Part shown: positions 1 through 64,000 of the stretch, piece by piece | Layout: each line of letters opens with the position of its first letter | How positions within the stretch are numbered: position 1 is the first letter of the stretch | Assembly (NCBI GenBank): GCA_965204115.1 | Contig: OZ241963.1 | Location: 532,622 to 596,621, forward strand | Reading direction: 5' to 3' | Length of the DNA: 64,000 nt | From: Minisyncoccota bacterium | GTDB taxonomy: Bacteria; Patescibacteriota; Minisyncoccia; Phycocordibacterales; JABAAK01 | The notes under the pieces: generated by a model | What the model was told of the DNA's origin: nothing | The model's input: only the letters and a program-made list of their open reading frames with translations | Databases searched by the model: none | Position numbers and translations under genes: made by a program

Positions 1-1961
1 GTGTTACGGAAGGTTATGGTTTTGTTGGAGTTTGATCTGACGGCATCTCCGACTGAGAAGTAGCGGGGGTCAGAGATTGGTGGAAGCAGCTGTCCCGGTA
101 AGTTTGTTCGCCTCCGCTGCACATTCTCACACCAGTCACCGTACGACATACGCATATCACGCACATACAGGGAGAGTCCATCAAGCACCTCCCGAAACGG
201 TCTGTCTCGCAGGGTAATACTGAGGTGTCCATCAGGGGAGAGGAGCACCTCTTTGATGTGGTACCTCGTATCCGGATTAGAACCATTCCGCTCCAGGGTG
301 AAAGAGGTAGAACACTCCGTTACCGAGTTACACCCGATACTGCCATCTATCTCTCGGAGTGGTATCTCACCGGTCCAGGGGAAGGTGTAGAGATCCGAGA
401 GTGAAACCGGCTCAAAGACCGGGGTTGCCTGTCCGGTTGCCCATGGACTGTACACATAGACACCGTCTGCGGTAGAGCGAGCGCGTGCACGCACCTGCAC
501 ATCATAGGAGATAAGGTTACGTAATGAGCCGATGGTGGTGCGCATAGGAGCGTCCGCACCGTAAGATATCCCAAAAGATTGGGTTACCCACCCTTGAGCA
601 GGGTTACCGGCACCATCCGCATCAGGAGCGGTACTGCGCTTGTAACGCAGCGTATAGCTGAGTAGTTCTCGGTCGCCGAGTATGGGGGCACCCCAAGAAA
701 CGGCAAGCTTACTCTCTCCGGGGGTAAGCGTAAACGAGGTAGGCGCGGTAAACGGACTACCGTATGCTCTCGTGTCGGTCTGTGTGGCGGACTCTCGGGT
801 GACCGTAACCGTGTAGGTGTTGGTGGTGGTGCCATCCTGCGAGGTAACGACAACATCAATCACGGTATCACCGTCAGTAAGGGCAACACGAGTACTCTCT
901 GAGGAACTGGAATCGGCATCGGTGCGTGTTGCACCTCGCTTGCCTGACTCCGCCATAGGACACCAGCCGGTGTAGGTGAAGCCGTTCGGGCCTTCGTTCG
1001 TGTAGGCACAGGGTCCGGCAAGGGTAAATGACAGTTTCACCGAGGTGACTGAATGACCGACTGAGGTGGTGTATGTGGTGGTGTTTGCGTCAAATGCCGG
1101 TGCAAGCGTCAAAGCCGAAGAAGTACCACGCTTCGTGTAGCCCTGTGCTGATAGGGTGCTCAGACGAGCGTTTGAGGAGAGAGGTCTTCCTTGCACCTCC
1201 TGAGTCCAGGAGCCGTCAGCAGCACGAACGCGTACGGCATAGAGGTCGCCATTCCGCAAGCCGGTAATAGTGTGAGAGGGGGTGGTGCCGGTGTGTCCTG
1301 CATCTCGCCATGAGCGGTAGTTACTGTAGGCGGTACGATCGGTGTTCAAGAAAATCCTACTGTATGCCACATCCCAGTCGGTAGCAGTGCCTACTGCAGC
1401 CCAGGAAACAGCAAGAGAGGTACCGTCAGTACCGGGAGAGACAGAGAGACCGGTAGGTGCTTGCGCAACGGTTGCCGGTGTACTGTCAAGGGTAAGGGTG
1501 TCGCTGTGGGAATACAGTGCGGTGAGGGTATTACCCGCTTGGTCAGAGGCACCGTCAACAACCAATCTGAAGACACCGTTGGTGTTTGAGGCAGTCGTGT
1601 AGCGACAAGTGTACTCACTGGTATCGGTACTGCTCTTTGGTTTACATTCGCCACTTGAAAGGGTGGCATCGTGTGCAACAAGATTGTACCCCGTTGTCGT
1701 GAAGCCAATGAGGTGCCACAGTCGTGGGGTAACAACATTTTCTGAGAACTTCACCTTGGTGTAGATGTCCTGTCCTGCTTTTCGGGTAGAACCGTTAGCA
1801 AGTACCGTTGACAGCGTACTGTCAGCGTAGTACTTGGTTTCTGCGGCAATAACCGTAGGTGGGGTGGTGTCTGATTGTGCTATAGCATTGGCTGCTATGC
1901 CGAGCATAGAAACCGTTGCAATAATAAGTAGTATTGGTAATATAATTGATATTTTTTTCAT
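1..1961 (-). CDS. Secreted surface protein, 5'-partial in window (ATG at 1961..1959). Signal peptide followed by repeated FN3/Ig-like beta-sandwich modules
   Basis: Hand translation of the minus strand from 1961 runs open to the window edge, so it is absent from the ORF track. N-terminus MKKISIILPILLIIATVSMLGIAANAIA. FN3-like motifs include PTGLSVSPGTDGTSLAVSW...YAVRVRA and TYTVTVTR. The protein is T/S-rich. Confidence 0.6.
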   Translation of the reverse strand, partial: MKKISIILPILLIIATVSMLGIAANAIAQSDTTPPTVIAAETKYYADSTLSTVLANGSTRKAGQDIYTKVKFSENVVTPRLWHLIGFTTTGYNLVAHDATLSSGECKPKSSTDTSEYTCRYTTASNTNGVFRLVVDGASDQAGNTLTALYSHSDTLTLDSTPATVAQAPTGLSVSPGTDGTSLAVSWAAVGTATDWDVAYSRIFLNTDRTAYSNYRSWRDAGHTGTTPSHTITGLRNGDLYAVRVRAADGSWTQEVQGRPLSSNARLSTLSAQGYTKRGTSSALTLAPAFDANTTTYTTSVGHSVTSVKLSFTLAGPCAYTNEGPNGFTYTGWCPMAESGKRGATRTDADSSSSESTRVALTDGDTVIDVVVTSQDGTTTNTYTVTVTRESATQTDTRAYGSPFTAPTSFTLTPGESKLAVSWGAPILGDRELLSYTLRYKRSTAPDADGAGNPAQGWVTQSFGISYGADAPMRTTIGSLRNLISYDVQVRARARSTADGVYVYSPWATGQATPVFEPVSLSDLYTFPWTGEIPLREIDGSIGCNSVTECSTSFTLERNGSNPDTRYHIKEVLLSPDGHLSITLRDRPFREVLDGLSLYVRDMRMSYGDWCENVQRRRTNLPGQLLPPISDPRYFSVGDAVRSNSNKTITFRN

Positions 1962-2133
1962 ATGATGTATTTTTAGATACACCATATCCCCGTAACTTTA
2001 CGGATTATAGTATATTATCTACATCCCAATATGTCAAACAAAACAGGTACTATGCAAGGACATATGGCGCATTTTGCGATAAAAATACTCAGTAATGACC
2101 GTATATATGCCTAAAAATTCTTTATTTTGCCCT

Positions 2134-2172
2134 CCCGAAGAAAAAAGCCCGCACTTGTTAGGTGTCGGGCTT
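2134..2172 (-). terminator. Rho-independent terminator: hairpin AAGCCCGCAC/GTGTCGGGCTT followed by a TTTTTTCTTC run on the minus strand
   Basis: About 10-bp GC-rich stem with one bulge and a 7-nt loop, then a 6-U run read on the minus strand. Sits immediately 3' of the small ORF at 2187..2318. Confidence 0.5.
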
Positions 2173-2186
2173 GTTAGTGGTGGTTG

Positions 2187-2318
2187 TTAGTTTCCATCCT
2201 TAATACCTCTTTTTCTTCGTTTTTGCAGGTGCATTTGTAAGCACTTTGCTACAAAAACGACTGTTGCCACGGTGCAGGTGGCGATGACCAATAGTGGCAT
2301 TACTAGTTGCATTGACAT
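2187..2318 (-). CDS. Small 43-aa protein MSMQLVMPLLVIATCTVATVVFVAKCLQMHLQKRRKRGIKDGN: one predicted TM helix plus a basic tail, small membrane protein or type-I-toxin-like
   Basis: ATG at 2318..2316 is preceded by SD GGAGGTG at 2332..2326 with 7-nt spacing. A TACAAT -10-like box lies upstream. TAA stop is at 2189..2187 and an intrinsic terminator follows 15 nt downstream. Below the 60-aa cutoff of the ORF track. Confidence 0.45.
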   Translation of the reverse strand: MSMQLVMPLLVIATCTVATVVFVAKCLQMHLQKRRKRGIKDGN

Positions 2319-2428
2319 ACTATTTCACCTCCATTTGTATTGTACATCAATATTTGCTTTTTTAGGAGAGGTGGGGTATAGCTTTTTTCATTTTTTGCTG
2401 TTTTGCGTGCTGTATACTGTTTTTATGT

Positions 2429-5122
2429 ATGATTGCCGCTCTGAAGAAGAAGAAAATACCCAGCAGTGTGTCTAAGAAGCGGGGCGTTGGGGCAGTAAAA
2501 AAGAAAACTTCATCAAAATTTGCCGCCAAGGGAAAGGTCGGTGGTGATAGCGATTGGATACGGGTGCGCGGTGCGTCCACGCATAATTTGAAACAGATTG
2601 ATGTTGATATTCCGCGGAATACGATGACGGTGTGTACGGGGCTATCGGGTTCCGGGAAGTCGTCATTGGCGTTTGATACCATTTTTGCAGAGGGGCAGCG
2701 GCGGTATGTTGAGTCGTTGTCGGCGTATGCACGGCAGTTTTTGCGGCAGATGCAGAAGCCGGAAGTGCGGGAAATTACCGGATTGTCGCCTGCTATTTCT
2801 ATTGATCAAAAAAGCCGTTCTAATAATCCGCGGTCTACCGTCGCGACGATTACGGAGACCTACGATTACCTGCGGGTGTTGTTTTCTCGGGTTGGGGTGC
2901 CGTGTTGTCCGACCTGCGACACGGTGATTGAGCGAGTGTCGCAGGAGGAGATTGTGAAGCGGCTTGATAAGAAGATACAGCAGGAGAAGTGGTTTGAGAA
3001 GAACACGAAGGTAGTCGGTGTGCCGTATAATGATCGGGCGATTTCAATTTTTGCGCCGGTGGTGGTCGGGCGAAAGGGTGAGTACTATCAGCTGCTGTAT
3101 GATATGTTGCGTAAAGGGTACGAGCGGGCGCGGATTGACGGGGAAGAGTATAGTTTGCGGAATCGGATCACGCTTTCCAAAAACAAAAAGCACAATATTG
3201 ATATTTTCGTTGACTCGTTGTACCTGAGTGACTATGCGAAAGATCCGAAAGTGTTTCGTGAGCGAGTGTCTGATGCGGTTGAGCGGTCGCTGCATGAGGC
3301 GGACGGGCTGGTGCGGTTCGGGTATCCGGACGGTACTGATGCACTGGTGTCATCGCGGTTTTTGTGTCCGAAGTGCGGGTTTTCGTTTCCGGAGATTGAG
3401 CCGCGATTGTTTTCATTTAACTCACCGTACGGAGCATGTGAGGTGTGTAATGGGCTGGGACAGATTGATATGATTGATGACTCCGAGTGTTCTGCGTGTG
3501 AGGGCGGGCGTTTGCGGCCGGAGGCACTGCAGGTATTTTTACTGGACAAAAAAGGCGAGCGATTCAACATCAACACGATTATCGGGATGACCATTACCGA
3601 TGCATTAGCGTTTTTTGACGGGCTGCAGGTGACAAAGCAGCAGCAGGAGATTGTGGAGCCGCTGTTTAATGAGATTGTCGGGCGGATTTCATTTTTAGCG
3701 GATGTGGGGCTGGAGTACATGACGCTGGATCGGCGGGCAAACACGCTTTCCGGTGGAGAGGCGCAGCGGATACGGCTTGCCTCGCAGCTCGGGTCGGGGC
3801 TGGTCGGGGCGTTGTATGTGCTGGATGAGCCGACGATCGGCTTGCATCAGCGGGATAACGATCGGTTGATACAAACCCTGACGCGGCTGCGGGATTTGGG
3901 GAACACCATTATTGTCGTTGAGCATGATGAGGATACTATTTTTGCGTCTGACTACCTCGTTGACATCGGTCCCGGGGCGGGGAAGCATGGTGGCGAGGTG
4001 GTGGTGTCGGGCTTTCTTGAGTCGCTGCTGTCGGCGAAGCGGAATTCGTCCGGGTCACTGACTTTGTCGTACTTGCGGGGTGAGCGGCGGATTGAGGTTC
4101 CGGACAGGCGGCGGAATACGCAGGCGGGGCGGTTGGTGCTTACGGGTGCGTCGGCGAATAATATAAAAAATATGACGGTTGAGATTCCGCTCGGGCGTAT
4201 CACAACTATTACCGGCGTTTCCGGGTCGGGTAAATCAACACTGCTGTATGATTTGGTGTATAAGAATTTGCGGCATAAGCTGGAAAGGCGGCTGACGGTG
4301 GCGAAAGCATTTAACGCTAATCGATTCACAGGGTATGAGCATTTGAGTCGGGTGGTGTTGGTTGATCAATCGCCGATTGGGCGGACACCGCGCTCCACGC
4401 CGGTGACCTATGTCGGTGCGTTCACGCATATTCGGGACCTCTTTGCCTACACCGAGGAGGCGCGGTATCGCGGGTGGAAGCCGGGGCGGTTTTCGTTTAA
4501 TGTGTCAGGCGGGCGGTGTGAGAAGTGTCAGGGGAACGGGTCGGTGGCGGTTGAGATGCACTTTTTGCCGACCGTGCATGTGCTGTGTGATATGTGTTTC
4601 GGGAAGCGGTATACCAAGGAGGTGCTGGGTATACAGTATCGGGGGAAGAGTATTTATGATGTTTTGGCTATGCCGGTGGAAGAGTCCGTGCAATTTTTTC
4701 ACGACATACCGGCAATCCATGATCGATTGCGGACTTTGGAGGATGTGGGGCTCGGGTATTTGGAGCTCGGGCAGCCATCCACGACGCTTTCTGGCGGAGA
4801 AGCGCAGCGGGTGAAAATTGCCTCTGAGTTGTATCGCCCGAACACCTACAAGACGATATACCTGCTGGATGAGCCGACGGTCGGGCTGCATTATGAGGAT
4901 GTGGCGCGGTTGATAGCGATACTGAATCAGTTGGTTGATCGCGGGAACACGGTGTTGCTCATCGAGCATAACCTTGATGTGATTAAGTGCTCTGACTATG
5001 TTATTGATATCGGTCCGGAAGGGGGCTTGCGGGGCGGCACTGTCGTGGCGAAAGGCACGCCGGAGCAGGTGGCGAATGTCAAGGAGAGCCACACGGGGAA
5101 GTATTTGAAAAGGGTGTTGTAG
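2429..5122 (+). CDS. uvrA: Excinuclease ABC subunit A (UvrA) with a lysine-rich N-terminal extension of about 40 aa
   Basis: Two ABC ATPase modules: GLSGSGKSSLAFDTI and GVSGSGKSTL Walker A, plus LSGGE signatures. Zn-finger motifs CPTCD, CPKCG, CEVCNG and CEKCQGNG. 897 aa. Confidence 0.95.
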   Translation: MIAALKKKKIPSSVSKKRGVGAVKKKTSSKFAAKGKVGGDSDWIRVRGASTHNLKQIDVDIPRNTMTVCTGLSGSGKSSLAFDTIFAEGQRRYVESLSAYARQFLRQMQKPEVREITGLSPAISIDQKSRSNNPRSTVATITETYDYLRVLFSRVGVPCCPTCDTVIERVSQEEIVKRLDKKIQQEKWFEKNTKVVGVPYNDRAISIFAPVVVGRKGEYYQLLYDMLRKGYERARIDGEEYSLRNRITLSKNKKHNIDIFVDSLYLSDYAKDPKVFRERVSDAVERSLHEADGLVRFGYPDGTDALVSSRFLCPKCGFSFPEIEPRLFSFNSPYGACEVCNGLGQIDMIDDSECSACEGGRLRPEALQVFLLDKKGERFNINTIIGMTITDALAFFDGLQVTKQQQEIVEPLFNEIVGRISFLADVGLEYMTLDRRANTLSGGEAQRIRLASQLGSGLVGALYVLDEPTIGLHQRDNDRLIQTLTRLRDLGNTIIVVEHDEDTIFASDYLVDIGPGAGKHGGEVVVSGFLESLLSAKRNSSGSLTLSYLRGERRIEVPDRRRNTQAGRLVLTGASANNIKNMTVEIPLGRITTITGVSGSGKSTLLYDLVYKNLRHKLERRLTVAKAFNANRFTGYEHLSRVVLVDQSPIGRTPRSTPVTYVGAFTHIRDLFAYTEEARYRGWKPGRFSFNVSGGRCEKCQGNGSVAVEMHFLPTVHVLCDMCFGKRYTKEVLGIQYRGKSIYDVLAMPVEESVQFFHDIPAIHDRLRTLEDVGLGYLELGQPSTTLSGGEAQRVKIASELYRPNTYKTIYLLDEPTVGLHYEDVARLIAILNQLVDRGNTVLLIEHNLDVIKCSDYVIDIGPEGGLRGGTVVAKGTPEQVANVKESHTGKYLKRVL

Positions 5123-5249
5123 TTTTGTGGTACCGCTTTTTCATTGTCCTGTCGTGTTTTGTTGCGCTTGCGCAAAAAAGTTTTTCTTCACTTCGGTGTT
5201 TCTATTGTATTATACAGGTTAGACACTGTGTTCTAAGGAGGTGTGTGTG

Positions 5250-5519
5250 ATGGATGAGAATTCCGTTGCCGCTGCGGAAATATTTTTAATCGGGGAGCTG
5301 TCCCTGACCATACAGGATATTTCTCCCAGAAGTATCCCGAATGTTGTTGCTTCAGTGAAGAGTGCTGTTGCAAATTACCTGAAGGAGCACAATCTTTCTC
5401 TTCCTCTGAAAGTGCGTGGTGACTTGGAACGAGAGATCATCTTTGCTCTTATTGCCAGATCCGGACTTTCCCCCCGTGCTTTATCGGTAGTTGAGGACGC
5501 TGTGCTGGGTATTATATAG
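5250..5519 (+). CDS. Hypothetical 89-aa protein (MDENSVAAAEIFLIGELSL...)
   Basis: Strong SD AAGGAGG at 5235..5241, 8 nt before ATG 5250. Followed by an intrinsic terminator. No recognisable domain. Confidence 0.5.
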   Translation: MDENSVAAAEIFLIGELSLTIQDISPRSIPNVVASVKSAVANYLKEHNLSLPLKVRGDLEREIIFALIARSGLSPRALSVVEDAVLGII

Positions 5520-5546
5520 TAGTTTTCATTCACCCTGAGTTGTCGG

Positions 5547-5588
5547 GTGGCGGTGATACTTATTGTGTTGCCGCCGCTTTTTTATTTG
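5547..5588 (+). terminator. Rho-independent terminator after the small gene
   Basis: GTGGCGG...CCGCCGC 7-bp stem (one G.U) followed by CTTTTTTTATTTG. Confidence 0.45.
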
Positions 5589-5692
5589 TTACAGGGCGGT
5601 TCTCGTCTATGGCGGAGCAGTTTTTTGACACCTTCGTTCTACTGTTGTCTCATTCGCGCTGTTTTAGGAGGTGATTTTGTCCACGATTGTTC

Positions 5693-5721
5693 TTGACGAG
5701 GGAATATAAGCAGGTTACTAT
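5693..5721 (+). promoter_or_regulatory. Sigma70-like promoter for tuf: TTGACG, 17-nt spacer, TACTAT
   Basis: -35 TTGACG at 5693..5698, 17-nt spacer, -10 TACTAT at 5716..5721, about 175 nt upstream of the tuf ATG. Confidence 0.4.
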
Positions 5722-5895
5722 ATATAGTGTCGTGTGAACGACAGTAGTGCATCTGGCTCTTTTTTGCACATTGCTCCGTACTCGCAAAGCGAAATTCAAT
5801 TCGTTTTGCTCCTGTTGGTTGTTTGTGGAGCGGTGAGGTTATTGTGGCGGAAGGCGAAAAATCCCTGATTGCAGTTAATTATTCATATACAGAAA

Positions 5896-7095
5896 AGAAA
5901 TACTATGGCAGAAATGTTTGATAGAAGTAAACCCCATGTCAATGTGGGAACGATTGGTCATGTTGACCACGGAAAAACCACGCTGACCGCGGCTATTTTG
6001 AATGTGTTGGACAATGCGGAGGGGTACAGCGCGCGCGTGAAGAATGTTGAGGGTATTGATAACGCGCCTGAAGAAAAGGCGCGTGGTATCACCATTGCGC
6101 TATCGCACAACGAGTACGAGACTCCGAAGCGGCACTATGCCCATGTGGACGCACCCGGACACGCCGACTATATTAAGAACATGATTACCGGTGCAGCGCA
6201 GATGGACGGTGCGGTTATTGTGGTTGCGGCGACAGATGGGGCGATGCCGCAGACAAAGGAGCACATCCTGCTTGCGCGGCAGGTTGGTGTGCCGAGTTTG
6301 ATTGTGTTTATCAATAAATGTGATATGGTTGATGATGAGGAGATTATTGAGCTGGTTGAGGCAGAGATGCGGGAGTTGCTGAGCAAGTATGAGTTTGACG
6401 GTGATAATACACCGGTTATTCGCGGTTCCGCTCTGAAGGCGCTTGAGGATCCGAGTGGTGAGCACGGACAGAAGGTGTTGGAGCTGGTGAATACTATGGA
6501 CGAATACTTTCCGGAGCCGAAGCGAGAGATGGACAAGCCATTTCTCATGCCGATTGAGGACATCTTCTCTATTGAGGGACGAGGTTCTGTGGTGACCGGT
6601 AAGATTGAGCGCGGTATTGTGAAAGTGAACGAAGAGATTGAGATTGTCGGTATTAAAGAGACCGAAAAGACGACGGTTACCGGGGTGGAAATGTTTAACA
6701 AGCAGCTGGAAGAGGGGCAGGCGGGAGATAACGCCGGTATCCTTCTTCGTGGTGTGAAGAAAGAGGATATCCACCGCGGGCAAGTGCTTGCGAAGACGGG
6801 AACGGTAACGCCGCATAAGGAATTTGAGGCAGAGATTTATATTCTCTCCAAAGATGAAGGTGGAAGGCACACGCCGATTCTGAACGGCTACAAGCCGCAG
6901 TTTTACATCAGGACGACTGATGTGACCGGTGAGTTGAAATTGCCGGATGGTACTGAAATGGCAATGCCCGGCGACACCATTAAGTCGACTATCTCGCTGA
7001 TTAATGCGGTTGCCCTTGAAGAGCAGCAGCGGTTTGCTATTCGTGAGGGTGGGAAAACAGTTGGTGCGGGAGTGGTAACAAAAATACTATCCTAA
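5896..7095 (+). CDS. tuf: Elongation factor Tu
   Basis: [35 protein letters not shown] and NKCD motifs. ORF-track start 5869 is a TTG; ATG at 5896 matches the canonical EF-Tu N-terminus. Confidence 0.97.
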
Positions 7096-7133
7096 TCTCT
7101 GTTCTCTTATTATTAACATAGGATTATAATAGT

Positions 7134-7478
7134 ATGGCGAATACCAAAAAGCCCGCAAAAGGGTCGCATATTAACAAGTTACGCATTCGTGTACAGGCGT
7201 ACGAACCGAGGATATTGGATTCTTCTGTGAAGCAGATTATTGAGACGGCAACGCGGCTTGAGACAGAAATCGCCGGTCCCATTCCGCTTCCGACCAAGAT
7301 CAAGAAGCATTCGGTTAATCGGGCTTCATTCATCTACAAATCTTCTCAGGAACAATTTGAGATGCGTACACATACCCGTCTCATTGACATCAAGCACCCA
7401 TCACCACAGGTGATCGAGGCGCTCAGCAACCTTTCGTTGCCGGCCGGAGTGTCTATTGAGGCACAAATGCTTACCTAA
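7134..7478 (+). CDS. rpsJ: 30S ribosomal protein S10
   Basis: IRIRVQAYEP...ETATRLETEIAGPIPLPT is the S10 signature. Sits at the operon head after tuf. Confidence 0.95.
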   Translation: MANTKKPAKGSHINKLRIRVQAYEPRILDSSVKQIIETATRLETEIAGPIPLPTKIKKHSVNRASFIYKSSQEQFEMRTHTRLIDIKHPSPQVIEALSNLSLPAGVSIEAQMLT

Positions 7479-7509
7479 GCAACACCTCTTATTACCCACC
7501 ACTAACTAT

Positions 7510-8073
7510 ATGAAATTCGCATTAGGCAGAAAATTACAAATGACGCAGCTGTTTGATGAAGACGGTATGGTGCAGCCCGTGACGGTTGTCGCGCTTGAGC
7601 CGTTGGAGGTTTCGATGTGCCGCACCACTGACCGTGACGGGTATGAGGCGGTGCAGGTGCGGTACGGTGATGGGAAGCAGCAGCAGCGAAAAAAGGAGTT
7701 CAGAGGTGACTCCTCGGCGTATGAAGTCGGCAAGCCGGTGGATAGTGCTGAGGCGTTCAGCCCCGGTGATGTGGTGCGTGTGAGTGCCACCTCGAAAGGG
7801 AAGGGGTTTCAGGGTGTGGTGAAGCGGTACGGGTTTGCCGGCGGACCGCGGACACACGGACAGAAGCATAATGAGCGGTCACCCGGGTCTATCGGTTCCG
7901 GACTCCGTAACCGTGTGCCGAGAGGTACTAAAATGCCCGGCAGGGTGGGTAACGACCGGGTTACCATCCGCGGAACGCAGGTGGTTTCCATTGATAAGGA
8001 CCGTGGTTTGCTGTTGCTGCATGGCTCCATTCCCGGCAGACGAGGTACTCTCGTAGAAATTCAAGGCGTATGA
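7510..8073 (+). CDS. rplC: 50S ribosomal protein L3
   Basis: MKFALGRKLQMTQLFDEDG...SKGKGFQGVVKRYGF; start chosen at the internal ATG (ORF track 7456). Confidence 0.95.
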   Translation: MKFALGRKLQMTQLFDEDGMVQPVTVVALEPLEVSMCRTTDRDGYEAVQVRYGDGKQQQRKKEFRGDSSAYEVGKPVDSAEAFSPGDVVRVSATSKGKGFQGVVKRYGFAGGPRTHGQKHNERSPGSIGSGLRNRVPRGTKMPGRVGNDRVTIRGTQVVSIDKDRGLLLLHGSIPGRRGTLVEIQGV

Positions 8074-8768
8074 TAGAAGCACCACTCTACAAACAGGATG
8101 GGAGCAAAAAAGGCATGGTTCAGCTTCCGGAGCCGCTGTTTACGCTTGCGTGGTCTGACGCGCTGGTGCATCAGGTGGTGACCGGCATCGCGAGCAATCA
8201 GCGATCTGCGACGGCGCATGCAAAAATGCGGTCGGCGGTTCAGGGTGGCGGTCGGAAGCCGTGGCGGCAGAAGGGAACCGGTCGCGCGCGGCACGGCTCT
8301 ATCAGATCGCCGTTGTGGGTTGGTGGTGGTGTTACTTTTGGTCCGAGCAGGGACAAGAACTATACCAAGTCAATTAATAAAAAGGTGCGTGTGAAGGCGT
8401 TTTTCACCGTGTTGTCTCAGAAGTTGCGCGCTGATGCGATCGCCTTTATTGATGACCTCGCGGTGGAAAAGCCCTCCACGAAAGCTATGGCGGCTTGTGT
8501 TGAGAAAGTGTGCGGTGAATCGGCGGACAAACGGAAGAATGTCTGCACCATAGTGTTTTCAGAGCGTGATGAGGCATTACGGAAGAGTTTTGCGAATATA
8601 TCAGGTGTGGACACGGTCGCGCTGGAGGCGTTTAATACACAGGATGCACTGCGTGCCCGAAAGATTCTTTTTGTCGGCTCTGAAAAAACGATTGACTACC
8701 TGCAGGATCGCGGCAGTGCGGTCGGGAAGCAGGAGCAAAAGCAGGGTGGTATACCGGTAGGCGTATGA
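8070..8768 (+). CDS. rplD: 50S ribosomal protein L4
   Basis: ATGA overlap with rpl[16 protein letters not shown] motif. Confidence 0.9.
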
Positions 8769-9319
8769 TTTTAGGTAAACTATTCAAAAAAAAGCAGGAC
8801 ACCGCGGCGGATCAGCCGGACGAGACGCAAGATACTGCTGTGCAGGTGGATGCACTGCCGCAGGAGTATCGTGGTGATGTGCGACCACTTGCTGAAAAGG
8901 CCGTGAAGAAAACAAAGGCGGATAAAACGAATACTGTGCTGCGCAAGCAGTATAAGCAGCGCACAAACAGGAAAGTGCATACCAAGCGTTCGTTTCATCG
9001 TCCGCCCCGAAAGACGGTCGGAGAACAGGTGAACATTTATGATATTATTGATCGACCGCTTATTACCGAGAAAGCGGCGAATCAATCGGAGCGAGGTGTG
9101 TATGCGTTTCTTGTTCAGGATCGGGCGAATAAGTACAGCGTTGCTGATGCCATTGAGGCGTTGTACGGTGTGCGACCGAAAAAAGTGCGCATAGCGAAAC
9201 GACCGTCAAAGCGGAAGCGGCTTCGTGTTGCTGGTAAGGAACGGGAATATGGCATGACGGCGCAGAAGAAAAAGGCGTATGTATTTTTACGGGAGGGAGA
9301 TACTATTAAATTAAGTTAG
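8765..9319 (+). CDS. rplW: 50S ribosomal protein L23 with an unusual basic N-terminal extension of about 90 aa
   Basis: The L23 core (NIYDIIDRPLITEKA...) occupies only the C-terminal ~95 aa of a 184-aa ORF. ATGA overlap with rplD. Confidence 0.85.
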   Translation: MILGKLFKKKQDTAADQPDETQDTAVQVDALPQEYRGDVRPLAEKAVKKTKADKTNTVLRKQYKQRTNRKVHTKRSFHRPPRKTVGEQVNIYDIIDRPLITEKAANQSERGVYAFLVQDRANKYSVADAIEALYGVRPKKVRIAKRPSKRKRLRVAGKEREYGMTAQKKKAYVFLREGDTIKLS

Positions 9320-9324
9320 AGCGT

Positions 9325-10188
9325 ATGGCAGCAACAAGAGTAAAAAAGTATAAACCAAAGACACCTGGACTGCGCGGTACGATATTGCCGTTGTATCGGT
9401 CGTTGCTTTCGCAGGGCAATAAGCCGCATCGCAAGTTGACCCGAGGAAGGAGCCGTTCTGTCGGCAGGAACAGCAAGGGGCGTATTACCACTCGCCATAA
9501 AGGCGGCGGTCATAAGCGATTGCATCGTGATATTGATTTCCTGCGGAATAAGTTTGATATTCCCTCGAAGGTAGAGTCGGTGGAGTATGATCCGAATCGT
9601 TCGTCATTTATTTCGCTGGTGTGCTATCGGGACGGTGAGCGGCGGTATGTTTTGACGCCGGACGGTGTTGCGGTAGGAGATACCCTGGTGACGGCAGAGA
9701 AAGCGCCGCTGAAGCCGGGCAATAGGATGATGCTGCGGAACATTCCGGTCGGTACGCCTATTTATAATATTGAGATAAAGATGAACGGCGGCGGAAAGAT
9801 AGCGCGGTCTGCCGGGAATGCGGCAACCCTGCTCGGGTATGATGCATCTTTTGCGCACATTAAGCTGCCGTCTCAGGAGGTGCGTAAGGTGCCGGCCTCG
9901 TGCTTTGCGTCAATCGGTACTGCCGGTAATAAAGAGCACCACCTGCGGGTTGTCGGAAAAGCCGGACGGAGCCGCTGGATGGGGAAACGACCAACTGTTC
10001 GCGGGAGCGCTATGAATGCTGCTGATCACCCGTATGGTGGCGGTGAGGGAAAGCAAGGGCGGGGGCGAAGACGGGCGGTGACCAAGTGGGGTAAGCCGTC
10101 AGGAAAGGGGCAAAAAACAAGGAAACCCAAGCACTATTCAAATGCACACATTGTCAGAAGGCGGCAGTTGGTGAAACGAGGTGTTTGA
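9325..10188 (+). CDS. rplB: 50S ribosomal protein L2
   Basis: SARGVVTQ...GGGEGKQ, L2 core with a basic C-terminal tail. Confidence 0.95.
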   Translation: MAATRVKKYKPKTPGLRGTILPLYRSLLSQGNKPHRKLTRGRSRSVGRNSKGRITTRHKGGGHKRLHRDIDFLRNKFDIPSKVESVEYDPNRSSFISLVCYRDGERRYVLTPDGVAVGDTLVTAEKAPLKPGNRMMLRNIPVGTPIYNIEIKMNGGGKIARSAGNAATLLGYDASFAHIKLPSQEVRKVPASCFASIGTAGNKEHHLRVVGKAGRSRWMGKRPTVRGSAMNAADHPYGGGEGKQGRGRRRAVTKWGKPSGKGQKTRKPKHYSNAHIVRRRQLVKRGV

Positions 10189-10230
10189 CCTGTGTGAAAA
10201 ATGCGGGTACTATAGTATTACTACCAGTAT

Positions 10231-10572
10231 ATGACAAGATCAGTTAAAAAAGGTCCTTTTGTGGACGCAAAATTACTGAAGAAAATCGCCGGCAAAAAGC
10301 CGGAGGATGTTGGTGTTGTCAGGACTTGGGCGCGGCGGAGTCAAATATCTCCCGAGATGATCGGGTTTACTTTCGGTGTGCATAACGGGAAGGTTCACAG
10401 TGAAGTGTTTATCACAGAGGAAATGGTCGGTCATTGCCTCGGTGAGTTTGCGCCGTCAAAGCGATTTGTTCGGCATGGCGGCAGGATACAGAAAGATGCG
10501 GATGAGGCGAAGCGAAGCGCGGAGATAGAGGCAGCAAAGTCGGCGCGGGCAGAACCGGCCGCGGCTGCATAA
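10231..10572 (+). CDS. rpsS: 30S ribosomal protein S19 with a C-terminal extension of about 20 aa (Ala/Glu-rich)
   Basis: [12 protein letters not shown]...[18 protein letters not shown]. Confidence 0.95.
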
Positions 10573-10591
10573 TAGTATTACTTTTAAGCGT

Positions 10592-10912
10592 ATGAAAGCA
10601 ACTCTCAAAAATTTCAGACAGTCGCCCAGAAAGGTTCGCCTTGTTGCGCGTGCGCTGCGTGGTAAGCCGGCACAGCAGGCACTGGGGATGTTGCATATGG
10701 TTGACAAAAAGGTTTCCGACCCGATGCGCAAGCTTATTCTTTCTGCGGTGCATAATGCGCAACAGGCGGGAAAGCAGGACGCTGATCAGCTGGTGATCGG
10801 CGATGTCCGTGTTGACCAAGGGATGCTTTTGAAACGATGGCGACCGCGGGCGTTCGGTCGGGCGACACCGATTCGGCGGCGATCCAGCACTATACATATA
10901 GAATTACAATAG
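10592..10912 (+). CDS. rplV: 50S ribosomal protein L22
   Basis: Position in operon; SPRKVRLVARALRGK motif. Confidence 0.9.
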   Translation: MKATLKNFRQSPRKVRLVARALRGKPAQQALGMLHMVDKKVSDPMRKLILSAVHNAQQAGKQDADQLVIGDVRVDQGMLLKRWRPRAFGRATPIRRRSSTIHIELQ

Positions 10913-10915
10913 CGT

Positions 10916-11587
10916 ATGACACACTCTTCACATCCTTATGGCTTTCGATTAGGTATTACCCGGGACTGGCGTACCCAGTGGTTTGCCGCTGATCGTAAAA
11001 AGTATCAGGCACTATTGCGGGAGGATTACTATATCCGCACTTTTCTTGAAAAGGAGCTGAGCAACAAGATGGTTAGTAGTATTTTGTTTGAGCGCGAGCG
11101 GGATACTCTGGTGATCACTATCAAGACCGCGCGGCCGGGGCTGATTATCGGGCGGGAAGGTGCCGGTATTGAGGAGCTGATACAGCGTGTGAAGCAGTTT
11201 GCCCGTAAACGAGGGTTGAACGATTTAATAAAAATACGGGTTGAGGAGGTGCGTTATGCCGAGCAGGATGCCACATTGGTTGCTGAATCAATTGTTGAGT
11301 CGTTGAAGCGGCACATGCACCCGAGACGGCTGATCAAGCATACCGTTGAGAAAGTGATGGCGAATCGAAATGTTCGCGGATGTCGGATTACCATAGCGGG
11401 TCGGCTTGGCGGTGCTGATATTGCCCGCAGTGAGGAGGTGAAGAAGGGTAACATACCGCTGCAGACCCTGCGCGCTGATATTGACTATGCGCAAAAAGAG
11501 GTTCCTCTTTCGTACGGCACGCTCGGTATTAAGGTTTGGATATATAAGGGAGATATTGAGCAGGATAATCAAGAAGAAAGAAAATAG
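10916..11587 (+). CDS. rpsC: 30S ribosomal protein S3
   Basis: KH domain plus S3 C-terminal domain (ARPGLIIGREGAGIE). Confidence 0.95.
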   Translation: MTHSSHPYGFRLGITRDWRTQWFAADRKKYQALLREDYYIRTFLEKELSNKMVSSILFERERDTLVITIKTARPGLIIGREGAGIEELIQRVKQFARKRGLNDLIKIRVEEVRYAEQDATLVAESIVESLKRHMHPRRLIKHTVEKVMANRNVRGCRITIAGRLGGADIARSEEVKKGNIPLQTLRADIDYAQKEVPLSYGTLGIKVWIYKGDIEQDNQEERK

Positions 11588-11588
11588 T

Positions 11589-12005
11589 ATGTTGTTTCCT
11601 AAGAAAGTAAAATATCGTCGATTTCAGCGAATGCGCAGTATTCTCGGGAAGAGGAATGCTGTTCGTGGCGCTGCGGTTAATTTTGGCACCTATGGCATGA
11701 AAGCAATGTCTCAAAAGCGAATTCGTTCCAATCAAATAGAGGCGGCGCGAAAAGTTATTGCCCGCACACTCGGTAAGACCGGGCGAGTATGGATTCGTGT
11801 TTTTCCTGACCGACCATGGACGCAGAAGGCGGCGGAAACAGGTATGGGGAAAGGCAAGGGCGATCCGCAAGGGTTTGAAGTTGAAGTTCTTCCGGGTCGG
11901 GTTTTGTTTGAAGTATCCGGTGTGGAAGAGGATGTGGCGCGGAGTGCTATTGTGAAAGCAGGAAAAAAACTGCCGTTGAAGATAAGGTTTGTCGCTAAGG
12001 TGTAG
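11589..12005 (+). CDS. rplP: 50S ribosomal protein L16
   Basis: MLFPKKVKYRRFQRMR canonical L16 N-terminus; start at the internal ATG (ORF track 11481). Confidence 0.95.
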   Translation: MLFPKKVKYRRFQRMRSILGKRNAVRGAAVNFGTYGMKAMSQKRIRSNQIEAARKVIARTLGKTGRVWIRVFPDRPWTQKAAETGMGKGKGDPQGFEVEVLPGRVLFEVSGVEEDVARSAIVKAGKKLPLKIRFVAKV

Positions 12006-12040
12006 GTTTGTTGTGGCAGGCGGTTTGTATAAAAAGGAAT

Positions 12041-12073
12041 GTGCGGCTTTGTGGTGATTTTCCAAAGCCGCAC
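12041..12073. terminator. Bidirectional intrinsic terminator between rplP (+) and the convergent antisense gene
   Basis: Perfect 11-bp stem GTGCGGCTTTG/CAAAGCCGCAC with an 11-nt loop. T-rich on the plus side (CTTGTGTTATTTGG) and ATTCCTTTTTATAC when read on the minus strand. Confidence 0.5.
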
Positions 12074-12079
12074 CTTGTG

Positions 12080-12688
12080 TTATTTGGATCTGGGTAGTCC
12101 AATGTAGCTCAGCAGATTTGCTGCGTTCCTGAAGACATCTTCCGGCAAGGACGCTTTGTTGTTCAGTGCCTGTCTTCTGATTTCTCCAATTGTTTGCAGT
12201 CGGTCCGCTCGATGGTTATGCAGATGCACTGCGACGGATAGTGTGTGCCAGTCTTTGCCCTGCGGATGACTGTTGATTTTGTCAATGGCCTGCTGCCACC
12301 TCCTGAGTTTCTGGTCATTGCTGAGGCGGTGCAGGTATTGGTTCATGATCTGCTCATCTGTCAGCGCTATGCGTTCTCGACATTCTTCACCATAGTGGTT
12401 CCTTGTCGCTTTGGATACTGTGTCTTCTACTCCTGTTATTCTCGCAACCTCAAAAATTCTTATTGCGTTTGCCGCATGCAGTATGATATCGCTGGATGCG
12501 CCGCTGATGTCGTCCTGTTTGAATTTGAACAGGTCGGTTTCGCAGATCTGCTCTACCAAGTAACATTTCTTGGTAAGATATGGGAAACCGGGTACCTCCG
12601 CGCATTCCGATCGTATGATTTCCAGCAGGCATGCTATCTCGTAACTTCCGAATACTCCCGATAGGGAGTTTATATTTGCCAGTTTCAA
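12080..12688 (-). CDS. Hypothetical 202-aa protein on the opposite strand inside the ribosomal-protein operon, TTG start
   Basis: Long ORF with start TTG at 12688 and GGAGG 13 nt upstream. Own downstream terminator. GC content slightly lower than neighbours. No confident domain; a possible R..H HEPN-like motif is speculative. Confidence 0.55.
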   Translation of the reverse strand: MKLANINSLSGVFGSYEIACLLEIIRSECAEVPGFPYLTKKCYLVEQICETDLFKFKQDDISGASSDIILHAANAIRIFEVARITGVEDTVSKATRNHYGEECRERIALTDEQIMNQYLHRLSNDQKLRRWQQAIDKINSHPQGKDWHTLSVAVHLHNHRADRLQTIGEIRRQALNNKASLPEDVFRNAANLLSYIGLPRSK

Positions 12689-12822
12689 TGTTATGCGAGC
12701 CTCCTTAAGTGTAGAAAGTGCTCAATGTTGATTGAGTCCTTGTCAATTGTACCATAGGCGCTGATTTATAGGAATAGGGCTGGGTAGATATTTGCGGTCT
12801 TGGTGTGGTAGTATGGTGGTAT

Positions 12823-13080
12823 ATGGCGAAAAAGGAAGCTGTAAAAAAAGTGAAGGGCGGTGGCGCGAAGAAAAAGGCGTCCGGTGCGTCGGTGAAAAAG
12901 GTGAGCAAGGAGGATTTGGTTGGGCAGATGCGGAAGTATAAGAGGGAGATGCAGGAGGTGCGGTTTGGACTCTCCAAGGAGGCGCAAAAGGGTGGTTCAC
13001 GGAAAAATTTGCGAAAGCAGGCGGCTCAAGCGGCGGTGCAGTTGACCAAACTGCGGAAAAGTGGTGCTGTGCGCCCGTGA
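12823..13080 (+). CDS. rpmC: 50S ribosomal protein L29 with a Lys-rich N-terminal extension
   Basis: Operon position between L16 and S17; small basic helical protein; start at MAKKE. Confidence 0.8.
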   Translation: MAKKEAVKKVKGGGAKKKASGASVKKVSKEDLVGQMRKYKREMQEVRFGLSKEAQKGGSRKNLRKQAAQAAVQLTKLRKSGAVRP

Positions 13081-13136
13081 TTGTGGGTGTCGCACAAAAG
13101 CAGTATTTGTGTCATACTATATATACCTATTTTTAT

Positions 13137-13385
13137 ATGGAAGAGAAAAAGAGTAAAAAAACACTCCGTGGGACTGTGGTTTCAGTGAAGATGCAGGACA
13201 CCGTTGTGGTGGCGGTTGATCGGTATGTGAAGCATCCCCTCTATGGCAAGTATCGTCGGAAAACGAAACGGTATAAGGTGCACTGTCCGGGGAACACCGC
13301 TGCGGTGGGTGAGCAGGTGACGATAGAGTCGTGCCGTCCTGTTTCCAAGGAAAAGCATTTTCAGATACTCCCTCAAAGCGTATGA
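13137..13385 (+). CDS. rpsQ: 30S ribosomal protein S17
   Basis: LRGTVVSVKMQDTVVVAVDRYVKHPLYGKY, S17 OB fold. Confidence 0.9.
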   Translation: MEEKKSKKTLRGTVVSVKMQDTVVVAVDRYVKHPLYGKYRRKTKRYKVHCPGNTAAVGEQVTIESCRPVSKEKHFQILPQSV

Positions 13386-13753
13386 TACAACCACAAACTG
13401 TCGTAAAAGTAACTGATAACTCAGGCGCGAAAATCGCGCGGGTGTTTAAGGTGCTGAAGGGAAGTAAGCGGCGGTATGCCCATATCGGTGATGAGGTTGT
13501 GTGCGCGGTGCAGATTGCGGAGCCGCGGAAAGAGGTGAAGAAGAAGCAGGTGGTGCATGCGGTGGTGGTGCGGCAGAAGAAGCCGTTTCGTCGGGAGGAC
13601 GGCTCGTATGTTTCTTTTAGTGAGAATGCGGTGGTAGTGGTGGATAGTAAAAAGAAAGAGCCGCTGTCAACGCGTATTTTTGGTCCGGTGCCGCGCGAGC
13701 TTGAAAAGGCAGGGTATGGCAGGATAACTTCTATGGCGCCGGAGGTGGTGTAA
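13382..13753 (+). CDS. rplN: 50S ribosomal protein L14
   Basis: MIQPQTVVKVTDNSGAK canonical L14 start; ATGA overlap with rpsQ. Confidence 0.95.
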   Translation: MIQPQTVVKVTDNSGAKIARVFKVLKGSKRRYAHIGDEVVCAVQIAEPRKEVKKKQVVHAVVVRQKKPFRREDGSYVSFSENAVVVVDSKKKEPLSTRIFGPVPRELEKAGYGRITSMAPEVV

Positions 13754-13766
13754 TACAATATAGTAT

Positions 13767-14120
13767 ATGAAAATACATATCGGAGACACAGTAACTGTAT
13801 GCAAAGGTACCGACCGCGGTAAAGAGGGGGCGGTTTTGCGTGTGCTGCGGGAGCGCGGGAAGGTGGTGGTTGCCGGTGTGAATGTTCGCACCCTGCATAA
13901 GAAGCCGAAGACCACGGAAGAGAAGGGGAGTATTGAGAAGCAGGAAATGCCGATTGATTGTTCTAATGTGATGGTGGTTGATCCGTCAGACAAGAAGCGG
14001 ACGCGGGTTGGGTATACCGGTTCAGGGCGGGAGAAGAAGCGTATTGCCAAGCGCACCGGGACTGTGCTGAAAAATACCCCTAAGAAAAAGAAGAAAAGTG
14101 CTACACCAGAAAAAGCATAA
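13767..14120 (+). CDS. rplX: 50S ribosomal protein L24 with a Lys-rich C-terminal tail
   Basis: MKIHIGDTVTVCKGTDRGKEG, KOW motif. Confidence 0.9.
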   Translation: MKIHIGDTVTVCKGTDRGKEGAVLRVLRERGKVVVAGVNVRTLHKKPKTTEEKGSIEKQEMPIDCSNVMVVDPSDKKRTRVGYTGSGREKKRIAKRTGTVLKNTPKKKKKSATPEKA

Positions 14121-14122
14121 CT

Positions 14123-14671
14123 ATGACTATAACAGAGACAAAAATTAGCGGGGCGTTTGAGGCATTAAAATCTTCATTTCAGTGGAAGAATGCCTTTCAG
14201 GCACCGCAGGTGGAAAAGATTGTTATTTCAACCGGCACCGGGCGGGTGCGGAAGGAGAAGCAGCGGCTGGAGCTGATACAGGATCGGCTGGCGAAAATTA
14301 CCGGGCAGAAGGTTGTTCCCCGAAAGTCAAAGAAGTCCATTGCGTCGTTTAAGCTGCGGGATGGTGAAGATGTCGGATTTATGACTACCCTGCGCGGTAA
14401 GAAGATGCATGCTTTCCTGGATAAGTTGATTAATGTGGCTGTCCCCCGTATGCGTGACTTTCGCGGTATACCGGAGACTTCGGTTGATGAGATGGGTAAC
14501 CTGACTATCGGTGTTCCGGAACATACCATTTTTCCGGAGACCCCGGATGAAAACCTGCAGGATATTTTCGGGATGTCGGTAACCATTGTGACTACTGCGC
14601 GAAAAAAAGACGAAGCGCTGGCATTTTTGCGCCATATCGGCATACCTTTTACTATTGATGAGGAGGAGTAG
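14123..14671 (+). CDS. rplE: 50S ribosomal protein L5
   Basis: L5 N- and C-terminal domains (GMSVTIVTTA). Last ribosomal-protein gene before the operon breaks. Confidence 0.95.
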   Translation: MTITETKISGAFEALKSSFQWKNAFQAPQVEKIVISTGTGRVRKEKQRLELIQDRLAKITGQKVVPRKSKKSIASFKLRDGEDVGFMTTLRGKKMHAFLDKLINVAVPRMRDFRGIPETSVDEMGNLTIGVPEHTIFPETPDENLQDIFGMSVTIVTTARKKDEALAFLRHIGIPFTIDEEE

Positions 14672-14782
14672 GGTTTGTAGACCTGCAGCCTGCCATATTT
14701 TTGATTTTGTCCACAGTTTCCACAGGGGTTATGGTGGTGACGGATTTGTGGAGGTCGGAGGTGCGTGTATACTGGTTGTGTT

Positions 14783-15883
14783 ATGAATGACATCGTGTTG
14801 CCGTCGGGGTATCATTTTGGATCGGTCTCTCCGTCTGCTGCGACTGGCGGTGATGATCCCGCTGCCGACCGTACCGTCGCTGTTGCCGTTGATGATGAGC
14901 CATTGTTGGCGGAGAATAAGGATCGGTTTGTGCTGTTTCCGATTGAGCATAATGATATTTGGGAATTTTATCGGAACGGTGTGGCGAATTTTTGGGTGCC
15001 GGAGGAGGTGAATTTTTCTGATGACATCAGCCACTGGCGTGATCGGCTGAATGATGATGAGCGGCACTTTGTTAAGCATGTTTTGGCATTTTTTGCGGCG
15101 TCTGATGGGATTGTGAATGAGAACCTGGCGGAGGATTTTCTGGAGCGGGTGCAGTACACGGAGGCGAAGTTTTTTTACGGGTTTCAGATTGCGGTTGAGA
15201 ACATTCATTCACACACCTACTCACTCTTTATTGACACTTATATTCAGGATCGAGCGGAGCAGGATCATCTGTTGCACGCAGTTGAAACGGTGCCGTCGGT
15301 GAAGAAGAAGGCGGACTGGGCGCTGCGGTGGATTGAACAGGGGAGTTTTGTGGAGCGGTTGGTGGCGTTTGCGGTTGTGGAAGGGATTTTCTTTTCCGGG
15401 AGTTTTTGCTCTATCTTTTGGTTGAAGCACCGAGGGCTGATGCCGGGGCTTTCGTTCGCGAATCAGCTGATTTCACGAGATGAAGGACTGCATCGAGATT
15501 TTGCCTGCCTCCTGTATCGTGACCACATCGTGCAGAAGCTGCCGCAGGAAAAACTGACGGCTATGATACAGGAGGCGGTGGATCTTGAGAAGGAGTTTAT
15601 CACCGAATCGCTGCCGGTGCGGCTGATCGGGATGAATGCTGACAAGATGTCGCAATACATTGAGTATGTGACAGATCACCTGTTGGTGGAGATGGGGCTG
15701 GAGAAACTGTACGGTGCGACTAATCCGTTTGATTTTATGGACATGATTTCGTTGGAAGGGAAGACAAACTTTTTTGAGCGGCGGGTTTCTGAGTACCAAA
15801 AAGCAGGTGTGGCAACCGGCGATGAGCAGGGCGGCGGTGCCGGCACCGATCATCGGGAGTTTGACCTGGATCAGGATTTTTAG
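14783..15883 (+). CDS. nrdB: Ribonucleotide reductase small subunit (class Ia R2, eukaryote-like)
   Basis: [11 protein letters not shown] (radical Tyr) and [15 protein letters not shown] iron-ligand motifs. C-terminal FDLDQDF R1-binding tail. Confidence 0.9.
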
Positions 15884-16034
15884 GATGTGTTGCAGCTGCG
15901 ATGGATTTGCCGTAATTTGTTTTTATCATATTTTTTTATTTTGTAAAGTTTCCACAGATTTTGTTTTGTGATTGTGTAGAGTGCTGTTTTTGGCGTGGCG
16001 TGGGTGTGTATACTACGGGTGTTTGTTTGTCCAT

Positions 16035-18491
16035 ATGATGTATGTCCTTAAAAGAAGTGGAGAGCGAGAAGAGGTTCGGTTTGATGCTATCTTGGAGAGG
16101 ATTTCTTCTCTGATGGATGGTTTAGATACACGGTTTGTTGACCCCGCGGAGATTACGCAGCGGGTGGTTGATGGATTGTATGACGGTATTAAGACGACTG
16201 AGCTGGACGAGCTGGCGGCGACGGTGTGTGCCTCATTGGCGACGGTGCATTTTGACTTTGCGCGGTTGGCGGCGCGGATTGCTATCTCTAATTTACACAA
16301 GGAGACAGAGGCGTCTTTTACCGAGACAGTGAAGCGTCTGCATGCGTATATTGAGCCGCGGACCGGGCTGCACGCGCCGTTTGTGTCTGATGAACTGCTT
16401 AATCTGGTTACGCTGTATGGAGAGAAGATAGACGCGGCGATTGATCATAATCGGGACTATGAAATGTTTGATTACTTCGGTGTTAAGACCTTGGGGAAGG
16501 GGTACTTGATGTCGTTCGGCAGCACGCCGATTGAGCGGCCGCAGCACTTGTTTATGCGGGTTGCGCTCGGGATACATGGTGATGATCTGGATGCTGCGTT
16601 TGAGACCTACAATCACTTGTCCCTGAAGGACTTTACGCATGCAACGCCGACACTGTTTAACGCGGGGACGCCGTTGCCGCAGATGAGTTCGTGTTTTTTG
16701 ATGGCGATGTCGGATGACAGTATTCAGGGGATTTATAAAACACTTTCTGATGCGGCGTTGATTTCACAGCATGCGGGCGGTTTGGGCATCAATATTCATA
16801 ACATTCGGGCGAAAGGGAGTTTCATCGCAGGGTCGCGAGGATACTCTAACGGACTGGTGCCGATGTTGCGGAATTTTAATGAGACGGCGCGGTATGTTGA
16901 TCAGGGCGGCGGTAAGCGGAAGGGGGCGTTTTGTATTTACCTTGAGCCGTGGCACGCGGATGTGAAGGATTTTCTTGATTTGCGGAAGAATCATGGGGCG
17001 GAGGAGATGCGGACACGGGATTTGTTTTTGGCGTTGTGGATCCCTGATTTGTTTATGCGGCGTGTTGAGTCGGATGGCGACTGGACGCTGATGTGTCCGA
17101 AGGAGTGTCCGGAGCTCTACACCTCTCACGGGGAGGTGTTTGAGACGCTGTATCAGCAGTATGAGCGGGAGGGGCGCGGAAGGGAGACGATGAAGGCGCG
17201 GGATTTGTGGAGTCAGATTATTGATTCACAGATTGAGACCGGAACACCGTTTATGTTGTACAAGGATTCGGCGAATCGCAAGTCCAATCAGAAGAATTTG
17301 GGGACGATCCGCAGCAGTAATTTGTGTACCGAAATTATTCAGTATTCTGATGACAGGGAGACGGCAGTGTGTAATTTGGCTTCTATTTGTGTGAATAAGT
17401 TTGTGCGGGAGGATGGATCGTATGATTTTGAGCGGCTGCACGCTGTGGCGAAGGTGGTATGTCGTAATTTGAATAAGATTATTGACCGGAATTTTTATGT
17501 GGTGCCGGAGTCGTCGCATTCTAATTTTCGGCATCGCCCTATCGGTATTGGGGTGCAGGGGCTTGCCGACACCTTCGCACTTTTGCGATACTCGTTTGAT
17601 GAGCCGCGCGCGCGGGAGTTGAACAAAAATATTTTTGAAACGATTTATCATGGGGCGGTTGAGGCATCTATTGAGTTGGCGAAACAGAATGGAGCGTATG
17701 AAACTTTTAAGGGTTCGCCCGCGTCTGAGGGGAAGTTTCAGTTTGATCTGTGGGGGGTAATTCCTGATTCCGGGTTGTGGGACTGGGAGGCGACCCGCAA
17801 GGAGATGGTTGCGCACGGCTTGCGAAACTCGCTCTTTTTGGCGCCGATGCCGACGGCGACAACAGCGCAGATATTCAGTAACAATGAGTCGGTGGAGCCG
17901 TTCACCTCCAACCTGTATGTGCGGCGGGTTTTGTCCGGGGAGTTTATTGTGATTAATAAGCATCTGCTGCGGGATTTGCAGGAGTTGGGAATTTGGAATG
18001 AGGATATGCGGCAGCGATTGATCGCGTCACGGGGGTCGGTGCAGGGGATTGCGGAGATTCCTGTTGAGGTGCGGCAGCGATACCGCACGGTGTGGGAGAT
18101 ACCGCAGCGGCATATCGTTGACATGGCTGCTGATCGGGGTCCGTATATTTGTCAAAGTATGAGTTTGAATATTCATATGCGGGATGCGACTGCGGGGAAG
18201 TTGACTGCGCTGCATTTTCACACCTGGAAGCGGGGACTCAAAACGGGGATGTACTACTTGCGCAACACGCCGGCGGTTGAAGCAGTGCAATTTACCGTTG
18301 ACAAGACGAAGGTGGGTGACGGCGTGCCACAGCAAAAAGCGGGTACTGCTGATTCGCCTGCCGCAACGCCACCATCACCACCAGCCCCCGCTCCGGATCA
18401 GGTGAAAAAGGAGGCGGTTGCTCCGGTGACTGTTTCTACGCCTTCCGGGATTGATGAGGATGAAAATAAGTGCTTTTCCTGCGATAGTTGA
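16035..18491 (+). CDS. nrdA: Ribonucleotide reductase large subunit (class I R1)
   Basis: ATP-cone N-terminus ([17 protein letters not shown]). Catalytic region SNLCTEI. C-terminal Cys pair ...CFSCDS. Confidence 0.92.
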
Positions 18492-18643
18492 CCTGTTTTA
18501 TCGGTCTATACACATACGGCTGAGTCCAGCATTTTTAATGGTAGTATAGGAGTGTAGGGTATTACCCAATGCTCTACAGTAGTTTTTTACGAGAGGCGGT
18601 TCTGGTGCTTTATGGTGTAGGCACCAAGGGTATTCCGTCTCAG

Positions 18644-18673
18644 CAAAAGAGAGCTCCCCCCGAGCTCTCTTTT
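18644..18673. terminator. Bidirectional intrinsic terminator between convergent nrdA and recG
   Basis: Perfect 13-bp palindromic stem CAAAAGAGAGCTC-cccc-GAGCTCTCTTTTG with T-runs on both sides. Confidence 0.5.
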
Positions 18674-18714
18674 GCGTTGCTGTAGAGTCAACAAATTGGT
18701 CAAGTGGTTTTTTC

Positions 18715-20865
18715 TTACTCCTGGTGAATTTTCTTATAGGTGAGGTACTGTTTGAGCGGGTGGTGGTGTTTTTTCTTGAGTGTCGGGTCTGCTCTGAGCG
18801 TTTCGGCGGCCTCTTGCCGTGCGAGGGCGGTGAGTTTCGGATTTTTGAGCGCTTCCATCACCAGGTCCGGGATGCCGGATTGGCGGATGCCGGCGAGTTC
18901 GCCGCTGCCGCGGGCGTCAAGGTCTTTCTGGGCGAGGGTGAAGCCGTTGTGGACGCTTGCGAAGGTTTTGAGACGGTGCAGCGTCTGTTCATTTTTACTG
19001 TCGGTGACGGCATAGCAGTAGGGCTGGTGCTCACTGCGTATGACCCTGCCGCGGATTTGGTGCAGCTGAGCAAGTCCGAAGCGTTCAGCGTGCAGGATGG
19101 TGATGATGGTGGCGTTGGGGACGTTCATCCCGACTTCCACGACCGTGGTGCAGACGAGGATGTTGATGTCGCCGCTGCTGAACCGTTCCATCACTTTCTG
19201 TTTTTCATTCGGTTTCATTCTGCCGTGAAGGATGCCGCTCTCAAGGTCGGGAAAGATGCTTTCTGTGAGGTGTTTGTATTCTTCTTCCACTGAGCGTAGG
19301 GGAGATTCTTCGTCCTCATGAACGCGAGGGCAGAGGACGTATGCCTGGTGTCCTTTATCAACCTCTTCCCGGATATGGTCGTATGCTTTTTGCATTTTTT
19401 TTGTGGTGATGAGCTCTGTTTTAACCGGCTTGCGTCCTTTCGGCATTTCTTCAATGATGCTGATGTCCAGGTCGCCGTAGATGGTGAGTGCGAGGGTGCG
19501 TGGTATGGGGGTGGCGGTCATGGAGAGGAGGTGGGGGGTGTGCGTGTCGGTTGCGTTGGTGAGTTTTTGGCGTTGGGCGATGCCGAAGCGATGCTGTTCG
19601 TCTATGATGACGAGGGCGAGGCGTTTGAATTGTATATCTTTCTGTATGATCGCATGGGTGCCGACGATGATGGCGATTTCGCCGGACGCGATCCATTTTT
19701 TAAGCTGTGTTTTTGATACCTTTGCCGGTTCGTTGGGGTTTACCTTTGACGGGTACCTCAGGCACTCTTTGCCGCTGATGAAGCCGATTTTTAGCGGAAG
19801 GTGGCTGAAGAGTTGTATGAGTGCTTCGAATTGCTGTTTGGCAAGGACTTCAGTGGGAGCAAGGTAGGCACACTGCGGCTTGCCGCTTGTTTTTTCTTCA
19901 GGGGTTGCTGCTACAACGCCGTGCATCACCGCTGCCGCGACCGCTGTTTTTCCGGAGCCGACATCGCCCTCCAATAGGCGGGACATCGGTTGGTTGCTGT
20001 GAATGTCTTTGAGGATTTCCGTGACCGCGCTCTTTTGGTCTTTGGTAGGTGTGAAGGCGAAGCGATTTTTCATAAAGTCATCGGTTTTTTGTGTGTCTAC
20101 GGAGAGGTTGTATGCCTGTGCCGTGAGGCGGGTGTTTTTTGCTGTCTGTTGCGTGATCTGCAGTGCGAAGGTTTGCTCAAATGAGAAGCGTTTTTTTGCG
20201 GCTTCGTACTCATTTTGTGTTGTTGGCTTGTGCATGTAGATGAGCGCATCGTAGCGGTTGGGGAGGTTGAGGCGGGTGCGGGTGTCTTTAGGTATCGGAT
20301 CGTCTATAGCTTTGATGTCGTCTTCTGCGAGGATTTTTTCTATTGTTGTGCGGAGCCAAAGGGAGGATATACCCTTTGTCTCAGGGTAGATGGCGATGAG
20401 CTCTTTGCGGATATCTGTGTCTGTGTCGCTGTTGTCGGTAAAAATATTTTCCGGCTGTTTTGAGGAGTGTTTGATGACTGGGTTGGTGAGATACGGTTTT
20501 TTCTCTCCGGATATTTTGCCGACCACTTCCACAATGTCCCCCTGGTGGTACTGTTTCGCGATGTAGGGCTGGTTAAACCACACGGCGCGAATTTTTTCAC
20601 CGTCGGCGTGGAGTGTCGCTTCAGCTATCATCACCCTTCTTTTGCCCCCGGTTCGACGCATACTGATTTTTTCTATAGTGCCGATAAGGGCCATTTTTTT
20701 TCCTTTTTCCAGGGTGCCGGTGAATTCTTGTGCCGCATCGGTATAGCGGTTGGGGAAGTGGTAGAGCAGATCGTGGACGGTCTCTATATTGAGTTTTTTG
20801 AGGGCGGTTTGGTGGGGTTTTTTGATGAATGGGAGGTGGTCAGTGAGCGGGTCTGTTGCTTGCAT
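18715..20865 (-). CDS. recG: ATP-dependent DNA helicase RecG
   Basis: N-terminal wedge/OB domain. SF2 helicase motifs EGDVGSGKTAVA, VIIDEQHRFG and SMTATPIPRT. Confidence 0.9.
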   Translation of the reverse strand: MQATDPLTDHLPFIKKPHQTALKKLNIETVHDLLYHFPNRYTDAAQEFTGTLEKGKKMALIGTIEKISMRRTGGKRRVMIAEATLHADGEKIRAVWFNQPYIAKQYHQGDIVEVVGKISGEKKPYLTNPVIKHSSKQPENIFTDNSDTDTDIRKELIAIYPETKGISSLWLRTTIEKILAEDDIKAIDDPIPKDTRTRLNLPNRYDALIYMHKPTTQNEYEAAKKRFSFEQTFALQITQQTAKNTRLTAQAYNLSVDTQKTDDFMKNRFAFTPTKDQKSAVTEILKDIHSNQPMSRLLEGDVGSGKTAVAAAVMHGVVAATPEEKTSGKPQCAYLAPTEVLAKQQFEALIQLFSHLPLKIGFISGKECLRYPSKVNPNEPAKVSKTQLKKWIASGEIAIIVGTHAIIQKDIQFKRLALVIIDEQHRFGIAQRQKLTNATDTHTPHLLSMTATPIPRTLALTIYGDLDISIIEEMPKGRKPVKTELITTKKMQKAYDHIREEVDKGHQAYVLCPRVHEDEESPLRSVEEEYKHLTESIFPDLESGILHGRMKPNEKQKVMERFSSGDINILVCTTVVEVGMNVPNATIITILHAERFGLAQLHQIRGRVIRSEHQPYCYAVTDSKNEQTLHRLKTFASVHNGFTLAQKDLDARGSGELAGIRQSGIPDLVMEALKNPKLTALARQEAAETLRADPTLKKKHHHPLKQYLTYKKIHQE

Positions 20866-21006
20866 AATAGTACCAGTATACTGTGAATGCTTAGGTTAAA
20901 CGAGACAGTATTTTGTGGCTTTTGTCAACAGGTTGTGTTTATAGGGTTTTTGGGCGATAATGGTGTTGTGTGGTCTTACAATTACACGATATAATCGCAA
21001 AAGGAG

Positions 21007-21474
21007 GTGAATGCAATGCGTATTTTCGCACTTTTTGTTATAGTTCTGTTTGTCGCCGGTTGTGGTGTTGATAACCCCATTCAGTCAGGTCCCACGGATG
21101 CCCCTTCGCGTATTTCCCTTGATTCTGACGGGTCTGATTCTGTAGCCGAACATCAGCTGATGCCAGCTCAGTTTGATAACCCTCTGTCGTCTTTTGATTT
21201 TGACACCATTGATGGCGGGTTGAATCTTGAGCCGGATGAGGTTTATGATCCTGAGGGCACCGGAGATTCTCCCACTCCTGAGGATACGGATGTGGATGAT
21301 GATGCTCTTGAGCCGGAGGTTATCGAGCCGGAGGGTGACGATGAACCTGAACCCGATTCTGACAATGAGCCTGATTCCGACGACGATCTCGAGCCGGAGG
21401 TTGTTGGCGGTGGTGATCCTGATAGCGGTGCAGGCGGTGATGTGGACGAGTTTGGTATTGAGGTCGTTGAATGA
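21007..21474 (+). CDS. Lipoprotein with an acidic low-complexity (D/E/P) region
   Basis: SD AAAGGAGGTG 6 nt upstream. Lipobox VAGCG. (E/D)PE(P/V)DSD repeats. Confidence 0.55.
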   Translation: MNAMRIFALFVIVLFVAGCGVDNPIQSGPTDAPSRISLDSDGSDSVAEHQLMPAQFDNPLSSFDFDTIDGGLNLEPDEVYDPEGTGDSPTPEDTDVDDDALEPEVIEPEGDDEPEPDSDNEPDSDDDLEPEVVGGGDPDSGAGGDVDEFGIEVVE

Positions 21475-21651
21475 GGAAAGGGGTGGCGCTTGAGGAGGCG
21501 AAAGGGACAGTCCGGTTACAATCACCGATCAAAGCGAGGCGATCGAGATTCCCGCAAACAAAAAAAAGCGCGGAAGAATCCTTCCTCTGCGCTGATTGTT
21601 CGCGATCGCCACGGAAATCGTTTTAGTCGTACTGTTTGAGTTACGACAAAA

Positions 21652-21691
21652 GCCAGTTGTATTATTGCAATACAGCTGGCTTCTTTTTATT
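21652..21691. terminator. Bidirectional intrinsic terminator
   Basis: 12-bp stem GCCAGTTGTATT/AATACAGCTGGC with one G.U, followed by TTCTTTTTATT. On the minus strand it directly follows the stop of the ORF at 21687..21911. Confidence 0.55.
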
Positions 21692-21911
21692 GATTCAACA
21701 CACGAATGGTTTGTGAGTTGCTGAATATATCTTCACTCGGCTTTTTGCCGCTACTGTGGGTGACCATCGAGCTGATGCTGATGAACAGCAAGGTGGTCAT
21801 CAGGAGGCCGATTGTTGTTGTCTGCAATGGCGTTAACCGTTGCTTGATCGCCGCTTCTTTTTTTGTATCGTTTATTTTTTTATTCATACACTGCTGCTTC
21901 TTTGTATACAT
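21687..21911 (-). CDS. Possible small membrane protein (74 aa, one TM)
   Basis: ORF divergent from uvrD, ending at a bidirectional terminator. Weak RBS. Composition is K/T-rich. Confidence 0.3.
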   Translation of the reverse strand: MYTKKQQCMNKKINDTKKEAAIKQRLTPLQTTTIGLLMTTLLFISISSMVTHSSGKKPSEDIFSNSQTIRVLNQ

Positions 21912-21988
21912 ACATAGTATATCGTCCTATATTTTTTTTGTAGTAGTAATCCACAATGGTATTATGGTGGTGTTTTATTCTCTTGTTT

Positions 21989-23863
21989 ATGCTTAATACA
22001 GAACAAAAAGAAGCAGTGCAGAAAAATGACTGTTCACTCCTGATTGTCGCGGGTGCCGGGACAGGGAAGACGCGTGTGTTGGTTGAGAAGGTCGCGCACT
22101 TGCTGCAACAGGGTGCCGCAGGTCATCGCATCCTTGCGCTTACCTTCACGAACAAGGCGGCGGATGAGATGCTTTCCCGAGTGCGGGAACGGCAGCCGTC
22201 CGTGTCTTTGCCGTTTGTCGGCACCTTCCATTCGTTTTGTGTTTCGCTGCTGCGTGAGTTTTATGCGGAGGCCTCCGTTTCGGAACGGTTTGTTATTTTT
22301 GATCGTGATGCTTGCCGTCGGATTTTGAAGCGGTGCATGAAGCAGGAAGGGGTCACTGATATAACGCCGAGGGTTATGCAGCAGGCAATCGGTCAGCTGA
22401 AGACCGGGCTCGGCTCTTCTGTGCAGGATGTCTCTGCTGTTGCTGCTGAGCGGGTGCTGCCGCTCTATACTCTCGCTTTGGAGCGGGAGCGTGCGCTTGA
22501 TTTTGATGATTTACTGCTGCGGGCGATCACGCTGCTACAGAAACAGCATACTGTTCGAGAGCAGGTGCAATCCCGCTATGCGTATATTTTAATTGATGAG
22601 TTTCAGGATACTGATGGTATACAAAACAGTTTGGTTTCTCTGCTGAAAGGGCCGCAAACCCGTCTCGTTGCTGTGGGAGATACCGATCAGACGATTTATT
22701 CGTGGCGCGGTGCCAGTATTCACACCATGCTCTCTTTTGCCGAGCAGTATGATCCGGTCGCCACTATTTTTCTTACCCAGAATTACCGATCAAGCGGTAC
22801 TATTCTCGCCGCTGCGAATGCGGTTATTGCTGAGAATGTGTTTCGTCAGGAGAAGGATTTGGTTGCAACGCGGGGTGATGGTGAGCGGATTACTCTGCTT
22901 TCGTCCGGTGACGGGGAGGATGAGGCGCTGACTATTGCGCGGACGATCACTGATTTACATACGCGCGGTACTCCGTATCAAGATATTGCTATTTTGTTTC
23001 GCGCTAATTTTCAGGCGCGGGCGCTTGAGTCACAGATGCTTGCGCAGCGGATACCGTATATGGTGCTTGGCACCCGGTTTTTTGAGCGGTCTGAGGTGAA
23101 AGATTTACTCGCCTACCTTGAGCTGGTGCAGAATCCGAATTCGCAGGAGGCGTTTGCCCGCGCTGCCGGTGTGCCGCGCCGCGGTATCGGCGCGCGGACA
23201 CTTGAGCGGGTTTTTTCCGGTGAAGAGCACCTGCTTTCCGCCGCCACCGCCTCACGGGTGGCGAATTTGCGTTCCTGTGTCAGGCATATTGCCGCACTTG
23301 CGGAGACACAGTCCGTAACGACCGTGCTGCAGGAGTTGTTGGTGGCGTTAGAGTATCAAAAGTATCTTGCCGCGACTTATGACAACCCGGATGAGCGGAT
23401 GCGGGAAGTTGGGGAACTGGTTTCTTTTGCTGATCGTTTCTCCCATCTTTCCGGCGCTGACGGCATTGCGCAGATGCTTGCTGAGGTCGCGCTGAGCAGT
23501 GAGCAGGACTCTCTGCGCGCGAATACGCGGGACCGTGTTCGGCTTATGACGGTACACGCGGCAAAGGGTTTGGAGTTTCCGTGTGTGTTTATTGCCGGTA
23601 TGGAGGAAGGGCTGTTTCCGTTTTTTCATGATGAGGATGGTGTGCGTGATGGTGAGGAGGAGCGACGGTTGTGCTATGTCGCGATGACTCGGGCGAAAGA
23701 TCGGCTGTATTGCTCGTATGCGGAGCGGCGCAATATTTTCGGCTCCTGGCGCAGTATGCGTCCATCTTCGTTTTTATCCGCTATTCCGGAGCACCTTGTG
23801 ACGGCGGTTGGCAGAATGACTGCCGCAGATGATGAGGCATCGGAAGAATCCATTGCGTGGTAG
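21989..23863 (+). CDS. uvrD: UvrD/PcrA/Rep-family SF1 DNA helicase
   Basis: MLNTEQKEAVQ...AGAGTGKT Walker A. DEFQDT, QNYRS and VHAAKGLEF motifs. Confidence 0.9.
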   Translation: MLNTEQKEAVQKNDCSLLIVAGAGTGKTRVLVEKVAHLLQQGAAGHRILALTFTNKAADEMLSRVRERQPSVSLPFVGTFHSFCVSLLREFYAEASVSERFVIFDRDACRRILKRCMKQEGVTDITPRVMQQAIGQLKTGLGSSVQDVSAVAAERVLPLYTLALERERALDFDDLLLRAITLLQKQHTVREQVQSRYAYILIDEFQDTDGIQNSLVSLLKGPQTRLVAVGDTDQTIYSWRGASIHTMLSFAEQYDPVATIFLTQNYRSSGTILAAANAVIAENVFRQEKDLVATRGDGERITLLSSGDGEDEALTIARTITDLHTRGTPYQDIAILFRANFQARALESQMLAQRIPYMVLGTRFFERSEVKDLLAYLELVQNPNSQEAFARAAGVPRRGIGARTLERVFSGEEHLLSAATASRVANLRSCVRHIAALAETQSVTTVLQELLVALEYQKYLAATYDNPDERMREVGELVSFADRFSHLSGADGIAQMLAEVALSSEQDSLRANTRDRVRLMTVHAAKGLEFPCVFIAGMEEGLFPFFHDEDGVRDGEEERRLCYVAMTRAKDRLYCSYAERRNIFGSWRSMRPSSFLSAIPEHLVTAVGRMTAADDEASEESIAW

Positions 23864-23897
23864 TGAAACCCGGTGTCTGTGTTATAGTAAGTATGTT

Positions 23898-26800
23898 ATG
23901 TTGGTTTGTCGGCACTTTCTTTCTATCTCGCTGGTGTTTCTGTTAGGGGTGTTTATTTTTGGGTCGGTGGTGGCTCAGACACCGGAGCGACCCTCCTGGG
24001 ATTCATCTTACTCAGTGTATGCGGGTGTTGGCATCGGGTATCGGTCAGGCGTGCGATTTTTTCGGGATGTCTCTGCTGATTTGCGGAGTGGAGATCCTGC
24101 GCCGTCATTTTCTGTGAAAGCGGGAACCTTCCTCCCCGTGGGGCTGCAGCTCACCAGCGCCGGTCATCTTGTCGGTACTCCCACTGGCGTGGGGGAGTCA
24201 CGCTTCACCGTCGTGGCACAGAATACCGCCGGTGTCGCTGAGAAACAGATTATCCTCCGCCTCCGTGAGTCCTTCAGTGGTAGCTATGTTCAAGGAGGCG
24301 CCCATTCTGACATCCTTGATGTCCAGGTATTCCTCAATAGCACTGATTGTCCTGTTGCTGAGACCGGCCCCGGTTCCCCCGGACAGGAGACCTCCTACTT
24401 CGGCACTAAGACCCGACAGGCGCTTGCTTGCTACCAGCGACTCCATTCTCTTCCTGTCGTTAGCGTACTCACCCCGGCTTTGTTCCGACACTTCATCCAA
24501 ACCCACACCAATCGTCTCATTTCCGGAGTCCCCACCTTGTTGCCCGGTCTGGATGTGCAGGGGAGGGAGCACCCCTTTGGCTCCACCCACCCCGACATCC
24601 GTCAGGCGCAGGTATACCTCAACGGCACCCCGTGTCCTGTTGCTGAGACCGGCCCCGGTTCCCCCGGACAGGAGACCTCCTACTTCGGCACCAAGACCCA
24701 GCAGGCACTCAACTGCTACCAGCGGCTGCACAACCTTCCTGTTACGAACACTATCACCTCAGCACTTCTTGCCCGCCTTGCCGATATTTCACCATCGGGG
24801 GAGCGTGGTGTCTGCGACCTGACCATCTCACAAGGATGTGCGGTCGGCACCCCTGTTCAGCACGAGTCCTCCTACATCTCCCGAGGAGAACGCTGGCGCT
24901 GCCGCGGTGTCAACCAGGGATACAGCTCCGACTGGTGCGTTCGCTGTGACGATGGCTACTCCTTTGACGGAAGAAACTGCACCCGTAGCACCGTACAAGA
25001 GCCCTCTGCTCTCCGCTGCTCCGGCACCACCGTCTCCTTCTGTCGTCTCCCTCGATCCGCGCACGGCAACACCGTTACCGGCGCCTGCTCTGTCGGACGA
25101 ACCGGCGCCTGTCGATACACCTGCAGTAACGGCACTTGGCAGCTTGTTTCAAATACTTGTTCTCAGTTGAACATTCAAGGACACCTCCCCGGCTCCACCC
25201 ACCCCGACATCCGTCAGGCGCAGGTATACCTCAACGGCACCCCGTGTCCTGTTGCTGAGACCGGCCCCGGTTCCCCCGGACAGGAGACCTCCTACTTCGG
25301 CACCAAGACCCAGCAGGCACTCAACTGCTACCAGCGGCTGCACAACCTTCCTGTTACGAACACTATCACCTCAGCACTTCTTGCCCGCCTTTCAGAACAC
25401 TACACCCCTCCCGTCTGGAACACGCCGCAGGACATCCCTCCACCCCAACAGCAATCCGGTCCGCCTCCTGCCCCTCAGGTTGTTGTGCCCCAGAACGGTG
25501 TCTGTGACCTCACTGTTTCGCAGGGCTGCACCGTTGGCACTCCTATTTACCACGAACCCTCCTATCCCCGAGGAGAACGCTGGCGCTGCCGCGGTGTCAA
25601 CCAGGGATACAGCTCCGACTGGTGCGTTCGCTGTGACGATGGCTACTCCTTTGACGGAAGAAACTGCACCCGTAGCACCGTACAAGAGCCCTCTGCTCTC
25701 CGCTGCTCCGGCACCACCGTCTCCTTCTGTCGTCTCCCTCGATCCGCGCACGGCAACACCGTTACCGGCGCCTGCTCTGTCGGACGAACCGGCGCCTGTC
25801 GATACACCTGCAGTAACGGCACTTGGCAGCTTGTTTCAAATACTTGTTCTTTTGCACAGCCGGGTAATCCCGGTAATGCAGGTTTGCCCGATGGTGAATT
25901 GGCTCAACTGCGAGCGGAACAACCACAGCAGCAGGTTGGACAATCGTCGCAGTATGGTAATCACTTTGGGTATGCTGTAGATGTCGGTGGTAATGTGTCG
26001 CTGCGTCCGTGCAAGATGAAACGATGCTGTGATCCGTTCTGTGAAAGAGATTCCGGTTGCAAGGAGTGTGCTGTGTGTGAGCGGTCGTGGTGTCCTGCAG
26101 ATTCCGGTTGCAGCGGGACCTGTTCCGAAGGTTCCGGTTGTAGGTGGTGTGTTGAATGTGATGAATTGTGTACAGAGTGTGATTGGGTTAAATTGCGGTG
26201 TCGGAAGCGAGTTCAAACGGCGATGGTGGGGGCGCATAATGCGGGGGCCGGTTCGGTGTATTTTTATGTTCGGCATGAAGACCAATCGGGGCAGATACAG
26301 TGGCGGCTGCAGCAGAGAGTTGCTGCGAGTGACGGGCAGGCAGGTGATGCGTTCGGCTATTCTGTTGCCTTGGATGAAGATGTGGCGATTGTGGGGGCGC
26401 CGAGGGATGATACCAATACCGGTTCTGCCTATATCTTTATGCGGAGTGATGGTCCGCTGTGGGTTCAGAAGGCAAAGTTGACCGCGAGCGATCGTGAGAC
26501 ATCTGATTACTTTGGATCTTCTGTTGCGATAGATGGAGCGACTGCTGTTGTTGGTGCGTATGGCGAGGATCCCGGCGGTACTCAGAATGCCGGAGCGATA
26601 TATGTCTTTGTTCGATCCGGAGATAGGTGGAATTTTCAGGCAAAATTAATAGCGGAAGATGAGGGGTGGGCTGATAAGTTTGGCTATTCAGTTGCTGTTA
26701 CCGGTAATACCATTAGTGTTGGGGCATACCATGATGATCCCGGGTATAAGCCCCGCGCCGGTTCTATGTATACTTTTATTAGGTCCGGGGGTAGGTGGGT

Positions 26801-27773
26801 ACAGCAGCGGAAAGTGATTGCAGATGATCGTCAGCCGGATGATCAGTTTGGAAGTGCCGTTTCGATTATTGGGGAGAATTGTAGTGGTGGGAAGTGTTGC
26901 ATTCCGGTTGACGGTCGGTGGAGTACCGTGCCGATGCCGGATGAATTGCCGTGTGGCAAGATAGTGAAGGCGACCTGCACTAACCCCGCGCCTTCCTGCG
27001 GAGGCAGTCCATGTGTTGGTCCGCCGCCTAAGTCGTATGGGACGAAGTGTGATAGCGGGAGAGAGTGTGATATTGTTACCAATCAATGTAAGCAAGATGT
27101 GTGTTGTGGTCCTAATTGCATACTCGGTATTACTCACTGCGTTGTCATTCGTGGGGTGCGTTACTGTCCGCGATGCGTCTTCCGACCGGAGGAGTGGATA
27201 TCGCCGCAGTGTCAAGGTGCCTCTGAAATCCGCTGTGGCGCGAAGATACCGAATACTGACGGTATTTGTGTTATGGGTCAGACATGCGACTGCAAAGGTA
27301 TTTATTGCCGCTCTGAACGACCGGTTCGCAAATGTTCCGGTGTCGGCACCAACTGTCCGAGTGGCAGCAGGACAGTTGTCAGCGGGGTGCGTAATGATGG
27401 GTTTACCGGATCGGTATATATTGTGAGCAATGGCAAACAAAAGAGAGTTGTCGTGGGTGATGGAGGTCCTCAGGATCGTTTCGGTTCCGCTGTTGCTATC
27501 AGTGAATACGACTTGGTTGTCGGTGCGCGTGATGAGGATGTTGGTGGTATCGTCGATGCTGGTGCTGTATATGTGTTCGGCACGAGCGGAGGGCAGCGCC
27601 TTAAACTGAGTGCTCAGGATAAGCAGCAATATGATTACCTTGGTCAAGCTGCCTCAGTATATGACACTTTGATGATTGTTGGTGCGTATGGTAGGGATTC
27701 CTATGGAGGGGCGGCTTATATATTCACCTATCTTGATGGTTTGTGGGAGCAGGAGGTTCAGCTAAAAGAGTGA
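23898..27773 (+). CDS. Giant secreted cell-wall-binding/adhesin-like protein (about 1292 aa). Signal peptide, putative Ig domain, three peptidoglycan-binding-like modules, Cys-rich modules and FG-GAP-like beta-propeller repeats
   Basis: Start moved to the internal ATG (MLVCRHFLSISLVFLLGVFIFGSVVAQTP) to avoid a 35-nt overlap with uvrD. PG-binding-like module YLNGTPCPVAETGPGSPGQETSYFGTKTQQALNCYQRLHNLPV occurs three times. FG-GAP-like repeats DxFGxSVAxxGxxxxVGAxxDD...GAxYVF occur about six times. Confidence 0.8.
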   Translation: MLVCRHFLSISLVFLLGVFIFGSVVAQTPERPSWDSSYSVYAGVGIGYRSGVRFFRDVSADLRSGDPAPSFSVKAGTFLPVGLQLTSAGHLVGTPTGVGESRFTVVAQNTAGVAEKQIILRLRESFSGSYVQGGAHSDILDVQVFLNSTDCPVAETGPGSPGQETSYFGTKTRQALACYQRLHSLPVVSVLTPALFRHFIQTHTNRLISGVPTLLPGLDVQGREHPFGSTHPDIRQAQVYLNGTPCPVAETGPGSPGQETSYFGTKTQQALNCYQRLHNLPVTNTITSALLARLADISPSGERGVCDLTISQGCAVGTPVQHESSYISRGERWRCRGVNQGYSSDWCVRCDDGYSFDGRNCTRSTVQEPSALRCSGTTVSFCRLPRSAHGNTVTGACSVGRTGACRYTCSNGTWQLVSNTCSQLNIQGHLPGSTHPDIRQAQVYLNGTPCPVAETGPGSPGQETSYFGTKTQQALNCYQRLHNLPVTNTITSALLARLSEHYTPPVWNTPQDIPPPQQQSGPPPAPQVVVPQNGVCDLTVSQGCTVGTPIYHEPSYPRGERWRCRGVNQGYSSDWCVRCDDGYSFDGRNCTRSTVQEPSALRCSGTTVSFCRLPRSAHGNTVTGACSVGRTGACRYTCSNGTWQLVSNTCSFAQPGNPGNAGLPDGELAQLRAEQPQQQVGQSSQYGNHFGYAVDVGGNVSLRPCKMKRCCDPFCERDSGCKECAVCERSWCPADSGCSGTCSEGSGCRWCVECDELCTECDWVKLRCRKRVQTAMVGAHNAGAGSVYFYVRHEDQSGQIQWRLQQRVAASDGQAGDAFGYSVALDEDVAIVGAPRDDTNTGSAYIFMRSDGPLWVQKAKLTASDRETSDYFGSSVAIDGATAVVGAYGEDPGGTQNAGAIYVFVRSGDRWNFQAKLIAEDEGWADKFGYSVAVTGNTISVGAYHDDPGYKPRAGSMYTFIRSGGRWVQQRKVIADDRQPDDQFGSAVSIIGENCSGGKCCIPVDGRWSTVPMPDELPCGKIVKATCTNPAPSCGGSPCVGPPPKSYGTKCDSGRECDIVTNQCKQDVCCGPNCILGITHCVVIRGVRYCPRCVFRPEEWISPQCQGASEIRCGAKIPNTDGICVMGQTCDCKGIYCRSERPVRKCSGVGTNCPSGSRTVVSGVRNDGFTGSVYIVSNGKQKRVVVGDGGPQDRFGSAVAISEYDLVVGARDEDVGGIVDAGAVYVFGTSGGQRLKLSAQDKQQYDYLGQAASVYDTLMIVGAYGRDSYGGAAYIFTYLDGLWEQEVQLKE
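24579..24779 (+). repeat. Intragenic direct repeat B1, copy 1 (201 bp, 100% identical to 25191..25391)
   Basis: Exact match read directly from the sequence; encodes the PG-binding-like module. Confidence 0.85.
24880..25163 (+). repeat. Intragenic direct repeat B2, copy 1 (284 bp, 100% identical to 25567..25850)
   Basis: Exact match; encodes the Cys-rich module (CRGVNQGYSSDWCVRCDDGYSFDGRNCT...). Confidence 0.85.
25191..25391 (+). repeat. Intragenic direct repeat B1, copy 2
   Basis: Identical to 24579..24779 at an offset of 612 bp. Confidence 0.85.
25567..25850 (+). repeat. Intragenic direct repeat B2, copy 2
   Basis: Identical to 24880..25163 at an offset of 687 bp; the linkers between B1 and B2 differ (100 nt versus 175 nt). 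Confidence 0.85.
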
Positions 27774-27774
27774 A

Positions 27775-27793
27775 GCTCAGGTATCCACCGAAC
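27775..27793 (-). repeat. 19-bp exact inverted repeat copy A (GCTCAGGTATCCACCGAAC on plus; reverse complement identical to 48428..48446)
   Basis: Seen directly, immediately after the TGA of the giant gene. Confidence 0.8.
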
Positions 27794-28155
27794 ATCCTTA
27801 CTCACCCGCTTCCACACGCCACACCCCGTCACCCTGCGTTTCCTTATAGTTCACTTTGCACGGTGTTTGTCTAACAGCATAGCAAACTCGCTTCGCTCAG
27901 ACAGTGCTATTCGCTGTAGAAGCCAAACACCGCACAAAGCAAACGGAAACGCAAAAAGGTGCCGGTGTGTGGGTGTGTCCGCTCTCCGCTCATTGGTATG
28001 TTCGGTGTGTACCGTTCGCAGGAGGTAAAGGCGAAACTTTATCGTTATCTTGCTTTGCAGACCACCTATCGCCGTTAACGGTGTCGTGCTTTGTTGGCCG
28101 CACCCTCCGTCGGCGCTTGTTGGAAGGGTATGTGTTTATTTGTTAAAATGGAGGT

Positions 28156-28920
28156 ATGAGAAGGAAGCTCGGGCAGTATTTTTTGCGGTCGCGGAGGGTG
28201 TTGGATGCGGTTGTTGGTGCGATTGCTATTCCGTCGGAGACGGTTGTGGTTGAGGTCGGTCCGGGGAAGGGGGCGTTGACGGAACGGATTCTCACGCGGC
28301 ATACCGCTGTAGTTGCGGTTGAAAAGGACTCTGATCTTGTGATGGTGTTGCAGGAGCGATTTGCCGGGGCTGTCGCCGCAGGTCGGCTGATGCTTGTGGA
28401 AGGTGATGTGCGGGATGGTGCGTGGTCGGGTGCAGTGGCAGGTCAGTCGTATGCGGTTATCGCGAATATCCCGTATTATCTTACCGGGTCGCTTATTCGG
28501 GAGATGTTGACCAGAAGTCACCCGCCGGTTGCGATGTCTCTGGTGGTGCAGAAAGAGGTCGCGGAACGGATAGTGAGGCGAGGCAGTGTGAAAGAATCCT
28601 TGTTGTCGCTTTCGGTTCAGTTGTTTGGCACTGCGCGCTATGTGCAAACAGTACCACAGAGGGCATTTTCTCCGCAGCCGCGGGTTGATTCGGCGATTAT
28701 TGCTATTACCGACATACAAAAGCCGTCGTGGCAGGTGCAGGATGTTTTTTTTCGAGTATTGAAAACTGCTTTTCACGGGAAACGGAAGACCGTTTTGAAA
28801 AAATTTGCCGATATGCCGAATGTGCAGACCATCCTGGTCCAAAATAAGGTTTCCCCAACTGCTCGGGCGGAGGATGTGCCATTTACTGTTTGGCTTGCGG
28901 TGGCGCGGTCGCTTTCTTGA
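28156..28920 (+). CDS. rsmA: 16S rRNA (adenine1518/1519-N6) dimethyltransferase
   Basis: LGQYFL N-terminus and VEVGPGKGALTE SAM-binding motif. SD GGAGGT upstream. Confidence 0.92.
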   Translation: MRRKLGQYFLRSRRVLDAVVGAIAIPSETVVVEVGPGKGALTERILTRHTAVVAVEKDSDLVMVLQERFAGAVAAGRLMLVEGDVRDGAWSGAVAGQSYAVIANIPYYLTGSLIREMLTRSHPPVAMSLVVQKEVAERIVRRGSVKESLLSLSVQLFGTARYVQTVPQRAFSPQPRVDSAIIAITDIQKPSWQVQDVFFRVLKTAFHGKRKTVLKKFADMPNVQTILVQNKVSPTARAEDVPFTVWLAVARSLS

Positions 28921-28927
28921 TGCGCGA

Positions 28928-29293
28928 TTAGAATCCGAGGGCGGTGCCGTATAGAATGCTCAGCCTGCCGGTGAGGAGTGCTGGCGGGACGGTTGGGACG
29001 GTGCAATCAATTATCGTGCCGATCAATCCGAGTGTGGTTACACCGACTGATGGCGACAGGTAATTTTCTCGTATTGTCCAGCTTGGGTAGAGGTAGATGA
29101 TCGGTGTCGCACTATTTGCTTTTAGTGTCCAGAAGCCGGGACCCATTGATGAGACACATGGTATTGAAAATACTATTAATCCGCCTTCCGGACTGGTGAA
29201 AAAGGCACTTGCCACCGGGACGGTGATACTGCTGATTCCCACCATGAGTGGTATGAGTACTCTTGCGACTTTTATCGCCAGTTTTTGCTTCAT
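28928..29293 (-). CDS. Possible small hydrophobic membrane protein (about 122 aa), convergent with rsmA
   Basis: Distal part of minus-strand ORF 28928..29611, trimmed to the MKQKL start. Function unknown. Competes with plus-strand ORF 29097..30179 in part of the range. Confidence 0.3.
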   Translation of the reverse strand: MKQKLAIKVARVLIPLMVGISSITVPVASAFFTSPEGGLIVFSIPCVSSMGPGFWTLKANSATPIIYLYPSWTIRENYLSPSVGVTTLGLIGTIIDCTVPTVPPALLTGRLSILYGTALGF

Positions 29294-29315
29294 AACTGTC
29301 AGATATGATACCATG

Positions 29316-30179
29316 TATACAGTGAGGCGAGTTTTTTTAATTATCATTGCGGTGTTTTTTGTGGTATTGCTTGCACTTTCTTTGTTTTTACTGTTTCGCT
29401 CTGATGACGATGAGGCGGTCCTTTTCCTTGAGACCCATACCGTATTATCCGGCGAGGCAGACAGCGACGGTGATGGTGTTCCGAATTGGCTTGAAGAGAT
29501 TACCAACTCTGATGCGCTGAATGCGGAATCTTTTCCGTACAATAAAGATGTTGTGCGAGCGCGGAAGAACACTGCTGATGCGCTGCTGTATGCAGGTCCG
29601 GGCGATTTCACCGAGGAGATTATTCAGCGGTTTCTTTTTGATGTGAGCGGGTCTGCTTCTGTTACGTCGGAGGAGCGGACTCGGTTTGTTGACGAGTCGT
29701 CCGCTTATTTCCTGCAGATTGTTGAAGAGAAGGGCTTGCCTGATGTTGTTTTGTCTGTTGATGACACGGTTTCTCGGCAGGCAGTTTTGCACAGTTTTGC
29801 TTCAGCGATGCGGCGGTTTTCCGGTGCGAAGAAGCCCATTGATGTTTTGGTTTTTGATGTTTTTTCAAAAAACGCTTCAGTAACAGAGGATGCTCGTCAG
29901 GCGCGTCTGTCCTGTGATTACACCCTGCAAATCTTACCTCGGAAGGTTCCGCAGGATGTGTACACGCCGTATTACCTTGTGCTTGAGCGGGTTACCTATC
30001 TGTGTGAGGCACTGACGGTCGCACTTACTTCTATTACCGCTGAAAATTTCTTTTATGCCCTGCGATTGGTGGGGGTAGGGAAGCTGTTTGAGCGGGCTGA
30101 TGAGGGCGCTGATGATTCTACTAATCAGTTTGTTCTTGCGGTTGAGCAGGTTGTTCAATTATTAGAGCAATCGCCGTAA
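29316..30179 (+). CDS. Membrane-anchored protein with a thrombospondin-type-3-like Ca-binding motif (DSDGDGVPN)
   Basis: N-terminal TM at the ATG (MYTVRRVFLIIIAVFFVVLLALSLFLLF). Start chosen at the internal ATG of ORF 29097..30179. Confidence 0.5.
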   Translation, partial: YTVRRVFLIIIAVFFVVLLALSLFLLFRSDDDEAVLFLETHTVLSGEADSDGDGVPNWLEEITNSDALNAESFPYNKDVVRARKNTADALLYAGPGDFTEEIIQRFLFDVSGSASVTSEERTRFVDESSAYFLQIVEEKGLPDVVLSVDDTVSRQAVLHSFASAMRRFSGAKKPIDVLVFDVFSKNASVTEDARQARLSCDYTLQILPRKVPQDVYTPYYLVLERVTYLCEALTVALTSITAENFFYALRLVGVGKLFERADEGADDSTNQFVLAVEQVVQLLEQSP

Positions 30180-30209
30180 AAATAGTAAAATCTTGGTTAT
30201 ACTAAAGGT

Positions 30210-33200
30210 ATGTTTTCTTTTAATGACCAGCGTGGCGGTTTTGCCACCATCGCCATTGTCGGGGGTGTTGCTGTTGCGGTTGTTGCCGGGGGTGTGTTTT
30301 ACTTTTTGCGCAGTAGCCCGCCTGAAGTTGATACTGTTTTGAAGGATGATTCGGCTACTGTTTTCGGTGAGGAGACCGTTTTGTCTGTTGATGCGGAGGA
30401 TGCGCTGCTTCGGAGTTTGCCTCGCGGGCGTACCAATGACTATTGCTCGTTACTCGGATTGGAGCGGGAGGCCTGTGCGGGTGGTGCCGAGGGTGTGTGC
30501 CGGGACTTGTTTGGCAGCTGTAGTATTGACGTCTCCCGTGACTCCTCTGACACTATTCGGCAGTTTGCCGAGGCCTGCTTGGTTTTGCGAACTGCGGAAG
30601 GGCGGTCGCAGTATTTTGCATGGCTTGATAGCGGTGATCCGAAGCCGTTTCCGCTTTATTACGCCATATTCGGACTGGAGGAAGGTGCGTTTAACCAGAA
30701 ACAACTCACTGATGCGTACCAGGTACTATTGGATTCATACTTTTCCACTGCTTCCTGCGACAATCGTGAGGCACTTCGTCTTTTGTCTGAGGGGTATCTT
30801 TTGCTGAGCGATGCTGCCGGTCGGTCTGAATACGATGTGTGGCTGAATGGCACCGGCAGTGATCCGTTTCCCTTATACTACGCGCTTCTTGGGCTGCGTA
30901 GAGACACTTTTACGCAACAAGATTCTGCTGATGCATACAAGAAAACCTTGGATCAATATCTTTCCGGATACTACGGCAACAATACTGAGGTCTTGCGCCT
31001 CTTGACCGAAGCGCATATGATATTGTACGATCCGTCATCGCAGTCCGCCTACAGCACACTTCTTGATGGCGGTCTGTCATCTTCTTTTTCCGATATTTCT
31101 CTTGATTTGGGTGGGGACAATCTGTTTTCTGCCCTCAGTGATCTTAACCTTTCACCCACTCATCTCGGTACTGTTTTCGGCTCCTTAGACCTGTCTTCTG
31201 CTGAGCTTGTAAGTGCTGCTGCCACGCTTGATTTCTCCTCCACTGATTTAGGCGGCTTTGTTGGCGGACTCAATCTTTCTCCGGGCAATCTCAGTGCCGT
31301 TCTGAGCGATTTTAGTATCTCTCCGGATAATCTTGGCGCTGCTCTTAACGGTCTTAATCCTTCCACTGATGACCTGAGTAACATTCTGAGTGACCTTGAT
31401 CTTTCTGCCGCTGAGCTGAGTATTGTTTTGAGTGACCTTGCTCTCCCCGCCGATGAGCTGAGTACCGTTCTGGGGGATCTTACTATACCTCCAACTGACC
31501 TGCAGACCTTATTTACCAATTTCGATATCCCTTTTCTTGGTGAGGGTACTCCGTTTCCCGGTGTTGCCGTGCCGCCCGATGATTTGCCGGATGATGCTGA
31601 TGATTTACCGGCGGTTGCTATTTCTCCGAAGCTTGTTCAGATTGGTGTTAAGAATGACGGTGTTCAGCCATCATTTCTCGTGGAGGTTACGAAAGGTGGT
31701 TCTCCGTACGCCCCTGATACGCCGATTACAGTTGCTCTGGAGTGTGAGGATGCCGTTCGTCCGGCTAGTCAGCCGACCACTTCTTTGATTTTAAGCGATT
31801 TGCCGGAATCTGTCCTGCTCTCTGCCAGCAAAGGTACGACCGGGGATTTAGTTCGAGCCCCTGGTGTTACCGGGTATGTTGTATGTGCTGTTGTTGCTGA
31901 CACTAATACAGATCCGACTTACATACTTGGCTCACCCTCCTCTGCAAGAGTTACTATTGTTGGAGGTTCGTCCGGTCCGCCTTGTGATAGGCCGTCGTGC
32001 CCCGGTGATCCGACCAGCGGTCCGTTGCCTACTGTTTCCATTGCCGCTGTTGAGCCGCGTGTTGCCAGCGGTGATGATGCGGTGTTTCGTGTTTCTTCCA
32101 GTTCCGATATTGTCGGGTCGTTGCATGTGCAGTATTCATGCAGTGCCAATACCAGTGTCGATAACACTTATCTCGGCGAGAATGATGTTACGATTCAGGG
32201 TGGTTCCGGGCAGTTTGCTACTACCATCACCCTGCCGACGAATGAGGATGTTTCTGATACCGTTACATGTGAACTACTTGATAGTGTAAAAAATGCGTAT
32301 AGGATTTTAGGTCGTGATGCTTCTGTCGGAGTCGGGTTGTTGGGATCAGGGGACATTGAAGGGTATGATCCTGCATTGCCGACCGTCTCCCTGATAGCGT
32401 ATCGCACGACACCGGGCAATTCTGGTAAGTTTTCAGAGAAGGTTAGCAGTACCGTTGTTGGTGATACGGACACTTATATTGGACTGGTGATTGATGACCC
32501 TGAATCAGATTCTTTTGGTGATGAGGATCCGGACTCCCGGAAGGAGGTTTCTGACGGTGAGTTGTATGTGCTGTATGTGACAGATTTTGGTAATACCATT
32601 TCTGTGCTGCCGGGCGATGGAGGGACTGTCACTGTTGGCATTAGTAAGGATAGGGAGGTTCCGGACTCGGAGCCGCTGTTTAATGCTGTCGCCGATACCG
32701 TTGTTGCCAAGCATTCAGGGTATGGGAGTCCTCCCACCGCTCTGCATCACAGTGCTGGGGGTGGTAGTCGTTGGAGAGGTAATTTTGCCGAGGGCAGTAT
32801 CTTTATTGAAATAACCGCAGATCATCGCGTTATTATGCGGAATGATGTCGAGGGAAATGTGATTGTTTGTGGCTATGATCGCGGTGTTCTGTATTGTGCG
32901 ACTTATGAGGATGCAGATAGATTTGCCCCGAGAAATATCTTTGTTACCGCGGAGTGTCGTAAAGAATTTTCGGATCGTGAGAGAAGTCGGGAGGACTCCG
33001 GTCTTATCACAGGCGGTCGGCGCGTGGTTGATCGCGGTAGTGAGCCGTCGTATGCGTTGCCGGTGTTCGGGTATGCTCCTGTTCGTCGCGGTGATCCCGA
33101 GGGTGACTTATACACCTTTATTCGTTCTGACGGGACTTACGATGCCCTTGATGAAGATGCAGGTCCTGATTCGGTGTTTAGTTCGATCCGTATCGATCCT

Positions 33201-36200
33201 TTTCTTGAGCCGGATACGACTTTTTCCTGTAGGATTTCCGGTGGCGGGGCAGAGGATGGGTATAATGTCGGCACTCCTTATGCGGAAGTGCAGGTGCGAC
33301 CGCGTGCGACGATATCTCTCGGTGTGCATGGTGCGCAGCGTGTTGCTGATGAGTCAGGGCTTCTCGGTGAGCCGGTTGCGCATCTTGATCGTCGTCAAGC
33401 GGAGTATAATTTTGATTCTGACAACTCTGACTTTTCTGATTTTCCCACCGGCCCAACCGGAGGTAGAGAGATTCCTGGTGTTGATGCATCGTTTCGTGAT
33501 GTGTCCGCCAGTTTAGGGGCGTCTCTTAGTGTTGGGTTTCTCACTTCTTTTGGTGCGTGTGCCGGTTCCTCTCTCTTGAATCGAGGAATCAGTGAGCTTG
33601 CTAATAGAATTGGTCTTGGCGGTTTTGGTGCTGTTCCGGTTAGATCTGCAAAACTTGAACTCAAGGAGTGTGTTTTGGATTCCGCTGTTTCCGGCGCTGT
33701 TTTGGAGGTGCTTACTGCTGTTGCGAGAGATTATATCACCTGGGCATCTGAGGGATTTGAGGACAAGCCGCTGTTTGTGAAGAATCCGACCACTTTTTAT
33801 AAGAACCTGCGCGATGATGCAATCGGTCGTGTTATTGATCGGAGTGGTCTTGGGTTTCTCTGCGATATCGGCGTTCCTAATTTTGAAGCGTACGAGGCAA
33901 CGCTTAAGATTAATTTGCAGCAGCAATATCTCGGCATCGCTACTGATCGACCGAGGTGTACCTATAGTGATTTGGCAAATAACCTTGAGGATTTTTATGA
34001 TGATGCTTCAGATGTTTTGCGTGATCTTGATCCGGAGTATTTGAGAAGCTTTGGTTTTACTATTGACGGCTCTGTCAGAACGCAGAACGCAGGCACTTTT
34101 CAGTTTCCGCCGTCTGATGGATTTACCGGCAATCAGCTTGATGCGTTCTCGGCGAACCTTGATCGCGCTATGAAGAAGACGGAGAATAGTAGTAATTTTC
34201 TCCTGGCTGTTTCCCAGGTGGATAGTGATATTCGCGAGGCGCGGCAGGAGTTTGATGCCGCTGTGAAGCCGGTTTCTCAGATTTTTAATCCGAATGACCC
34301 GACATCAATTGGTGCGTTTCGGGAGTGTAATGAGACAGAGAATCCGGAAGGTGATGTTGACTGTTTTTCATTGAATGTATCCGGTTCTAAGATTACTGAA
34401 ATGACCGGTAAGGGGATTAGCTCGCTTTCCGACCGATTGTTGCAGGTTGATGAGTTTGGGGAGTTTGGTCAGTTGGTTGGTCTGGCGGTGAACGCGACTT
34501 CTGCCGGCTTGATGAAGAAGTATTTAAGCAGGGGCTTTGGGCATTCAGTAGACAGAGAGACCGCGGATCTGTTGAGTAATATTGAAAAAGATATTGATGC
34601 CTCTCTCAGGCCGTCAAGTGCTCGTAAAGTTAGTTTGAGTGAGAACTGGTGGTCGGTGTTTTTTGAAAGAAACGCGTTTTATAATGACTTGCTGAATGCT
34701 GAGATGTATGCGAATGATGTCTTTACCTTATTGCAGTATATTGGGTCCGGTTTGTACCGGGATCCGAAGCGAATTGGTGATAAGGCATATATCCCTCCTG
34801 TCCGTCCTTATACCGCCTTTGATACTTTGCGCCATGCGAGTACGAGTGGTACACCAGGGCAATTTCCCATATTTTCGTATGGCAATTTGATTGGTTTTTC
34901 TTCCGCACAACTTACGAGGAATTATGCTAATTTTTATCACGCTCCAGATATTAAGAGTGCTGTTGAGGAGCGTGCTTTTGAGCAGCTTAATGGTAATAAT
35001 GGATGGGCGAAGGAGCGACTCCAGCATATTTTTAACGGCTGGGTCAGTGATGAATCCGGAGAGGAGCAAGGGTATCGAAAGATGGTGGCGATTGAGCGGT
35101 TTGATGATGCGCATCGTTTTTTGTCTAATGGTGAGGCGCGTTCAGCGTACAATGCTTTTCTCGGCAAGATGGGGGACTTTATTGAGAATACGCCGTATGA
35201 TCGGCAAGGCACGAGTAATTGGTGGAAGAAGAGTATGAAGAATATGCCAGACGATGTGAGAGAAGATATAGCCGGCCCTGGTCCTTCTTTGCCGGGACAT
35301 TTAGCAGGACTTAAGGATACAGATTCGCTCACCGACGATCAGAGTGTTCACTATCCCGAGGACCACACCGATTTTTCAAAACGTGTTTTCGGCGTCGGCT
35401 CTTCGGAGGAAAGGACTTGTGGTAATACACCCTGTGCTGATTGCCTGTTTCGTCGTTCAAGAGCGGCGTCAGGGAGTGCCGCGACGTGTACAACGGAAGG
35501 AGGAACAACATACCCTTGCATCAATGATATTGCGGGAAATATAGGACAGTGTATATATTTTAAGGGCGGTACTTCTGATCTTAGTGCTGGTGTTTGTGGT
35601 CTTTCGCTTACGGATCCGAGGTTTGAAACCCATTGCGGGGTCTGCTGGCCTCACAATCTCAATGGCAATACCGATCAAAATAAGTTTACTGCGTTTACGG
35701 GTGAGGTTGAGTACTATTGTCCTGCGGGAGGGACTTCCGAAAAGTTGCTGGATGCTCAGGGGGACCTTGTTACCATCAAACAATTGCGTAAGATTTACGA
35801 AGCAACATTGGCGGTGCATATTCGTTTAGTTGGAACGCTTGATGAGTATCGAGGCGCTCCACTGCTCAGCTCGCCTATTCATACTTACCGCAGAGAGATT
35901 TTGGATGCTTATCGGGCAGATCCTGATTCTGATGATCTTGATAGTGGCGGCGGGTGGGCAGTTGTGCAGCAGGAAACTTTAAAAAAGTTTCGTGACGGCA
36001 CAATGCAGGTGTATATTCCTCTTGACGATGACGAGTTTGGTGAGCAGGAGTATTTGACTCTTTTGAGTAGTGTTGGGTGTGTGAAAGCGGATGCGATTAC
36101 TTTTCAGGACGGTGCTTTTATCAGAAGTTATCAGGAGATGAGTTGTGTTTTAGGAACAGTTTTTCAGGATCAGGCGTACTTTGTACTTCGTCGAGAGAAT

Positions 36201-37031
36201 GATGATCTCAATAAGCGGCGTGTTGTGTATCTTGCTTGCGGGTATGATGATGATTCTGATGATGATTCTGTCGCTCCCGGCCAGCAGTCAGATGCAGACA
36301 AGCGTTTCCGGTTCAAGAAGGGCGTGGAAGGAAACCCAAGACCACTTCCGCCGGTGACCCTGGAGAAGGGGGAGGATTCGGTTATCTTTCCGGTGCCGAA
36401 ACCGATTTGGTCGCCGTTTGATCTTGGTGACCGCACTCCTTATAATAAGGATGACACTCCTCCTAACTACACTCCATTAACCGGTCAACGGATTCGTTGC
36501 TCTATAGATTTGAAGAGGACTCAGGTGAGTGCTGATGTTGCTGTGGATACGCTTACCCAAGTTGTCACTGTCTCGGAGCATCTGTCAAATGATGGTTCTC
36601 CCGTCACTTTTCACTCTCTGGTTCGGAATACTTTGGGGGGTATTGTTACCTCTCGTCTTGAGGATCGAAAGGATATGGTTGCTGAAGCACTGTTTTATAC
36701 CTATGTTTGGGGGTGGTATACCGGATTTATAGAGATGCCGTATTACTCTATTCAAGGACTGTTATCTAACCCGCCGGTAATTTTGACGGATAGCAAGGTG
36801 GCGGTGACGGCGAATATTCAGGGTAATCAGGAGGCGTTGCGACGGTATCGTTTTTTGAGTTCGCTGTTTGCCAATGAGAGTGATTCGCGGTTTTCGTCAA
36901 AAAACTTTGGTTTTCTTACTCCTGCTGAGGCGCGTGCTGAGTACGAGCATTCTTTTGACGATCGGTTTAATGGATATTTTGGACGCGCGCTCGGAGAATT
37001 TTTTGAGCTGCTCCCCAATATGCATCAGTAA
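30210..37031 (+). CDS. Giant (2273 aa) membrane-anchored surface protein. One N-terminal TM, three degenerate J-domain-like repeats lacking HPD, about nine 14-aa tandem repeats, then a large Cys-containing domain of unknown function
   Basis: Single uninterrupted 6.8-kb ORF. TM GFATIAIVGGVAVAVVAGGVFYF. J-like repeats PLYYALLGL...DAYKKTLDQY...LRLLTEAHMILYD span nt ~30432-31065. 14-aa period xxVLSDLxLSxxEL spans nt ~31092-31530. Confidence 0.75.
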   Translation: MFSFNDQRGGFATIAIVGGVAVAVVAGGVFYFLRSSPPEVDTVLKDDSATVFGEETVLSVDAEDALLRSLPRGRTNDYCSLLGLEREACAGGAEGVCRDLFGSCSIDVSRDSSDTIRQFAEACLVLRTAEGRSQYFAWLDSGDPKPFPLYYAIFGLEEGAFNQKQLTDAYQVLLDSYFSTASCDNREALRLLSEGYLLLSDAAGRSEYDVWLNGTGSDPFPLYYALLGLRRDTFTQQDSADAYKKTLDQYLSGYYGNNTEVLRLLTEAHMILYDPSSQSAYSTLLDGGLSSSFSDISLDLGGDNLFSALSDLNLSPTHLGTVFGSLDLSSAELVSAAATLDFSSTDLGGFVGGLNLSPGNLSAVLSDFSISPDNLGAALNGLNPSTDDLSNILSDLDLSAAELSIVLSDLALPADELSTVLGDLTIPPTDLQTLFTNFDIPFLGEGTPFPGVAVPPDDLPDDADDLPAVAISPKLVQIGVKNDGVQPSFLVEVTKGGSPYAPDTPITVALECEDAVRPASQPTTSLILSDLPESVLLSASKGTTGDLVRAPGVTGYVVCAVVADTNTDPTYILGSPSSARVTIVGGSSGPPCDRPSCPGDPTSGPLPTVSIAAVEPRVASGDDAVFRVSSSSDIVGSLHVQYSCSANTSVDNTYLGENDVTIQGGSGQFATTITLPTNEDVSDTVTCELLDSVKNAYRILGRDASVGVGLLGSGDIEGYDPALPTVSLIAYRTTPGNSGKFSEKVSSTVVGDTDTYIGLVIDDPESDSFGDEDPDSRKEVSDGELYVLYVTDFGNTISVLPGDGGTVTVGISKDREVPDSEPLFNAVADTVVAKHSGYGSPPTALHHSAGGGSRWRGNFAEGSIFIEITADHRVIMRNDVEGNVIVCGYDRGVLYCATYEDADRFAPRNIFVTAECRKEFSDRERSREDSGLITGGRRVVDRGSEPSYALPVFGYAPVRRGDPEGDLYTFIRSDGTYDALDEDAGPDSVFSSIRIDPFLEPDTTFSCRISGGGAEDGYNVGTPYAEVQVRPRATISLGVHGAQRVADESGLLGEPVAHLDRRQAEYNFDSDNSDFSDFPTGPTGGREIPGVDASFRDVSASLGASLSVGFLTSFGACAGSSLLNRGISELANRIGLGGFGAVPVRSAKLELKECVLDSAVSGAVLEVLTAVARDYITWASEGFEDKPLFVKNPTTFYKNLRDDAIGRVIDRSGLGFLCDIGVPNFEAYEATLKINLQQQYLGIATDRPRCTYSDLANNLEDFYDDASDVLRDLDPEYLRSFGFTIDGSVRTQNAGTFQFPPSDGFTGNQLDAFSANLDRAMKKTENSSNFLLAVSQVDSDIREARQEFDAAVKPVSQIFNPNDPTSIGAFRECNETENPEGDVDCFSLNVSGSKITEMTGKGISSLSDRLLQVDEFGEFGQLVGLAVNATSAGLMKKYLSRGFGHSVDRETADLLSNIEKDIDASLRPSSARKVSLSENWWSVFFERNAFYNDLLNAEMYANDVFTLLQYIGSGLYRDPKRIGDKAYIPPVRPYTAFDTLRHASTSGTPGQFPIFSYGNLIGFSSAQLTRNYANFYHAPDIKSAVEERAFEQLNGNNGWAKERLQHIFNGWVSDESGEEQGYRKMVAIERFDDAHRFLSNGEARSAYNAFLGKMGDFIENTPYDRQGTSNWWKKSMKNMPDDVREDIAGPGPSLPGHLAGLKDTDSLTDDQSVHYPEDHTDFSKRVFGVGSSEERTCGNTPCADCLFRRSRAASGSAATCTTEGGTTYPCINDIAGNIGQCIYFKGGTSDLSAGVCGLSLTDPRFETHCGVCWPHNLNGNTDQNKFTAFTGEVEYYCPAGGTSEKLLDAQGDLVTIKQLRKIYEATLAVHIRLVGTLDEYRGAPLLSSPIHTYRREILDAYRADPDSDDLDSGGGWAVVQQETLKKFRDGTMQVYIPLDDDEFGEQEYLTLLSSVGCVKADAITFQDGAFIRSYQEMSCVLGTVFQDQAYFVLRRENDDLNKRRVVYLACGYDDDSDDDSVAPGQQSDADKRFRFKKGVEGNPRPLPPVTLEKGEDSVIFPVPKPIWSPFDLGDRTPYNKDDTPPNYTPLTGQRIRCSIDLKRTQVSADVAVDTLTQVVTVSEHLSNDGSPVTFHSLVRNTLGGIVTSRLEDRKDMVAEALFYTYVWGWYTGFIEMPYYSIQGLLSNPPVILTDSKVAVTANIQGNQEALRRYRFLSSLFANESDSRFSSKNFGFLTPAEARAEYEHSFDDRFNGYFGRALGEFFELLPNMHQ

Positions 37032-37079
37032 GTATGAAAAATGCGCGACGGATGTCGCGCATTAAGTTTTGTGCGGAGG

Positions 37080-37766
37080 TTAGGGAAGGATTTTGGCACA
37101 GGCGAATGCCGTGTCTAGGCTGAAGTTCCTGTCGACTATCTTTTCCCTGGATATTTGATATCCTTCTCCAACAAAATCCAGCCCGAGATATCTTCCTATA
37201 ATGAGTGTCCATTCACTTTTTTCCCACCCCATGAACATCCCGTCTTCCTGTGAAAGCAGGGCGAAGAATCTGGACATTTTTTTATTCGCGGTCTCTGTCT
37301 TTCCCGGCTGATCGGTGAAATCTAATCTTATCATCACCGCCTCTTCCAGGGTTAGCGGCCTATACCCCTCTGCCCCGAAGTGGCTTCTTATCTTTTCTAT
37401 TGTGGGCGTCCCTGTCATTCCCGCCTCACGGAGCGTTAGGACAGTGATCTCAGTTTCGCCCGGAATTTTGGACATTGGCATATCTATTATTCTCATTCGC
37501 AGTGATACGCTGTAGGCATGGAAGTTTTCTCGGTTCCATAGGGTGTCTACTATATCTTCCCCCGTTTCATACACACCTGTCCTCACTATTATGGTTCCAT
37601 CCATCCAGTGCGGTACCCAATCCGGCCACTCAGACGATGGGGCTTGCTCTTCTGTCACCATTGTCTCAGCCACTATGGACCCGTCCTCTTCAATGTCGGG
37701 TGAGCATCCGACCAGGGAAAACATTGATACCATTGTTAGCAGTGCTACTGTCGTTGCAACTCTCAT
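37080..37766 (-). CDS. Lipoprotein of unknown function
   Basis: Signal peptide with lipobox LVGCS. 228 aa. Confidence 0.6.
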   Translation of the reverse strand: MRVATTVALLTMVSMFSLVGCSPDIEEDGSIVAETMVTEEQAPSSEWPDWVPHWMDGTIIVRTGVYETGEDIVDTLWNRENFHAYSVSLRMRIIDMPMSKIPGETEITVLTLREAGMTGTPTIEKIRSHFGAEGYRPLTLEEAVMIRLDFTDQPGKTETANKKMSRFFALLSQEDGMFMGWEKSEWTLIIGRYLGLDFVGEGYQISREKIVDRNFSLDTAFACAKILP

Positions 37767-37957
37767 TTTTTGACCTCCTTAATTGTTGTGATTGTGTGGA
37801 CTATGCTGTCCGCTGATACTATACCATACTTGAACTCTTGAGTCCAGCATCCCTCCTCGTGATGGGTAAGGTTGCATTGCGGGTGTTGGGGGGTTGGAGT
37901 GCAGCACATGCTCTCCGACGGAGATGCGTCGGATTCCTCTCTCTTTGAGGGTATACT

Positions 37958-40900
37958 GTGTATATGATGTTTGCTTTTATCAGGCGGCGGTGGGTTGTGT
38001 TCGGCACACTTTGTTTATTGTTGCTGTGTTTGGTTTTTGTGCCGCAGTTTGTGTTTGCTAATGTTGCTGATGGAATTACCAGCGTTATTAATGCCGTGGT
38101 CGGAGGTTTGATGAAGGGGCTTGAGTGGCTGGTCTCGCTGTTTCAATTCTTGTTTTTGCAGGTTATTCAATTTACCATTCTTGATTTTGCAAATCACTGG
38201 AAGGATAAGGGACTTCTTTCTGATTTTCGGGTGGTGTGGCAGGTCCTGCGGGATTTTGTGAACCTGTCCATTGTTGTGCTTTTCGTTCTTACCGCCATGA
38301 TGACTGTTCTTGACGCGAAAGGGCAATTCGGCTTTCACCGGAAGGGGTTGTTGTATTTGATTGCTGCTGCTGTTTTTGTGAATTTCAGTGCTTTCTTTAC
38401 TTTGCTTGTTATTGATGTTTCGCATATTCTGTTTATGTTGTTTTTTAATGCACTTGATGTGTCAACATTAGGATCGTTCTCGCCGTTCTCCGGGTATAGT
38501 GAGGTTTTGGGTAGTACTGCTGATGGCATTTTCAACATCATTCTCGGCGTTATTGCGATTGTGGTGAATTGGTTTATCATACTCGGCATTCTCTATTTCT
38601 GTATCATGTTGATTGAGCGGTATATTATTGCCATGTTTCTTGTACTTTTTTCGCCGTTCGCGGCACTCGGGTTTTTTACCAACATGTCCGGCGGTGGTAA
38701 CCCTCTTGCCGACAAGTTTTCCGGTGTGTATAAGATATGGAGTGAGCGGCTTGGCTATGTGTTCACCATGCCGGTCATACTTATCGTTGGGTTTGCGCTT
38801 CTGTTGGTTTTGTTCCGCGGGGCGTTGGGTCAGATGGTTGATCCTGATAACTTTGTTAAGTTGATTGGTGTTAACACTCCGGAGGGGCGGGGTATTCTCC
38901 TGCAGCTTATGCTTGCGAGCGTTGTGTTGATACTTGGCATTTTCAAGGTCGGTGAGTTTGCGAAGAATGCGAATATTCATCCCGCTATTGCTAATAAGTT
39001 TAAGTTTGGGGAACTGGCGTCCAAGCTGGTTCCAAAAGCGTCATCTGCTCCGAAAGCGGTACTTGGTGCTGTTCGGTCGATTAAGAACCCTGCCGGTCGG
39101 GGTGTCTTTGGTTATAAGCAAAAGATCTATGATCAGCGGAAGGAGTGGCAGCAGGCGCAGGATAGGGGGGAGAAGACGCCTTGGATCGCAAAGGTGCCCG
39201 GCGTCGGGAAGTCGCTTGATGTGGGGGGTAAAGTGCGGCGAGGCAGGCAGCGTGCTCAATCTATTGTTCGCGGCGCTCAGGTAGTTGCGGGCGGGCAGTC
39301 AGGTCGTAATGTTGACTGGCAGAATGCTGAGGCAAATGAGGACGCGAGAATCTGGGACATCATTCGTAACCCCACCAGCACTAGAGAGCAAAAGGAAGAT
39401 CTTTTGACGCAGGCGCTTGATGATAAGAGCAATGTTACGCTTAATGAGCAGCAGACCGCTGAGCTTGCGAGGAACATTGAGTTGCACCCACTGATTTCAT
39501 CATTGAAGAAGGGGGTTTCTCAGGGTACTTTCAGGCAGATACGAGGGGATGCGGAAGTACGGGCAAAGGAGCTTGCTGTTGAGAAGGATGCTATTGCCGC
39601 TGAGAAGGGCACCCCTCCTCCTGAGTATGAGAAGAGACAGCAGGAGCTTCACACTGCTGAGATAGATTATAAGGGCGCAGAGCTGGCGTATGATGATTTG
39701 ATGCGGCAAAAAAATTTTGCACAGGATGAGTTTAATGCCGCGAAGGAGGCATTTGAACAGACGGATGCGTATAAGAAGTTTAATCGAGATCTTGACAGTA
39801 AAATGCAGGACTTTGAGTCCGGCAAGATAGCTTGGGAGGATGTTGAAAATTTTGAGACCACTTTTTATGAGGATGCTGCAACTCGAACGCAAGCCGGTTC
39901 TGTCCGGCAGCAGAAGCTTGCTGTATTGGAGAAGATGAAGGATTCATTGCGTACGGCAAAAGATACAAAGAAGTCCGCGGACAATGTACAGCAGGGTGCC
40001 AAGAAAGCCTTTGAGGTTGAGGAGAGCAAGCATTATAATGCTATACGGCAAAAGGAAGACGCTAATACCAGTGCGCGAGGGGTGGTTACGCAGACATTTT
40101 CTAACCTTGCGACGAATACTGCCGCAGGTACCTCTGTTTCAAGAAATGCAGCAGCGGTGTTTGACCCTGATGCATTGAAGGATGCGCGTGCGGAGCGGGA
40201 GTCCGTTGCTGCTCCTATTGATAAGCAATTTCAGAATATGAAAAATGATTATGCGAAGTCGTCCGCAGTCGCTTTGGAGGACCTTAAGGCAGAAGAGAAA
40301 ACTATTGCGGAGAAAAACGCTGAGGAGAATGCGGATCTTCTTGAGAAGCGGGAGGAGTATGCTGATGAGGAGATGCAGAATCCTAACCCCAATGTTCTTA
40401 CGAGTCGCATGTTTGAGCTTCAGGAGGAGATTGATGCTTTGGAGCAGGAGTCCGCCGCGCGTCGTGAGCGATCTTTGGCGATTAATGCGGAGAGAGGTCG
40501 TATTAGGTCTATCAGAAAAAATCTTGAGAAGCAGGATGTTTCTGATTCTGAGAAGCTTGCCGTTCTTGGTGAATCTGTCAAGAGTGCGAAGTCATTTGTG
40601 CAGGGTGGGACGCAGTATCTTACTGCTCAGCTGAAGGCTGTTGATGATAAAATGACTGCGCTTGAATCTGTGGCGAAGCAGCGGGGTACTGATGTGAATA
40701 GCAATAGTGAGTACACAGATCTGCGGGATGAGCAAGAGCGCATCACCAATCGTATTGGGTATATCGGTCGTGTCGGTGGCAGTATTGCGGAGGTGGGTGA
40801 GGCCTTAGATGAGCAGAAGGAGATCCTTGAGAGTCCGGAATATACCGACGCTCTTGGTCAGGAACAGTATCTCTCGCTGTTCAGTGTGAAGACCTTACTG

Positions 40901-41188
40901 CGTGATATTGAGTCGGCTCTGGAAAGGCGTAAGAAGGCCTTTACTGAGAAGGAAGAGAAGAAGCTGGCGAAGAAGATGAAAGAGCAAGGGAAGAAGGGCG
41001 CTCCGAAGGTTCCGAAGAACGCTCATAAGGAGGATCCTGAGTGGAAGGTTCTTGACCAGCAGAAGAAGAATCTCAAGAAGATACAGGCGGAAGGTGGTGC
41101 CTCTGCTGAGCTGCAGCAGGCGGCCGTTAAGGCGGCAGAGCAGCTGGCAAAGCAGCAAGCGCAGAAGAAAAAACAGAAACAAAAATAG
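37958..41188 (+). CDS. VirB6/TrbL-like polytopic membrane protein with a long K/E-rich coiled-coil C-terminal extension (1076 aa)
   Basis: N-terminal signal-like helix, then at least six TM helices over about 330 aa, then about 700 aa of charged coiled coil. Sits immediately upstream of the VirB3/VirB4-like genes. Confidence 0.6.
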   Translation: MYMMFAFIRRRWVVFGTLCLLLLCLVFVPQFVFANVADGITSVINAVVGGLMKGLEWLVSLFQFLFLQVIQFTILDFANHWKDKGLLSDFRVVWQVLRDFVNLSIVVLFVLTAMMTVLDAKGQFGFHRKGLLYLIAAAVFVNFSAFFTLLVIDVSHILFMLFFNALDVSTLGSFSPFSGYSEVLGSTADGIFNIILGVIAIVVNWFIILGILYFCIMLIERYIIAMFLVLFSPFAALGFFTNMSGGGNPLADKFSGVYKIWSERLGYVFTMPVILIVGFALLLVLFRGALGQMVDPDNFVKLIGVNTPEGRGILLQLMLASVVLILGIFKVGEFAKNANIHPAIANKFKFGELASKLVPKASSAPKAVLGAVRSIKNPAGRGVFGYKQKIYDQRKEWQQAQDRGEKTPWIAKVPGVGKSLDVGGKVRRGRQRAQSIVRGAQVVAGGQSGRNVDWQNAEANEDARIWDIIRNPTSTREQKEDLLTQALDDKSNVTLNEQQTAELARNIELHPLISSLKKGVSQGTFRQIRGDAEVRAKELAVEKDAIAAEKGTPPPEYEKRQQELHTAEIDYKGAELAYDDLMRQKNFAQDEFNAAKEAFEQTDAYKKFNRDLDSKMQDFESGKIAWEDVENFETTFYEDAATRTQAGSVRQQKLAVLEKMKDSLRTAKDTKKSADNVQQGAKKAFEVEESKHYNAIRQKEDANTSARGVVTQTFSNLATNTAAGTSVSRNAAAVFDPDALKDARAERESVAAPIDKQFQNMKNDYAKSSAVALEDLKAEEKTIAEKNAEENADLLEKREEYADEEMQNPNPNVLTSRMFELQEEIDALEQESAARRERSLAINAERGRIRSIRKNLEKQDVSDSEKLAVLGESVKSAKSFVQGGTQYLTAQLKAVDDKMTALESVAKQRGTDVNSNSEYTDLRDEQERITNRIGYIGRVGGSIAEVGEALDEQKEILESPEYTDALGQEQYLSLFSVKTLLRDIESALERRKKAFTEKEEKKLAKKMKEQGKKGAPKVPKNAHKEDPEWKVLDQQKKNLKKIQAEGGASAELQQAAVKAAEQLAKQQAQKKKQKQK

Positions 41189-41201
41189 CGAGGGTAGTGG
41201 G

Positions 41202-41230
41202 TTGACAGTATATATTTTTTATGGTATAAT
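41202..41230 (+). promoter_or_regulatory. Consensus sigma70 promoter: TTGACA, 17-nt spacer, TATAAT
   Basis: -35 TTGACA at 41202..41207, exact 17-nt spacer, -10 TATAAT at 41225..41230. Confidence 0.55.
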
Positions 41231-41236
41231 TATATT

Positions 41237-41440
41237 GGACTTCAATAGTCCCTGTCCTGCCGTGCGGTCAGTTTACTGACCACAAAAATGGACATACTGA
41301 AGTTCTTTAAAAGTGACCTTCCTTATTAGTGCCCGCAAGGGGTAGCTGCTTCGGCGGCATGGGAGGTCCATAACTATCTGATAGAGTTACGCTTGCCCAA
41401 CCGGTTTCCATAAGACTGGTTGGGCATTTGTTATTTTTAT
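41237..41440 (+). ncRNA. Structured leader or small RNA of about 200 nt between the consensus promoter and an intrinsic terminator, immediately upstream of the VirB3/VirB4-like genes (candidate attenuator, riboswitch or sRNA)
   Basis: Four hairpins: GGACT-tcaat-AGTCC, GGTCAG-TTTA-CTGACC, CCC-GCAA-GGG (GNRA tetraloop) and GCTGC-UUCG-GCGGC (UUCG tetraloop). Terminator GCCCAACCGGT/ACTGGTTGGGC at 41395..41425 followed by ATTTGTTATTTTTAT. No ORF inside. Confidence 0.4.
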
Positions 41441-41458
41441 ACGCTATACTGTGTTTGT

Positions 41459-41914
41459 ATGCGCTTTCAGGTTCCGCAAAATTTAGATGTGCCGGATACT
41501 ATTCTTTTGGGTTTGGATTTTAGGCAGCTGATTTACCTTGGTGGTGCTGCCGGACTTTTGGTGTTTTTGTTTCTGTTTTTTGGTATTTTGCCGACGGTCT
41601 TTATTGGTGGTCCGGTTGCTATTCTTGCGGGTTTTTTGTCGTTTTTTACCTATAATAACCAGAAGTTTGTCACGCTTTTTCAATCGTTGATACGGTTTTT
41701 TTCCCGGAAGAAGATGTATGTGTGGCGGCGTGGTACTATTGACGCAGCAGTGCGGCGCACAGCTAAGGAGGATGACTCCGTTGACGGGGAATTTGTGCAC
41801 CCGGACTCTTATTCGCAACGACAGCGGCTGGATAAGGTTCGTGAAGTGAGTGCCAATCTTGTTTTTTCTGATGATGGGGGTGACTCGTATGATGAGCTTG
41901 ATATTGTTCTATGA
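41459..41914 (+). CDS. VirB3/PrgI-like small 2-TM protein of T4SS-type systems
   Basis: About 150 aa with a two-TM hairpin (LIYLGGAAGLLVFLFLFFGILPTVFIGGPVAILAGFLSFFTY), directly before the VirB4 ATPase. Start chosen at the ATG downstream of the terminator; track start 41420 overlaps the terminator. Confidence 0.55.
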   Translation: MRFQVPQNLDVPDTILLGLDFRQLIYLGGAAGLLVFLFLFFGILPTVFIGGPVAILAGFLSFFTYNNQKFVTLFQSLIRFFSRKKMYVWRRGTIDAAVRRTAKEDDSVDGEFVHPDSYSQRQRLDKVREVSANLVFSDDGGDSYDELDIVL

Positions 41915-42531
41915 CTGCAAACACCACCACACAATCATTTGTTCCTTTGAAGGATATTCAAAATGGTATTGTTACCCGGGATGACGGTGTTTTGTGTGCC
42001 GTGTTGTTGGTTTCGTCTGTCAATTTTAACCTGAAGTCGGAAGATGAGCGGCAGGCCATTCTCTATCAGTTTCAATCTATCTTGAATTCGCTTGAGGTCG
42101 GTGTTCAGATTATTGTCCAGTCGCGACGGCTCAATATTAAGCCCTATCTGCAGTACCTTGAGGAGGTGTATGAAAAACAGACCATTGAATTGTTGCGTTT
42201 GCAGACGCGGGAGTATATTAACTTTATTTCTGATTTTACGGAGCGCAATGAGATTATGACAAAACAGTTTTTTGTTGTTGTTTCGTATTCCCCTGTTTCG
42301 TCCGGCGGTCTTGCCGGCGGACTGCCTTTTTTAGGCAAGAAGGAGGCGACATCGGAGCAAAAAATGACCGAGGAGCATGTTACGCAGTTGCTGCAGCGAG
42401 TTTCTTTTATCCAGAATAATATACGGGCATTAGGATTGCGAGCGGTGCAGCTCGGTACTGAGGAGGTGACTGAGTTGCTGTACAAGACCTTCAATCCGGG
42501 TGATACGCAGACGCCTCCTCCTGCAACTTAA
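41911..42531 (+). CDS. VirB4/TrbE/CagE-like ATPase, N-terminal domain fragment (206 aa) of a split gene
   Basis: VPLKDIQNGIVTRDDGVLCAVLLVSSVNFNLKSEDERQAILYQFQSILNSL matches the N-terminal CagE_TrbE_VirB region of Gram-positive-type VirB4 (PrgJ/TcpF-like). ATGA overlap with the upstream gene. Confidence 0.7.
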   Translation: MTANTTTQSFVPLKDIQNGIVTRDDGVLCAVLLVSSVNFNLKSEDERQAILYQFQSILNSLEVGVQIIVQSRRLNIKPYLQYLEEVYEKQTIELLRLQTREYINFISDFTERNEIMTKQFFVVVSYSPVSSGGLAGGLPFLGKKEATSEQKMTEEHVTQLLQRVSFIQNNIRALGLRAVQLGTEEVTELLYKTFNPGDTQTPPPAT

Positions 42532-42580
42532 TACATTTGTTTTGCCTCCGTGATGTTTATCTGGTGTATTATATTGGTAT

Positions 42581-44413
42581 ATGGGTATTTTTGATGCGTT
42601 TGGTGGCAAGAAGCAGGGGGATTCCTCAGTGCGTGCTGTTACTGAGGAGGATTTTATTCCTGAAGCTGCGTTCAGTCCGGCAACTATCGGCTTGCGGGAT
42701 GTTATCGCGCCGCCGGCTATACAAATAACTTCACGACATGTTGCTTTAGGGAGTAAGTTCGCCCGATCTTTTGCGGTGGTGTCATACCCGCGGTTTTTGA
42801 ACGAAGGATGGTTTTCTCCGGTTATTAACTTGAGCAAGGAATTTGATATCGCCATCTTTGTGCATCCGATGAATTCAAAAGATGTGTTGCGGAAGTTTCG
42901 GCGAAAAGTGGCGCAGGTTGAGAGTCAGATTATTGAACGGGAGAGCAAGGGGATGGTGCGTGATCCGAAGCTTGATACCGCACACCAAGATCTTGAGGAT
43001 TTGCGTATGAATATTCAGCAGGCGACTGAGCGGATGTTTGAGGTTGGGGTGTACATCACTATTTACGGTGAGACGGTTGAGGAAATCAATGAAGTTGAGA
43101 AAGATATGCGGTCGCTGCTCGAAGGGAAACTTATTTTTGTGAAGCCGACTGTCTTTCAGCAGGAGCAGGGGTTTCGGAGCACAAGCCCGTTCGGCACTGA
43201 TTTGCTTTCTATTCACACAAAGCTGAACTCTGAGCCGTTGTCAAGCTTGTTTCCGTTTATCTCTTTTGATTTGTCCGCTGAGAAGGGGATACTGTACGGT
43301 ATCAATCAGCACAATGCCTCACTTATTCTGTTTGACCGTTTTTCTCTGCCGAACTATAACTCAGTCACCTTCGCGACCTCCGGTGCAGGGAAGTCGTACG
43401 CCATGAAGCTTGAGGTGCTGCGATCGTTGATGGTCGGTGTTGATGTTATCGTGATAGACCCGGAGCGGGAGTTTGAGCGATTAGCGCAGGCAACGGGCGG
43501 TCGTTACTTTAATGTTTCATTGAATTCGGAACACCATGTTAATCCGTTTGATTTGCCACCGGTCGGTGAGGATGAGAATCCGTCCGATGTATTGCGCAGC
43601 ACGGTTATTAACCTTGTCGGTTTTTTTCGGGTGCTGCTCGGCGATTTGTCGCAGGAGGAAGAGTCAATTATTGATCACGCGATTCGTGAAACATATGCAT
43701 TGAAGGACATCACGATGGAAGGGGGTTTTGAGCATATTGATCCTCCGCTTATTTCTGACTTTGCGCTTGTGCTCGCGGGAATTGAGGGCGGTGAGCAGCT
43801 TGCTGAGCGACTCAGTCGGTATACAACCGGTTCGTGGGCCGGATTTTTGAATCAGCCGACCAACATTGATATCGGTCGGCGGTTTGTTGTTTTTTCTATA
43901 CGGGATATGGAGGATGATTTGAAGACCGCTGCTATGTATATCATTACGCGGTTTATTTGGAATAATATTCGGAAAAAATTGAAGAAGCGGCTGTTAGTGG
44001 TTGATGAGGCGTGGATTATGATGCAGTCGGGCGACACCGCTTCTTTTTTGTTCGGTTTGGTAAAACGCGGTCGGAAGTATTACCTCGGTGTGGGTACTAT
44101 TACGCAGGATGTCGGAGATTTTTTGCGGTCGGATTATGGTAAGCCGATATTGAATAACTCTTCTTTGATTTTGCTGTTGCGGCAGTCGGCGACTTCCATT
44201 GACCTGGTGCAGCAGACCTTTAACCTGACTGACAGTGAGAAGTACCTCCTCCTTGAGGCAGCGGTCGGTGAAGGGCTTTTTATTGCCGGTTTGAAGCGGG
44301 TTGCTATAAAAATCATCGCCTCTTTCACTGAGGATAAAATTATTACCACCGATCCGTCTCAGCTCCTTAATCAGCAGCGGGTTGTGCAGCAGCAGCCACT
44401 TGATGCGGTATGA
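42581..44413 (+). CDS. virB4: VirB4/TrbE-like T4SS ATPase, C-terminal ATPase part (610 aa)
   Basis: Walker A FATSGAGKSYAMK, Walker B LLVVDEAW. The TcpF/PrgJ-like middle region IAPPAIQITSRHVALGSKFARSFAVVSYPRF is also present. Confidence 0.9.
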   Translation: MGIFDAFGGKKQGDSSVRAVTEEDFIPEAAFSPATIGLRDVIAPPAIQITSRHVALGSKFARSFAVVSYPRFLNEGWFSPVINLSKEFDIAIFVHPMNSKDVLRKFRRKVAQVESQIIERESKGMVRDPKLDTAHQDLEDLRMNIQQATERMFEVGVYITIYGETVEEINEVEKDMRSLLEGKLIFVKPTVFQQEQGFRSTSPFGTDLLSIHTKLNSEPLSSLFPFISFDLSAEKGILYGINQHNASLILFDRFSLPNYNSVTFATSGAGKSYAMKLEVLRSLMVGVDVIVIDPEREFERLAQATGGRYFNVSLNSEHHVNPFDLPPVGEDENPSDVLRSTVINLVGFFRVLLGDLSQEEESIIDHAIRETYALKDITMEGGFEHIDPPLISDFALVLAGIEGGEQLAERLSRYTTGSWAGFLNQPTNIDIGRRFVVFSIRDMEDDLKTAAMYIITRFIWNNIRKKLKKRLLVVDEAWIMMQSGDTASFLFGLVKRGRKYYLGVGTITQDVGDFLRSDYGKPILNNSSLILLLRQSATSIDLVQQTFNLTDSEKYLLLEAAVGEGLFIAGLKRVAIKIIASFTEDKIITTDPSQLLNQQRVVQQQPLDAV

Positions 44414-44916
44414 GTATAGAGAACACAGCAAAATCTTTCGGGGCGGCATTTGCCTTTACCGGTGTGGCATGGCTTTCTGAGGTGATCAGTGGAGCATTGG
44501 GTTCTCTGCAGAGCTCTTCCGTTACCTTTCTTCTTGATGGCGGCATCACCGTCGGTATCCTGGCAATTACTGCCGGTCTTGTTGATTTTTTTCTCGGCAC
44601 TGATATTATTGCGACAGCTGCTGGGATTCTCGCGGTTTTTTTCGGTCTTCAAGCGTTTGTTTCTTTGCTGACGCTGTGTGTTTTTTATGCTATTGTTCGC
44701 ATGTCTCCGAAAGGCACCTACACGCTTCTTGATTGCATCATTGCTGCCGGTGTTTGCCTGCTTGAGGCGTTGCCATTTGTCTCCACTTTTGTTTTTTGGG
44801 GGATGTTTGCAGCTTACTTACGGCGACAGCAGATTTCACAGGTTGCTTCGATACTTCCTCAGACGCGTGCGTTTGGTGTTGTGGCAAAAGGTGTTCAGGC
44901 GTTGGGGAAGTCGTAA
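44410..44916 (+). CDS. Integral membrane protein (168 aa, about four TM) translationally coupled to virB4
   Basis: ATGA overlap with the virB4 stop. Hydrophobic; no known domain. Confidence 0.6.
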   Translation: MSIENTAKSFGAAFAFTGVAWLSEVISGALGSLQSSSVTFLLDGGITVGILAITAGLVDFFLGTDIIATAAGILAVFFGLQAFVSLLTLCVFYAIVRMSPKGTYTLLDCIIAAGVCLLEALPFVSTFVFWGMFAAYLRRQQISQVASILPQTRAFGVVAKGVQALGKS

Positions 44917-44975
44917 GAGCGATGGAGCGTTAGGGAAAGTTGGAGGTCTTCCGGATAAATAATTCGGGCACCTTT

Positions 44976-45710
44976 TTATTCCCCCTTTTTGTTACTTTGG
45001 AGGATGTTTGCTACATAACTTTCCAGTTGGGCAGTGGTGAGGGAGCCGACGCTTTCAAAGAGCAGTTCGCCGTTACCGGAGATGAATTGGATGTAGGGTG
45101 TTTCGTCAATATTGAGTTCACGGACATCCTGTATTGCTTGTAGTGTTTGGGGAGCAATCTCTCTTCCTTCTTTTCTGCATTGCTCAACTTTGTCAAAAGG
45201 GATGTTGAGGCGTTTCATCAGCATTTTGTAGCGGTCGTTGGGGTACTCAATTTCCATTACGCCGCCGATGAGGGACTCCTCTATGAATTTCCATGCGGTT
45301 ATGCGTGCTTGTTCGCCGGCATGGAGACGGATGCATTCAAGTGTTTGTGCTTTTTTGACGGAGGTTTCGTTGATGTGAAACCCATTTCTCCACACCCATG
45401 CCACTCTGCCGGACACCCCCCAGTCGCTTTTGATGAGTGTCTTTGCATGCGGGTGAAATTCTTTGCAGTACGGACATTCCAGATCGCCGTACTCCACGAT
45501 GAAGAGGTCTGCTTTCGGATTGCCGAATATGAGATCAATTTTTTTGTTTACTGGCCTGAAGTAGCGGTCATCACGGGTGTCTATCATCACTTCTACGGCG
45601 TTGCTATGCTGTACAAGAAGTACGGCACTCACGAGCAGGGCGATTGTGATGATGAGCACATCAACAGCGATTTTGTATCCACCTCTCTTTTGTGCTTGTG
45701 TTGCTTCCAT
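44976..45710 (-). CDS. DsbA-like thiol:disulfide oxidoreductase (thioredoxin fold), membrane-anchored
   Basis: CPYC active site (DLECPYCKEF). N-terminal TM anchor. Start at the internal ATG (MEATQ...). Confidence 0.8.
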   Translation of the reverse strand: MEATQAQKRGGYKIAVDVLIITIALLVSAVLLVQHSNAVEVMIDTRDDRYFRPVNKKIDLIFGNPKADLFIVEYGDLECPYCKEFHPHAKTLIKSDWGVSGRVAWVWRNGFHINETSVKKAQTLECIRLHAGEQARITAWKFIEESLIGGVMEIEYPNDRYKMLMKRLNIPFDKVEQCRKEGREIAPQTLQAIQDVRELNIDETPYIQFISGNGELLFESVGSLTTAQLESYVANILQSNKKGE

Positions 45711-45733
45711 ACAGTGTTCATTATATCGTGAAA

Positions 45734-46309
45734 CTAGAATAAGCTGACGGATGCATCTTCCACATTCTCTTCTCTTTTCCACTGTGAGGTGTCTATCGGT
45801 ATGGTGTGTATTGATCCGAGGTCGTTGTACAGGAGCTCCTCATTTTTCAGCGCGTAATCAAAGATGTCTTTTGTGATACGCACATCATCAATGCAGTACT
45901 GTTTCACCTCTTCAACCTTTCCTTGCTTCCACCATTCCACTGCCTGCAGTCCGTCGCCGCTTTTATTGATGCCGAGTGTTCCTTCGGCGATCCAGTCAAG
46001 GCGTATTCGTCTGCCGAGTGATTGACGGACACTTTCCAGGAGGTCAATGCTGTCGTACTCTTTTGTTAAATCCATCGGTGCGTATTTGTTCAGCAGAGGG
46101 GTGTCAAAATGGTTGTTGTTGAATCCGATGAGTGTGTCAATGTTGCGCATCACTTCCCAGAGATCCGGCAGTGTTTCCTGTGTGTATGCGGTGTATGCGT
46201 CGTCGGTGTAGCTGTATACCGCGATGACGGCGAGTGTAAGGTCCTCGGGGTTGCGTTTCTCGTTGTTAAACACATCTGAGGTTTCTATGTCAAAAACAAG
46301 TCCTTTCAT
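45734..46309 (-). CDS. DEDD-family 3'-5' exonuclease (RNase T/DnaQ-like)
   Basis: FDIETS Exo I motif. Later HFD and D motifs. Confidence 0.7.
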   Translation of the reverse strand: MKGLVFDIETSDVFNNEKRNPEDLTLAVIAVYSYTDDAYTAYTQETLPDLWEVMRNIDTLIGFNNNHFDTPLLNKYAPMDLTKEYDSIDLLESVRQSLGRRIRLDWIAEGTLGINKSGDGLQAVEWWKQGKVEEVKQYCIDDVRITKDIFDYALKNEELLYNDLGSIHTIPIDTSQWKREENVEDASVSLF

Positions 46310-46316
46310 AGTGGGA

Positions 46317-47543
46317 TTATGGTTTCTTAGTAATAAAGGTTACCACATCATCTATTGTGGTGAGTGTTTCGGTCTTTCTGTCCGCGAGTGCGCGTACGGC
46401 GAATGAGCCGTTTTCCAATCCGATGACATAGCGTATTCCCAGCTGTTCGTAGTGTTTATAGGTATCAGTGGTTTTTTTCTGTGGGATGGCGCCGATGAAT
46501 GTTGTTGTTGTGTGCTGCCGTAGTGCCGCCGCCGCGCGCATGCCTTTCGCAGTGTCCTGTTCGTCGGTTACATAGAGGGCTATAACGGCATTTGTTGTCG
46601 GGGTTGGGAGATTGTATGCTTCAAGGCAGTCAAGGAGCACGACATCACCCATGCCGAAGCCGACTGCCGGCAGCGGATTACCGCCGTATGCGGTGATGAG
46701 TGTATTGTAGCGACCGCCGCCGGCAACGGAACGCGGTGCTATTTTTTGGTCTTTTGCGTAGAGCTCAAAGACGATGCCGGTGTAGTAGTCAAAGCCGCGG
46801 ATAATTTTTTGGTCATACTCTGCGGTGATGGTTTTCGGGAGGAGTTCCATAACGGTGCGAACGCGTTCCGGTGTTTCGTTGAGCGCGTCGTCCAGCGCGA
46901 CAGCGGTTATGTCGTATGCGGACAACTGTTCGTCAAACTCCTTTTGACTCATTTTTTCCCGTTTATCTAACAGGCGCAAAGTATCCCGGAGCCGGTTTTT
47001 TGCTAATCCCAGATTGATGAGGGTGTGTTCCATAGTCGCGCGGTCATTCAGGCGGACAATGAAATCATCTTTTTGAAACCCGATTTTTTCCAGTGCGGCG
47101 AAAGCGACCATTATGACTTCTGCATCTGCCCATGCGGTGTCGTCACCGAAGAGATCAACATTGAGCTGTATGTGTTCCCGTGAGCGACCCTTTTGTGTGT
47201 TTTCATAGCGGAAGACACTGCCGATGGAGAATACTTTGAACGGTGTTTTGAATGCTCTTTTTTTTTGGAGATCAACTACCATGGTGCTGACACCGGGGGT
47301 GATTTCCGGCCGCAACAGCACATCGCGTCCGCCTCGGTCGGTGAATCGGTAGGTTTGCTCCCGCATAATTTCTTCGCTGGTTTTGTCGGTATAGATGTCT
47401 GTGGATTCAAGCACAGAGGTTTTGTATTGCTGAAAGCCGTATGCTGCTGCCGCACTGACCCATCCGTTGAGTACCTGCGCCAGTTTTTCGTGTTCTTTTG
47501 GAGGGAATATTCGCATTCCTTTCATATGTACACAGCATACCAC
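46317..47543 (-). CDS. hisS: Histidyl-tRNA synthetase
   Basis: Class II aaRS motifs: LRPEITPGV, FRYENTQKGRSREHIQ and GGGRYNTL. Confidence 0.92.
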   Translation of the reverse strand: MVCCVHMKGMRIFPPKEHEKLAQVLNGWVSAAAAYGFQQYKTSVLESTDIYTDKTSEEIMREQTYRFTDRGGRDVLLRPEITPGVSTMVVDLQKKRAFKTPFKVFSIGSVFRYENTQKGRSREHIQLNVDLFGDDTAWADAEVIMVAFAALEKIGFQKDDFIVRLNDRATMEHTLINLGLAKNRLRDTLRLLDKREKMSQKEFDEQLSAYDITAVALDDALNETPERVRTVMELLPKTITAEYDQKIIRGFDYYTGIVFELYAKDQKIAPRSVAGGGRYNTLITAYGGNPLPAVGFGMGDVVLLDCLEAYNLPTPTTNAVIALYVTDEQDTAKGMRAAAALRQHTTTTFIGAIPQKKTTDTYKHYEQLGIRYVIGLENGSFAVRALADRKTETLTTIDDVVTFITKKP

Positions 47544-47782
47544 ATTGCTGGCACTGCTTTGGCGGGGAAAGATGTATATACATAGGGGATTTTGGTGAAA
47601 TCCACACAGTTGCTCGAGGCGCTGTGAGTGTCCTGTATACTATTAGTATGATATTTGGGTTTGGAAAAAATAAAAAACAGCAACAAGTTAAGAACCAGGA
47701 GGGCGGGGATGCTGCTGATAAGCAAAATATGGAAGAAGGTGCGGCAACGCCGGAGCAGGAAGGTCAACCTTCTTAATGTTGT

Positions 47783-48235
47783 ATGCTGCTTGACACCTTG
47801 CGAAACGATATGCGTACAGCAATGAAGGCGAAAGATGCGGTTCCGTTGGGAACCTTGCGGATGGTGTTGACTGCTTGTACGAATGCTTTAGTCGCGCAAG
47901 GTAAGAAGCCGGATGAATCTCTGGATGATGCTGCGGTTGTGGCGGTTTTGAAGCAGTTGGTCAAGCAGCGGAAAGAGTCCGCTGAGCAGTATCGTGTTGC
48001 CAATCAGGAGGAGCGGGCAGCGGCAGAGGATGCGGAACGAGCGGTGCTTGAGCAGTACTTGCCGCCGGAAATGTCCGAGGAGGATATTCGGGCGATAGTA
48101 ATGAAGAAACAGCAGGAATTGGGAGTGACTGAAAAAAAGGATACCGGCACTTTGATGAAGGCGGTGATGGGTGAGCTGAATGGGCAGGCAGATGGTGCGA
48201 CGGTCTCCCGAATTGTCGGTGAGGTTCTTGCTTAG
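47783..48235 (+). CDS. GatB/YqeY-domain protein
   Basis: 150-aa helical protein with the YqeY-like pattern (VLKQLVKQRKESAEQY...). Confidence 0.8.
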   Translation: MLLDTLRNDMRTAMKAKDAVPLGTLRMVLTACTNALVAQGKKPDESLDDAAVVAVLKQLVKQRKESAEQYRVANQEERAAAEDAERAVLEQYLPPEMSEEDIRAIVMKKQQELGVTEKKDTGTLMKAVMGELNGQADGATVSRIVGEVLA

Positions 48236-48307
48236 TGTAAAGGTTGTTTCTTGCCTTACCCACAGCGAACGGTACACACCGAACACTACACAGAGAAATC
48301 GCGACGC

Positions 48308-48407
48308 GGAGTATAGTCCGTTCCGAGCAACTTAACTATGGGGAAATGTCCACCATCTTTTACAAGGCAGTGCCATCATTGTTGCGAGGAACGGAGCTAT
48401 ACGGAGG
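48308..48407. other. Long imperfect hairpin with a roughly 19-bp stem enclosing about 50 nt
   Basis: GTATAGTCCGTTCC at 48311..48324 pairs with GGAACGGA(G)CTATAC at 48388..48402 with one bulge; extended by GAGCAAC/GTTGCGA. Confidence 0.4.
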
Positions 48408-48427
48408 GTTGCCCCTGAAGCAGAAGC

Positions 48428-48446
48428 GTTCGGTGGATACCTGAGC
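48428..48446 (+). repeat. 19-bp exact inverted repeat copy B (GTTCGGTGGATACCTGAGC), 4 nt from the 3' end of tRNA-Thr
   Basis: Reverse complement of 27775..27793; seen directly. Confidence 0.8.
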
Positions 48447-48450
48447 CAAG

Positions 48451-48523
48451 AGCCACCTGTCGGACTTGAACCGACGACCTACGCATTACAAGTGCGTTGC
48501 TCTACCAACTGAGCTAAGGTGGC
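48451..48523 (-). tRNA. tRNA-Thr (anticodon UGU)
   Basis: Hand fold gives a 7-bp acceptor stem GCCACCT/AGGTGGC, a D arm, anticodon loop CTTGTAA and T loop GGTTCAAGTCC. No encoded CCA. Confidence 0.85.
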
Positions 48524-48580
48524 GATATTGGTATTATAGTACCATTTGTGTGTGTGAGTAGGCGTGATACACTGAGGTGT

Positions 48581-49735
48581 ATGAAAATAGTGTTTGTCGG
48601 AGGTGGTACGGGAGGGCATTTTTATCCGTTGATTGCGGTGGCGGAGGAGATTGAGCGGTATGCGCAGGAGCATCAGTTGGTGCAGCCGAAGAAGTACTAT
48701 TTGGGTCCGTCTCGTTATGATGAGAAGGCGTTGTATGACGCAGGTATTAAGTTTGTGTATTGTCCGGCGGGGAAGTTGCGGCGAACGAAGGATGTTGTGT
48801 CCCGTATTAAAAATTTTTTCTCCCTGTTTTCTATTTTTTTCGGCGCGTTGAAGGCGGTGTTCACCTTATTTGTGATTTTTCCGGATGTGGTGTTCAGTAA
48901 GGGGGGGTATGCGAGTTTTCCGGTGCTGTTTGCTGCGCGATTATTGCGAATTCCGGTGGTCATACATGATTCTGACTCAACACTCGGGCGGGTGTCCCGC
49001 TGGTCGGCGTCGTTCGCAACCCATATCGCTATTGCATATCCGGAGGCGGAAAATGATCTGCAAGAAAAACAGCGGAAGAAAGCTGCGCTCATTGGCATAC
49101 CGATTCGTCGGGAGCTGCGGTATAACCCGCAGTCCGATGCATATGCGCTCTTGCGCCTTGATTCCTCTCTGCCGACCGTTGCGGTTTTGGGTGGTTCCAG
49201 TGGGGCTCATTTTTTGAATGAGAATGTGGTTGATGCGCTGCCGGTTATGCTGCGGAAATATCAAGTGGTACACCAGACCGGGAAGGATATGTTTGATACT
49301 GTTAAGAAGGAGACCGAGAGCTTTTTGCGCACCCTGTCGGATGATGTGCATACCTATCACCCGTTACCGTTTTTGAGTGCGTACTATATGCGCGCATTGT
49401 ATAGCGTTGCGGATGTGATTATTACCCGAGCAGGGTCCGGTACGCTGTATGAGATTGCGGAGTGGGGGATACCGGCGATTATTGTGCCGATACGGGAGGA
49501 AGTGTCGCATGATCAAACAAAGAATGCATACGCATATGCGCGTTCCGCGGGCGGGGTGGTGGTGGAGGAACAAAACCTTTCACCGCACCTATTGGTGTCG
49601 CAGGTTGACGGCATTTTGCAGGATGGGAAGGTGTGCACTGAGATGCAGCAGAAAGCAAAGGCATTTGCGTCGCCGGATGCTTCTGAGAAAGTGGCGAAAC
49701 TGTTAGTAGATATACTGAAATCACATGAAAGATAG
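48581..49735 (+). CDS. murG: MurG-type glycosyltransferase (UDP-GlcNAc:lipid I GlcNAc transferase)
   Basis: MKIVFVGGGTGGHFYPLIAVAEE N-terminal motif; GT28 C-terminal domain (ITRAGSGTLYEIAEWGIPAIIVP). Confidence 0.85.
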   Translation: MKIVFVGGGTGGHFYPLIAVAEEIERYAQEHQLVQPKKYYLGPSRYDEKALYDAGIKFVYCPAGKLRRTKDVVSRIKNFFSLFSIFFGALKAVFTLFVIFPDVVFSKGGYASFPVLFAARLLRIPVVIHDSDSTLGRVSRWSASFATHIAIAYPEAENDLQEKQRKKAALIGIPIRRELRYNPQSDAYALLRLDSSLPTVAVLGGSSGAHFLNENVVDALPVMLRKYQVVHQTGKDMFDTVKKETESFLRTLSDDVHTYHPLPFLSAYYMRALYSVADVIITRAGSGTLYEIAEWGIPAIIVPIREEVSHDQTKNAYAYARSAGGVVVEEQNLSPHLLVSQVDGILQDGKVCTEMQQKAKAFASPDASEKVAKLLVDILKSHER

Positions 49736-51125
49736 TCACCATAAAACCTCTCCGGACACTCGTCCGCCGATTACGCGCATCGCGCCGAGTCCGACCGGCG
49801 CTCTGCATGTCGGCACTGCCCGCGCAGCATTGTTTAACTTTCTGTTTGCGAGGCGGTATGGCGGGGAGTTTATTCTGCGATTTGAGGATACTGATCGGGA
49901 GCGGAGTGAGAAGCGGTATGAGGAGGACATACTCAGTGCGCTGCGGTGGCTTTCACTTACGCCGGATCGGATTGTACGGCAGTCAGACCGTACTGCGGTG
50001 TACCGGCGGTATATACAGCGTCTCTTGGCGGATGACCGGGCGTATGTGTCACGAGAACCGTCAAAGAAAGATCCGTCTCAGGAGGTGGAGATTGTGCGCT
50101 TTCGGAATCGTGAGCCGATTGTTTCGTTTACTGATACGGTGCGCGGGGACATCACCGTTGACATCAGTGATTTGGGTGATTTTGTGATTGCGCGGTCGGT
50201 GGATGATCCGTTGTATCACCTTGCGGTCGTGGTGGATGATATGGAGATGGGGGTAACCCATATTTTGCGCGGGGATGATCATATTATTAACACACCGCGA
50301 CAGATTGTCCTGCTTGAGGCGTTGGGCGGCACGCGACCGCTCTATACGCATATGCCGCTGATTCACTCACCAAGCGGCGGCAAGTTGTCAAAGCGTAAGG
50401 ATGCCACCGCAGTGACAGCATTTCGTGATCGTGGGTATTTGCCGGAGGCAATGGTGAATGCTCTTGCCTTGATGGGATGGAGTCCGAAGCGGGACGATGA
50501 GATTTTTTCGTTGGAGGAGTTAGTCACTCTTTTTTCTCCGGAAGGAATACAGAAGAAAGAAGCGGTGTTTAACGAGAAGAAGCTGTTGTGGTTCCAAAAG
50601 CAGCATATGCAGCAGCTGCCGGAGCATCGCTTGCGTAAAATATTGGTGCCTTCGCTGGTGCGGCGGTTTCCGCTGCGATCGCGGATAGCGCCCCGGTCGG
50701 TGAAAATGATTCTGCACGCAGCGCGAGAGAAAGGATCGTTACTTGCGGAAGAGAGGATGCTTATTGACGGTGGAGCGTATGATTTTTATTTCACTGAGCC
50801 GAAGTATGCGGCGCGGTTGCTGCTGCCGAAGAGCACTCTGCCGCAGGACGATCTCTCTCGGGAAGTGCTTTCCGGACTGTGGGAAACGCATACGCTCTTG
50901 CAGCAGCTGAGCGCTTACACTTCGTGGCAGGAAGAGCGTATACAGCAGCAGGTGTGGGAGCATGCGGAGCGGCAGGGGAAGTCGCTGATTTTGTGGCCGT
51001 TGCGCGTTGCGTTGTCCGGGCGGGATAAGAGCCCCGGACCGTTTGTTATCGCGCAGGCGATCGGCAAGCGGCAGTCGTTGCGGAGAATACGGCGTGCGTG
51101 TGCGCTCTTAGAGGGTATACTATAG
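49725..51125 (+). CDS. gltX: Glutamyl-tRNA synthetase
   Basis: RIAPSPTGALHVGTARAALFN (HIGH region) and KLSKR. Confidence 0.93.
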   Translation: MKDSHHKTSPDTRPPITRIAPSPTGALHVGTARAALFNFLFARRYGGEFILRFEDTDRERSEKRYEEDILSALRWLSLTPDRIVRQSDRTAVYRRYIQRLLADDRAYVSREPSKKDPSQEVEIVRFRNREPIVSFTDTVRGDITVDISDLGDFVIARSVDDPLYHLAVVVDDMEMGVTHILRGDDHIINTPRQIVLLEALGGTRPLYTHMPLIHSPSGGKLSKRKDATAVTAFRDRGYLPEAMVNALALMGWSPKRDDEIFSLEELVTLFSPEGIQKKEAVFNEKKLLWFQKQHMQQLPEHRLRKILVPSLVRRFPLRSRIAPRSVKMILHAAREKGSLLAEERMLIDGGAYDFYFTEPKYAARLLLPKSTLPQDDLSREVLSGLWETHTLLQQLSAYTSWQEERIQQQVWEHAERQGKSLILWPLRVALSGRDKSPGPFVIAQAIGKRQSLRRIRRACALLEGIL

Positions 51126-51130
51126 TGATT

Positions 51131-52549
51131 ATGCTTAAGCGATGTACAGGCGTTCTTGCATTCTGCGTGTCTATATGTGCGGGGTTTTTGTTTGTGGTCG
51201 GTGGTGCTGTGCTGCCGAGGTCTGCGCTTTCTGACAGCGCGACCATCACCTCTTCATCGCAGATGTCCGGTTCCTATGTCCCGGTAGATGGTGGTGCGGC
51301 GGCGGATGGTGAGGTTGTGCTGCTGCGTGAGAATTCGGAGATTGCGAATTTGCGGGGTCAGATTGGGGAAAGAGCGTCCCGCATTCGTGCTGTTGAGGAG
51401 GAGATTCGGACTATTAACACGCAACTGGGTGAGATTTACAAAAAGAAGGACTCATTGGAGAGTAAGTTGAACGGATTGACGCTCACGCAGCGACGGAATG
51501 AGGCGCAGATACGCAAGACCGAGGACGGTATTCAGCAGGGGCAGCTGAAGATGAAGGCGTTGAACACTTCCATTGTTGATAATACTGAGAATCTCGAGGT
51601 TTTGTATGCTGTGTTGCGGCGGAATTTTCAGCAGGCAAATGAATTTGAGCTGCATGGGAAAACGCTGATTCTTCTGCATACTTCGTTTTCTGATGTGCTG
51701 CAGCGGATAGAAGAGATTGAGCGGTATTCAAAAGCATTGCATACGCATTTGCAGTTTTTAGAGGATCAGACGGAGGAATTGGAGCAGAACAAGGAAGGAA
51801 TTGTCGCGGAGCGATTGGCGCTGGAGCGACAGCAGAAAGAGTTGGCGGATCGGAAAAAGATTTATGAATTTTCCATTAAGCAGCAGGAGTCACTGGTAAG
51901 AAAAACACGGAATGATGAGGCGGTGTATCAGAAATTGCTGCAGAACAAGCAAGAGGAGCGATTGCAGCTGCAGCAGGATATTTATGAGTATGAGTCGCGC
52001 ATAGAGTATCTGCGTGACTCGACGACGGTTCCCGGGCCGAAGAAGGGGTTGCTTCGGATGCCGTTTTCTGTTCCGGTGCGGTTGACCCAACGGTTTGGTG
52101 AGACGGCGTTTGCGCGGGCAAATGCACTGCGATATGGAAAGCCGTTTCACGATGGTATGGACTTCGGTCTGCCGACCGGGACACAACTGTTTGCCAGTGC
52201 TGATGGGGTTGTTATCGGTACGGGCAATACTGACATTGTGTCAAGCTGTTATTCGTGGGGGAAGTGGGTTGTGATTAAGCATGGGTTTGGTCTGTCAACG
52301 CTCTATGCCCACCTGTCATTGATTAAAGTGCGGCTTGGGCAAAAGGTGCAGGCGGGTGAGCTTATCGGCTACAGCGGCAATACCGGCTTCAGCACCGGAC
52401 CGCACCTGCATTTTGGGGTGTATGATTCGAGCGGCTTGCGCGTTGTGCCGTATGCGCAGGTGTCAAGCAATGCGCGGTGTCGAGGGTTGATTTTGCCGGT
52501 TGCCGCACAGGATGCGAAGCTGGACCCGTCAAAGTATTTACCGCTGTAA
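51131..52549 (+). CDS. M23-family peptidoglycan metalloendopeptidase with an N-terminal coiled coil (EnvC-like)
   Basis: HDGMDF...YAHLS...GNTGFSTGPHLHFGVY M23 motifs; long coiled coil. Confidence 0.85.
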   Translation: MLKRCTGVLAFCVSICAGFLFVVGGAVLPRSALSDSATITSSSQMSGSYVPVDGGAAADGEVVLLRENSEIANLRGQIGERASRIRAVEEEIRTINTQLGEIYKKKDSLESKLNGLTLTQRRNEAQIRKTEDGIQQGQLKMKALNTSIVDNTENLEVLYAVLRRNFQQANEFELHGKTLILLHTSFSDVLQRIEEIERYSKALHTHLQFLEDQTEELEQNKEGIVAERLALERQQKELADRKKIYEFSIKQQESLVRKTRNDEAVYQKLLQNKQEERLQLQQDIYEYESRIEYLRDSTTVPGPKKGLLRMPFSVPVRLTQRFGETAFARANALRYGKPFHDGMDFGLPTGTQLFASADGVVIGTGNTDIVSSCYSWGKWVVIKHGFGLSTLYAHLSLIKVRLGQKVQAGELIGYSGNTGFSTGPHLHFGVYDSSGLRVVPYAQVSSNARCRGLILPVAAQDAKLDPSKYLPL

Positions 52550-52640
52550 AGGTTTGTTTTGAAGTTATACACACGACCTGTTCTGCCTGTGTTTTTTTGT
52601 AGGATACTGTGTTTATAATCATTAATGTTTACAATAACTA

Positions 52641-53087
52641 TTGCATATGAGTCTTATATCTTATAAAAAATTACCTCTTCTTACAGTCGGTGCTTCGCTG
52701 CTCTTTTTCGTTTCCGGTTTTGCTCAGAGTGTTTTGGCGCAGAGCGAAACTTTTTTTCCGCAGGGGAGCGATCGTTTATCTGTTGCCGTCAGTGGTGTTG
52801 GTAGGGGAGCTGAAACATTCGGCACCTTGGTGAGTTTGGGGACTACTATTGCGGTTTCTTTGGCGTTTTTCTTCTTCTTTTGGAATTTGTTTAAGTTTAT
52901 TAGAGCCGCTGATCCTGACAGTAAAGAGGAGGCGCAGGGGAAGATGGTGTGGTCTCTCGTGGCGATTATTGTAATCGTCTCTTTGTGGGGTATTATTGCG
53001 TTTGTTCGTTCGGTCTTCGGTTTTGGTTCCGGAGTGGGGGAGGAGAATGATGTTTTCTTCCCGAGAGCGCGTGTGCTTGATAGTTAA
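52641..53087 (+). CDS. Small secreted protein with two hydrophobic helices: VirB2/TrbC-type pilin-like candidate
   Basis: Signal peptide (…GFAQSVLAQS), then two TM-length hydrophobic segments separated by a short charged loop. 148 aa. Confidence 0.5.
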   Translation: MHMSLISYKKLPLLTVGASLLFFVSGFAQSVLAQSETFFPQGSDRLSVAVSGVGRGAETFGTLVSLGTTIAVSLAFFFFFWNLFKFIRAADPDSKEEAQGKMVWSLVAIIVIVSLWGIIAFVRSVFGFGSGVGEENDVFFPRARVLDS

Positions 53088-53217
53088 TGATGGGTAGTGC
53101 TGTTGGCTGTGTGGAATATGCAGTCCGTGCGATTGGCGCGGGCTGTGTGTTTTTGTCCTGATACACCGAACTCCGGTTATCTAAGAATACCTCAAAAATG
53201 TTTGTTGTGAATTTCGC

Positions 53218-54054
53218 CTACTCTTCAATCTCGTAGGTGATGATAGCGGTTTTTTGTATTTGTCGTTCACCTTCGTGTATCGGTATTGCTATTGATTGCG
53301 GTCCATCATCCAATGCAACTGCGGCGGATTCTACTCTTCGATAGGGATATGGGTTGTCTTCATAGAGGTTAATGCGGGCAATTTTTTTGAGGCGGAAGCC
53401 GGACAGGCGGGCAATTTTATGTGCCCGTCTTTTTGCGTCGTGTATTGCTTGTATTGACGCGATGTTTTCCGCATGTTTTTTGTCGTCATCACACGGGGTA
53501 AATATCGGTCCGTCTATTGTTTCCGGGTTGAGGTCGGTGAGGTCGGCGAGTATGACGCTGACATCTTCAGTGTTTCTGATTGTTATGGTGGTGGTGTGGG
53601 ATACGCGATAGCCGATGAGATCAGGTATTTCGTTACTGATGAATTGGGATGTTTTCGGGTTATTGCGTCGATATTCCGGGCGGACGGTGTAGGCGATTGT
53701 TTGTATGTCTTTATCGGCGATGCTGTGTTGGGTGAGTGCCGTGTAGGTGTTTTGTGCCTGTGTGGCTACTGCGTCGCGTGCTGTGGCGACATCTTCCTGT
53801 ACGGAAGAGAACGAAATGGTGATTTCTGCGACACTGTTTGTGATGAAATATTCTCCGGTTCCGGCGAATGAAAGCGTTGGTCGTTCCTGGGTGGTTTCCA
53901 GGTACTTATGGATGCCCCATGCCCCGGTGAGGAGAAATAGTGCGAGTGCGATACACACTCCCATACGCATGGTAATTTGCATTGCTTCACACGCTGATAT
54001 TGTTGTGTTTGTTTGTGTGCTGTGCTTCGCGACACTCTTTTTTTTGGTGGTCAT
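53218..54054 (-). CDS. SIMPL/DUF541-like secreted or membrane-anchored protein
   Basis: N-terminal TM or signal anchor; two-domain alpha/beta pattern resembling SIMPL-domain proteins. Weak assignment. Confidence 0.5.
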   Translation of the reverse strand: MTTKKKSVAKHSTQTNTTISACEAMQITMRMGVCIALALFLLTGAWGIHKYLETTQERPTLSFAGTGEYFITNSVAEITISFSSVQEDVATARDAVATQAQNTYTALTQHSIADKDIQTIAYTVRPEYRRNNPKTSQFISNEIPDLIGYRVSHTTTITIRNTEDVSVILADLTDLNPETIDGPIFTPCDDDKKHAENIASIQAIHDAKRRAHKIARLSGFRLKKIARINLYEDNPYPYRRVESAAVALDDGPQSIAIPIHEGERQIQKTAIITYEIEE

Positions 54055-54070
54055 ATACTGTTACTATACA

Positions 54071-54517
54071 CTACTTTCTTCCGAACATGCCCAGGTATGT
54101 TGTTTCTTTGAGGATGTGTTTTTTCATTGCTTGAGTGAGCTGCTCTCCGGTCGGTGATTTCTTGAAGGTGAGTTCGGTGTCCAGTGCGTAGAGTTTGAAA
54201 TTGTAGCGGTGCGGGTCGTCTCCCGGTGGTGGGCAGGGGCCGCCATAGCTTTCTTTGCCCCAGCTGTTGAGTCCGCTCTGAAATGTGTCTATGTTTTTTG
54301 TATGTATCTCTTTTGTTTCCGGCGGGATGTTGTATAGCACACAGTGATCCCACACACCGCCACCTGTTGCATCCGGGTCGTCTATGATGAGTGCTAAGGA
54401 TACTGTCTTCGGCGGTGCGTTTTTTATTACTATGGTGGGGATGGTGTCTTTTCCGTCGCATGAGTGCTTTTTCGGTATGTCTCCTCTCTCTTTGAACTCC
54501 TGTATTTTTATTTCCAT
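54071..54517 (-). CDS. YbhB/YbcL-family Raf-kinase-inhibitor-like protein (PEBP family)
   Basis: DDPDATGGGVWDHCVLYNIP matches the PEBP DPDAP...W.HW motif. 148 aa. Confidence 0.8.
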   Translation of the reverse strand: MEIKIQEFKERGDIPKKHSCDGKDTIPTIVIKNAPPKTVSLALIIDDPDATGGGVWDHCVLYNIPPETKEIHTKNIDTFQSGLNSWGKESYGGPCPPPGDDPHRYNFKLYALDTELTFKKSPTGEQLTQAMKKHILKETTYLGMFGRK

Positions 54518-54655
54518 ATAGTCATGATAGCATACCCCGTTTTTCTTTTGTGTATATCCTCTTGCGTATTACAGCAACTGTGGCATACTAATTATTGTTT
54601 GATTGTGCGAGGGCGCATGACACACATATTTTTTGTATTAGCGTATAGAATTATA

Positions 54656-56053
54656 ATGAATATAGAGAACACACAAGTATCCGACAGTATGCACTTCGGG
54701 AAGATTGTGGCAACAGTCGGTCCCGCTTCTGAATCGCAGGAGGGTGTTATCGGTCTCGCTGAGGCGGGTGTTGATGTATTTCGCCTGAATTTCAGTCATG
54801 GCTCACATGAGGAACAAGGGCAGCGCATTGTTCATATTCGTGATTTTGAGAAGAAGTCCGGTAAGTCGTTCGGTATCATTGCTGATTTGCAAGGTCCGAA
54901 ACTGCGTACCGGCACTTTTGCCGGAGATGAGGATGATACGGGGGTTGTGTTGCAGGCAGGGCAGCCATTTGTGTTTCATCTGGAAGAATATCCCGGGGAT
55001 GAGCGCGGGGTTTCTTTGAAGCATCCTGAGATTTTTAATGTGGCGGAGGTCGGTATGGATATATTGGTGAATGACGGGCGACTGCAATTTCGGGTTGATA
55101 CCGTTACTGACACCACTTTAGAGACGACCGTAGTTACCGGTGGCAAGTTGACACAAAAGAAAGGGGTGAATATACCACGGCTTGAGCTGCCGATCAGTGC
55201 GGTTACAGAGAAAGATAAGAAGGATATGGCGTTTGCACTCTCGAAGGGAGTTGATTGGATTGCACTTTCATTTGTTCAGCGAGCGGAAGATGTGCGGCAG
55301 GCACGGGAGATGGTTGGTGACGCTGCAGGTATTATCGCGAAGATTGAGAAACCGTCTGCGGTTACGCACATTGAAGAGATTGTCGCTGAGGTTGATGCGA
55401 TTATGGTGGCGCGAGGTGATTTGGGTGTTGAAATACCGCCGGAGGAGGTGCCGAGTGCGCAGAAGCGTATGATTAAGCTGTGCCGTCAGGCAGGGAAGCC
55501 GGTGATTGTTGCGACGCACATGCTTGATTCTATGATTGATTCACCGTATCCGACCCGCGCGGAGGTGTCGGATGTTGCGAATGCTATTTACGACGGTTCT
55601 GATGCGGTAATGCTCTCTGCGGAGACAGCTGCCGGAGACCACCCGAATGAATCTGTTGCTATGATGCGGCGGATTGTTCGACGGGCGGTTGCTGACTCTG
55701 AGTTCTTCATTGCTGACAAGCAGGTTGATTTTACGGCATTTCAGTGTGAGTCCGATGCTGCTATTGCTGCCGCACAAAAAGCAGTACAGGGCAAGAAGCC
55801 AACCGCAGTTGTTGTTGCCACCTCCTCGTTTGAGCATGTTTTGTGCTATGCGCGTGAGCGTTATCGGCATCCGCTGATTGCGGTGACGGCGGATCAGCAT
55901 CTTGCGAGGCAGCTCACATTGGTTTGGGGGGTTTATCCGGTGCATGTTCAGGATGCCGCTATTTTGCAGGGTGGTCAGGAGGCACTCACTGCTGTCGTGG
56001 ATGAGTTAGGTGTTGCCGCAGGTATGGATGTGCAGGTTATTGCAGTGGTGTAG
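54656..56053 (+). CDS. pyk: Pyruvate kinase
   Basis: KIVATVGPAS, MVARGDLGVEIP and GKPVIVATHMLDSM motifs. Start at the internal ATG (MNIENTQ). Confidence 0.92.
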   Translation: MNIENTQVSDSMHFGKIVATVGPASESQEGVIGLAEAGVDVFRLNFSHGSHEEQGQRIVHIRDFEKKSGKSFGIIADLQGPKLRTGTFAGDEDDTGVVLQAGQPFVFHLEEYPGDERGVSLKHPEIFNVAEVGMDILVNDGRLQFRVDTVTDTTLETTVVTGGKLTQKKGVNIPRLELPISAVTEKDKKDMAFALSKGVDWIALSFVQRAEDVRQAREMVGDAAGIIAKIEKPSAVTHIEEIVAEVDAIMVARGDLGVEIPPEEVPSAQKRMIKLCRQAGKPVIVATHMLDSMIDSPYPTRAEVSDVANAIYDGSDAVMLSAETAAGDHPNESVAMMRRIVRRAVADSEFFIADKQVDFTAFQCESDAAIAAAQKAVQGKKPTAVVVATSSFEHVLCYARERYRHPLIAVTADQHLARQLTLVWGVYPVHVQDAAILQGGQEALTAVVDELGVAAGMDVQVIAVV

Positions 56054-56133
56054 TGTATCTCTGTTTGTTTACGCACAGGGCGTGTTCTGTGTTTATTTGG
56101 AGCGGTATACTGTAGATAGTGGGGTAGAGAAAT

Positions 56134-56775
56134 ATGACACTTCCTGATTTTTCAAAAAATTTTGCAGATCGGATACCACCCGGTGCTGTTGATAGCGGTA
56201 AAGATGTTGCGCAGCCCGAAAAAGAGGCGCCGCAACAATCGCCCGCGAAAAAGATAGATATTCGGTATATATTTGCTGTGCTACTGCTTGTCATTACTAT
56301 TGTCAGTGCCGGTTTGATGTTCGGTCTCAATGTCTATTTAGACAGAGAGATTGTCGGCATTGAAGGGGGTATTGAAGCGCTGGAGGATGCTGTTAAGGTG
56401 AATGATATTCTCGGTTATGCTACTTTTGACAAGCAGGTGCGGACTCTGAAAGGTCTTACCGTGTCTCGCGGCGGATATTCGTTACTTCTTAGTGAGGTTT
56501 CGCGGCTGGTTGTGCCTGGTGTGTATTACAGTTCTATTTCTATAGATTCACAAGATGGGGAATATATTTTGGTAGTGAGGGGGGTTGCTGACTCCTTGAG
56601 AGAATATCACCAGCAAATACAGCGGGTTGAGACGACCGAAGGTTTGCTGGAGAATGGCAGCTTTGACGGCTACGCATTGCAGCGCGATGAGGGCGGGGCG
56701 TCGTCGGTTTCGTTTACGGTGAGTTTTGTTATTCCTGTGGCGTCGGTGAGTGAGGTGCTCAATAGTTTATCATAG
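56134..56775 (+). CDS. PilN-like type IV pilus assembly protein (bitopic)
   Basis: Single TM (IFAVLLLVITIVSAGLMFGL) followed by a periplasmic domain. Position next to the PilO-like and PilB genes. Confidence 0.5.
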   Translation: MTLPDFSKNFADRIPPGAVDSGKDVAQPEKEAPQQSPAKKIDIRYIFAVLLLVITIVSAGLMFGLNVYLDREIVGIEGGIEALEDAVKVNDILGYATFDKQVRTLKGLTVSRGGYSLLLSEVSRLVVPGVYYSSISIDSQDGEYILVVRGVADSLREYHQQIQRVETTEGLLENGSFDGYALQRDEGGASSVSFTVSFVIPVASVSEVLNSLS

Positions 56776-56778
56776 TGT

Positions 56779-57345
56779 ATGAGAAATGCTTTTTTATTTT
56801 CAGTGATTTTTGTTCTTATTGCCGTCGGTCTGTATTCGCAGGTTGTCAGCCCCTGGCTTGGTGGTGCGCTTGCGAAATATGAGTATATTGAAAACTTACA
56901 GATGGTGTTTGCGCAGGGGCAGGATTTGCAGGCACGGAGTGATGCCTTGCGATCCGAAAAGAATGCTATTCCGCAGTCACAGCAGTCCCTTATTAAAAAT
57001 GCGATTCCTGAGTATTCGCCCGGGAATGTTGCTCTGTTTCTTTTGGCGCTTGACACACTTATCAAGGAGCGAAGCGGATTGCCGCTCGACACGAGGTATA
57101 CCCTCGGAACAGAGCGAGAGGGTGATGATGGAGTTGTGTTGCTGCCAATCTCATTTAATTTCGGAGAGGTTTCGTATGACATTTTGCGCAGGTTCATCAC
57201 TTATTTACAGCGATGGGATCGAGGGGTGCGTATTCAATCAATGCAGATAGGGTTGCCTGCTGATGCGGATTTGGCGGAGCAGGGTTTTGTTCGGGCGACT
57301 ATTGCCATTGAGGCACTGTTTTCGGCGATGCCTGATACCTTATAA
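56779..57345 (+). CDS. PilO-like type IV pilus assembly protein (bitopic)
   Basis: N-terminal TM plus a coiled segment plus a ferredoxin-like domain; synteny. Confidence 0.45.
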   Translation: MRNAFLFSVIFVLIAVGLYSQVVSPWLGGALAKYEYIENLQMVFAQGQDLQARSDALRSEKNAIPQSQQSLIKNAIPEYSPGNVALFLLALDTLIKERSGLPLDTRYTLGTEREGDDGVVLLPISFNFGEVSYDILRRFITYLQRWDRGVRIQSMQIGLPADADLAEQGFVRATIAIEALFSAMPDTL

Positions 57346-57357
57346 TAACGATGTACT

Positions 57358-57879
57358 ATGGACCCACAGAAAATAAAATCTCTATTCCTTTTTCTTGTTC
57401 TGACCGCCTTCCTTTTTTATTTCGGTCATTCGATTGCCCGGGAGCCGGGGTCTTCGGTTGTTCAAAGTGAACAATCAACGCGGTTTCTTGATGTTATTGC
57501 TGTTTTGGATAGTATCCAGTTTGATTTTGATTTCATTAATTCACTCAGTGATACTTCTATTAAAACTGAGGTGTATGTTCCGCCGCTGTCACCGTCTGAT
57601 TCAGGGCGGGATAATCCGTTTATGCGGTCAAATCCATCCACACCTTTCTCAAGTTTGCCCGGCGTATCGACTGATGCCGCTGTGCTTGATGATTCGGCGT
57701 TTGTGCGTGAGGAGGTTTTTGGATCACCCTCTGATGATGCTGTTCAACAGCCATTAGATGGTGTGGTGCCGCCGCAGGATTCCGCTTTGGTTTTTCCGGA
57801 GGATTCCTCCCCTGAGCAACAGGAAGGAGATCAATCGGTCTCACCTTCGTCTTCTTCATCGGCAACTTTGACGCGGTAA
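57358..57879 (+). CDS. Hypothetical secreted S/P-rich protein (PilP-like position)
   Basis: Signal anchor followed by a low-complexity C-terminus. Confidence 0.4.
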   Translation: MDPQKIKSLFLFLVLTAFLFYFGHSIAREPGSSVVQSEQSTRFLDVIAVLDSIQFDFDFINSLSDTSIKTEVYVPPLSPSDSGRDNPFMRSNPSTPFSSLPGVSTDAAVLDDSAFVREEVFGSPSDDAVQQPLDGVVPPQDSALVFPEDSSPEQQEGDQSVSPSSSSSATLTR

Positions 57880-57901
57880 TGCGTTGCCATTTTAATACTG
57901 T

Positions 57902-59680
57902 ATGCCTGCAACAAAAGAAATACACACTCAATCAGCCGGACAAGCGGAACCTGCCGTTCCGAAGGGTTCAGGTGATACGGCTTCGGGAGGCACGATTCCT
58001 GCGTCTGAGCGGCGTGGTGCGGCTCGAAAGAAATCCGGCGATGGTCAGCAGAAGGATGCCGATGGAGCGTTCAAGGTTATCGCGAGTTACCGTATTCCGG
58101 GTAAGTTGTTTAGATTTATTCCCAAGGACTCTGCCGAGCTGTATAAAATTATTCCTTTAAAATTGGAGGATGGTGTTTTGTATGTCGGGGCAGTTAAGCC
58201 GGATGATCTGGACGCGCGGGATGCCCTGAATTTTATTACGACCGGGCAGGATTTGGAGTATAAGATTCAAAAAATTGATGAGAAACTTTTTCAGACCCTG
58301 TTGCGGCAGTATGATAGCGCTGACTTCAGTATGGATGAGACCTTGGAGCAGTTAGCGGAAGCGGGTGAAGAGAGTGTTTTGCTTGATATTGAGTCCGAAG
58401 AAGACGAGCTGGGTAGCGATATGATTCGCGAAGAGGCGCCGGTTATTAAGTTGGTCAGTACTATCTTGGCGCAGGCCGTTTCCAGAGGGGTGTCTGACAT
58501 ACATGTTGAACCAAGCGAAAAGGCGGCAGTGGTTCGATATCGGCTGGACGGCATTTTGCAGAATCAGATGAAGTTTTCCAGAAAAATACTTGATTCCTTT
58601 GTTGCGCGAATCAAAATTTTAGCCAACCTGCGTATTGATGAGCGGCGACGACCTCAGGATGGGCGATTTTCAAGTCGTATACGGGACAATCGTGTTGACT
58701 TTCGTGTTGCTGTTCTGCCGACGGTCAATGGTGAGAAGGTCATTCTTCGTGTGCTTGATAAGGAGAAAGGTCTGCGTGACTTGGCTTCAGTTGGTTTGGA
58801 GGAGGGAGCTTATGAGAGTGTCCTTCGGGTTCTCAAACGACCGTATGGTCTGATACTTGCGACCGGTCCGACCGGTGCCGGTAAGACGACCACGCTATAT
58901 TCTATTTTGAGCATGACGGATCGTATCAATCAGAGCATTGTCTCATTGGAAGATCCGGTTGAGTATCGTCTGGAGGGGGTCAATCAGTCAAATATCCGTC
59001 CTGAGATCGGCTATACCTTCGCGACAGGGCTACGGTCGGTGTTGCGTGCTGACCCGGATCAGATATTCGTCGGTGAGATTCGCGATAAGGAGACGGCGAA
59101 CCTGGCGGTGCAGGCAGCGCTTACCGGGCACCTTGTGTATTCAACATTGCATACGAATAGCGCTATTGGTGCGGTGTCACGACTAATCAATTTTGGCATT
59201 GATCCGTTTCTGCTTGCGCCGACCTTGTCGTTGGTGATTGGGCAGCGGATGGTGCGTCGGCTTGATGGGGAGGGGAAGGAAAAGCCGATTAATGAAAATA
59301 TGCGAGCACATCTGGAAAAGCGGTTTGCTGATTTGCCGCAGCGGTATAAGAGTCGGATTCCGGAGTTCACCTCTTTTCGTGAGCCGGTGCCGAATGCAGA
59401 CAATCCTTCCGGTATGCGCGGGCGGATTGGTGTGTTTGAAGTGTTTGAGGTTGATGATGAGGTTCGTTCAATTATTCTTGGTGGACCATCGGAGGCGAAA
59501 ATACGTGAAGCGGCGCGGAAGAAAGGTTTTATGACGATGGGAGAGGATGCCATTGTGAAAAGTTTGAAGGGAATTATTCCGATCTCTGAAGCAATTAAGG
59601 TGGGTAGTGAGGGGGCATTTGCTGCAGAGAGAGAAGAAGAAGGCGAAGAAGAGGGGGGAGAAGAGCAGTCATTTGCATAG
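57902..59680 (+). CDS. pilB: Type IV pilus assembly ATPase PilB (GspE family)
   Basis: Walker A LATGPTGAGKTTT, GEIRD and TGHLVYSTLHTN motifs. N1 domain IPLKLEDGVLYVG. Acidic C-terminal tail. Confidence 0.9.
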   Translation: MPATKEIHTQSAGQAEPAVPKGSGDTASGGTIPASERRGAARKKSGDGQQKDADGAFKVIASYRIPGKLFRFIPKDSAELYKIIPLKLEDGVLYVGAVKPDDLDARDALNFITTGQDLEYKIQKIDEKLFQTLLRQYDSADFSMDETLEQLAEAGEESVLLDIESEEDELGSDMIREEAPVIKLVSTILAQAVSRGVSDIHVEPSEKAAVVRYRLDGILQNQMKFSRKILDSFVARIKILANLRIDERRRPQDGRFSSRIRDNRVDFRVAVLPTVNGEKVILRVLDKEKGLRDLASVGLEEGAYESVLRVLKRPYGLILATGPTGAGKTTTLYSILSMTDRINQSIVSLEDPVEYRLEGVNQSNIRPEIGYTFATGLRSVLRADPDQIFVGEIRDKETANLAVQAALTGHLVYSTLHTNSAIGAVSRLINFGIDPFLLAPTLSLVIGQRMVRRLDGEGKEKPINENMRAHLEKRFADLPQRYKSRIPEFTSFREPVPNADNPSGMRGRIGVFEVFEVDDEVRSIILGGPSEAKIREAARKKGFMTMGEDAIVKSLKGIIPISEAIKVGSEGAFAAEREEEGEEEGGEEQSFA

Positions 59681-59708
59681 TTCCTGTTCCGTTTGTATAC
59701 TGTACGCT

Positions 59709-60377
59709 ATGAACACCAAGAAACTTGCAGAACGAAAAGCGCGGGTGCGGAAACTGATTCGTAAACTAAAAACAGTGTTTCCCGACGCGAAACTTGCGCT
59801 GAAGTACCGGACACATTGGCAGTTGATGGTGGCGGTGCAGCTGTCTGCTCAGTCAACAGACAAAAAAGTGAATGAAATTGTTCCTGAGCTGTTTGAGCGA
59901 TATAGGACAGTGCATGATTTTGCGGATGCGGATTTGGCTGAATTGCAGGAGGCGATTAGTTCGGTGCTGTACTACAAAAATAAAGGGAAGAACATCAGGG
60001 CTGCGGCTCAAAAAGTGGTCGCCGATTTTGGCGGACGATTGCCGCGAACTATGGAGGAAATGCTGACCCTACCCGGGGTTGCACGGAAGACGGCGAATGT
60101 GGTGCTCGGCACGCTGTTTCAGATATATGAGGGGATTGTCGTTGATACCCACATGATCCGGTTTGCGCGGCGGTTTGCTCTGTCTGACTTTAAAGACGCG
60201 GTGCGGATAGAGCGGGATTTAATGGAAATTGTGCCGAAAAAAGATTGGTATCAGTTTTCTTACTGGGTGGTTGATTACGGTCGGCTCTACGGTAATCCGC
60301 GTGGGAAGCGGGAATTGCACGAGCAGGATCCGCTTATAGCTATCTACCCAAAAGCAAAAAACTACTGGCCTTCGTAG
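59709..60377 (+). CDS. nth: Endonuclease III-like HhH-GPD DNA glycosylase without the C-terminal Fe-S cysteine cluster
   Basis: HhH-GPD motif LPGVARKTANVV...VVDTHMIR. No Cys-X6-C-X2-C-X5-C in the C-terminus. Confidence 0.85.
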   Translation: MNTKKLAERKARVRKLIRKLKTVFPDAKLALKYRTHWQLMVAVQLSAQSTDKKVNEIVPELFERYRTVHDFADADLAELQEAISSVLYYKNKGKNIRAAAQKVVADFGGRLPRTMEEMLTLPGVARKTANVVLGTLFQIYEGIVVDTHMIRFARRFALSDFKDAVRIERDLMEIVPKKDWYQFSYWVVDYGRLYGNPRGKRELHEQDPLIAIYPKAKNYWPS

Positions 60378-61096
60378 AACCCCGTTCTCGTCCACTCGCC
60401 GATTGCGGTGCGTTTGATGTGTGTGGTGACGGTCGGATAGTTGATGCAGTTGCCGATTTCATGGACGATGGCGCGGATGTAGGTGCCGCCGGATGTGGTG
60501 ATGTTCGCTGTGTAGTGTTGCACGACTTGATCGGGGAGTGCTTGCCATTGCTGTATGATTTTTTTCTGCCGGAAATCGCCGGTTACTTTTTGTATGCTGT
60601 CAATAATTTTTGTTTTGAGAGCATTGATGGTGGTTGTTTGTGTTTCAAGCAAGGTGTGCTTTTTTATCTGTACGGTTTTAGTCGGGCGATCAATAGTGTG
60701 CAGGGTATTCTCCCGTGCGTATGCAAACAACGGTTTGCCGTTCACTGTTTTTGATGCGTAGGGCGGGTAGGGGAGCGTGAGTGTATCGGCGATGGACTCG
60801 ATGATCTGTTGTATTTTTTTGTCAAGAGGTTTTTGTGGGTAGTGTGTGTTGGTGATTTTACCCAGTCCGTCGTATGAGTCGGTGCTGATGCCGACGATGA
60901 ATGAGTACTCGTAGGCCTTGGTGAGATTGTGATACCGCTTCGCATTTTTACACTCTTCATTTTTGAGAATGAGCAGCAAACCCTCTGCCATAGGGTCCAG
61001 ACGACCGGCGTAGGTATAGGTGTCAGCTGTGGTGTCGAATAGCCGCTGCATACACTGCAGCGGTGTTTCGCCGATGTGTTTGTGTACGATATGCAT
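60362..61096 (-). CDS. truB: tRNA pseudouridine(55) synthase TruB-like
   Basis: AGRLDPMAEGLLLIL catalytic-Asp motif and GTYIRAI motif. Confidence 0.8.
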   Translation of the reverse strand: MHIVHKHIGETPLQCMQRLFDTTADTYTYAGRLDPMAEGLLLILKNEECKNAKRYHNLTKAYEYSFIVGISTDSYDGLGKITNTHYPQKPLDKKIQQIIESIADTLTLPYPPYASKTVNGKPLFAYARENTLHTIDRPTKTVQIKKHTLLETQTTTINALKTKIIDSIQKVTGDFRQKKIIQQWQALPDQVVQHYTANITTSGGTYIRAIVHEIGNCINYPTVTTHIKRTAIGEWTRTGFYEGQ

Positions 61097-61218
61097 TGTT
61101 GTCGTTATACACTATAAAATGTTTGTACACACATATACACAGGTTGGGTTATAGGTATTTTTTTATGGTATGCTACTGGTAATAGGGACCTTATTCAATA
61201 GGACGTCACCCTAGGAGC

Positions 61219-61250
61219 AAAAACCGCTGATCTTTCAATCAGCGGTTTTT
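61219..61250. other. Palindromic terminator-like hairpin with an A-run on the 5' side and a T-run on the 3' side, between divergent truB and tRNA-Gln
   Basis: AAAAACCGCTGAT-ctttca-ATCAGCGGTTTTT, 13 bp. Confidence 0.35.
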
Positions 61251-61331
61251 GTGTTCTGGGGCTTTACGGTTCGGCTGCTCGGGGGATGATTTTCTTCGCG
61301 GATGCATGTTGTATAGTAGAAGTGGTGGGAT

Positions 61332-61402
61332 TGCCGGGTCGTCTAATGGTAGGACGCTTGGTTCTGGCCCAAGTAATCTAGGTTCGAATCCTAGCCCGGC
61401 AG
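61332..61402 (+). tRNA. tRNA-Gln (anticodon CUG) with a U1:A72 first pair
   Basis: Hand fold gives acceptor TGCCGGG/CCCGGCA, anticodon loop TTCTGGC and T loop TTCGAAT. No encoded CCA. Confidence 0.8.
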
Positions 61403-61456
61403 CACACCCTCGGTGTTGAAGTTTACTGAGGTGGTTGATGCTTGTGAGGATATAAA

Positions 61457-61493
61457 AATATCCGCGATGTGGCGTGTGCCTATCGCGGATATT
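61457..61493 (-). terminator. Intrinsic terminator for the lipoprotein gene
   Basis: 12-bp stem AATATCCGCGAT/ATCGCGGATATT followed by TTTATATCC on the minus strand. Confidence 0.5.
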
Positions 61494-61496
61494 CGT

Positions 61497-62279
61497 TTAC
61501 TTGTGTGGGATGAGGTGCGTTCTGCCCGCTCGCGCGAGCATACGGAACCGCTTGAGTGTTTCTTCTTCCGATATCTCCGGGAATAGTTCCCGGCCGATAC
61601 CGAAAATGAAGACAAGGTCAGCGTATCCGTAGAAGGTGCGCAACACAATCCTGGAATTATCCGGCTTTTCTTCCAGATGGATTCTCAAGAGCGTGTTGTG
61701 GGCAAAGTTGAAGGTTGTCTTAAATTCTTCTCTGAAGAGGGCGTCCATCCCTTTTTGGATAGCGGGCAGATCATCGTTGTTACGGCGGACGATATCTCGC
61801 TCTGCCTCAATGAACTTGGTGTATCGATTCATCGCCTCCTCCTCTTTGATGAAGCCAATGACCCGCTTCAGGTCTTCCGCGGCTTCCGCCGCGACCTGCC
61901 GGACAATGTCCTCTTGGACGCCAGTCTTCACTCGGACCCTCTCAATGAGCCATTCTTCCTCGAACGCGCCCATGGGGTGCTGCACCAGTTCTGCGAGAGC
62001 GATATCTCTCGGCTCATTGAATTCAAAGGCTATCAAAGCCGTTAGACCAGCCGGTACAGTGCCGTACAAGACCGTGTTGCCCACTGTTTCATCAGCTGCT
62101 TCGGCGGTCACCAGCGTGGTTTCTTCCTCTATCTCCATGGCCACCGGCTCCGTCTCTTCTTCGGGGAGTATGTCTCCTGACAGGTGTGCGTCATCGGAGC
62201 TGCACCCGGCAAGTATCACGGCTGTTGCCAAAAAAATCCCTAATAGTACTGAAAAAATGTTGTGATGTGTCATCATCAC
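61497..62279 (-). CDS. Lipoprotein of unknown function
   Basis: Signal peptide with lipobox LAGCS; acidic N-terminal region. Confidence 0.6.
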   Translation of the reverse strand: MMMTHHNIFSVLLGIFLATAVILAGCSSDDAHLSGDILPEEETEPVAMEIEEETTLVTAEAADETVGNTVLYGTVPAGLTALIAFEFNEPRDIALAELVQHPMGAFEEEWLIERVRVKTGVQEDIVRQVAAEAAEDLKRVIGFIKEEEAMNRYTKFIEAERDIVRRNNDDLPAIQKGMDALFREEFKTTFNFAHNTLLRIHLEEKPDNSRIVLRTFYGYADLVFIFGIGRELFPEISEEETLKRFRMLARAGRTHLIPHK

Positions 62280-62413
62280 ACCTCCTTAGGTTATTTCTGT
62301 GTATAGTTATGCCATAAAATCAATAAAAAGTCAAAATGTACAGTACGCTTGTCAATAGTGGGGTGGTGTGGTATATTATGTAGCAACGATAGTAAAGAAA
62401 AGGAGGTTCCAAG

Positions 62414-62548
62414 ATGTCTGCGATGTCTTTATTGGCGCTTGCGCTTCTTCCCGTACTTTTTGTTGTACACAAGATTGGTTGCCGGATGCGTAGAATCCGT
62501 CTCCACGATCGGGTTTGGAAGCGAGGAGTGATTAGAGGAGTGTTTTAA
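62414..62548 (+). CDS. Small 44-aa protein MSAMSLLALALLPVLFVVHKIGCRMRRIRLHDRVWKRGVIRGVF: one TM plus an Arg-rich tail
   Basis: Strong SD AAGGAGG 7 nt upstream of the ATG. Intrinsic terminator 28 nt downstream of the TAA. Below the ORF-track size cutoff. Confidence 0.45.
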   Translation: MSAMSLLALALLPVLFVVHKIGCRMRRIRLHDRVWKRGVIRGVF

Positions 62549-62575
62549 TTTGTTCAATTTACATCACCGTTAATA

Positions 62576-62606
62576 AGACCTGGCTGTTTAATGCCGGGTC
62601 TTTTTT
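62576..62606 (+). terminator. Rho-independent terminator
   Basis: AGACCTGGC-tgtttaat-GCCGGGTCT followed by TTTTTTG. Confidence 0.5.
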
Positions 62607-62642
62607 GTTGGTGTATGGTCGCCACCTCGGTGGCGGAATCTG

Positions 62643-62726
62643 TGCTCAGGAGAGGACTTGAACCTCCATGGGATTGCTCCCACACGCCCCTCAAGCGTGC
62701 GCGTCTACCAGTTCCGCCACCTGAGC
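62643..62726 (-). tRNA. tRNA-Leu (anticodon GAG), class II with a long variable arm
   Basis: Acceptor GCTCAGG/CCTGAGC, anticodon loop TTGAGGG, variable arm GGGAGCAATCCC, T loop TTCAAGT. No encoded CCA. Confidence 0.85.
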
Positions 62727-62966
62727 TGTATTGTCAGTATACTGCATGTGGTGTAGGTGTGGTATAGTGGTGGTAATGAGTTTATTTTCTCGCGGTGTGT
62801 TGTTTTTTTGGTATCGGGTGGTGTATTGTTTCGCGCGGCTGCGCGGTTCGGGCGCTGCTGATGCGGATGTTTCGGCGCGGTGTGTCGCGTTGCGTCGGGT
62901 CGGGCGGGTGATTGATGCGCGAACGCAGGTGTTGGCGAGGCAGATTTTTGCTAACAGTTCATAGGT

Positions 62967-64000
62967 ATGCGGGCAACACAGGAACAAGTACAGGCATTGT
63001 TTGAGCGGAAGACGATTGCTGATGTTATTCCGTCAAAAGCGGATCTTGAGAAACGATTATTGTCTGATGAGCCGTTTCATATCTATCTGGGGATAGACCC
63101 GACGGCGAAGCAGGTGCATTTGGGGCATATTCAAAACATTTTACTGCTTGAGGATTTGCGAAAGATGGGGGCGAAAGTTACTTTGTTGTTCGGTTCGTTC
63201 ACCGGACTGATCGGTGATCCGACCGGTAAGGAAAAAGCGCGGTCGCAGCTGACGCGGGAGCAGGTGCGGGAGAACATGCACTCGTGGAAGCGGCAGGTGT
63301 CGCAGGTGCTCGGGTTGTCAGCATTCAGCGGCGCGCGTATTGATTACAATCATCGGTGGTTTGATCGGGTTTCTTTGGAGCAGTTTTTGGAGTTGCTGCG
63401 AGGGGTGACGGTGCAGCACCTCCTGGAACGGGATATGTTTCAGAAGCGGTTGGACAGCGGCAAGCCGCTGTATGCGCACGAGATGATGTATCCGATGCTG
63501 CAAGGGTATGATTCGGTGGCGATGGAGGTTGATGCGGAGTTGTGCGGAACGGATCAGACTTTTAATGCGCTGATGGGGCGGACCATGGCGCGGCGGCATC
63601 TTAACAAAGAGAAATTTGTGCTGACAATGGAGTTGGTGCAGGCGGATGGCGTGATGATGTCTAAGAGCGCAGGTACCGGGGTGTTTGTTGATGTTGAGCA
63701 GGGAGGTAACCATCGGATGTTCGGGGCGATCATGGCATTGCCGGACGGATTTATTGATCCGCTGTTTCGCGGATGTACACGGGTGCCGATGAAGGATATC
63801 GCTCAGCTTGACTTAGGTGGTGGTGTGGCAACTCGGGACGCGAAGATGCAGTTGGCGCGGGAGATTGTCGGGATGTTTTGGAGCGTGGAGCAGGCGCAGG
63901 AGGCCGAGCAGGACTATATCAAACAGTTTCGTCAGAAAGCAGTGCCGGATGCCGCGCCGACTATCACGCTGCAGGAGGGGGAGGCCCTGCTTGACGTGGT
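62967..64000 (+). CDS. tyrS: Tyrosyl-tRNA synthetase (3'-truncated by window end)
   Basis: YLGIDPTAKQVHLGHI (HIGH) and KMSKS-like MMSKSAG motifs. Confidence 0.9.
   Translation, partial: MRATQEQVQALFERKTIADVIPSKADLEKRLLSDEPFHIYLGIDPTAKQVHLGHIQNILLLEDLRKMGAKVTLLFGSFTGLIGDPTGKEKARSQLTREQVRENMHSWKRQVSQVLGLSAFSGARIDYNHRWFDRVSLEQFLELLRGVTVQHLLERDMFQKRLDSGKPLYAHEMMYPMLQGYDSVAMEVDAELCGTDQTFNALMGRTMARRHLNKEKFVLTMELVQADGVMMSKSAGTGVFVDVEQGGNHRMFGAIMALPDGFIDPLFRGCTRVPMKDIAQLDLGGGVATRDAKMQLAREIVGMFWSVEQAQEAEQDYIKQFRQKAVPDAAPTITLQEGEALLDV

What the first reader, a model, noticed from the sequence alone, without database searches (positions are those of the whole stretch)
2134..2332. Unannotated 43-aa ORF (hydrophobic, basic tail) with SD, promoter-like box and terminator: type-I-toxin-like cassette
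GGAGGTG 7 nt before the ATG, one TM helix followed by KRRKRGIKDGN, and a hairpin plus U6 terminator 15 nt after the stop. It is a compact standalone unit between a secreted-protein gene and uvrA. The architecture matches Hok/Fst/TisB-type toxins or small regulatory membrane peptides such as AcrZ and KdpF.
Basis: seen in the sequence. Interest (0 to 1): 0.55.

Follow-up and report, generated by a model that had tools for sequence, protein, structure and literature searches.

The report
Conserved tiny membrane-protein gene beside uvrA
The 43-codon reading frame is a real, separately transcribed gene for a tiny single-helix membrane protein, conserved only in a few close relatives of this ultra-small (CPR/Patescibacteria) bacterium; nothing yet shows that it is a toxin.

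Summary
On the minus strand there is a -10-like box (TG-TACAAT, 2346-2339), GGAGGTG (2332-2326), a 7-nt spacer, ATG 2318, 43 codons, stop at 2189-2187, and a hairpin plus U6 (2172-2141). The genome is a Paceibacteria/Kaiserbacteria-like CPR bacterium.

Protein databases hold only the ORF itself. Fetching DNA around close uvrA relatives recovered two uncalled orthologs at the same place, divergent from uvrA. One is 38 aa (L082, uvrA 97% identical); the other is 64 aa (L083, uvrA 88%). Both keep the -10 box, SD, spacing, ATG, reading frame, hydrophobic helix, two cysteines, polybasic tail and hairpin stem.

Against L083, dN/dS is 0.38 at dS about 1. Neutral simulation gives P about 2e-4 for keeping these protein features.

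The type-I-toxin reading stays unproven:
- no match to any toxin, AcrZ or KdpF family
- no convincing conserved antisense promoter
- a predicted leader of only about 14 nt
- SD no more paired than in shuffled controls
- no related copy in the 64 kb

Verdict: an orphan, lineage-restricted small membrane protein of unknown function, of modest interest. A second, unrelated cassette of the same design lies at 62349-62608.

The parts
2339..2346 (-). -10-like promoter box TG-TACAAT. The predicted transcription start is about 2333-2331, right at the SD.
   Evidence: Sequence. It aligns with TACAAT in L082 and with GG-TATACT in L083, and is the only strong -10-like hexamer on the sense strand shared by all three orthologous loci. 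The same -10 / short spacer / GGAGGTG / start design precedes a 152-aa lipoprotein-like gene at 21016. Function as a promoter is inferred.
2326..2332 (-). Shine-Dalgarno GGAGGTG, 7 nt before the ATG.
   Evidence: Invariant in L082 and L083 with the same 7-nt spacing. Most genes in this window lack an SD.
2187..2318 (-). 43-codon ORF plus stop. It encodes one TM helix (about residues 5-27), conserved C15/T19/F22/C26, and the polybasic tail KRRKRG followed by IKDGN.
   Evidence: Orthologs are L082 559->443 (38 aa) and L083 4887->4693 (64 aa). dN/dS against L083 is 0.38. Neutral simulation gives P about 2e-4.
2141..2172 (-). Intrinsic-terminator-like hairpin (10 bp with one bulged A, 7-nt loop) plus a U6 run.
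   Evidence: Fold. Both stem arms (AGCCCGACAC / GUGCGGGCU) are invariant in L082 and L083 while the loop varies, and a U-rich run follows in all three. Similarity between the window and L082 ends just beyond it.

Best explanation
A genuine, monocistronic gene for a very small single-pass membrane protein, restricted to a narrow clade of Paceibacteria/Kaiserbacteria-like CPR bacteria.

Proposed mechanism. Conservation of each element is shown; its function is inferred.
1. An extended -10-type promoter (TG-TACAAT) starts transcription right at the SD, giving an mRNA of about 190 nt that ends at the hairpin/U6 terminator.
2. The strong SD, rare in this largely leaderless genome, drives translation of a 43-aa peptide.
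3. By the positive-inside rule, the peptide inserts with a 4-5-residue N-terminus outside, one TM helix, and the polybasic tail (net +5 in the window, +13 in L083) at the cytoplasmic face of the membrane.
4. The residues identical in all three orthologs include C15, T19, F22 and C26, which have i, i+4, i+7, i+11 spacing and so lie on one face of the helix.

I therefore think it most likely acts through helix-helix contact in the membrane, with itself or with a partner protein. That would make it a small accessory or modulatory membrane subunit rather than an RNA-controlled toxin. The C-terminal end beyond KRRKRG is dispensable or variable (38, 43 and 64 aa).
For: Anatomy.

Conservation:
- The orthologous cassette sits directly divergent from uvrA in L082 (uvrA 97% identical) and L083 (88%).
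- It keeps the -10 box, a 6-nt gap, GGAGGTG, a 7-nt spacer, ATG, the frame, the TM helix, both Cys, the basic tail and the hairpin stem.

Coding selection:
- Against L083, the small ORF has dS 1.01 and dN 0.39. For uvrA the values are dS 1.17 and dN 0.065.
- Differences by codon position are 15/9/16, with position 2 the fewest.
- Random substitution at the observed divergence kept an open frame with at least the observed TM hydrophobicity in 0.34% of 200,000 trials. It kept start, frame, hydrophobicity and both Cys in 0.022%.
- The L083 frame stays open for 64 codons.

Other support:
- One helix predicted by AlphaFold2 and by hydropathy.
- The downstream neighbour differs in all three genomes and has its own promoter, so the unit is autonomous.
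- Against a regulated-toxin design: predicted SD accessibility equals that of shuffled controls, there is no convincing conserved antisense -10 box, and there is no related copy in the window.
Against: - Only three orthologs exist, two of them nearly identical, so dN/dS<1 is only marginally significant by my own rough count (about 26 nonsynonymous and 14 synonymous differences observed, against about 31 and 9 expected).
- Synonymous codon usage is strongly atypical for this genome: score -0.34, lower than 99.7% of real-gene windows and than 98% of spurious ORFs.
- Between the window and L082 the pattern is not a coding one. There are 4 nonsynonymous changes and 1 synonymous change. Synonymous sites are far more conserved (1 of 27) than in uvrA (pS 0.28). 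This points to an extra nucleotide-level constraint or a local recombination tract.
- No partner protein is indicated by gene context.
- No expression data exist.
- The helix-face argument rests on very few sequences.
Confidence: 0.55

Rival explanations
1. Type I toxin-antitoxin module. The peptide is a membrane-damaging toxin, and its translation is held in check by an undetected antisense RNA that overlaps the SD and the 5' half of the ORF, or its 3' end.
For: - The peptide fits the generic profile used to search for type I toxins: under 70 aa, one TM region, a charged C-terminus, and a stand-alone location away from operons (PMC2887945).
- The family is lineage-restricted and missed by gene callers in 2 of 3 genomes, as is common for such toxins.
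- The 5' part of the ORF plus the SD and -10 box (about 100 nt) has 0-1 substitutions between the window and L082, although uvrA synonymous sites differ by 28%. An overlapping antisense RNA could explain this.
- The predicted transcripts fold more stably than shuffles, z -2.7 to -3.6.
- It lies at the edge of a variable region that in relatives carries zeta-toxin, KAP NTPase and methylase-HNH genes.
Against: - No similarity to any known toxin family.
- The only antisense -10-like hexamer inside the ORF shared by the three loci is weak: AATAGT/AATACT, 4-5 of 6, with no T1 and no TG.
- Sequence to the left of the hairpin, where a convergent antitoxin promoter would sit, is unrelated in the three loci.
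- The leader is about 14 nt, and SD pairing is no stronger than in shuffled controls. SD pairing partners differ among orthologs.
- No related copy or tandem duplicate in 64 kb.
- An unprotected strong SD on a toxin gene would be hard to tolerate.
- The held paper library has no paper that mentions both type I toxins and Patescibacteria.
Confidence: 0.18
2. The conserved block is primarily a non-coding RNA or regulatory DNA element next to the uvrA promoter, and the ORF is incidental.
For: - Atypical codon usage.
- Conservation at synonymous sites, and a non-coding-like substitution pattern, against L082.
- Stable predicted folds and an invariant hairpin stem.
- Weak sub-threshold Rfam hits on the hairpin: STnc310 at 23.6 bits against a 40-bit threshold, and Thr_leader at 20.6 bits against 55.
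Against: - At dS about 1 the nucleotide sequence has diverged by 36%. Yet the ATG, SD spacing, open frame (37 aligned codons, 64 in total in L083), TM hydrophobicity, both Cys and the basic tail persist. P is about 2e-4 under neutral substitution.
- Predicted internal RNA pairs are only partly kept in L083, and only 3 of 45 pairs show compensatory changes.
- No Rfam family reaches its threshold.
Confidence: 0.1
3. A DNA-damage or stress-induced membrane peptide co-regulated with uvrA from the shared divergent promoter region (TisB/DinQ-like logic).
For: The small ORF is always the first gene divergent from uvrA. The start codons are 101-113 nt apart in all three genomes, while everything beyond its terminator differs.
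Against: - The spacer between the two -10 boxes is the least conserved part of the region, with 7 mismatches and 9 gap positions in 60 nt against L082.
- I saw no conserved palindromic operator or LexA-box-like motif. This was an inspection by eye of alignment A3, not an exhaustive search.
- Linkage may simply reflect the boundary of a variable island. In L084-L087 other genes abut uvrA, and in L001, L002, L089, L090 and L093 thrS does.
Confidence: 0.07
4. A chance ORF in an AT-rich intergenic region.
For: The ORF is short, its codon usage looks like that of spurious ORFs, and other ORFs of 30-67 aa occur in the same region.
Against: Conservation of all signals and of the frame in three genomes. 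The composite is expected 0.06 times per 64 kb.
Confidence: 0.02

Closest known systems
Type I toxins with a TM helix and a short basic C-terminus (for example Ldr/Fst superfamily, PepA1/SprA1, BsrG/TxpA; also TisB, DinQ, Hok)
   Same: Length 38-64 aa, one hydrophobic helix, charged C-terminal end, stand-alone cassette with its own promoter and terminator, narrow phylogenetic range, often missed by gene callers (general features as in PMC2887945).
   Different: No sequence similarity. No convincing antisense RNA gene. A very short leader instead of a long structured 5' UTR. No conserved SD-sequestering fold. No related copy in the window. Toxicity untested.
Small accessory or regulatory membrane proteins (AcrZ, KdpF, CydX, MgrB, MgtS)
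   Same: Under 50 aa, single TM helix, no catalytic domain. A conserved helix face suggests action through helix-helix contact.
   Different: No homology (Pfam AcrZ and KdpF models not hit). Not encoded in or next to an operon for a plausible partner complex. The downstream neighbours differ in every genome. The tail is much more basic.
Second cassette in the same window (62349-62608, 44 aa, P0122)
   Same: Same design: sigma-70-like promoter, strong SD, ATG, N-terminal hydrophobic helix with a Cys near its end, strongly basic tail, strong hairpin plus U6.
   Different: Not detectably homologous (hhalign probability 0.4%). Shorter hydrophobic segment, longer leader (about 25 nt), different neighbours (tRNA-Leu). 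Conservation not tested.

Membership tests
Type I toxin-antitoxin system | Small (<60-70 aa) hydrophobic protein with a predicted TM helix and a polar or charged C-terminus | tested here: met
   43 aa. Best 19-residue KD mean 2.54. AF2 predicts a single helix at residues 6-40. Tail net charge +5. Criterion from PMC2887945.
Type I toxin-antitoxin system | A cis- or trans-encoded antisense RNA antitoxin that base-pairs with the toxin mRNA | tested here: inconclusive
   No convincing conserved antisense -10 box. The only shared one inside the ORF is AATAGT/AATACT. The flank beyond the hairpin is unrelated among loci. No Rfam hit at threshold. Sequence alone cannot exclude an sRNA, so RNA-seq is needed.
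Type I toxin-antitoxin system | Toxin mRNA with a structured leader or fold that blocks translation until processed | tested here: not met
   The predicted leader is about 14 nt because the -10 box ends 6 nt before the SD. SD unpaired probability is 0.22-0.28, the same as in shuffled-body controls. SD pairing partners differ between orthologs. This rests on a predicted, not mapped, TSS.
Type I toxin-antitoxin system | Toxicity (growth arrest or membrane damage) on overexpression | not testable with these tools
   Needs an expression experiment.
Type I toxin-antitoxin system | Homology to a known toxin family (Hok/Gef, Fst/Ldr, TisB, Ibs, ShoB, TxpA/BsrG and others) | tested here: not met
   Pfam and NCBIfam at E<=10 returned only TMEM132_C, at 15.3 bits against a 27-bit cut-off. 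PADLOC: none. PDB: none. The 5.8e9 and 1.84e9 protein searches found only the ORF itself.
Type I toxin-antitoxin system | Frequent tandem or multiple copies (not obligatory) | tested here: not met
   No paralog by tblastn or blastn in the 64-kb window, nor by HMM in 93 related loci beyond the two orthologs. The rest of the genome was not available.
AcrZ / KdpF-type accessory membrane peptides | Sequence membership in the AcrZ or KdpF families | tested here: not met
   No Pfam or NCBIfam hit.
AcrZ / KdpF-type accessory membrane peptides | Genetic linkage or co-regulation with the partner complex (kdpFABC operon; the acrAB regulon) | tested here: not met
   It is monocistronic with its own terminator. 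The downstream genes differ in the three genomes: a secreted protein, a 79-aa protein, and a 184-200-aa protein. The only constant neighbour is the divergent uvrA gene.
Lipoprotein / secretory signal peptide (considered) | Basic n-region, hydrophobic core, lipobox [LVI][ASTVI][GAS]C | tested here: not met
   No K/R in the first 24 residues. The residue before C15 is T (I in L083). The sequence after the Cys stays hydrophobic, and the ORF ends 28 residues later.

The most novel reading that the evidence does not exclude
This would be the first type I toxin-antitoxin-like (or TisB/DinQ-like, uvrA-linked) membrane-peptide module in a CPR/Patescibacteria genome. Together with the second look-alike cassette at 62349-62608, it would mean these reduced episymbiont genomes keep several RNA- or stress-controlled membrane peptides. 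The unexplained conservation of synonymous sites in the 5' half of the ORF between the window and L082 would then be the footprint of the antisense RNA.
Probability: 0.15. Interest if true: 0.6.

Novelty: new member of a known kind. Interest (0 to 1): 0.3.

Why it matters
Small membrane proteins are systematically under-annotated. Here two of the three orthologs were never called, and in one genome a spurious opposite-strand ORF was called instead. That is why searches of billions of proteins saw the gene as a singleton. The case shows that synteny-guided DNA comparison can rescue such genes in CPR bacteria, which have tiny genomes and mostly unknown membrane biology. If the peptide proved to be a regulated toxin or a uvrA-linked stress peptide, it would extend that biology to a superphylum where none has been described. 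As it stands it is an orphan small membrane protein of unknown function.

Tried and rejected
- Homology route. Pfam, NCBIfam, PHROGs, PADLOC and PDB profiles, phmmer against 1.84e9 representatives, two word-indexed searches of 5.8e9 proteins (single sequence and 3-sequence profile), tblastn against plasmids and phages, and a viral-contig scan all found nothing beyond the ORF itself.
- Genome-collection scan with uvrA (80 loci, at most 77% identity). No ortholog of the small ORF; thrS abuts uvrA in the two closest loci inspected, L001 and L002.
- Metagenome scan with the neighbouring secreted protein. It returned one distant domain homolog in an unrelated context.
- Leader peptide or attenuator for the downstream secreted-protein gene. 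Rejected: that gene has its own 11/12 sigma-70 promoter, the downstream gene differs in each genome, and the Rfam Thr_leader hit is far below threshold.
- L088, a 29-aa ORF upstream of uvrA (HMM E = 0.077). Rejected as a homolog: it is hydrophilic and only its K-rich tail matches.
- Upstream anti-SD (CACCTCTCC, 2372-2364). Not conserved in L082 or L083.
- 5'-3' pairing of the SD with CACCACU after the stop. Weakened in L083 and not favoured in the single-sequence folds.
- Lipoprotein signal peptide, or an N-terminal fragment of a longer gene. No support.

Full report
**1. What is in the sequence**

The finding lies on the minus strand. Read 5'->3' on that strand, it contains:
- a -10-like box, TACAAT (2344-2339), preceded by TG (2346-2345)
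- six bases, then GGAGGTG (2332-2326)
- seven bases, then ATG (2318)
- 43 codons: MSMQLVMPLLVIATCTVATVVFVAKCLQMHLQKRRKRGIKDGN
- TAA (2189-2187)
- 14 bases, then a hairpin, AAGCCCG-A-CAC / loop CUAACAA / GUG-CGGGCUU (2172-2145), running into a T6 run (2146-2141)

The 71-nt segment around the hairpin has an MFE of -17.1 kcal/mol (centroid -13.4), z = -2.4 against shuffles. The consensus scanners missed both the promoter (no -35) and the terminator, the latter probably because its stem is bulged.

The left neighbour is a large signal-peptide protein gene (ATG 1961, minus strand). It has its own 11/12 sigma-70 promoter at 2037-2009. The right neighbour is uvrA (2429-5122, plus strand).

The word "unannotated" is not accurate. 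An identical 43-aa product is already in the public protein collection, sourced from NCBI and ENA, on a 661,662-bp contig, without a name.

**2. Organism and genome style**

The closest uvrA loci all come from Paceibacteria/Kaiserbacteria-type Patescibacteria (CPR) MAGs with genomes of about 0.6-0.75 Mb.

Most long ORFs in the window have no SD. Nine of 42 have a TAYAHT -10-like box ending 3-14 nt before the start codon, against 1.5% of random positions. uvrA is one of them: TG-TATACT at 2411-2418, ATG at 2429. A strong SD is therefore a minority signal in this genome. The same '-10, short gap, GGAGGTG, start' design precedes a 152-aa lipoprotein-like gene at 21016.

**3. Is it more than chance?**

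ORF length alone is not persuasive in this 36-42% GC intergenic region.
- The mixed codon score (-0.23) is like that of spurious ORFs.
- The synonymous-codon score (-0.34) is lower than 99.7% of real-gene windows.

However, first-order Markov simulations give only 0.06 ORFs per 64 kb that combine GGAGG, ATG, 30-80 aa and a TM-like segment. Comparative data then settle the matter.

**4. Relatives**

Protein searches found only the ORF itself:
- 5.8e9 clusters, single sequence and profile
- phmmer against 1.84e9 representatives

The GTDB-representative scan with uvrA reached only 77% identity, and there thrS abuts uvrA. A protein search with uvrA revealed closer relatives at 80-97% identity. I fetched their contigs.

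Two of them carry the cassette at the same place, divergent from uvrA, and in neither was it called as a gene.

*L082 (uvrA 97% identical).* The ORF runs 559->443 and encodes MSMQLVMPLLVIATCTVATIVFAVKCLQTHLQKRRKRG (38 aa). A 1-nt deletion creates a stop right after KRRKRG.

*L083 (uvrA 88% identical).* The ORF runs 4887->4693 and encodes MLAEYVTTVFIVAICTVSTILFIAKCLSMQARKWKKRKNKRFRNMKIDPVRRRLKNDIKRQPDT (64 aa). Its stop lies in the hairpin loop.

In L083 the signals read GG-TATACT / ACAAAC / GGGAGGTG / AACAAAA / ATG. That is the same architecture and spacing as in the window. The hairpin arms AGCCCGACAC and GUGCGGGCU are identical in all three loci, while the loop varies.

Similarity between the window and L082 stops just beyond the hairpin, and the downstream gene is different in each genome. 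Other relatives lack the cassette upstream of uvrA:
- L084-L087 (uvrA 89-90% identical) have other genes abutting uvrA
- L088 (87%) has an unrelated 29-aa hydrophilic ORF there
- L089, L090 and L093 (84-86%) have thrS there

A six-frame HMM search of all 93 fetched loci found only the two orthologs.

**5. Coding or not?**

*Window against L083.* There are 40 differences in 111 nt, distributed 15/9/16 by codon position. The small ORF has dS 1.01 and dN 0.39, so dN/dS is 0.38. uvrA has dS 1.17 and dN 0.065.

I simulated random substitution at that divergence in 200,000 trials:

| Feature kept | Fraction of trials |
|---|---|
| Open frame | 19% |
| Open frame with at least the observed TM hydrophobicity | 0.34% |
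| Start, frame, hydrophobicity and both Cys | 0.022% |

The aligned residues identical in all three are M1, V6, A13, C15, T16, V17, T19, F22, K25, C26, L27, K33, K36 and R37. C15, T19, F22 and C26 have i, i+4, i+7, i+11 spacing, so they lie on one helix face. That last point is my inference.

Hydropathy and AlphaFold2 agree on one helix. By the positive-inside rule, the tail (+5 in the window, +13 in L083) is cytoplasmic. This is established knowledge applied by inference.

I conclude that the ORF is a real protein-coding gene (about 0.85).

**6. What does not fit neatly**

Between the window and L082 the ORF has 4 nonsynonymous changes and 1 synonymous change, all in codons 20-29. Synonymous sites are far more conserved (1 of 27) than in uvrA (pS 0.28). 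The first 50 codons of uvrA are also unusually conserved at third positions: 3 of 50, against 8-10 of 50 in most other bins.

The five changes fall in the apical part of a predicted 11-bp internal hairpin, CGUUUUUGUAG / CUGCAAAAACG. One of them turns a U-G pair into C-G. This hairpin is only partly kept in L083.

Possible explanations are an overlapping antisense RNA, mRNA structure, selection on 5' coding regions, or a local recombination tract. I cannot decide among them.

**7. Tests of the toxin reading**

- Family models. No known toxin family matches, nor do the AcrZ or KdpF models. PADLOC and PDB give nothing.
- Leader. If the -10 box is right, it is about 14 nt.
- SD accessibility. Predicted unpaired probability (0.22-0.28) equals that of shuffled controls. 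The SD's predicted pairing partner differs in each ortholog.
- Antisense promoters. On the antisense strand, the -10-like hexamers shared by the three loci are four. One is uvrA's own TATACT box. A second (TATGAT/TATGGT) overlaps the uvrA start. A third is the complement of the small ORF's -10 box. The fourth is a weak AATAGT/AATACT inside the ORF.
- Copy number. No related copy is in the window.
- Literature. The held library has no paper that mentions both type I toxins and Patescibacteria.
- Search criteria. The generic criteria the peptide does meet (short, TM, charged C-terminus, isolated locus) are those of Fozo et al. 2010. That paper states that they yield many false positives (PMC2887945).

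The toxin reading therefore remains possible (about 0.15-0.2) but unsupported. The AcrZ/KdpF analogy fails on both homology and operon linkage, although 'works through helix-helix contact in the membrane' remains my preferred mechanism.

**8. Verdict**

This is a real, autonomous small gene, restricted to a narrow clade, encoding an N-out/C-in single-pass membrane peptide with a polybasic tail. Its function is unknown. It is most likely an accessory or modulatory membrane protein, less likely an RNA-controlled or stress-induced toxin.

It is a new (orphan) member of a well-known kind of gene, so interest is modest. The most useful by-products are:
- the demonstration that two of three orthologs were never called
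- a second, non-homologous cassette of identical design at 62349-62608

Noticed in passing
window 62349-62608 (+): A second stand-alone cassette of the same design. It has -35 TTGTCA (62349-62354), a 17-nt spacer, TG-n-TATATT (-10 at 62372-62377), SD AAGGAGGT (62400-62407) and ATG 62414. The ORF is 44 aa, MSAMSLLALALLPVLFVVHKIGCRMRRIRLHDRVWKRGVIRGVF (hydrophobic N-terminal helix, Cys, very basic tail). A strong hairpin plus U6 follows at about 62575-62608 (z -5.5), then tRNA-Leu(gag) at 62642-62726 (-). It is not homologous to the 2318-2187 ORF (hhalign probability 0.4%) and has no Pfam hit. It is called in the public record as singleton P0122. Conservation in relatives was not tested.
   Followed up: partly
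window, starts of many genes, e.g. 2429, 18715-20865(-), 30210, 37958, 42581, 49725, 53218-54054(-), 57358, 60362-61096(-): Most genes lack an SD. 9 of 42 long ORFs have a TAYAHT -10-like box ending 3-14 nt before the start codon, against 1.5% of random positions. This suggests widespread leaderless or near-leaderless mRNAs, uvrA included (TG-TATACT 2411-2418, ATG 2429).
   Followed up: partly
L083 1-5000, L084 1-5000, L085-L087 1-5000 (upstream of uvrA): The region upstream of uvrA is a variable hotspot in this genus. The probable ancestral order is thrS-uvrA (L001, L002, L089, L090, L093). Closer relatives instead carry different inserts, including Zeta_toxin, KAP_NTPase, N6_N4 methyltransferase with HNH, AAA_14/DUF4143/nSTAND-like NTPase and Peripla_BP_6 genes.
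   Followed up: partly
window 2187-2580 vs L082 443-810: Locally low divergence. Synonymous differences are 1 of 27 sites in the small ORF, and third positions differ at 3 of 50 in the first 50 uvrA codons, against pS 0.28 for uvrA overall. The spacer between the two promoters (2341-2400) is the most diverged part, with 7 mismatches and 9 gap positions. Unexplained: it could be an antisense RNA, mRNA structure, 5'-coding constraint or a recombination tract.
   Followed up: partly
L083 4829-5035 (+) and L082 443-559 (-): Annotation artefacts. In L083 the gene caller called a 68-aa ORF on the strand opposite to the conserved small ORF. In L082 nothing was called there. Neither ortholog's sequence is in the 15-billion-protein collection.
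   Followed up: yes
window, both strands: GGAGGTG occurs 31 times against 8.0 +/- 2.8 expected from dinucleotide shuffles. Most copies are inside genes on the coding strand.
   Followed up: no
window 2429-2560 (uvrA N-terminus): UvrA carries a lysine-rich N-terminal extension of about 30 aa (MIAALKKKKIPSSVSKKRGVGAVKKKTSSKFAAKGKVGG...) before the conserved DWIRVRG. It is shared with L083, and L082 matches over the first ~20 codons aligned, but it is absent from more distant relatives such as L002 (MATAKKKKTEDDWIRIRG).
   Followed up: no
window 5237-5519 (+): An 89-aa ORF (ATG 5250) with GGAGGTG 6 nt upstream, in the uvrA-tuf spacer. It has no homolog in the 12 closest loci by tblastn, although several relatives have unrelated small genes called at the same position.
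   Followed up: partly
window 2202-2245 (-): A predicted 11-bp hairpin inside the ORF, CGUUUUUGUAG / CUGCAAAAACG (codons 21-24 pairing with 31-34). All five window-vs-L082 substitutions lie at or inside it, and one converts a U-G pair to C-G. It is only partly conserved in L083 and may be a by-product of Phe/Lys codons.
   Followed up: partly

Follow-up and report, generated by a model that had tools for sequence, protein, structure and literature searches.

A 202-aa open reading frame (ORF) lying antisense between rplP and rpmC splits the S10-spc ribosomal-protein cluster in one small clade of Paceibacteria-type Patescibacteria, and its pattern of conservation argues that it is a real, vertically inherited and separately transcribed gene. 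Few gene orders in bacteria are as well conserved as the S10-spc string; exceptions to its continuity exist as a known class, and so do orphan (solo) antitoxins. The ORF resembles the former in being a lineage-specific interruption with predicted downstream re-initiation, and the latter in being an antitoxin-type gene that stands alone without a cognate toxin. To our knowledge, neither this gene family nor an occupied rplP-rpmC junction has been described. The explanation that we favour, at a probability of roughly 0.55, is that the gene was fixed in antisense orientation at this junction in a single clade, that it would be transcribed alone and at a low level, with its terminator insulating it from rplP read-through, and that the distal ribosomal block would be restarted from the element TGGTAGTAT as a leaderless mRNA. 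The protein would work by binding another protein, like the C-terminal domain of DarG, which binds DarT, and the standalone Panacea domains, which bind toxins; it would serve in trans, as an antitoxin-like orphan that inhibits or senses a partner encoded elsewhere or coming from outside. We place considerable confidence in the gene together with its anatomy and the class of its fold; the protein-binding mechanism in trans is argued from analogy, is tentative and stands somewhat short of even odds.

An antisense gene at the rplP-rpmC junction

The features of the locus are listed below by their positions in the window, that is, the whole 64-kb stretch of DNA that was analysed.

11589-12005, plus strand: rplP, which encodes ribosomal protein L16 (138 aa) and closes the proximal block; convergent with the ORF
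12028-12073, minus strand: intrinsic terminator of the ORF, with the stem GTGCGGCTTTG / CAAAGCCGCAC (12041-12051 / 12063-12073) and an 11-nt loop
12080-12688, minus strand: the 202-aa ORF between rplP and rpmC, TTG start, TAA stop
12700-12704, minus strand: Shine-Dalgarno sequence GGAGG, 11 nt upstream of the TTG start
12721-12737, minus strand: stem-loop ACTCAAT-CAAC-ATTGAG at the predicted 5' end of the ORF mRNA
12746-12754, minus strand: extended -10 element TGGTACAAT, the ORF promoter as predicted from conservation
12806-12814, plus strand: extended -10 element TGGTAGTAT, predicted promoter of rpmC-rpsQ-rplN-rplX-rplE, 8 nt upstream of the rpmC ATG
12823-13080, plus strand: rpmC, which encodes ribosomal protein L29 (85 aa) and opens the distal ribosomal-protein block, predicted to be restarted here

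An earlier note, made from the sequence alone, had described the opposite-strand ORF as a genuine antisense gene with its own transcription and terminator that breaks a co-directional ribosomal operon; the ORF is present as it claimed, and homologues, selection and conserved signals all bear the description out. The predicted product (23 kDa, pI 7.7) has no membrane-spanning segment. A homology search returned 12 homologues at 46-100% identity, and an exhaustive profile search added three further ones and one remote family, giving about 15 homologues in total; scans of GTDB species genomes and JGI metagenomes contained no relatives. Forty residues are invariant in the 12-member alignment, and dN/dS is 0.13-0.33 with synonymous sites near saturation, a pattern by which the ORF is judged to be under purifying selection. 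The lower GC content that the note had pointed to proved to be a marginal difference only, as the ORF has a GC of 0.479 against 0.489-0.547 in the neighbouring genes and 0.504 in the window, and its GC3 of 0.54 is ordinary and lies inside the local range.

The same position is occupied in related genomes. In 8/8 related ribosomal loci the ORF adjoins rpmC or a duplicated rpmC start module, and the minimal layout of the window (rplP, ORF, rpmC) recurs in locus L164. Between ORF and rplP, some relatives have no cargo at all and others up to about five genes, for cell-wall amidases and beta-propeller proteins. Insertions in this operon had been called rare, and indeed the rplP-to-rpsQ gap spans 12-377 bp in all 77 other measurable Patescibacteria loci, none of which carries an insertion. 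The rplP product of the window shares 58-73% identity with L16 from 80 Patescibacteria species, and rplP of the relatives L003 and L004 is 91-93% identical to the window copy; the rpmC orthologue in L090 is matched by PF00831 (Ribosomal_L29). The insertion is, on these comparisons, specific to one small lineage: the gene is conserved among relatives, but in a narrow clade only, and is not a general housekeeping gene. In all eight ribosomal-context loci the ORF has a solitary transcription layout, with no same-strand neighbour within 100 bp. A further homologue, in L091, is located outside the ribosomal cluster; here a 179-aa gene follows 183 bp downstream on the same strand, and it had neither a Pfam match nor a homologue in the 64-kb window. 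Locus L001 carries an IS1595 transposase fragment beside its ORF homologue, and a genuine Panacea gene was found after rplE, antisense in the same ribosomal cluster.

The ORF has expression signals of its own that are conserved among relatives. The TTG start codon is kept in seven of the eight orthologous ribosomal-context loci, the eighth having GTG, and GGAGG, which the earlier note had also placed ahead of the ORF, is found 7-11 nt before the start codon in the 5 orthologues examined and also upstream in L164, L165 and L167. Of the TTGACA box proposed as a promoter element, only its existence stood, at 12741-12746 on the minus strand; no -10 lies at a suitable distance from it, and it is not conserved, the position reading TGAACA, TTAACA or TCAACA in relatives. 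A sigma-70 consensus scan of positions 11500-13300 found no -35/-10 promoter, and the promoters are proposed from conserved extended -10 boxes. One of these, TG-N-TA(C/T)A(A/C)T, is present in 8/8 orthologous loci 50-70 nt before the ORF start codon, and transcription is predicted from it to start near 12739, with a 5' UTR of about 51 nt. The stem-loop ACTCAAT-N4-ATTGAG occurs once in the window, where 0.03 occurrences are expected by chance; its stem is maintained by compensatory changes in L167 and L091 (ACTTGATA / TATCAAGT), and its loop ranges from 4 to 15 nt among loci. On its 3' side lies ACTTTC, which is able to pair with the Shine-Dalgarno sequence. When metagenomes were scanned for the stem-loop motif, 72 matches were obtained, about the number expected by chance, and none of them encodes the ORF, L16 or L29. 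The TTG start, the 5' hairpin and the possible Shine-Dalgarno-masking segment together suggest that expression of the ORF is low.

The terminator between ORF and rplP is a perfect 11-bp inverted repeat with 7 G-C pairs, as the earlier note had reported. On the minus strand the stem is followed by ATTCCTTTTT, the tail of the annotated terminator (12028-12073) reads ATTCCTTTTTATA, and the stem followed by a U-run (AUUCCUUUUU) on that strand has the form of an intrinsic (rho-independent) terminator; on the plus strand the tail of the hairpin is CUUGUGUUAUUU. A simple terminator scan was limited to loops of at most 8 nt and therefore missed this structure with its 11-nt loop. The hairpin has a predicted folding energy of -22.7 kcal/mol and a folding z-score of -4.7, and 0/200 shuffled sequences fold as well. 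A hairpin downstream of the ORF stop codon is kept in 8/8 orthologous loci, and in the equivalent hairpin of L091 (GCGGGTTTG / CAAACCCGC) pairing is retained via compensatory changes. The terminator probably insulates the ORF from rplP read-through. Since rplP and the ORF converge with no other hairpin between them than 12041-12073, we infer that it may also stop rplP transcripts, which would amount to the bidirectional action that had been proposed.

Downstream of the insertion rpmC would need a promoter of its own, as previously argued, and a conserved TGGTAGTAT box was found directly ahead of it. This box, and not the TTGTCA...ATTTAT pair suggested in the note, is the conserved element: it is invariant in 8/8 loci, where 6-8 nt separate it from the start codon of whichever gene bears the module, and in L004 the module has been duplicated together with the first 13 rpmC codons ahead of another gene. 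With so short a distance to the rpmC ATG, the distal ribosomal genes are predicted to be restarted as a leaderless or nearly leaderless mRNA. A weak GGTGG is present 3 nt before the rpmC ATG, beside this leaderless-type spacing, and the window has similar arrangements of -10 element and start codon ahead of several other genes, hisS among them.

Fold and relatives of the protein

No family in Pfam, NCBIfam, PADLOC or PHROGs matched the ORF protein, in agreement with the earlier remark that it has no recognisable domain; the ORF-family profile had no match among PDB sequences, and the BFVD viral fold library held no convincing match. The speculation that a HEPN-like motif is present was not sustained, as a regular-expression search found no R-x(4-6)-H anywhere in the protein and no HEPN structure was among the Foldseek matches. 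Two independent AlphaFold models (pLDDT 79 and 84, pTM 0.81 and 0.84) had the same best Foldseek match in the PDB, 7yk3_B, with probability 1.00, TM 0.58-0.64 and E-values of 0.023 and 0.008; the next matches had TM <0.4. This structure is DarG of the M. tuberculosis DarTG system (PDB 7YK3 chain B), whose C-terminal DarT-binding domain is the sole convincing structural match to the models, over the full ORF length and about 200 aligned columns. Both are two-lobed and composed of helices and small beta-hairpins. The C-terminal helical domain of DarG binds and inhibits DarT (PMC13621843). DarG has in addition an N-terminal macrodomain, which the ORF protein lacks (it has no Macro match in Pfam or NCBIfam and aligns wholly to the C-terminal domain), and DarG is encoded beside darT, whereas the neighbours of the ORF are the convergent rplP and the divergent rpmC, with no darT. 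Identity to DarG is 14%, and the YGPYS of DarG is replaced by G-A-S-S in the ORF.

DarG was not matched by the ORF profile at the sequence level, and the sequence link between the two is transitive, via a YwgA-like family. Alignment of the ORF family (A1) with this family (A2) by hhalign gave a probability of 99.0% and an E-value of 2.6e-18 over 176 aligned columns, and a hmmsearch with the A1 profile through 1.84 billion proteins matched P0018, P0020 and P0021 at E 2e-8 to 9e-4; YwgA-like proteins are in turn matched by DarG models over residues ~180-324. The family is uncharacterised, is named 'uncharacterized protein YwgA' at JGI and is often found in defence islands; no functional study of YwgA was found in the literature. 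Its members have 183-193 aa against the 202 aa of the ORF, and the two share the motifs LxKKxY, NxxGE, WxxxIxxIN and D(W/F)xxLS(I/V)A. The YGPYS that is invariant in the YwgA-like family, represented by G48, P49, Y50 and S51 in A2, is lost in the ORF family, where the position reads (S/x)-G-(A/V)-(S/F)-S with only G63 and S66 retained, and the proline of the GP[VY] motif is absent in 12/12 members (G-A-S-S). YwgA-like genes lie directly downstream of a gene for a dGTPase-like hydrolase with HD and HD_assoc_2 domains, which precedes them in 3/3 independent contexts examined (five loci). The ORF, unlike these genes, has no HD neighbour in 9/9 loci, is transcribed alone within a ribosomal-protein cluster and is confined to one Patescibacteria clade. 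A link to the nearby ribonucleotide reductase genes, the YwgA partners being dNTPase-like, was dropped; this adjacency is lost in L003 and L090.

Panacea domains have been reported to be homologous to the C-terminal domain of DarG (PMC13621843), and these small proteins work through protein-protein contact, either binding a toxin and so neutralising it or serving as sensors (PMC8832971, PMC10440598). The ORF protein did not match Panacea / DUF4065 (PF13274; the SocA and PanA antitoxins) even at E=10, while the Panacea protein of L001, as a positive control for PF13274, was matched at 2.2e-24. Compared by hhalign with this L001 protein, the ORF family reached a probability of 0.2% and the YwgA-like family was likewise not significant, so that the connection to Panacea is drawn from the literature and through DarG. 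The GPV signature, which is reported to be critical for neutralisation by Panacea (PMC8832971), and an adjacent toxin are both absent from the ORF. Altogether, the profile and structure comparisons that the earlier note had proposed yielded homology to the YwgA-like family and a fold match to the DarG C-terminal domain, and no curated domain model. Membership of the product in the DarG-C-terminal-domain / YwgA-like fold family is plausible on the strength of the models, and the product is for now a hypothetical protein, restricted to one lineage, whose fold has been assigned plausibly.

Readings of the gene's role

Several observations tell against a protein-binding factor acting in trans: no partner gene lies by the ORF, GP[VY] is replaced by G-[AV]-S-S, and the link to DarG is transitive, with Foldseek E-values of no better than 0.008-0.023. 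The type II toxin-antitoxin arrangement, a two-gene operon with a toxin, was not found, the ORF being alone in the 8 ribosomal-context loci. A tblastn search of the 64-kb window with the HD partner revealed no homologue, nor was any HD, DarT, amidase or Panacea homologue present anywhere in it.

That the gene is a lineage-specific regulator, as the earlier note had also offered, is possible and is not the best-supported reading. In one alternative the product would be a DNA-binding winged-helix transcription factor that recognises the ACTCAAT-N4-ATTGAG dyad and represses its own promoter, the divergent rpmC promoter, or both. Divergent regulator/target layouts and self-repressing antitoxins are common. 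The N-terminal half of the model has a helix-helix-hairpin arrangement, the weaker Foldseek matches are winged-helix regulators (PadR/Pex, MarR, RTP and VanR), and the dyad lies, conserved with compensatory changes, between the -10 box and the Shine-Dalgarno sequence. The spacer between its half-sites varies, however, from 4 to 15 nt (L165), as would be expected of an RNA hairpin much more than of an operator bound by a dimer, and the dyad occurs only once in the window. A pI of 7.7 is not basic, and the winged-helix matches stay at TM <0.4 as compared with 0.6 for the DarG C-terminal domain. Panacea domains, moreover, are thought not to be autoregulatory DNA binders (PMC10440598), and we consider such a transcription factor unlikely.

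Alternatively, the ORF could be the surviving half of an ancestral two-gene module, a toxin or HD hydrolase with its YwgA/DarG-like neutraliser, that landed here with other cargo and lost its effector, the gene left behind having found a new role or being retained chiefly because it insulates transcription or carries a promoter. In the contexts examined, the relatives of the family never occur without an HD gene beside them, the signature GP[YV] motif has decayed, and the junction is a hotspot for cargo, as seen from the amidase and beta-propeller genes and, in L001, the IS1595 fragment and the Panacea gene after rplE. Purifying selection on the whole protein, with its 40 invariant residues, argues on the other hand that the gene product is itself in use; none of the 9 loci showed a trace of an effector, and the L091 copy outside the ribosomal cluster is also without a recognisable toxin. 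The probability of such a history appears low.

The earlier note had further suggested a selfish element or a defence gene. If the gene were a selfish or mobile element of recent arrival, or an anti-phage defence gene acting by itself, this could account for the orientation against the operon, the absence from the 77 other Patescibacteria loci, the IS1595 fragment next to the homologue in L001 and the occurrence of distant relatives in defence islands. An element of this kind is difficult to reconcile with adjacency to rpmC or its duplicated start module in 8/8 ribosomal-context loci that have diverged to 46% identity with saturated synonymous sites, with purifying selection or with a native GC and GC3. 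No transposase or integrase was found in the window, no direct or inverted repeats flank the ORF beyond short matches at chance level, and tblastn of the cargo of relatives (amidase, beta-propeller, a 250-aa protein and IS1595) and of Panacea against the window returned nothing. As to defence, the kinship with genes that stand beside an HD-type hydrolase in defence islands holds, but the ORF has no effector partner nearby, no PADLOC match and no effector domain, and the label of defence gene has weak support. The reading as a recently acquired selfish or mobile element or stand-alone defence gene is largely refuted and may be regarded as very improbable. That the ORF is a chance antisense reading frame, for which nothing speaks except its non-ATG start and want of a database domain, can be dismissed in view of the protein-level conservation pattern among homologues with dN/dS well under 1, the confident AlphaFold models, the conserved Shine-Dalgarno sequence, promoter and terminator, and a 684-bp space from rplP to the rpmC promoter that holds no other plausible feature.

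Meaning for the S10-spc cluster and the antitoxin-like group

The locus is interesting, not extraordinary. It provides a clean comparative case of the S10-spc string being split and kept split, and the split is accompanied by a conserved replacement promoter that apparently makes the distal block leaderless. If the fold assignment is right, the ORF extends the toxin-binding group formed by the DarG C-terminal domain, YwgA and Panacea to a partnerless, motif-altered branch, and purifying selection maintains this branch in genomes that measure only ~0.7 Mb and retain little DNA they could do without. Should the partner of the favoured antitoxin-like factor be found, it could show the role of 'orphan antitoxin' domains and shed light on the HD-YwgA modules in defence islands.

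A bolder and distinctly doubtful extension is that in these bacteria, which are ultra-small and probably symbiotic, a neutraliser of the DarG-C-terminal/YwgA type may have left any toxin partner and become fixed in the chromosome with a core role. Such a protein might confer immunity to toxins that reach the cell from a host, a competitor or a phage, or might be a sensor coupled to ribosomal-protein expression via a purpose-built pair of divergent promoters, of which one would yield an mRNA with a structured leader and the other a leaderless mRNA. If this were true, the ORF would be the first orphan member of the superfamily with a housekeeping-like role, and the locus would be an example of how an S10-spc restart at a new promoter becomes fixed.

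Predicted fold and relatives of the antisense protein

The plus-strand, co-directional string of genes in the window (rplC, rplD, rplW, rplB, rpsS, rplV, rpsC, rplP, rpmC, rpsQ, rplN, rplX, rplE) is broken by a gene on the opposite strand, as an earlier note made from the sequence alone had described:

11589-12005, plus strand: rplP (L16), convergent with the ORF
12080-12688, minus strand: the ORF, 202 aa, TTG start and TAA stop, between rplP and rpmC
12823-13080, plus strand: rpmC (L29), first gene past the ORF

A search of 5.8 billion proteins returned 12 homologues of 46-100% identity, each of about 200 aa, and three further close family members, with no other close ones, came from an exhaustive HMMER profile search across 1.84 billion representatives; the family is genuine yet very narrow. 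The 23-kDa protein (pI 7.7) has no membrane-spanning segment, and the earlier note rightly saw no recognisable domain, as no curated model matched. Structure prediction, proposed there as a check, gave confident AlphaFold2 models with 12 sequences (pLDDT 79, pTM 0.81) and with 50 sequences (pLDDT 84, pTM 0.84), while the HEPN-like R..H motif thought possible fell away, the protein being without Rx4-6H. The sole convincing PDB match of both models was 7yk3 chain B, which is DarG (probability 1.00, TM 0.58-0.64, about 200 aligned columns); the remaining matches of both were below TM 0.4 and mostly to winged-helix regulators. The predicted fold resembles the DarG C-terminal helical domain, described as responsible for binding and inhibiting the DarT toxin; DUF4065 (Panacea) proteins are reported to be its homologues (PMC13621843). 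Going by the models, the fold class is one already known.

Independently of structure, the ORF-family profile matched three proteins of 183-188 aa (E = 2e-8 to 9e-4) belonging to a larger family, named 'YwgA' in one source, for which no functional study was found in the literature. Comparison of the ORF-family and YwgA-like alignments by hhalign gave 99% probability (E 2.6e-18, 176 columns), and YwgA-like members match DarG models over residues ~180-324. In three of three independent contexts (five loci) an HD + HD_assoc_2 gene (dGTPase-like, ~460 aa) lies 11 nt upstream of the YwgA-like gene:

L085:2610-4567, HD and YwgA-like module
L086:2604-4579, HD and YwgA-like module
L088:2604-4570, HD and YwgA-like module

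Two of these contexts are beside restriction-modification, helicase-nuclease and ATPase genes, and the conserved, apparently uncharacterised pair has the appearance of a toxin-antitoxin or defence candidate. The restriction-modification genes in those two contexts are of type IIG, one with a PLD-helicase and the other with OLD/AAA_15 and Schlafen-type ATPases; the third context (L086/L087) is without such defence-type neighbours.

Unlike the HD-paired YwgA-like genes, the ORF appears to be transcribed alone, and no HD, DarT or other toxin-like gene adjoins it in any locus. The motif YGPYS, which never varies among YwgA-like proteins and which DarG also has, is the counterpart of the Panacea 'GPV' signature, reported to be critical for toxin neutralisation (PMC8832971); in the ORF family it reads G-[AV]-S-S. 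The ORF family, limited to one small clade, is undescribed and without a partner gene, and its signature motif is changed. In the best-supported view, its product would be a weakly expressed cytoplasmic protein working by protein-protein binding like its relatives. The DarG C-terminal domain binds DarT; standalone Panacea domains bind toxins directly or serve as sensors (PMC10440598). The partner would be encoded elsewhere in the genome or arrive from outside the cell. As a rival explanation, the solitary ORF may be the relic of a lost two-gene module, kept for another role.

Boundaries and predicted expression signals of the antisense unit

Signals were compared across eight ribosomal-context loci, in which the ORF lies beside rpmC or its duplicated start module, and L091, a divergent non-ribosomal locus; all promoter assignments rest on conservation.

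12041-12051 / 12063-12073: perfect 11-bp inverted repeat with an 11-nt loop, between the convergent rplP and ORF stop codons
12700-12704, ORF's strand: GGAGG, 11 nt before the ORF start codon
12721-12737, ORF's strand: 5' stem-loop ACTCAAT-loop-ATTGAG(T), ~2 nt past the predicted transcription start
12746-12754, ORF's strand: conserved extended -10 box TG-N-TA(C/T)A(A/C)T, in the window TGGTACAAT

The inverted repeat, which the earlier note had correctly read as a terminator, has a folding energy of -22.7 kcal/mol (z = -4.7, equalled by no shuffle out of 200) and is followed on the minus strand by the tail ATTCCTTTTT; a simple terminator scan with a loop limit of 8 nt missed it. All loci have a TGCGGCTTTG...CAAAGCCGCA hairpin with a T-run, and the L091 copy shows compensatory changes. 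The gene converging on the ORF carries its own second hairpin in L003, L004 and L090; in the window and L164 the single hairpin alone separates rplP from the ORF and plausibly serves both.

Upstream, GGAGG and the non-ATG start (TTG in seven loci, GTG in one) were borne out, while the proposed TTGACA box overlaps the end of the extended -10 and is itself not conserved. The stem-loop arms are retained by compensatory changes in L167 and L091 (ACTTGATA / TATCAAGT; ACTTGACA / TGTCAAGT), and RNAalifold found double changes in three of six pairs among only six sequences. Loop length ranges between 4 and 15 nt, and this speaks for an RNA hairpin rather than a dimer operator. Past the stem-loop, a conserved ACTTT(T) tract is able to base-pair with the Shine-Dalgarno sequence and possibly masks it. 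A winged-helix autoregulator acting on the stem-loop dyad would be another explanation of the ORF, but it is opposed by the variability of the spacer, by the neutral pI and by the weakness of the winged-helix structure matches.

Constancy of the ORF among relatives

The window's L16 places the organism in the Patescibacteria, of Paceibacteria/Parcubacteria type; the closest species-representative genome by L16 is a 'Candidatus Pacebacteria' chromosome (73% identity). A survey of relatives, also suggested earlier, found the antisense ORF in every close one (L16 91-93% identical) and in none of the 77 other Patescibacteria loci where rplP and rpsQ were both found; there the two genes are 12-377 bp apart, leaving space for rpmC at most. 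In 12 of these 77 species (L019, L037, L042, L054, L055, L057, L059, L061, L066, L068, L077, L084) the gap is only 12-80 bp, too short for rpmC, and L29 is apparently missing or encoded elsewhere.

The ORF diverges from rpmC itself in six ribosomal-context loci and from a Tricorn-like gene in L004 and L165. The cargo separating rplP from the ORF differs between loci:

Window and L164: none
L090: a single 250-aa predicted lipoprotein-like gene
L003/L004: the 250-aa gene, beta-propeller (Tricorn-like) genes and an Amidase_3/FlgD_ig cell-wall amidase
L001: beta-propeller (Tricorn-like) genes, an Amidase_3/FlgD_ig amidase and an IS1595 transposase fragment

The 250-aa gene was not seen in L001, whose contig stops short of rplP. 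The homologue in L091 is longer (229 aa), more divergent and outside the ribosomal cluster. L001 also harbours a genuine SocA/Panacea gene (3430-3984, plus strand; PF13274, E 2e-24), antisense between rplE and ribonucleotide reductase genes, a second antitoxin-type solo gene in that cluster that is absent from the window; its product has no detectable sequence relation to the ORF family. No homologue of any cargo, HD or Panacea gene was found within the 64-kb window.

Because the ORF is constant while the cargo varies, it is the fixed element of a lineage-specific operon break and not a recent or mobile insertion. The earlier suggestion of a selfish element or defence gene is opposed by this synteny, by selection (pairwise dN/dS 0.13-0.33, synonymous sites near saturation) and by composition: GC is 0.479 (GC3 0.54) against 0.489-0.547 in neighbouring genes and 0.504 in the window, so that the lower GC once remarked upon is not meaningful. 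The family alignment has 40 invariant residues; the ORF is a true gene, and a chance reading frame is refuted.

Predicted restart of transcription at rpmC

The arrangement before rpmC recurs at further gene starts of the window, where an extended -10-like box and 6-8 nt likewise precede ATG:

12806-12814, plus strand: extended -10 TGGTAGTAT, invariant in 8/8 loci, 6-8 nt before the rpmC ATG
47525-47542, minus strand: like module, hisS start
48565-48583, plus strand: like module, gene start 48581
54517-54532, minus strand: like module, gene start 54517
62760-62778, plus strand: like module, gene start 62776, box TGGTATAGTGGTGGTAATG, closely similar to the rpmC module

From this spacing, transcription is predicted to start on, or at most 2 nt from, the rpmC AUG, which would give a leaderless mRNA, and the recurrence of the module suggests frequent use of leaderless mRNAs by the source organism. 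The TTGTCA...ATTTAT promoter assigned earlier to rpmC is not the conserved element, and a consensus -35/-10 scan found nothing across 11500-13300. In L004 (365-1636, minus strand of the locus) a Tricorn-like beta-propeller gene of 396 aa begins with a duplicate of TGGTAGTAT, 8 nt, ATG and the opening 13 codons of rpmC (MTKKRTVKKVKGG) fused to it, and the intact module and rpmC lie downstream, as would be expected of a portable start module. Two of the genes bearing like modules adjoin tRNA genes. A second exact TGGTAGTAT copy (18539-18547, plus strand) is intergenic, just past the gene for the large subunit of ribonucleotide reductase, and no gene is apparent after it on the plus strand.

L29 has a lysine-rich N-terminal extension (12823-12900, plus strand) that is longer in some relatives than in others (L29 of 85-98 aa), and L23 (8765-9319, plus strand; 184 aa in total) has an N-terminal extension of ~90 aa. 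In L003 (2275-2695) rpmC is two overlapping ORFs of 118 and 41 aa, either an assembly frameshift or a disrupted gene. Genes usually found after rplE are rpsN, rpsH, rplF and so on; here the cluster ends after rplE (14671), and the genes for the small and large subunits of a class I ribonucleotide reductase (14765-15883, 15972-18491) come directly next, an adjacency found also in L001, not in L003. Further along are two very large ORFs without Pfam match (30210-37031 and 37958-41188, plus strand; 2273 and 1076 aa), then, at 41420-44413 (plus strand), type IV secretion-like genes, namely PrgI-family and VirB4/TraG-type P-loop ATPase.

The insertion created a terminator-bounded antisense unit inside the ribosomal operon, and with it came a predicted leaderless-type promoter dedicated to rpmC-rplE. 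The split operon and its conserved restart promoter make a neat, if modest, finding.

Follow-up and report, generated by a model that had tools for sequence, protein, structure and literature searches.

Exact tandem module blocks in a putative wall-associated protein gene of a Patescibacteria/CPR bacterium: probable recent gene conversion within an old duplication

Module architecture of the host gene

The window, the whole 64-kb stretch of DNA analyzed here, carries on its + strand a gene that contains two tandem units, each built of a PG_binding_1 module, a linker and a Cys-rich module. Translation of this gene probably begins at the ATG at 23898, since orthologs begin with MLVCRHF or MLTYRCF and the upstream UvrD-like gene stops at 23863. 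The features of the gene are given by their coordinates in the window.

23829-27773, + strand: host gene, longest open reading frame (1314 aa), with its probable true start at ATG 23898
23898-23978, + strand: N-terminal hydrophobic signal peptide or anchor, MLVCRHFLSISLVFLLGVFIFGSVVAQ, predicted from the sequence and kept in orthologs
24105-24248, + strand: He_PIG (putative Ig) domain (E=6.6e-05 / E=5.2e-06)
24285-24499, + strand: PG_binding_1-like module 1, an old diverged copy with 69% nucleotide identity to module 2
24579-24779, + strand: PG block copy 1 (PG_binding_1 module 2), unit-1 type, putative donor
24780-24879, + strand: linker A, the short linker ADISPSGER followed by the 24 codons that open Cys module 1 (24807-24879)
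24880-25163, + strand: Cys block copy 1 (the rest of Cys-rich module 1), putative recipient
25164-25190, + strand: inter-unit junction QLNIQGHLP (27 nt), without a paralogous counterpart
25191-25391, + strand: PG block copy 2 (PG_binding_1 module 3), putative recipient
25392-25566, + strand: linker B, made up of a Pro-rich linker (25392-25496) and the 23 codons that open Cys module 2 (25497-25566)
25567-25850, + strand: Cys block copy 2, unit-2 type, putative donor
25851-27770, + strand: C-terminal part, a Cys-rich spacer and FG-GAP_2 repeats (beta-propeller type) broken by another Cys-rich insert
24101-25900, no strand assigned: compositional island coinciding with the module cassette (GC 0.58-0.62, negative GC skew, C-ending codons dominant)

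From its N-terminus the encoded protein is composed of the predicted signal peptide, the He_PIG domain, PG module 1, unit 1 (PG, short linker, Cys), the junction, unit 2 (PG, Pro-rich linker, Cys), the Cys-rich spacer and the FG-GAP repeats. PG_binding_1 (PF01471) was recognized in the whole protein (E=1.8e-17, 63.7 bits versus a gathering cut-off of 23) and in isolated module 2 (E=5.4e-07, 30.2 bits, also above the cut-off), with the diverged upstream module 1 falling slightly under it (E=2e-4, 21.9 bits). FG-GAP_2 (PF14312) matched six stretches above its gathering score (E=1.9e-70), and the Cys-rich module holds 12 Cys in 118 aa. An earlier note on this DNA had described a PG-binding-like module and a Cys-rich module inside a giant adhesin gene. 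Both modules are borne out by the Pfam match and the Cys count, but the gene is not the giant of the window, which is another ORF (2273 aa, 30210-37031). The term adhesin stands as a domain-based inference of function and goes too far as a label. Three peptidoglycan-binding modules and a beta-propeller in one secreted protein would fit a wall-associated binding role, and we consider the host protein to be plausibly of this kind; no C-terminal anchor motif is visible in its sequence.

Two stretches are repeated exactly between the units. The PG blocks (24579-24779 and 25191-25391) form a maximal exact match of 201 nt at an offset of 612 nt and the Cys blocks (24880-25163 and 25567-25850) one of 284 nt at an offset of 687 nt, so that 485 nt of the about 600-690 nt in each of the two units are identical, while the segments between the blocks are unlike and have diverged (24780-24879, 100 nt, in unit 1 versus 25392-25566, 175 nt, in unit 2). 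Alignment of unit 1 with unit 2 gave 27 differences over 570 alignable sites, with none inside the blocks and all of them within 85 sites. A run of at least 284 nt was not generated in any of 20,000 permutations (longest permuted run 250), and the analytic probability that both stretches lack any difference is P ~1e-24; together, these results exclude chance as the source of the exact blocks. The right border of each block coincides with the end of unit-unit homology, whereas the left border lies inside homologous, diverged sequence. The lengths and offsets of the repeats and the lengths of the linkers given by the earlier note are correct to the base, and the third, diverged PG copy that it placed at ~24290-24480 is present at 24285-24499, where it matches the PG block at 69% of nucleotides over 215 nt, at 81.5% over 157 nt by blastn and at 72% of amino acids. 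Further copies of the PG or Cys module were not found within the 64-kb window.

Alternative-frame ORFs also cross this region (24169-24822, 24838-25170 and 25252-25980 on the + strand and several on the - strand), and an overlapping gene was rejected as their cause in favor of composition. Across all five genomes, the +1 frame of the module region contains 2-5 stops, where synonymous shuffles predict 4-6, and no antisense frame is open.

Age of the duplication and homogenization of the blocks

We compared the host gene with four orthologs (L001-L004, 63-71% protein identity), whose DNA came from independently assembled ENA metagenome scaffolds. All four are syntenic with the window (RNR, UvrD, host gene, ~2270-aa ORF), and each carries the order seen in the window (PG, short linker, Cys, PG, Pro-rich linker, Cys), with nucleotide identities between unit 1 and unit 2 of 81-86% for the PG module and 79-87% for the Cys module. 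The linkers of the window find their counterparts by position, linker A matching unit 1 of L002 at 22/24 aa and the codons of linker B matching unit 2 of L003 at 23/23 aa. A more distant ortholog (L006, 50% identical) has a single unit of unit-2 type; L005, L007 and L008 belong to the L006 species, and L005 comes from a Candidatus Kaiserbacteria MAG, the nearest genome-resolved relative. Remoter proteins with the PG module come from Ryanbacteria and Paceibacterota, and these affinities mark the window organism as a Kaiserbacteria-like Patescibacteria/CPR bacterium. Identical entries were not found for the host protein, queried from two start codons, or for the downstream KsgA-like protein in the sequence collections searched. 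Because L001-L004 share both the two-unit layout and the position-specific linkers while their units are only 79-87% identical, the tandem duplication is old, falling after the L006 split and before the divergence of the five close genomes, and is not a product of assembly expansion. With a duplication of this age, and with ortholog units at 79-87% identity, the perfect identity in the window points to recent homogenization. Over greater distances module content does vary, with a single unit in L006, an additional He_PIG domain and half-module in L004, and several additional half-modules in P0005-P0007, which are cassette-only relatives with other C-termini.

Synonymous divergence, which the earlier note had proposed comparing between blocks and linkers, separates the two sharply, with dS=0 over 161 codons in the blocks versus ~3.5 over the 23 alignable codons between them (dN 0.13, 19/69 nt different). 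For the paralog pairs of the orthologs, dS in these block columns is 0.26-0.89. Neighbor-joining trees of the Cys block paired the units by genome in the window (100%), L001 (100%), the L002+L003 clade (95%) and L004 (65%). In trees of the PG block the window pair (100%) and the L004 pair (73%) were recovered, and the units of L001 and of L002+L003 (clade 49%) were unpaired. For the unconverted 24 codons, window unit 1 joined the L002/L003 unit 1 (bootstrap 35%), window unit 2 joined the L002/L003 unit 2 (67%), and the L004 units paired together (100%), which indicates that this segment is homogenized in L004. Runs of identity beyond chance length (56-115 nt, P<=0.00075) were also detected in all four orthologs, at positions that differ from genome to genome.

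These data indicate that concerted evolution in this gene is recurrent and mosaic across lineages, as units group by genome in several lineages and longer-than-chance runs occur in every lineage, and the window represents the latest and most extensive episode of homogenization. Segments of the window gene are more alike within the genome than to their positional orthologs, they form discrete, sharp-bordered tracts within diverged homologous sequence, synonymous sites included, and the duplication is older than the homogenization. Recent gene conversion or concerted evolution, as the earlier note had suggested, is the best explanation for an old duplication whose linkers are position-specific and whose block paralogs group by genome. 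In P0008 (L010), a related protein from another assembly, two PG modules in tandem agree in protein sequence over 75 codons, with 8 synonymous differences and unrelated flanks, which looks like an older conversion of similar kind.

The blocks differ in the unit that they resemble. The PG block has the unit-1 state at 5/6 diagnostic sites and, compared with L002, matches unit 1 at 64/67 aa versus 57/67 for unit 2. The Cys block has the unit-2 state at 6/9 diagnostic sites; a one-codon indel is common to it and L004 unit 2, which it matches at 79/95 aa versus 70/95 for L004 unit 1. The presumed recipients, Cys module 1 and PG block copy 2, adjoin across the 27-nt junction (24880-25391). A unit-1-type PG block and a unit-2-type Cys block suggest two tracts that ran in opposite directions, or else a single complex event at the junction, on the basis of few diagnostic sites (6 and 9).

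We therefore propose that parts of an old tandem duplication were probably recently overwritten by two gene conversion events in the lineage of the window. The two units originated by tandem duplication of a PG_binding_1 module, linker and Cys-rich module, and two non-reciprocal homologous recombination events would have followed, in which the unit-2 PG module would have been replaced by unit-1 sequence and most of the unit-1 Cys module by unit-2 sequence. Conversion would have spared the linkers, along with the ~24 codons at the start of each Cys module: linker A remains orthologous to the unit-1 linker of relatives, and linker B is likewise unconverted. We infer that the conversion was of RecA type or proceeded by template switching. 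A P0005-like paralog was rejected as donor of the blocks, as it is no closer to them than the orthologs' own units are (72/95 aa in the Cys block versus 79/95 for L004 unit 2).

Alternative explanations and length variation

Exact repeats of 201 and 284 nt exceed typical assembly k-mers and make the path through a short-read graph ambiguous, and in a related species three assemblies are broken within the cassette. An assembly in which unit 2 is absent in reality, or in which the true copy number differs through collapse, could follow from such ambiguity. We nevertheless consider this highly improbable: the two units recur, in unchanged order and each with a linker specific to its position, in four of four independently assembled orthologs, and the window linkers are positionally orthologous to theirs. 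The expansion or true single copy that the earlier note had raised as its alternative is thus largely refuted. A gentler artefact would leave both copies real and smooth away a few true differences, in which case the identity would be high (roughly 98-99%) and not perfect. A de Bruijn assembler can merge slightly unlike copies into one consensus, and bubble merging in repeats is known assembler behavior. However, the ortholog assemblies kept paralog differences of 13-21%, and recent conversion would still be needed since the flanking homologous codons are saturated at synonymous sites, so that this unlikely artefact would alter the age estimate and not the mechanism. A recent duplication of the whole unit after which the linkers diverged fast, or module identity upheld by purifying selection alone, has nothing in its favor beyond the identity itself. 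The linkers and the N-terminal Cys codons are positionally orthologous across genomes and differ between the units at dS ~3.5, and selection cannot fix 161 codons at synonymous sites where ortholog pairs reach dS 0.26-0.89 in the same columns; we regard both variants as virtually untenable.

Conversion from outside the gene, with an unseen third paralogous cassette at another genomic site as donor to both units, would fit the existence of cassette-only relatives with other C-termini (P0005-P0007), the codon usage of the cassette, which is foreign to its surroundings, and the assembly breaks inside the cassette of the single-unit species, as expected of a second near-identical copy there. However, there is no other copy within 64 kb, and the blocks are nearest to the orthologs' own unit 1 (PG) and unit 2 (Cys) and not to P0005, which makes an ectopic donor improbable. 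It is also unlikely that the identity is kept up as part of a program of length variation of the Periscope-protein type, with frequent strain-to-strain changes in unit number. In its favor, RecA could add or remove units by way of the perfect in-frame direct repeats, spaced 612 and 687 nt apart, and distant relatives vary in unit content (a single unit in L006, additional half-modules in L004 and P0005-P0007), but all five close genomes have exactly two units, two units do not make an array, and the linkers are held distinct under purifying selection (dN 0.13 versus dS 3.5), which suggests that the two units are not interchangeable. Conversion between the two units of the gene remains the reading that we favor over each of these.

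The earlier note had also expected the repeats to enable length or phase variation of a surface protein. Loss or gain of 612 nt would follow from recombination of one PG block with the other, and of 687 nt from recombination of the Cys blocks. The reading frame survives in either case, so that the possible outcome is length variation and not on/off switching. Length variation is accordingly sound as mechanics, but no unit-number variant was seen among the five close genomes (the window and L001-L004), each with exactly two units. Phase variation, which works through a frameshifting simple repeat or an invertible element, is not supported: both offsets are multiples of 3, Tandem Repeats Finder detected no tandem or simple-sequence array in the host gene, and the unit number is constant in five of five close genomes.

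Known systems, base composition and the Cys-rich module

The phenomenon is of a well-known kind, with precedents in DNA-identical modules of surface proteins (PMC8201768) and in prokaryotic concerted evolution (PMC6053082). Periscope Proteins and similar surface proteins (SasG/Aap G5-E, Rib/alpha C, Sgo_0707 SHIRT, Esp, CdrA) contain tandem domain repeats that are identical at the DNA level; this identity has been attributed to intragenic recombination, which it permits in turn, and repeat number varies between closely related strains. Their rod-like stalk is anchored to the wall at the C-terminus and carries a ligand-binding domain outward at the N-terminus (PMC8201768). The window gene resembles them in part, as it encodes a multidomain protein, predicted to be extracellular, with tandem folded modules of very high DNA identity over 485 nt of each unit. 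In contrast to Periscope Proteins, it has two units only, each a two-domain composite with a distinct linker, its identity is patchy (two tracts) and does not span the whole repeat, its unit number is constant among five related genomes, with only the distant L006 having one, its product lacks a C-terminal wall-anchor motif, and its host is a Patescibacteria/CPR bacterium and not a pathogen.

Conversion among paralogs takes other forms as well. The tuf and rRNA operons are examples of concerted evolution of paralogs by gene conversion, and unlike these separate, mostly housekeeping genes, the partners here are modules in one ORF, 612-687 nt apart. Neisseria pilE/pilS undergoes antigenic variation by conversion from silent donor cassettes. 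The same is true of Mycoplasma genitalium MgPa (PMC2169797). Both resemble the window gene in that segments are moved non-reciprocally into a surface-protein gene, but they diversify an expressed copy from many silent donors, whereas here two expressed modules are homogenized; no donor archive is visible within the 64-kb window. Concerted evolution of prokaryotic paralogs by gene conversion has been surveyed (PMC6053082), and the window gene shares with the surveyed cases paralogs that are more alike within a genome than orthologs are between genomes, and recurrent, mosaic tracts (PMC6053082). No new mechanism is revealed by the window gene. It provides a comparatively dated, clean case of recurrent intragenic conversion in an uncultured Patescibacteria/CPR lineage, where recombination is little documented, and it serves as a warning, for annotation and assembly, that exact repeats exceeding common k-mers occur in this gene family.

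The module cassette also stands out in base composition, as an island with sharp borders in which codons ending in C are preferred. GC skew in the window is strong and tied to the + strand regardless of gene orientation (mean +0.185), and no exception to it is longer or deeper than the cassette, where GC skew reaches -0.32. The effect is present at synonymous sites, with a four-fold skew of -0.72 in the modules versus +0.12 and +0.23 in the N-terminal and C-terminal parts of the host gene. At four-fold sites of the Cys blocks, G falls to 3% and C rises to 55-66%, and C/(C+T) at two-fold sites is 0.59-0.92 in the cassette versus 0.12-0.43 in + strand ORFs, except for one small ORF (0.56). A simple strand flip was rejected as the origin of this island, as NNR codons stay G-rich and T exceeds A, unlike in minus-strand genes. 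A G-quadruplex or R-loop recombination initiator on the G-rich minus strand was likewise rejected, the motif being absent from the window gene and none being conserved in orthologs.

The island is present in L001-L004 (4/4) and in L006, and is absent from the homologous cassette of P0006, which follows the skew of its own genome. Since four-fold transversion differences between the window and L006 are only 18-23%, the pyrimidine-rich signature could be inherited from an ancestor whose cassette was recruited from elsewhere; such an origin would fit the cassette-only relatives with other C-termini. Polarized substitution spectra, as a test of ongoing amelioration, showed a common-to-rare excess, which parsimony bias also predicts. 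Active maintenance of the island, either by repeated ectopic conversion from an unseen donor cassette whose compositional history differs or by cassette-specific selection on codon choice or nucleic-acid composition, is conceivable though not likely. If true, it would make the perfect blocks the latest product of a dedicated homogenizing process acting on a CPR surface-protein cassette.

The Cys-rich module has no Pfam family and no significant match among solved structures. A search for homologous proteins with the Cys module alone returned no matches, but an exhaustive profile search of 1.84 billion representatives did find some, with the full module confined to the clusters of P0004-P0007. 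Its C-terminal ~50 aa form a separate repeat, found in 154 clusters and often in many copies per protein, which is also without a Pfam family. An AF2 model of the unit was of low confidence (pLDDT 60, pTM 0.31) and confident only at residues 150-198, the C-terminal subdomain. The Cys module gave a weak PDB sequence match to the GLP-2 receptor ectodomain (E=0.063), and Foldseek matches against the PDB, although all at E>0.1, were consistently to Sushi/CCP or HormR folds (for example 4dlq_A, 46 columns, rmsd 1.8). These data define a two-part Cys-rich module, whose ~50-aa C-terminal subdomain could be described as a new domain family.

Composition and codon usage across the module cassette

GC skew is very strong over the whole window (1-64000) and fixed to the plus strand, with a mean of +0.185 in 400-nt windows; it does not depend on gene orientation, and the codon bias is mirrored in genes on the minus strand, RecG (18715-20865) among them. 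The contig encoding P0006 (L009), a cassette-only relative, likewise has strand-fixed GC skew (+0.28). Negative GC skew and C-ending codons occupy window 24101-25900, an island with sharp borders that matches the extent of the module cassette (the PG_binding_1 and Cys-rich region of the module gene). Within it, GC skew at four-fold sites is -0.72 versus +0.12 and +0.23 elsewhere in the gene, and two-fold C/(C+T) is 0.59-0.92 versus 0.12-0.43 for plus-strand ORFs, with the exception of one small ORF (0.56).

The island is kept in the close syntenic orthologues (L001-L004) and in the distant, 50%-identical orthologue L006; the homologous cassette in P0006 lacks it. An overlapping ORF and G4 motifs were each rejected as causes of the island at 24101-25900, as was a simple strand flip as its origin. 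Because transversion divergence between the window and L006 is only 18-23%, this island could plausibly be an inherited remnant of a mosaic gene.

Related modules in other proteins and assemblies

The array of five PG modules in the related protein P0008 includes a near-identical tandem pair, in which 75 codons are identical at the protein level with 8 synonymous differences, and the flanking linkers are unrelated to each other:

L010 6392-6629, PG_binding_1 module of P0008, first of the tandem pair
L010 6701-6938, PG_binding_1 module of P0008, second of the tandem pair

For the Kaiserbacteria-like species with a single unit, three independent assemblies are each interrupted within the PG/Cys cassette, every time at a different point (L005 ends at 11083, L008 ends at 7437 and L007 starts at 3), suggesting a second near-identical copy elsewhere in the genome of that species or strain heterogeneity.

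The last ~50 aa of each Cys module form an independent Cys-rich repeat:

window 25014-25163, C-terminal subdomain of one Cys module
window 25701-25850, C-terminal subdomain of the other Cys module

This repeat occurs in 154 protein clusters. A single protein can carry as many as 15 copies, and the N-termini that accompany the repeat are Flg_new_2, fn3 or pilin-like. The repeat matches no Pfam family, and structural hints are weak (Sushi/HormR-like).

Gene start and neighbouring genes

The longest module-gene ORF, from 23829, has a 35-nt overlap with the end of a UvrD-like gene, whose stop is at 23863; orthologues indicate the ATG at 23898 as the probable true start. In L002 and L003 the module protein carries an additional Cys-rich C-terminal extension of ~200 aa. 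The neighbouring genes include these two:

window 28156-28920, L002 9244-10014 and L003 9283-10053, KsgA-like (RrnaAD) gene
window 30210-37031, 2273-aa ORF

Relative to the module gene, the KsgA-like gene is downstream in the window, L001 and L004 and upstream in L002 and L003, a local rearrangement among close relatives. Synteny of the 2273-aa ORF is kept in L002 (2276 aa) and L003 (2268 aa). This ORF has no Pfam domain, its DnaJ match being sub-threshold, and contains a small tandem repeat (21-nt unit, 31578-31619) and a weak negative-skew patch (30701-31600).

Follow-up and report, generated by a model that had tools for sequence, protein, structure and literature searches.

Short non-autonomous repeats with inverted ends, such as MITEs and the palindromic selfish elements (the Rickettsia palindromic elements and the Neisseria Correia elements), occur even in reduced genomes; Patescibacteria, with their very small genomes, have few repeats; and the att site of an integrative element that targets a tRNA gene is recognised as direct repeats, taking in the tRNA 3' end, on either side of an integrase-bearing element. 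REP sequences and REPINs, mobilised by RAYT transposases, consist of REP units that measure 20-40 bp and bear a GTAG or CGTC tag, with tens to hundreds of copies accompanying a RAYT gene (PMC3116915, PMC3337134, PMC3733652), and invertons (invertible promoters) are segments of a few hundred bases that lie between inverted repeats of ~20 nt, carry a promoter and are found in both orientations (PMC11602134). I found no paper in the literature on palindromic or MITE-like elements in Patescibacteria.

Here I describe such a locus in a 64-kb window (the whole stretch of DNA that was analysed, 64,000 nucleotides) from a relative of Candidatus Kaiserbacteria (Patescibacteria), in which a sequence-only reading had pointed to a pair of exact 19-nt inverted repeats bracketing a 20.7-kb segment. 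The pair is real: GTTCGGTGGATACCTGAGC occurs once per strand, at 48428-48446 (+) and 27775-27793 (-), or, read in element orientation, at 27775-27793 (+) and 48428-48446 (-); a search of the window that tolerated up to 3 mismatches returned only those two sites, and no 19-mer match of any kind appeared in 100 dinucleotide shuffles of the window. Copy A starts 2 nt past the TGA stop codon (27771-27773) of the gene for a 1314-aa FG-GAP/PG-binding protein (the adhesin), and copy B ends 3-4 nt from the 3' end of tRNA-Thr(TGT). The enclosed genes had been listed correctly: rsmA, a 2273-aa ORF, PrgI/TraC/TraG-like genes, a thioredoxin-like protein, an exonuclease, hisS and yqeY. What had been overlooked is a second and longer inverted pair, TGTTCGGTGTGTACCGTTCGC, at 27999-28028 (+) and 48256-48285 (-), identical over 21 nt and 90% so over 30 nt, which lies 143-206 nt inward of the 19-mer in each copy and makes the 19-mer merely the outer end of a larger repeated element. 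The 19-mers are thus one end of a hairpin-forming non-coding repeat of ~170-360 bases with two copies in the window, and the reading that I favour, with a probability of roughly 0.55, is that they form the outer termini of two copies, A and B, of a single lineage-specific non-coding foldback repeat module that is tied to the tRNA-Thr trailer.

Anatomy of the two copies

Each copy is laid out as a 5' motif, a long imperfect hairpin, a 3' motif and a ~20-nt arm of the form TTCGC-N5/6-GGTAAGGCGAA, with a downstream module of 95-150 nt after the arm in most copies. The features of the window are as follows.

27775-28132 (+), element A: 19-mer, hairpin, 3' motif, arm and downstream module
27775..27793 (+), 5' motif of element A, GCTCAGGTATCCACCGAAC (copy A of the sequence-only reading), exact match
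27780..28013 (+), hairpin A (A-type), a 234-nt rod-like quasi-palindrome, from the fold, the covariance model and the copy in the related genome L001
27999..28019 (+), 3' motif of element A, TGTTCGGTGTGTACCGTTCGC, which forms the 3' side of the base helix, exact over 21 nt with 48265-48285 (-)
28015..28035 (+), arm motif of element A, TTCGCAGGAGGTAAAGGCGAA, from a regular expression and alignment across copies
28036..28132 (+), downstream module ('module iii', with CGCCGTTAACGGTGTCGTGCTTTGTT), from alignment of the filled site with the empty site of L030
28120..28149 (+), promoter-like site for rsmA, from a consensus scan only
48446-48250 (-), element B: 19-mer, hairpin, 3' motif and arm
48428..48446 (-), 5' motif of element B (copy B of that reading), exact match
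48271..48441 (-), hairpin B (B-type), 171 nt, from the fold and homology with the C-type copies found in L026 and L031
48265..48285 (-), 3' motif of element B, sharing 21 exact nt with its counterpart in element A
48250..48269 (-), arm motif of element B, TTCGCTGTGGGTAAGGCAAG, abutting the yqeY stop codon at 48235
48450/48451-48523 (-), tRNA-Thr(TGT), from ARAGORN and Rfam
48524..48544 (-), upstream flank of tRNA-Thr, sequence read directly
48545..48564 (+), degenerate arm-like TTTGTGTGTGTGAGTAGGCG, between the tRNA promoter and the murG promoter

Elements A and B both fold as closed rods with the 19-mer inside a base helix of 13-14 bp, in which the 5' motif pairs with the 3' motif; in element A the 19-mer supplies the 5' half of this helix and pairs with 28000-28013 in the minimum-energy fold. 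The C-type of L026 is likewise a closed rod, whose helix has an extra A:T pair on both sides. Hairpin A folds at -104.5 kcal/mol (z = -6.4) and aligns over 323 nt at 89% identity with the copy beside tRNA-Thr in L001, hairpin B folds at -71.5 kcal/mol (z = -3.1), and 17 of 53 pairs are compensatory between hairpin B and the C-type. The elements begin with GCTCAGG... and end with ...GGTAAGGCGAA, and they possess terminal inverted repeats of 14 nt, GGTATCCACCGAAC and GTTCGGTGTGTACC, with one mismatch and one G.T, which are subterminal at the 3' side.

A covariance model made from B-type and C-type copies only matches element B at 48262-48450 (-) and finds element A at 27771-28022 (+) with 41.8 bits (E = 6e-10); it recovers both A-type copies at full length and on the expected strand, and gives no further match in the 64-kb window or in 23 other loci. 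The interior of the hairpin diverges quickly yet remains paired, such that across five family members 92% of cells pair (vs 35-47% when the partners are slid) and 25 of 53 pairs have changed on both sides, a count reached by none of 500 shuffles; the base helix is nearly invariant in the same five, with 10 of its 13 pairs without variation.

At the adhesin|rsmA site the arm trails the hairpin, as it does in every copy (by regular expression and alignment), and module iii, which is also present in L001, L026, L028, L031 and L032, completes the insertion. The same site is empty in L030, where a 55-nt spacer is found; relative to it the insertion ends at 28132 and common sequence restarts at 28133 with TGTTTAT, a native sequence that directly follows both known right junctions. 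No target-site duplication is visible between the filled window and the empty L030, a single pair with a diverged comparator and left junction and a differing adhesin C-terminus. By the consensus scan, the candidate promoter of rsmA would combine a -35 TTGGAA within the end of element A with a TG-extended -10 TAAAAT in native sequence.

The tRNA-Thr cassette and its relatives

Element B belongs to a cassette of 0.3-0.5 kb (arm, promoter, tRNA-Thr, hairpin, arm) that occupies the yqeY|murG site in six related genomes and is found there in both orientations: minus in the window, L001 and L031, and plus in L026, L028 and L032. Between the window and L026 a stretch of 118 nt (9568-9685 on the L026 side) is inverted at 99.2% identity, with the mapped inversion junctions at the edges of the arm motif, and between L026 and L031 a stretch of 385 nt is inverted at 87.5%. 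Inverted arms flank the cassette (24 nt at 75% in L026, 18 nt at 89% in L028), and the TTCGCTGTGGGTAAGGCAAG arm also lies beside yqeY in L026, L028 and L032, where it is next to the tRNA promoter. A TATAAT stands 9 nt ahead of the mature tRNA-Thr 5' end (reverse complement 48533-48538) within an upstream flank that travels with the tRNA in inverted cassettes, and the degenerate TTTGTGTGTGTGAGTAGGCG faintly resembles, to the eye, the arm on the yqeY side in L026 when that is reverse-complemented. A single flip does not convert the plus state into the minus state, and genomes with differing orientation differ by 5-14% in their flanking genes.

Copies are also dispersed and polymorphic, since the adhesin|rsmA, yqeY|murG and traC|traG sites each have a copy in some genomes and nothing or a remnant elsewhere; at traC|traG, L001 has a copy, L026 a remnant and the window none. 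In some genomes the hairpin next to tRNA-Thr is swapped for sequence that the model does not detect (A-type vs D-type), L032 having a hairpin of only 66 nt. The hairpin module is absent from relatives at 86% and 84%, and assemblies of relatives break inside it. The adhesin|rsmA and yqeY|murG sites are both rearrangement hot spots. Beyond these relatives, an exact scan of GTDB species representatives with a 20-mer of the 3' motif gave no match, and blastn against plasmids and phages gave none for the elements; seven exact matches of an 18-mer in JGI metagenomes were set aside as chance because they lie within coding-looking sequence without the partner motif, and in IMG/VR the 20-mer had one exact match, inside an ORF and also judged to be chance, and the 19-mer none. 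These collection scans record exact matches, which variants such as GTTTCGG... in L026 would escape.

In the repeat-module reading, the home of the module would be the 3' trailer of tRNA-Thr, where the hairpin starts 4 nt past the discriminator base in 6/6 related genomes, and copy A would be a duplicate dispersed into the gap between the adhesin stop codon and rsmA, facing the other way on the chromosome, which would be why the two ends, 20.6 kb from each other, form an inverted repeat. The module may have spread and been rearranged as DNA, by recombination or template switching at the base-helix and arm sequences, and since it always lies just 3' of a gene and in sense orientation, it would also be transcribed as a long 3' hairpin. 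Against this reading stands the low copy number, two in 64 kb. Transposase, integrase and invertase domains are lacking from the window ORFs scanned with Pfam, which cover most of 0.6-49.7 kb (the 2273-aa ORF at 30210-37031 and those at 49.7-64 kb excepted), and from the precomputed Pfam hits for the genes called in related loci, some cut genes excepted. Separately, the seemingly ORF-free stretch at 1-2.4 kb is a minus-strand ORF that runs off the left end of the window.

Structured RNA, switching cassette or inverted block

It is possible, though doubtful, that the hairpin is instead a functional structured RNA, one that shares a transcript with tRNA-Thr (and, in the case of copy A, with the adhesin mRNA) and is either released or serves as a 3' trailer. 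Its candidate roles would include a substrate for RNase III or 3' processing, a barrier to read-through into yqeY or murG, and a regulatory RNA; the base helix would then be a putative site of protein binding, with copy A as a gene paralogue or as a module that was co-opted. Consistent with this, the hairpin lies 2-4 nt past the upstream gene and sense-oriented in 7/7 copies with a visible upstream gene, the tRNA and hairpin remain joined through inversions, covariation is strong with the internal loops and the U.G pair of the base helix conserved, and the module is kept in six genomes that are 5-14% apart in flanking genes. Long-term compensatory changes in the stem and an invariant base helix would suit an RNA function at the level of the host at least as well as they would a selfish DNA repeat. 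However, elements A, B, C and D match no Rfam family (only tRNAs at the gathering threshold and nothing relevant even at E <= 10, with 6S, SRP, RNase P, tmRNA and other families all unmatched), and neither element A nor element B has a terminator-like site, a U-tract or the short GC-rich stem followed by a U-tract of an intrinsic terminator. The sense strand has no folding advantage either, as G.U pairs and fold energy show no consistent bias and the A and D types fold better as antisense. Replacement of the hairpin at one and the same tRNA site, the reduction to 66 nt in L032 and the absence from the 86% and 84% relatives also speak against it, and copies or remnants dispersed to other sites are typical of repeat DNA. 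The suggestion of a conserved 3'-end motif survives in part: the 19-mer is the 5' half of the hairpin's base helix and follows the upstream gene by 2-4 nt in every visible case, but it is not a frequent 3'-end element, with two copies in 64 kb and other tRNAs carrying ordinary short hairpins. Two narrower ideas were discarded, a general tRNA-trailer feature (tRNA-Gln and tRNA-Leu have ordinary short hairpins of the terminator sort) and a 6S-like RNA (no model match, no central bubble, and only 66 nt in L032).

I consider it unlikely that the cassette is an actively switching, tRNA-carrying inverton in a CPR bacterium, its base helix and arms serving as the sites of a putative recombinase or structure-specific nuclease, and the hairpin family forming a new class of folded recombination site (or a new structured RNA) from which solitary copies such as element A were seeded elsewhere. 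Slightly less credit still goes to a site-specific inverton whose dedicated recombinase reads the arms or base helix, with the 19-mer part of the recognition architecture and copy A a solitary site. Both orientations do occur in close relatives, independently of flanking-gene similarity, the cassette has inverted arms of 18-24 nt on its flanks and a promoter-like TATAAT inside, and assemblies break within the module; but the genomes of opposite orientation are 5-14% apart elsewhere, so that the inversions may be old and fixed, the states are not simple mirror images (module iii is on different sides and the murG-side arm is degenerate in minus genomes), and the Pfam-scanned ORFs of the window and the called genes of the fetched loci hold no recombinase gene.

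The inversion of the entire 20.7-kb segment, past or switching, with the 19-mers as recombination sites, is largely refuted and I give it very little credence: the exact inverted repeats, 19 and 21 nt long, could serve as a substrate for recombination, and the sense strand of element A is C-rich though on the G-rich strand, which would fit a past opposite orientation, but GC skew is ~+0.16 inside the block (27.8-48.4 kb) and equal in sign and size outside, keeping its sign across the two junctions, the genes around each junction are collinear in relatives with or without the elements (UvrD-adhesin-rsmA in L030; T4SS-DsbA-exonuclease-hisS-yqeY-tRNA-Thr-murG in L001, L002, L026, L028, L031 and L032), and a single crossover at the 19-mers would bring rsmA next to tRNA-Thr and yqeY next to the adhesin, an arrangement seen in no genome. 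The rearrangement signal sought at both positions does exist across relatives, as local events (presence or absence of element A, and inversion of the 0.3-0.5 kb tRNA-Thr cassette), not as a signal of the block; the block is not inverted, and only the small repeat-bearing cassette has flipped. The proposal of a remnant att signature at a tRNA is not supported either, with repeats that are inverted rather than direct and begin 4 nt after the tRNA without overlapping it, no integrase in the Pfam-scanned window ORFs (most of 0.6-49.7 kb), and enclosed genes that are core genes, syntenic in relatives. A target-site hairpin of a DGR behind the adhesin is out as well (no reverse transcriptase in scanned ORFs, no template/variable repeat pair, and the same element after a tRNA), and the likeness of the arm to IS5/IS903 ends is too weak for use.

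Meaning and comparison with known systems

Even a genome of ~0.66 Mb thus retains a structured non-coding repeat, one that is kept by compensatory change, moved among intergenic sites and tied to the repeated flipping of a tRNA gene, and this module accounts for the assembly breaks at the tRNA-Thr locus in these organisms. The case also cautions that distant short inverted repeats need not mark the breakpoints of a large inversion, and if the base helix is a protein recognition site, it would point to a new recombination or RNA-processing activity in CPR bacteria.

Like REP/REPIN sequences, the repeat is intergenic and non-coding, forms a hairpin of two inverted halves with conserved ends, is often at the 3' ends of genes, is inherited vertically within its lineage and is linked to rearrangements; unlike them, its hairpins measure 171-234 nt, its ends have no GTAG or CGTC tag, its count is two in 64 kb, and neither a RAYT-like gene nor a Y1-transposase domain turns up in the Pfam-scanned ORFs. 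With MITE-type elements it shares inverted ends, presence polymorphism among relatives and the capacity to supply promoter parts to neighbours, whereas here no target-site duplication is visible at the single, diverged filled/empty pair, no parent insertion sequence or cognate transposase was found in the Pfam-scanned window ORFs or the called genes of the fetched loci, one copy is always tied to tRNA-Thr, and the interiors of the copies have diverged far past a usual MITE family with pairing kept by compensatory changes. The conserved inverted boxes at the base of an imperfect hairpin, with a variable interior and a position just 3' of an ORF, recall integron attC sites, but ACCGAAC and GTTCGGT are each one position off RYYYAAC and GTTRRRY, the hairpins are 171-234 nt as opposed to the usual 57-141 nt, and there is neither an intI/integrase in the Pfam-scanned ORFs nor a cassette array. 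From invertons the tRNA-Thr cassette differs in that both orientations are seen between related genomes only, a tRNA gene is aboard, no invertase is nearby and the states differ beyond a flip; in its size, its flanking inverted repeats, its promoter and its occurrence in both orientations, it is as an inverton would be.

The hairpin module behind the 19-mer pair

The exact 19-bp inverted pair picked out by the sequence-only reading is present in a scan of the window, with no match in any of 100 shuffles of the sequence and no further copy in the window even at three or fewer mismatches. Copy A starts 2 nt past the TGA stop of a 1314-aa FG-GAP/peptidoglycan-binding protein (the adhesin), copy B lies 3-4 nt off the 3' end of the minus-strand tRNA-Thr(TGT), and at both copies GCTCAGGTATCCACCGAAC follows the upstream gene on its strand, as that reading had held. 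A larger element has the 19-mer at one end, and a second pair, the longest inverted repeat of the window, lies inward of the 19-mer by 206 nt in A and 143 nt in B, the side being the same in each copy.

Repeats and elements in the window
48428-48446 (+): 19-mer, GTTCGGTGGATACCTGAGC
27775-27793: reverse complement of the 19-mer
27999-28028 and 48256-48285: second pair, 30 nt at 90%, including 21 nt exact, TGTTCGGTGTGTACCGTTCGC
27775-28132 (+): element A, between the adhesin stop and rsmA
48446-48250 (-): element B, beside tRNA-Thr

The cores of the 19-mer (GGTATCCACCGAAC) and the 21-mer (GTTCGGTGTGTACC) are complementary, and regions A and B each fold into a single closed rod-like hairpin with this core pair as its base helix (A, -104.5 kcal/mol, z = -6.4; B, -71.5 kcal/mol, z = -3.1). 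A non-coding hairpin module, then, occurs twice in the window, and the 19-mer is half of its base helix. Both copies carry a common arm motif 3' of the hairpin, TTCGC-N5/6-GGTAAGGCGAA, element A also has a downstream module of about 100 nt that ends 24 nt short of the rsmA start codon, and no Rfam family matched either element, even at E <= 10.

At L030, the adhesin-rsmA locus of a related genome, the element is missing and the adhesin stop lies 55 nt from the rsmA start, relative to which the window has 358 nt inserted (27775-28132). A promoter-like site for rsmA falls at 28120-28149, with its predicted -35 box (TTGGAA) within the final bases of element A and a TG-extended -10 box (TAAAAT) in native sequence; the insertion may therefore have changed rsmA expression. 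The sense strand of element A (27780-28013) is C-rich (G 0.22, C 0.31) though it lies on the window's G-rich strand, and the antisense folds better than the sense (G.U pairs, 7 vs 1); the C-richness may be a compositional trace of a past opposite orientation, as seen in the related locus L001. Within the adhesin gene, a repeat region (24285-25850) holds a 284-nt direct repeat at 100% identity (24880-25163 and 25567-25850) and a 215-nt repeat at 97% (24570-24784 and 25182-25396).

A structural family with a conserved base

Loci gathered through MurG and RsmA homologues gave six related genomes (the window, L001, L026, L028, L031 and L032), whose flanking genes share 86-95% nucleotide identity and which are therefore related species, not strains. 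RNAalifold on element B and the two C-type copies from this set placed 53 pairs, 17 of them with both-sided changes, and a covariance model built on this trio alone recovers the A-type copies over their whole length, on the strand expected, at 27771-28022 in the window (41.8 bits, E = 6e-10) and at 6063-6315 in L001 (34 bits), with no other match in the window, the related loci or 23 further loci. Paired cells make up 92% of the five-member alignment fitted to this model, vs 35-47% with partners slid, both-sided changes rise to 25/53, and none of 500 shuffles equalled any pairing or covariation measure. The inner helix covaries at 15 of its 18 pairs; the base helix (19-mer plus 21-mer) is almost invariant, 10 of 13 pairs being unchanging across the five members, and the C-type adds an A on the 5' side and a T on the 3' side (CCGAAAC / GTTTCGG). 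That the 19-mer is identical in A and B therefore reflects the strong conservation of the base-helix sequence across the family, and not a recent event joining the two sites.

The A-type and D-type hairpins have stems without detectable sequence similarity and a common, identical 22-nt apical loop, AAACTCGCTTCGCTCAGACAGT (window 27884-27905; L028 9531-9552; L001 1-22 and 6180-6201).

The tRNA-Thr cassette and other sites

A long hairpin begins 4 nt past tRNA-Thr in all six related genomes, and its type varies. The tie of the module to the tRNA-Thr trailer is ancestral in this clade.

Hairpin types at tRNA-Thr
Type B: window
Type C: L026, L031; homologous to B, 78% over 333 nt
Type A: L001; 89% identical over 323 nt to window element A
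Type D: L028, L032; different base helix, then partial A-type units

The cassette of promoter, tRNA-Thr and hairpin between yqeY and murG faces the minus direction in the window, L001 and L031, and the plus direction in L026, L028 and L032, while yqeY and murG stay in place. Window 48429-48546 is 99.2% identical to an inverted stretch of L026, the yqeY-side arm matching in the same orientation, the C-type cassettes of L026 and L031 are inverted relative to each other (87.5% over 385 nt), and inverted arm motifs of 18-24 nt bracket the cassette in L026 and L028. The tRNA cassette has undergone repeated flips, and sites A (adhesin|rsmA) and B (yqeY|murG) are local hot spots.

The closest named relative is a Candidatus Kaiserbacteria MAG at 86% MurG identity. 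In relatives at 86% and 84%, tRNA-Thr adjoins murG in minus and plus orientation, respectively, and no hairpin was found at tRNA-Thr. Dispersed and remnant copies occur at other intergenic sites: traC|traG, empty in the window, has an A-type copy in L001, whose contig begins within that copy, and a remnant in L026. Two Logan contigs likewise begin inside the module, making three independent assemblies (L001, L027 and L029, each at position 1) that break within the A-type loop, the 3' motif and the downstream module, a pattern that fits either a repeat or samples in which both orientations are mixed.

Several further features were seen around site B. In L031 (9520-9580 and 9965-9980) the downstream module carries a 58-nt insertion holding a perfect palindrome, GGCGTGCA...TGCACGCC, and a 12-mer, CGAGTAGGCGTG, is directly repeated at both ends of the inverted cassette. 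L032 alone has an extra hydrophobic 194-aa ORF with no Pfam domain between the hairpin units and murG (4725-5309). In L002 (86% MurG identity), about 0.8 kb with two small ORFs (61 and 180 aa) separates yqeY from tRNA-Thr (8958-9790), bracketed by a direct repeat (TTCAAGCAAGAACCTCRCC) of about 20 nt of the yqeY 3' end; the segment resembles an insertion into this hot spot, and L003, L004 and L006 have the same arrangement. In L005 (1-9900; 84%), tRNA-Thr is on the plus strand, immediately upstream of murG, with a trailer, CTTGGTTTAGGCATCCAAG, that is weakly similar to the 19-mer, and the left neighbour is not yqeY; to the left lies a run of ORFs of about 180-230 aa without Pfam domains, plus VWA and AAA_5 proteins.

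Readings of the module and known systems

We consider it somewhat better than an even bet (about 0.55) that the module's spread and rearrangement take place in DNA, by way of the conserved base-helix and arm sequences and by recombination or template switching, and that the module would also be transcribed, as a 3' hairpin. The main rival, in which the hairpin is a functional RNA belonging to the tRNA-Thr transcription unit, would fit the compensatory changes and the conserved internal loops, but we hold it to be rather unlikely, as the sense strand has no folding advantage, a U-tract is absent, hairpin types are swapped at the same site, the next relatives are without the module and dispersed remnants lie at other sites. 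That the cassette is a true site-specific switch is improbable; no recombinase domain was found among the scanned ORFs of the window or the genes called in the related loci. Inversion of the whole 20.7-kb block (27775-48446) at the 19-mers, raised by the sequence-only reading, is very hard to credit, since GC skew is strongly positive along the window, including 28-48 kb, with its sole clearly negative stretch at 24-26 kb (-0.12, -0.20) and no sign change at either junction, and gene order is kept at both ends, UvrD-adhesin-rsmA in L030 and the series 1076-aa protein, PrgI, TraC, TraG, thioredoxin-like protein, exonuclease, hisS, yqeY, tRNA-Thr, murG in L001, L002, L026, L028 and L031, L032 being collinear across the portion its contig covers. 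The block bears no sign of inversion.

Returning to a module that would move at the DNA level, we found no literature report of such elements in Patescibacteria. Its conserved base and variable stem are similar in anatomy to integron attC sites, and its flipping cassette is similar to an inverton (PMC11602134), but it fails those defining features of the REPIN/MITE, attC and inverton families that were testable; in how it works it is most like REPINs, MITEs and other palindromic intergenic repeats (PMC3116915, PMC3337134).
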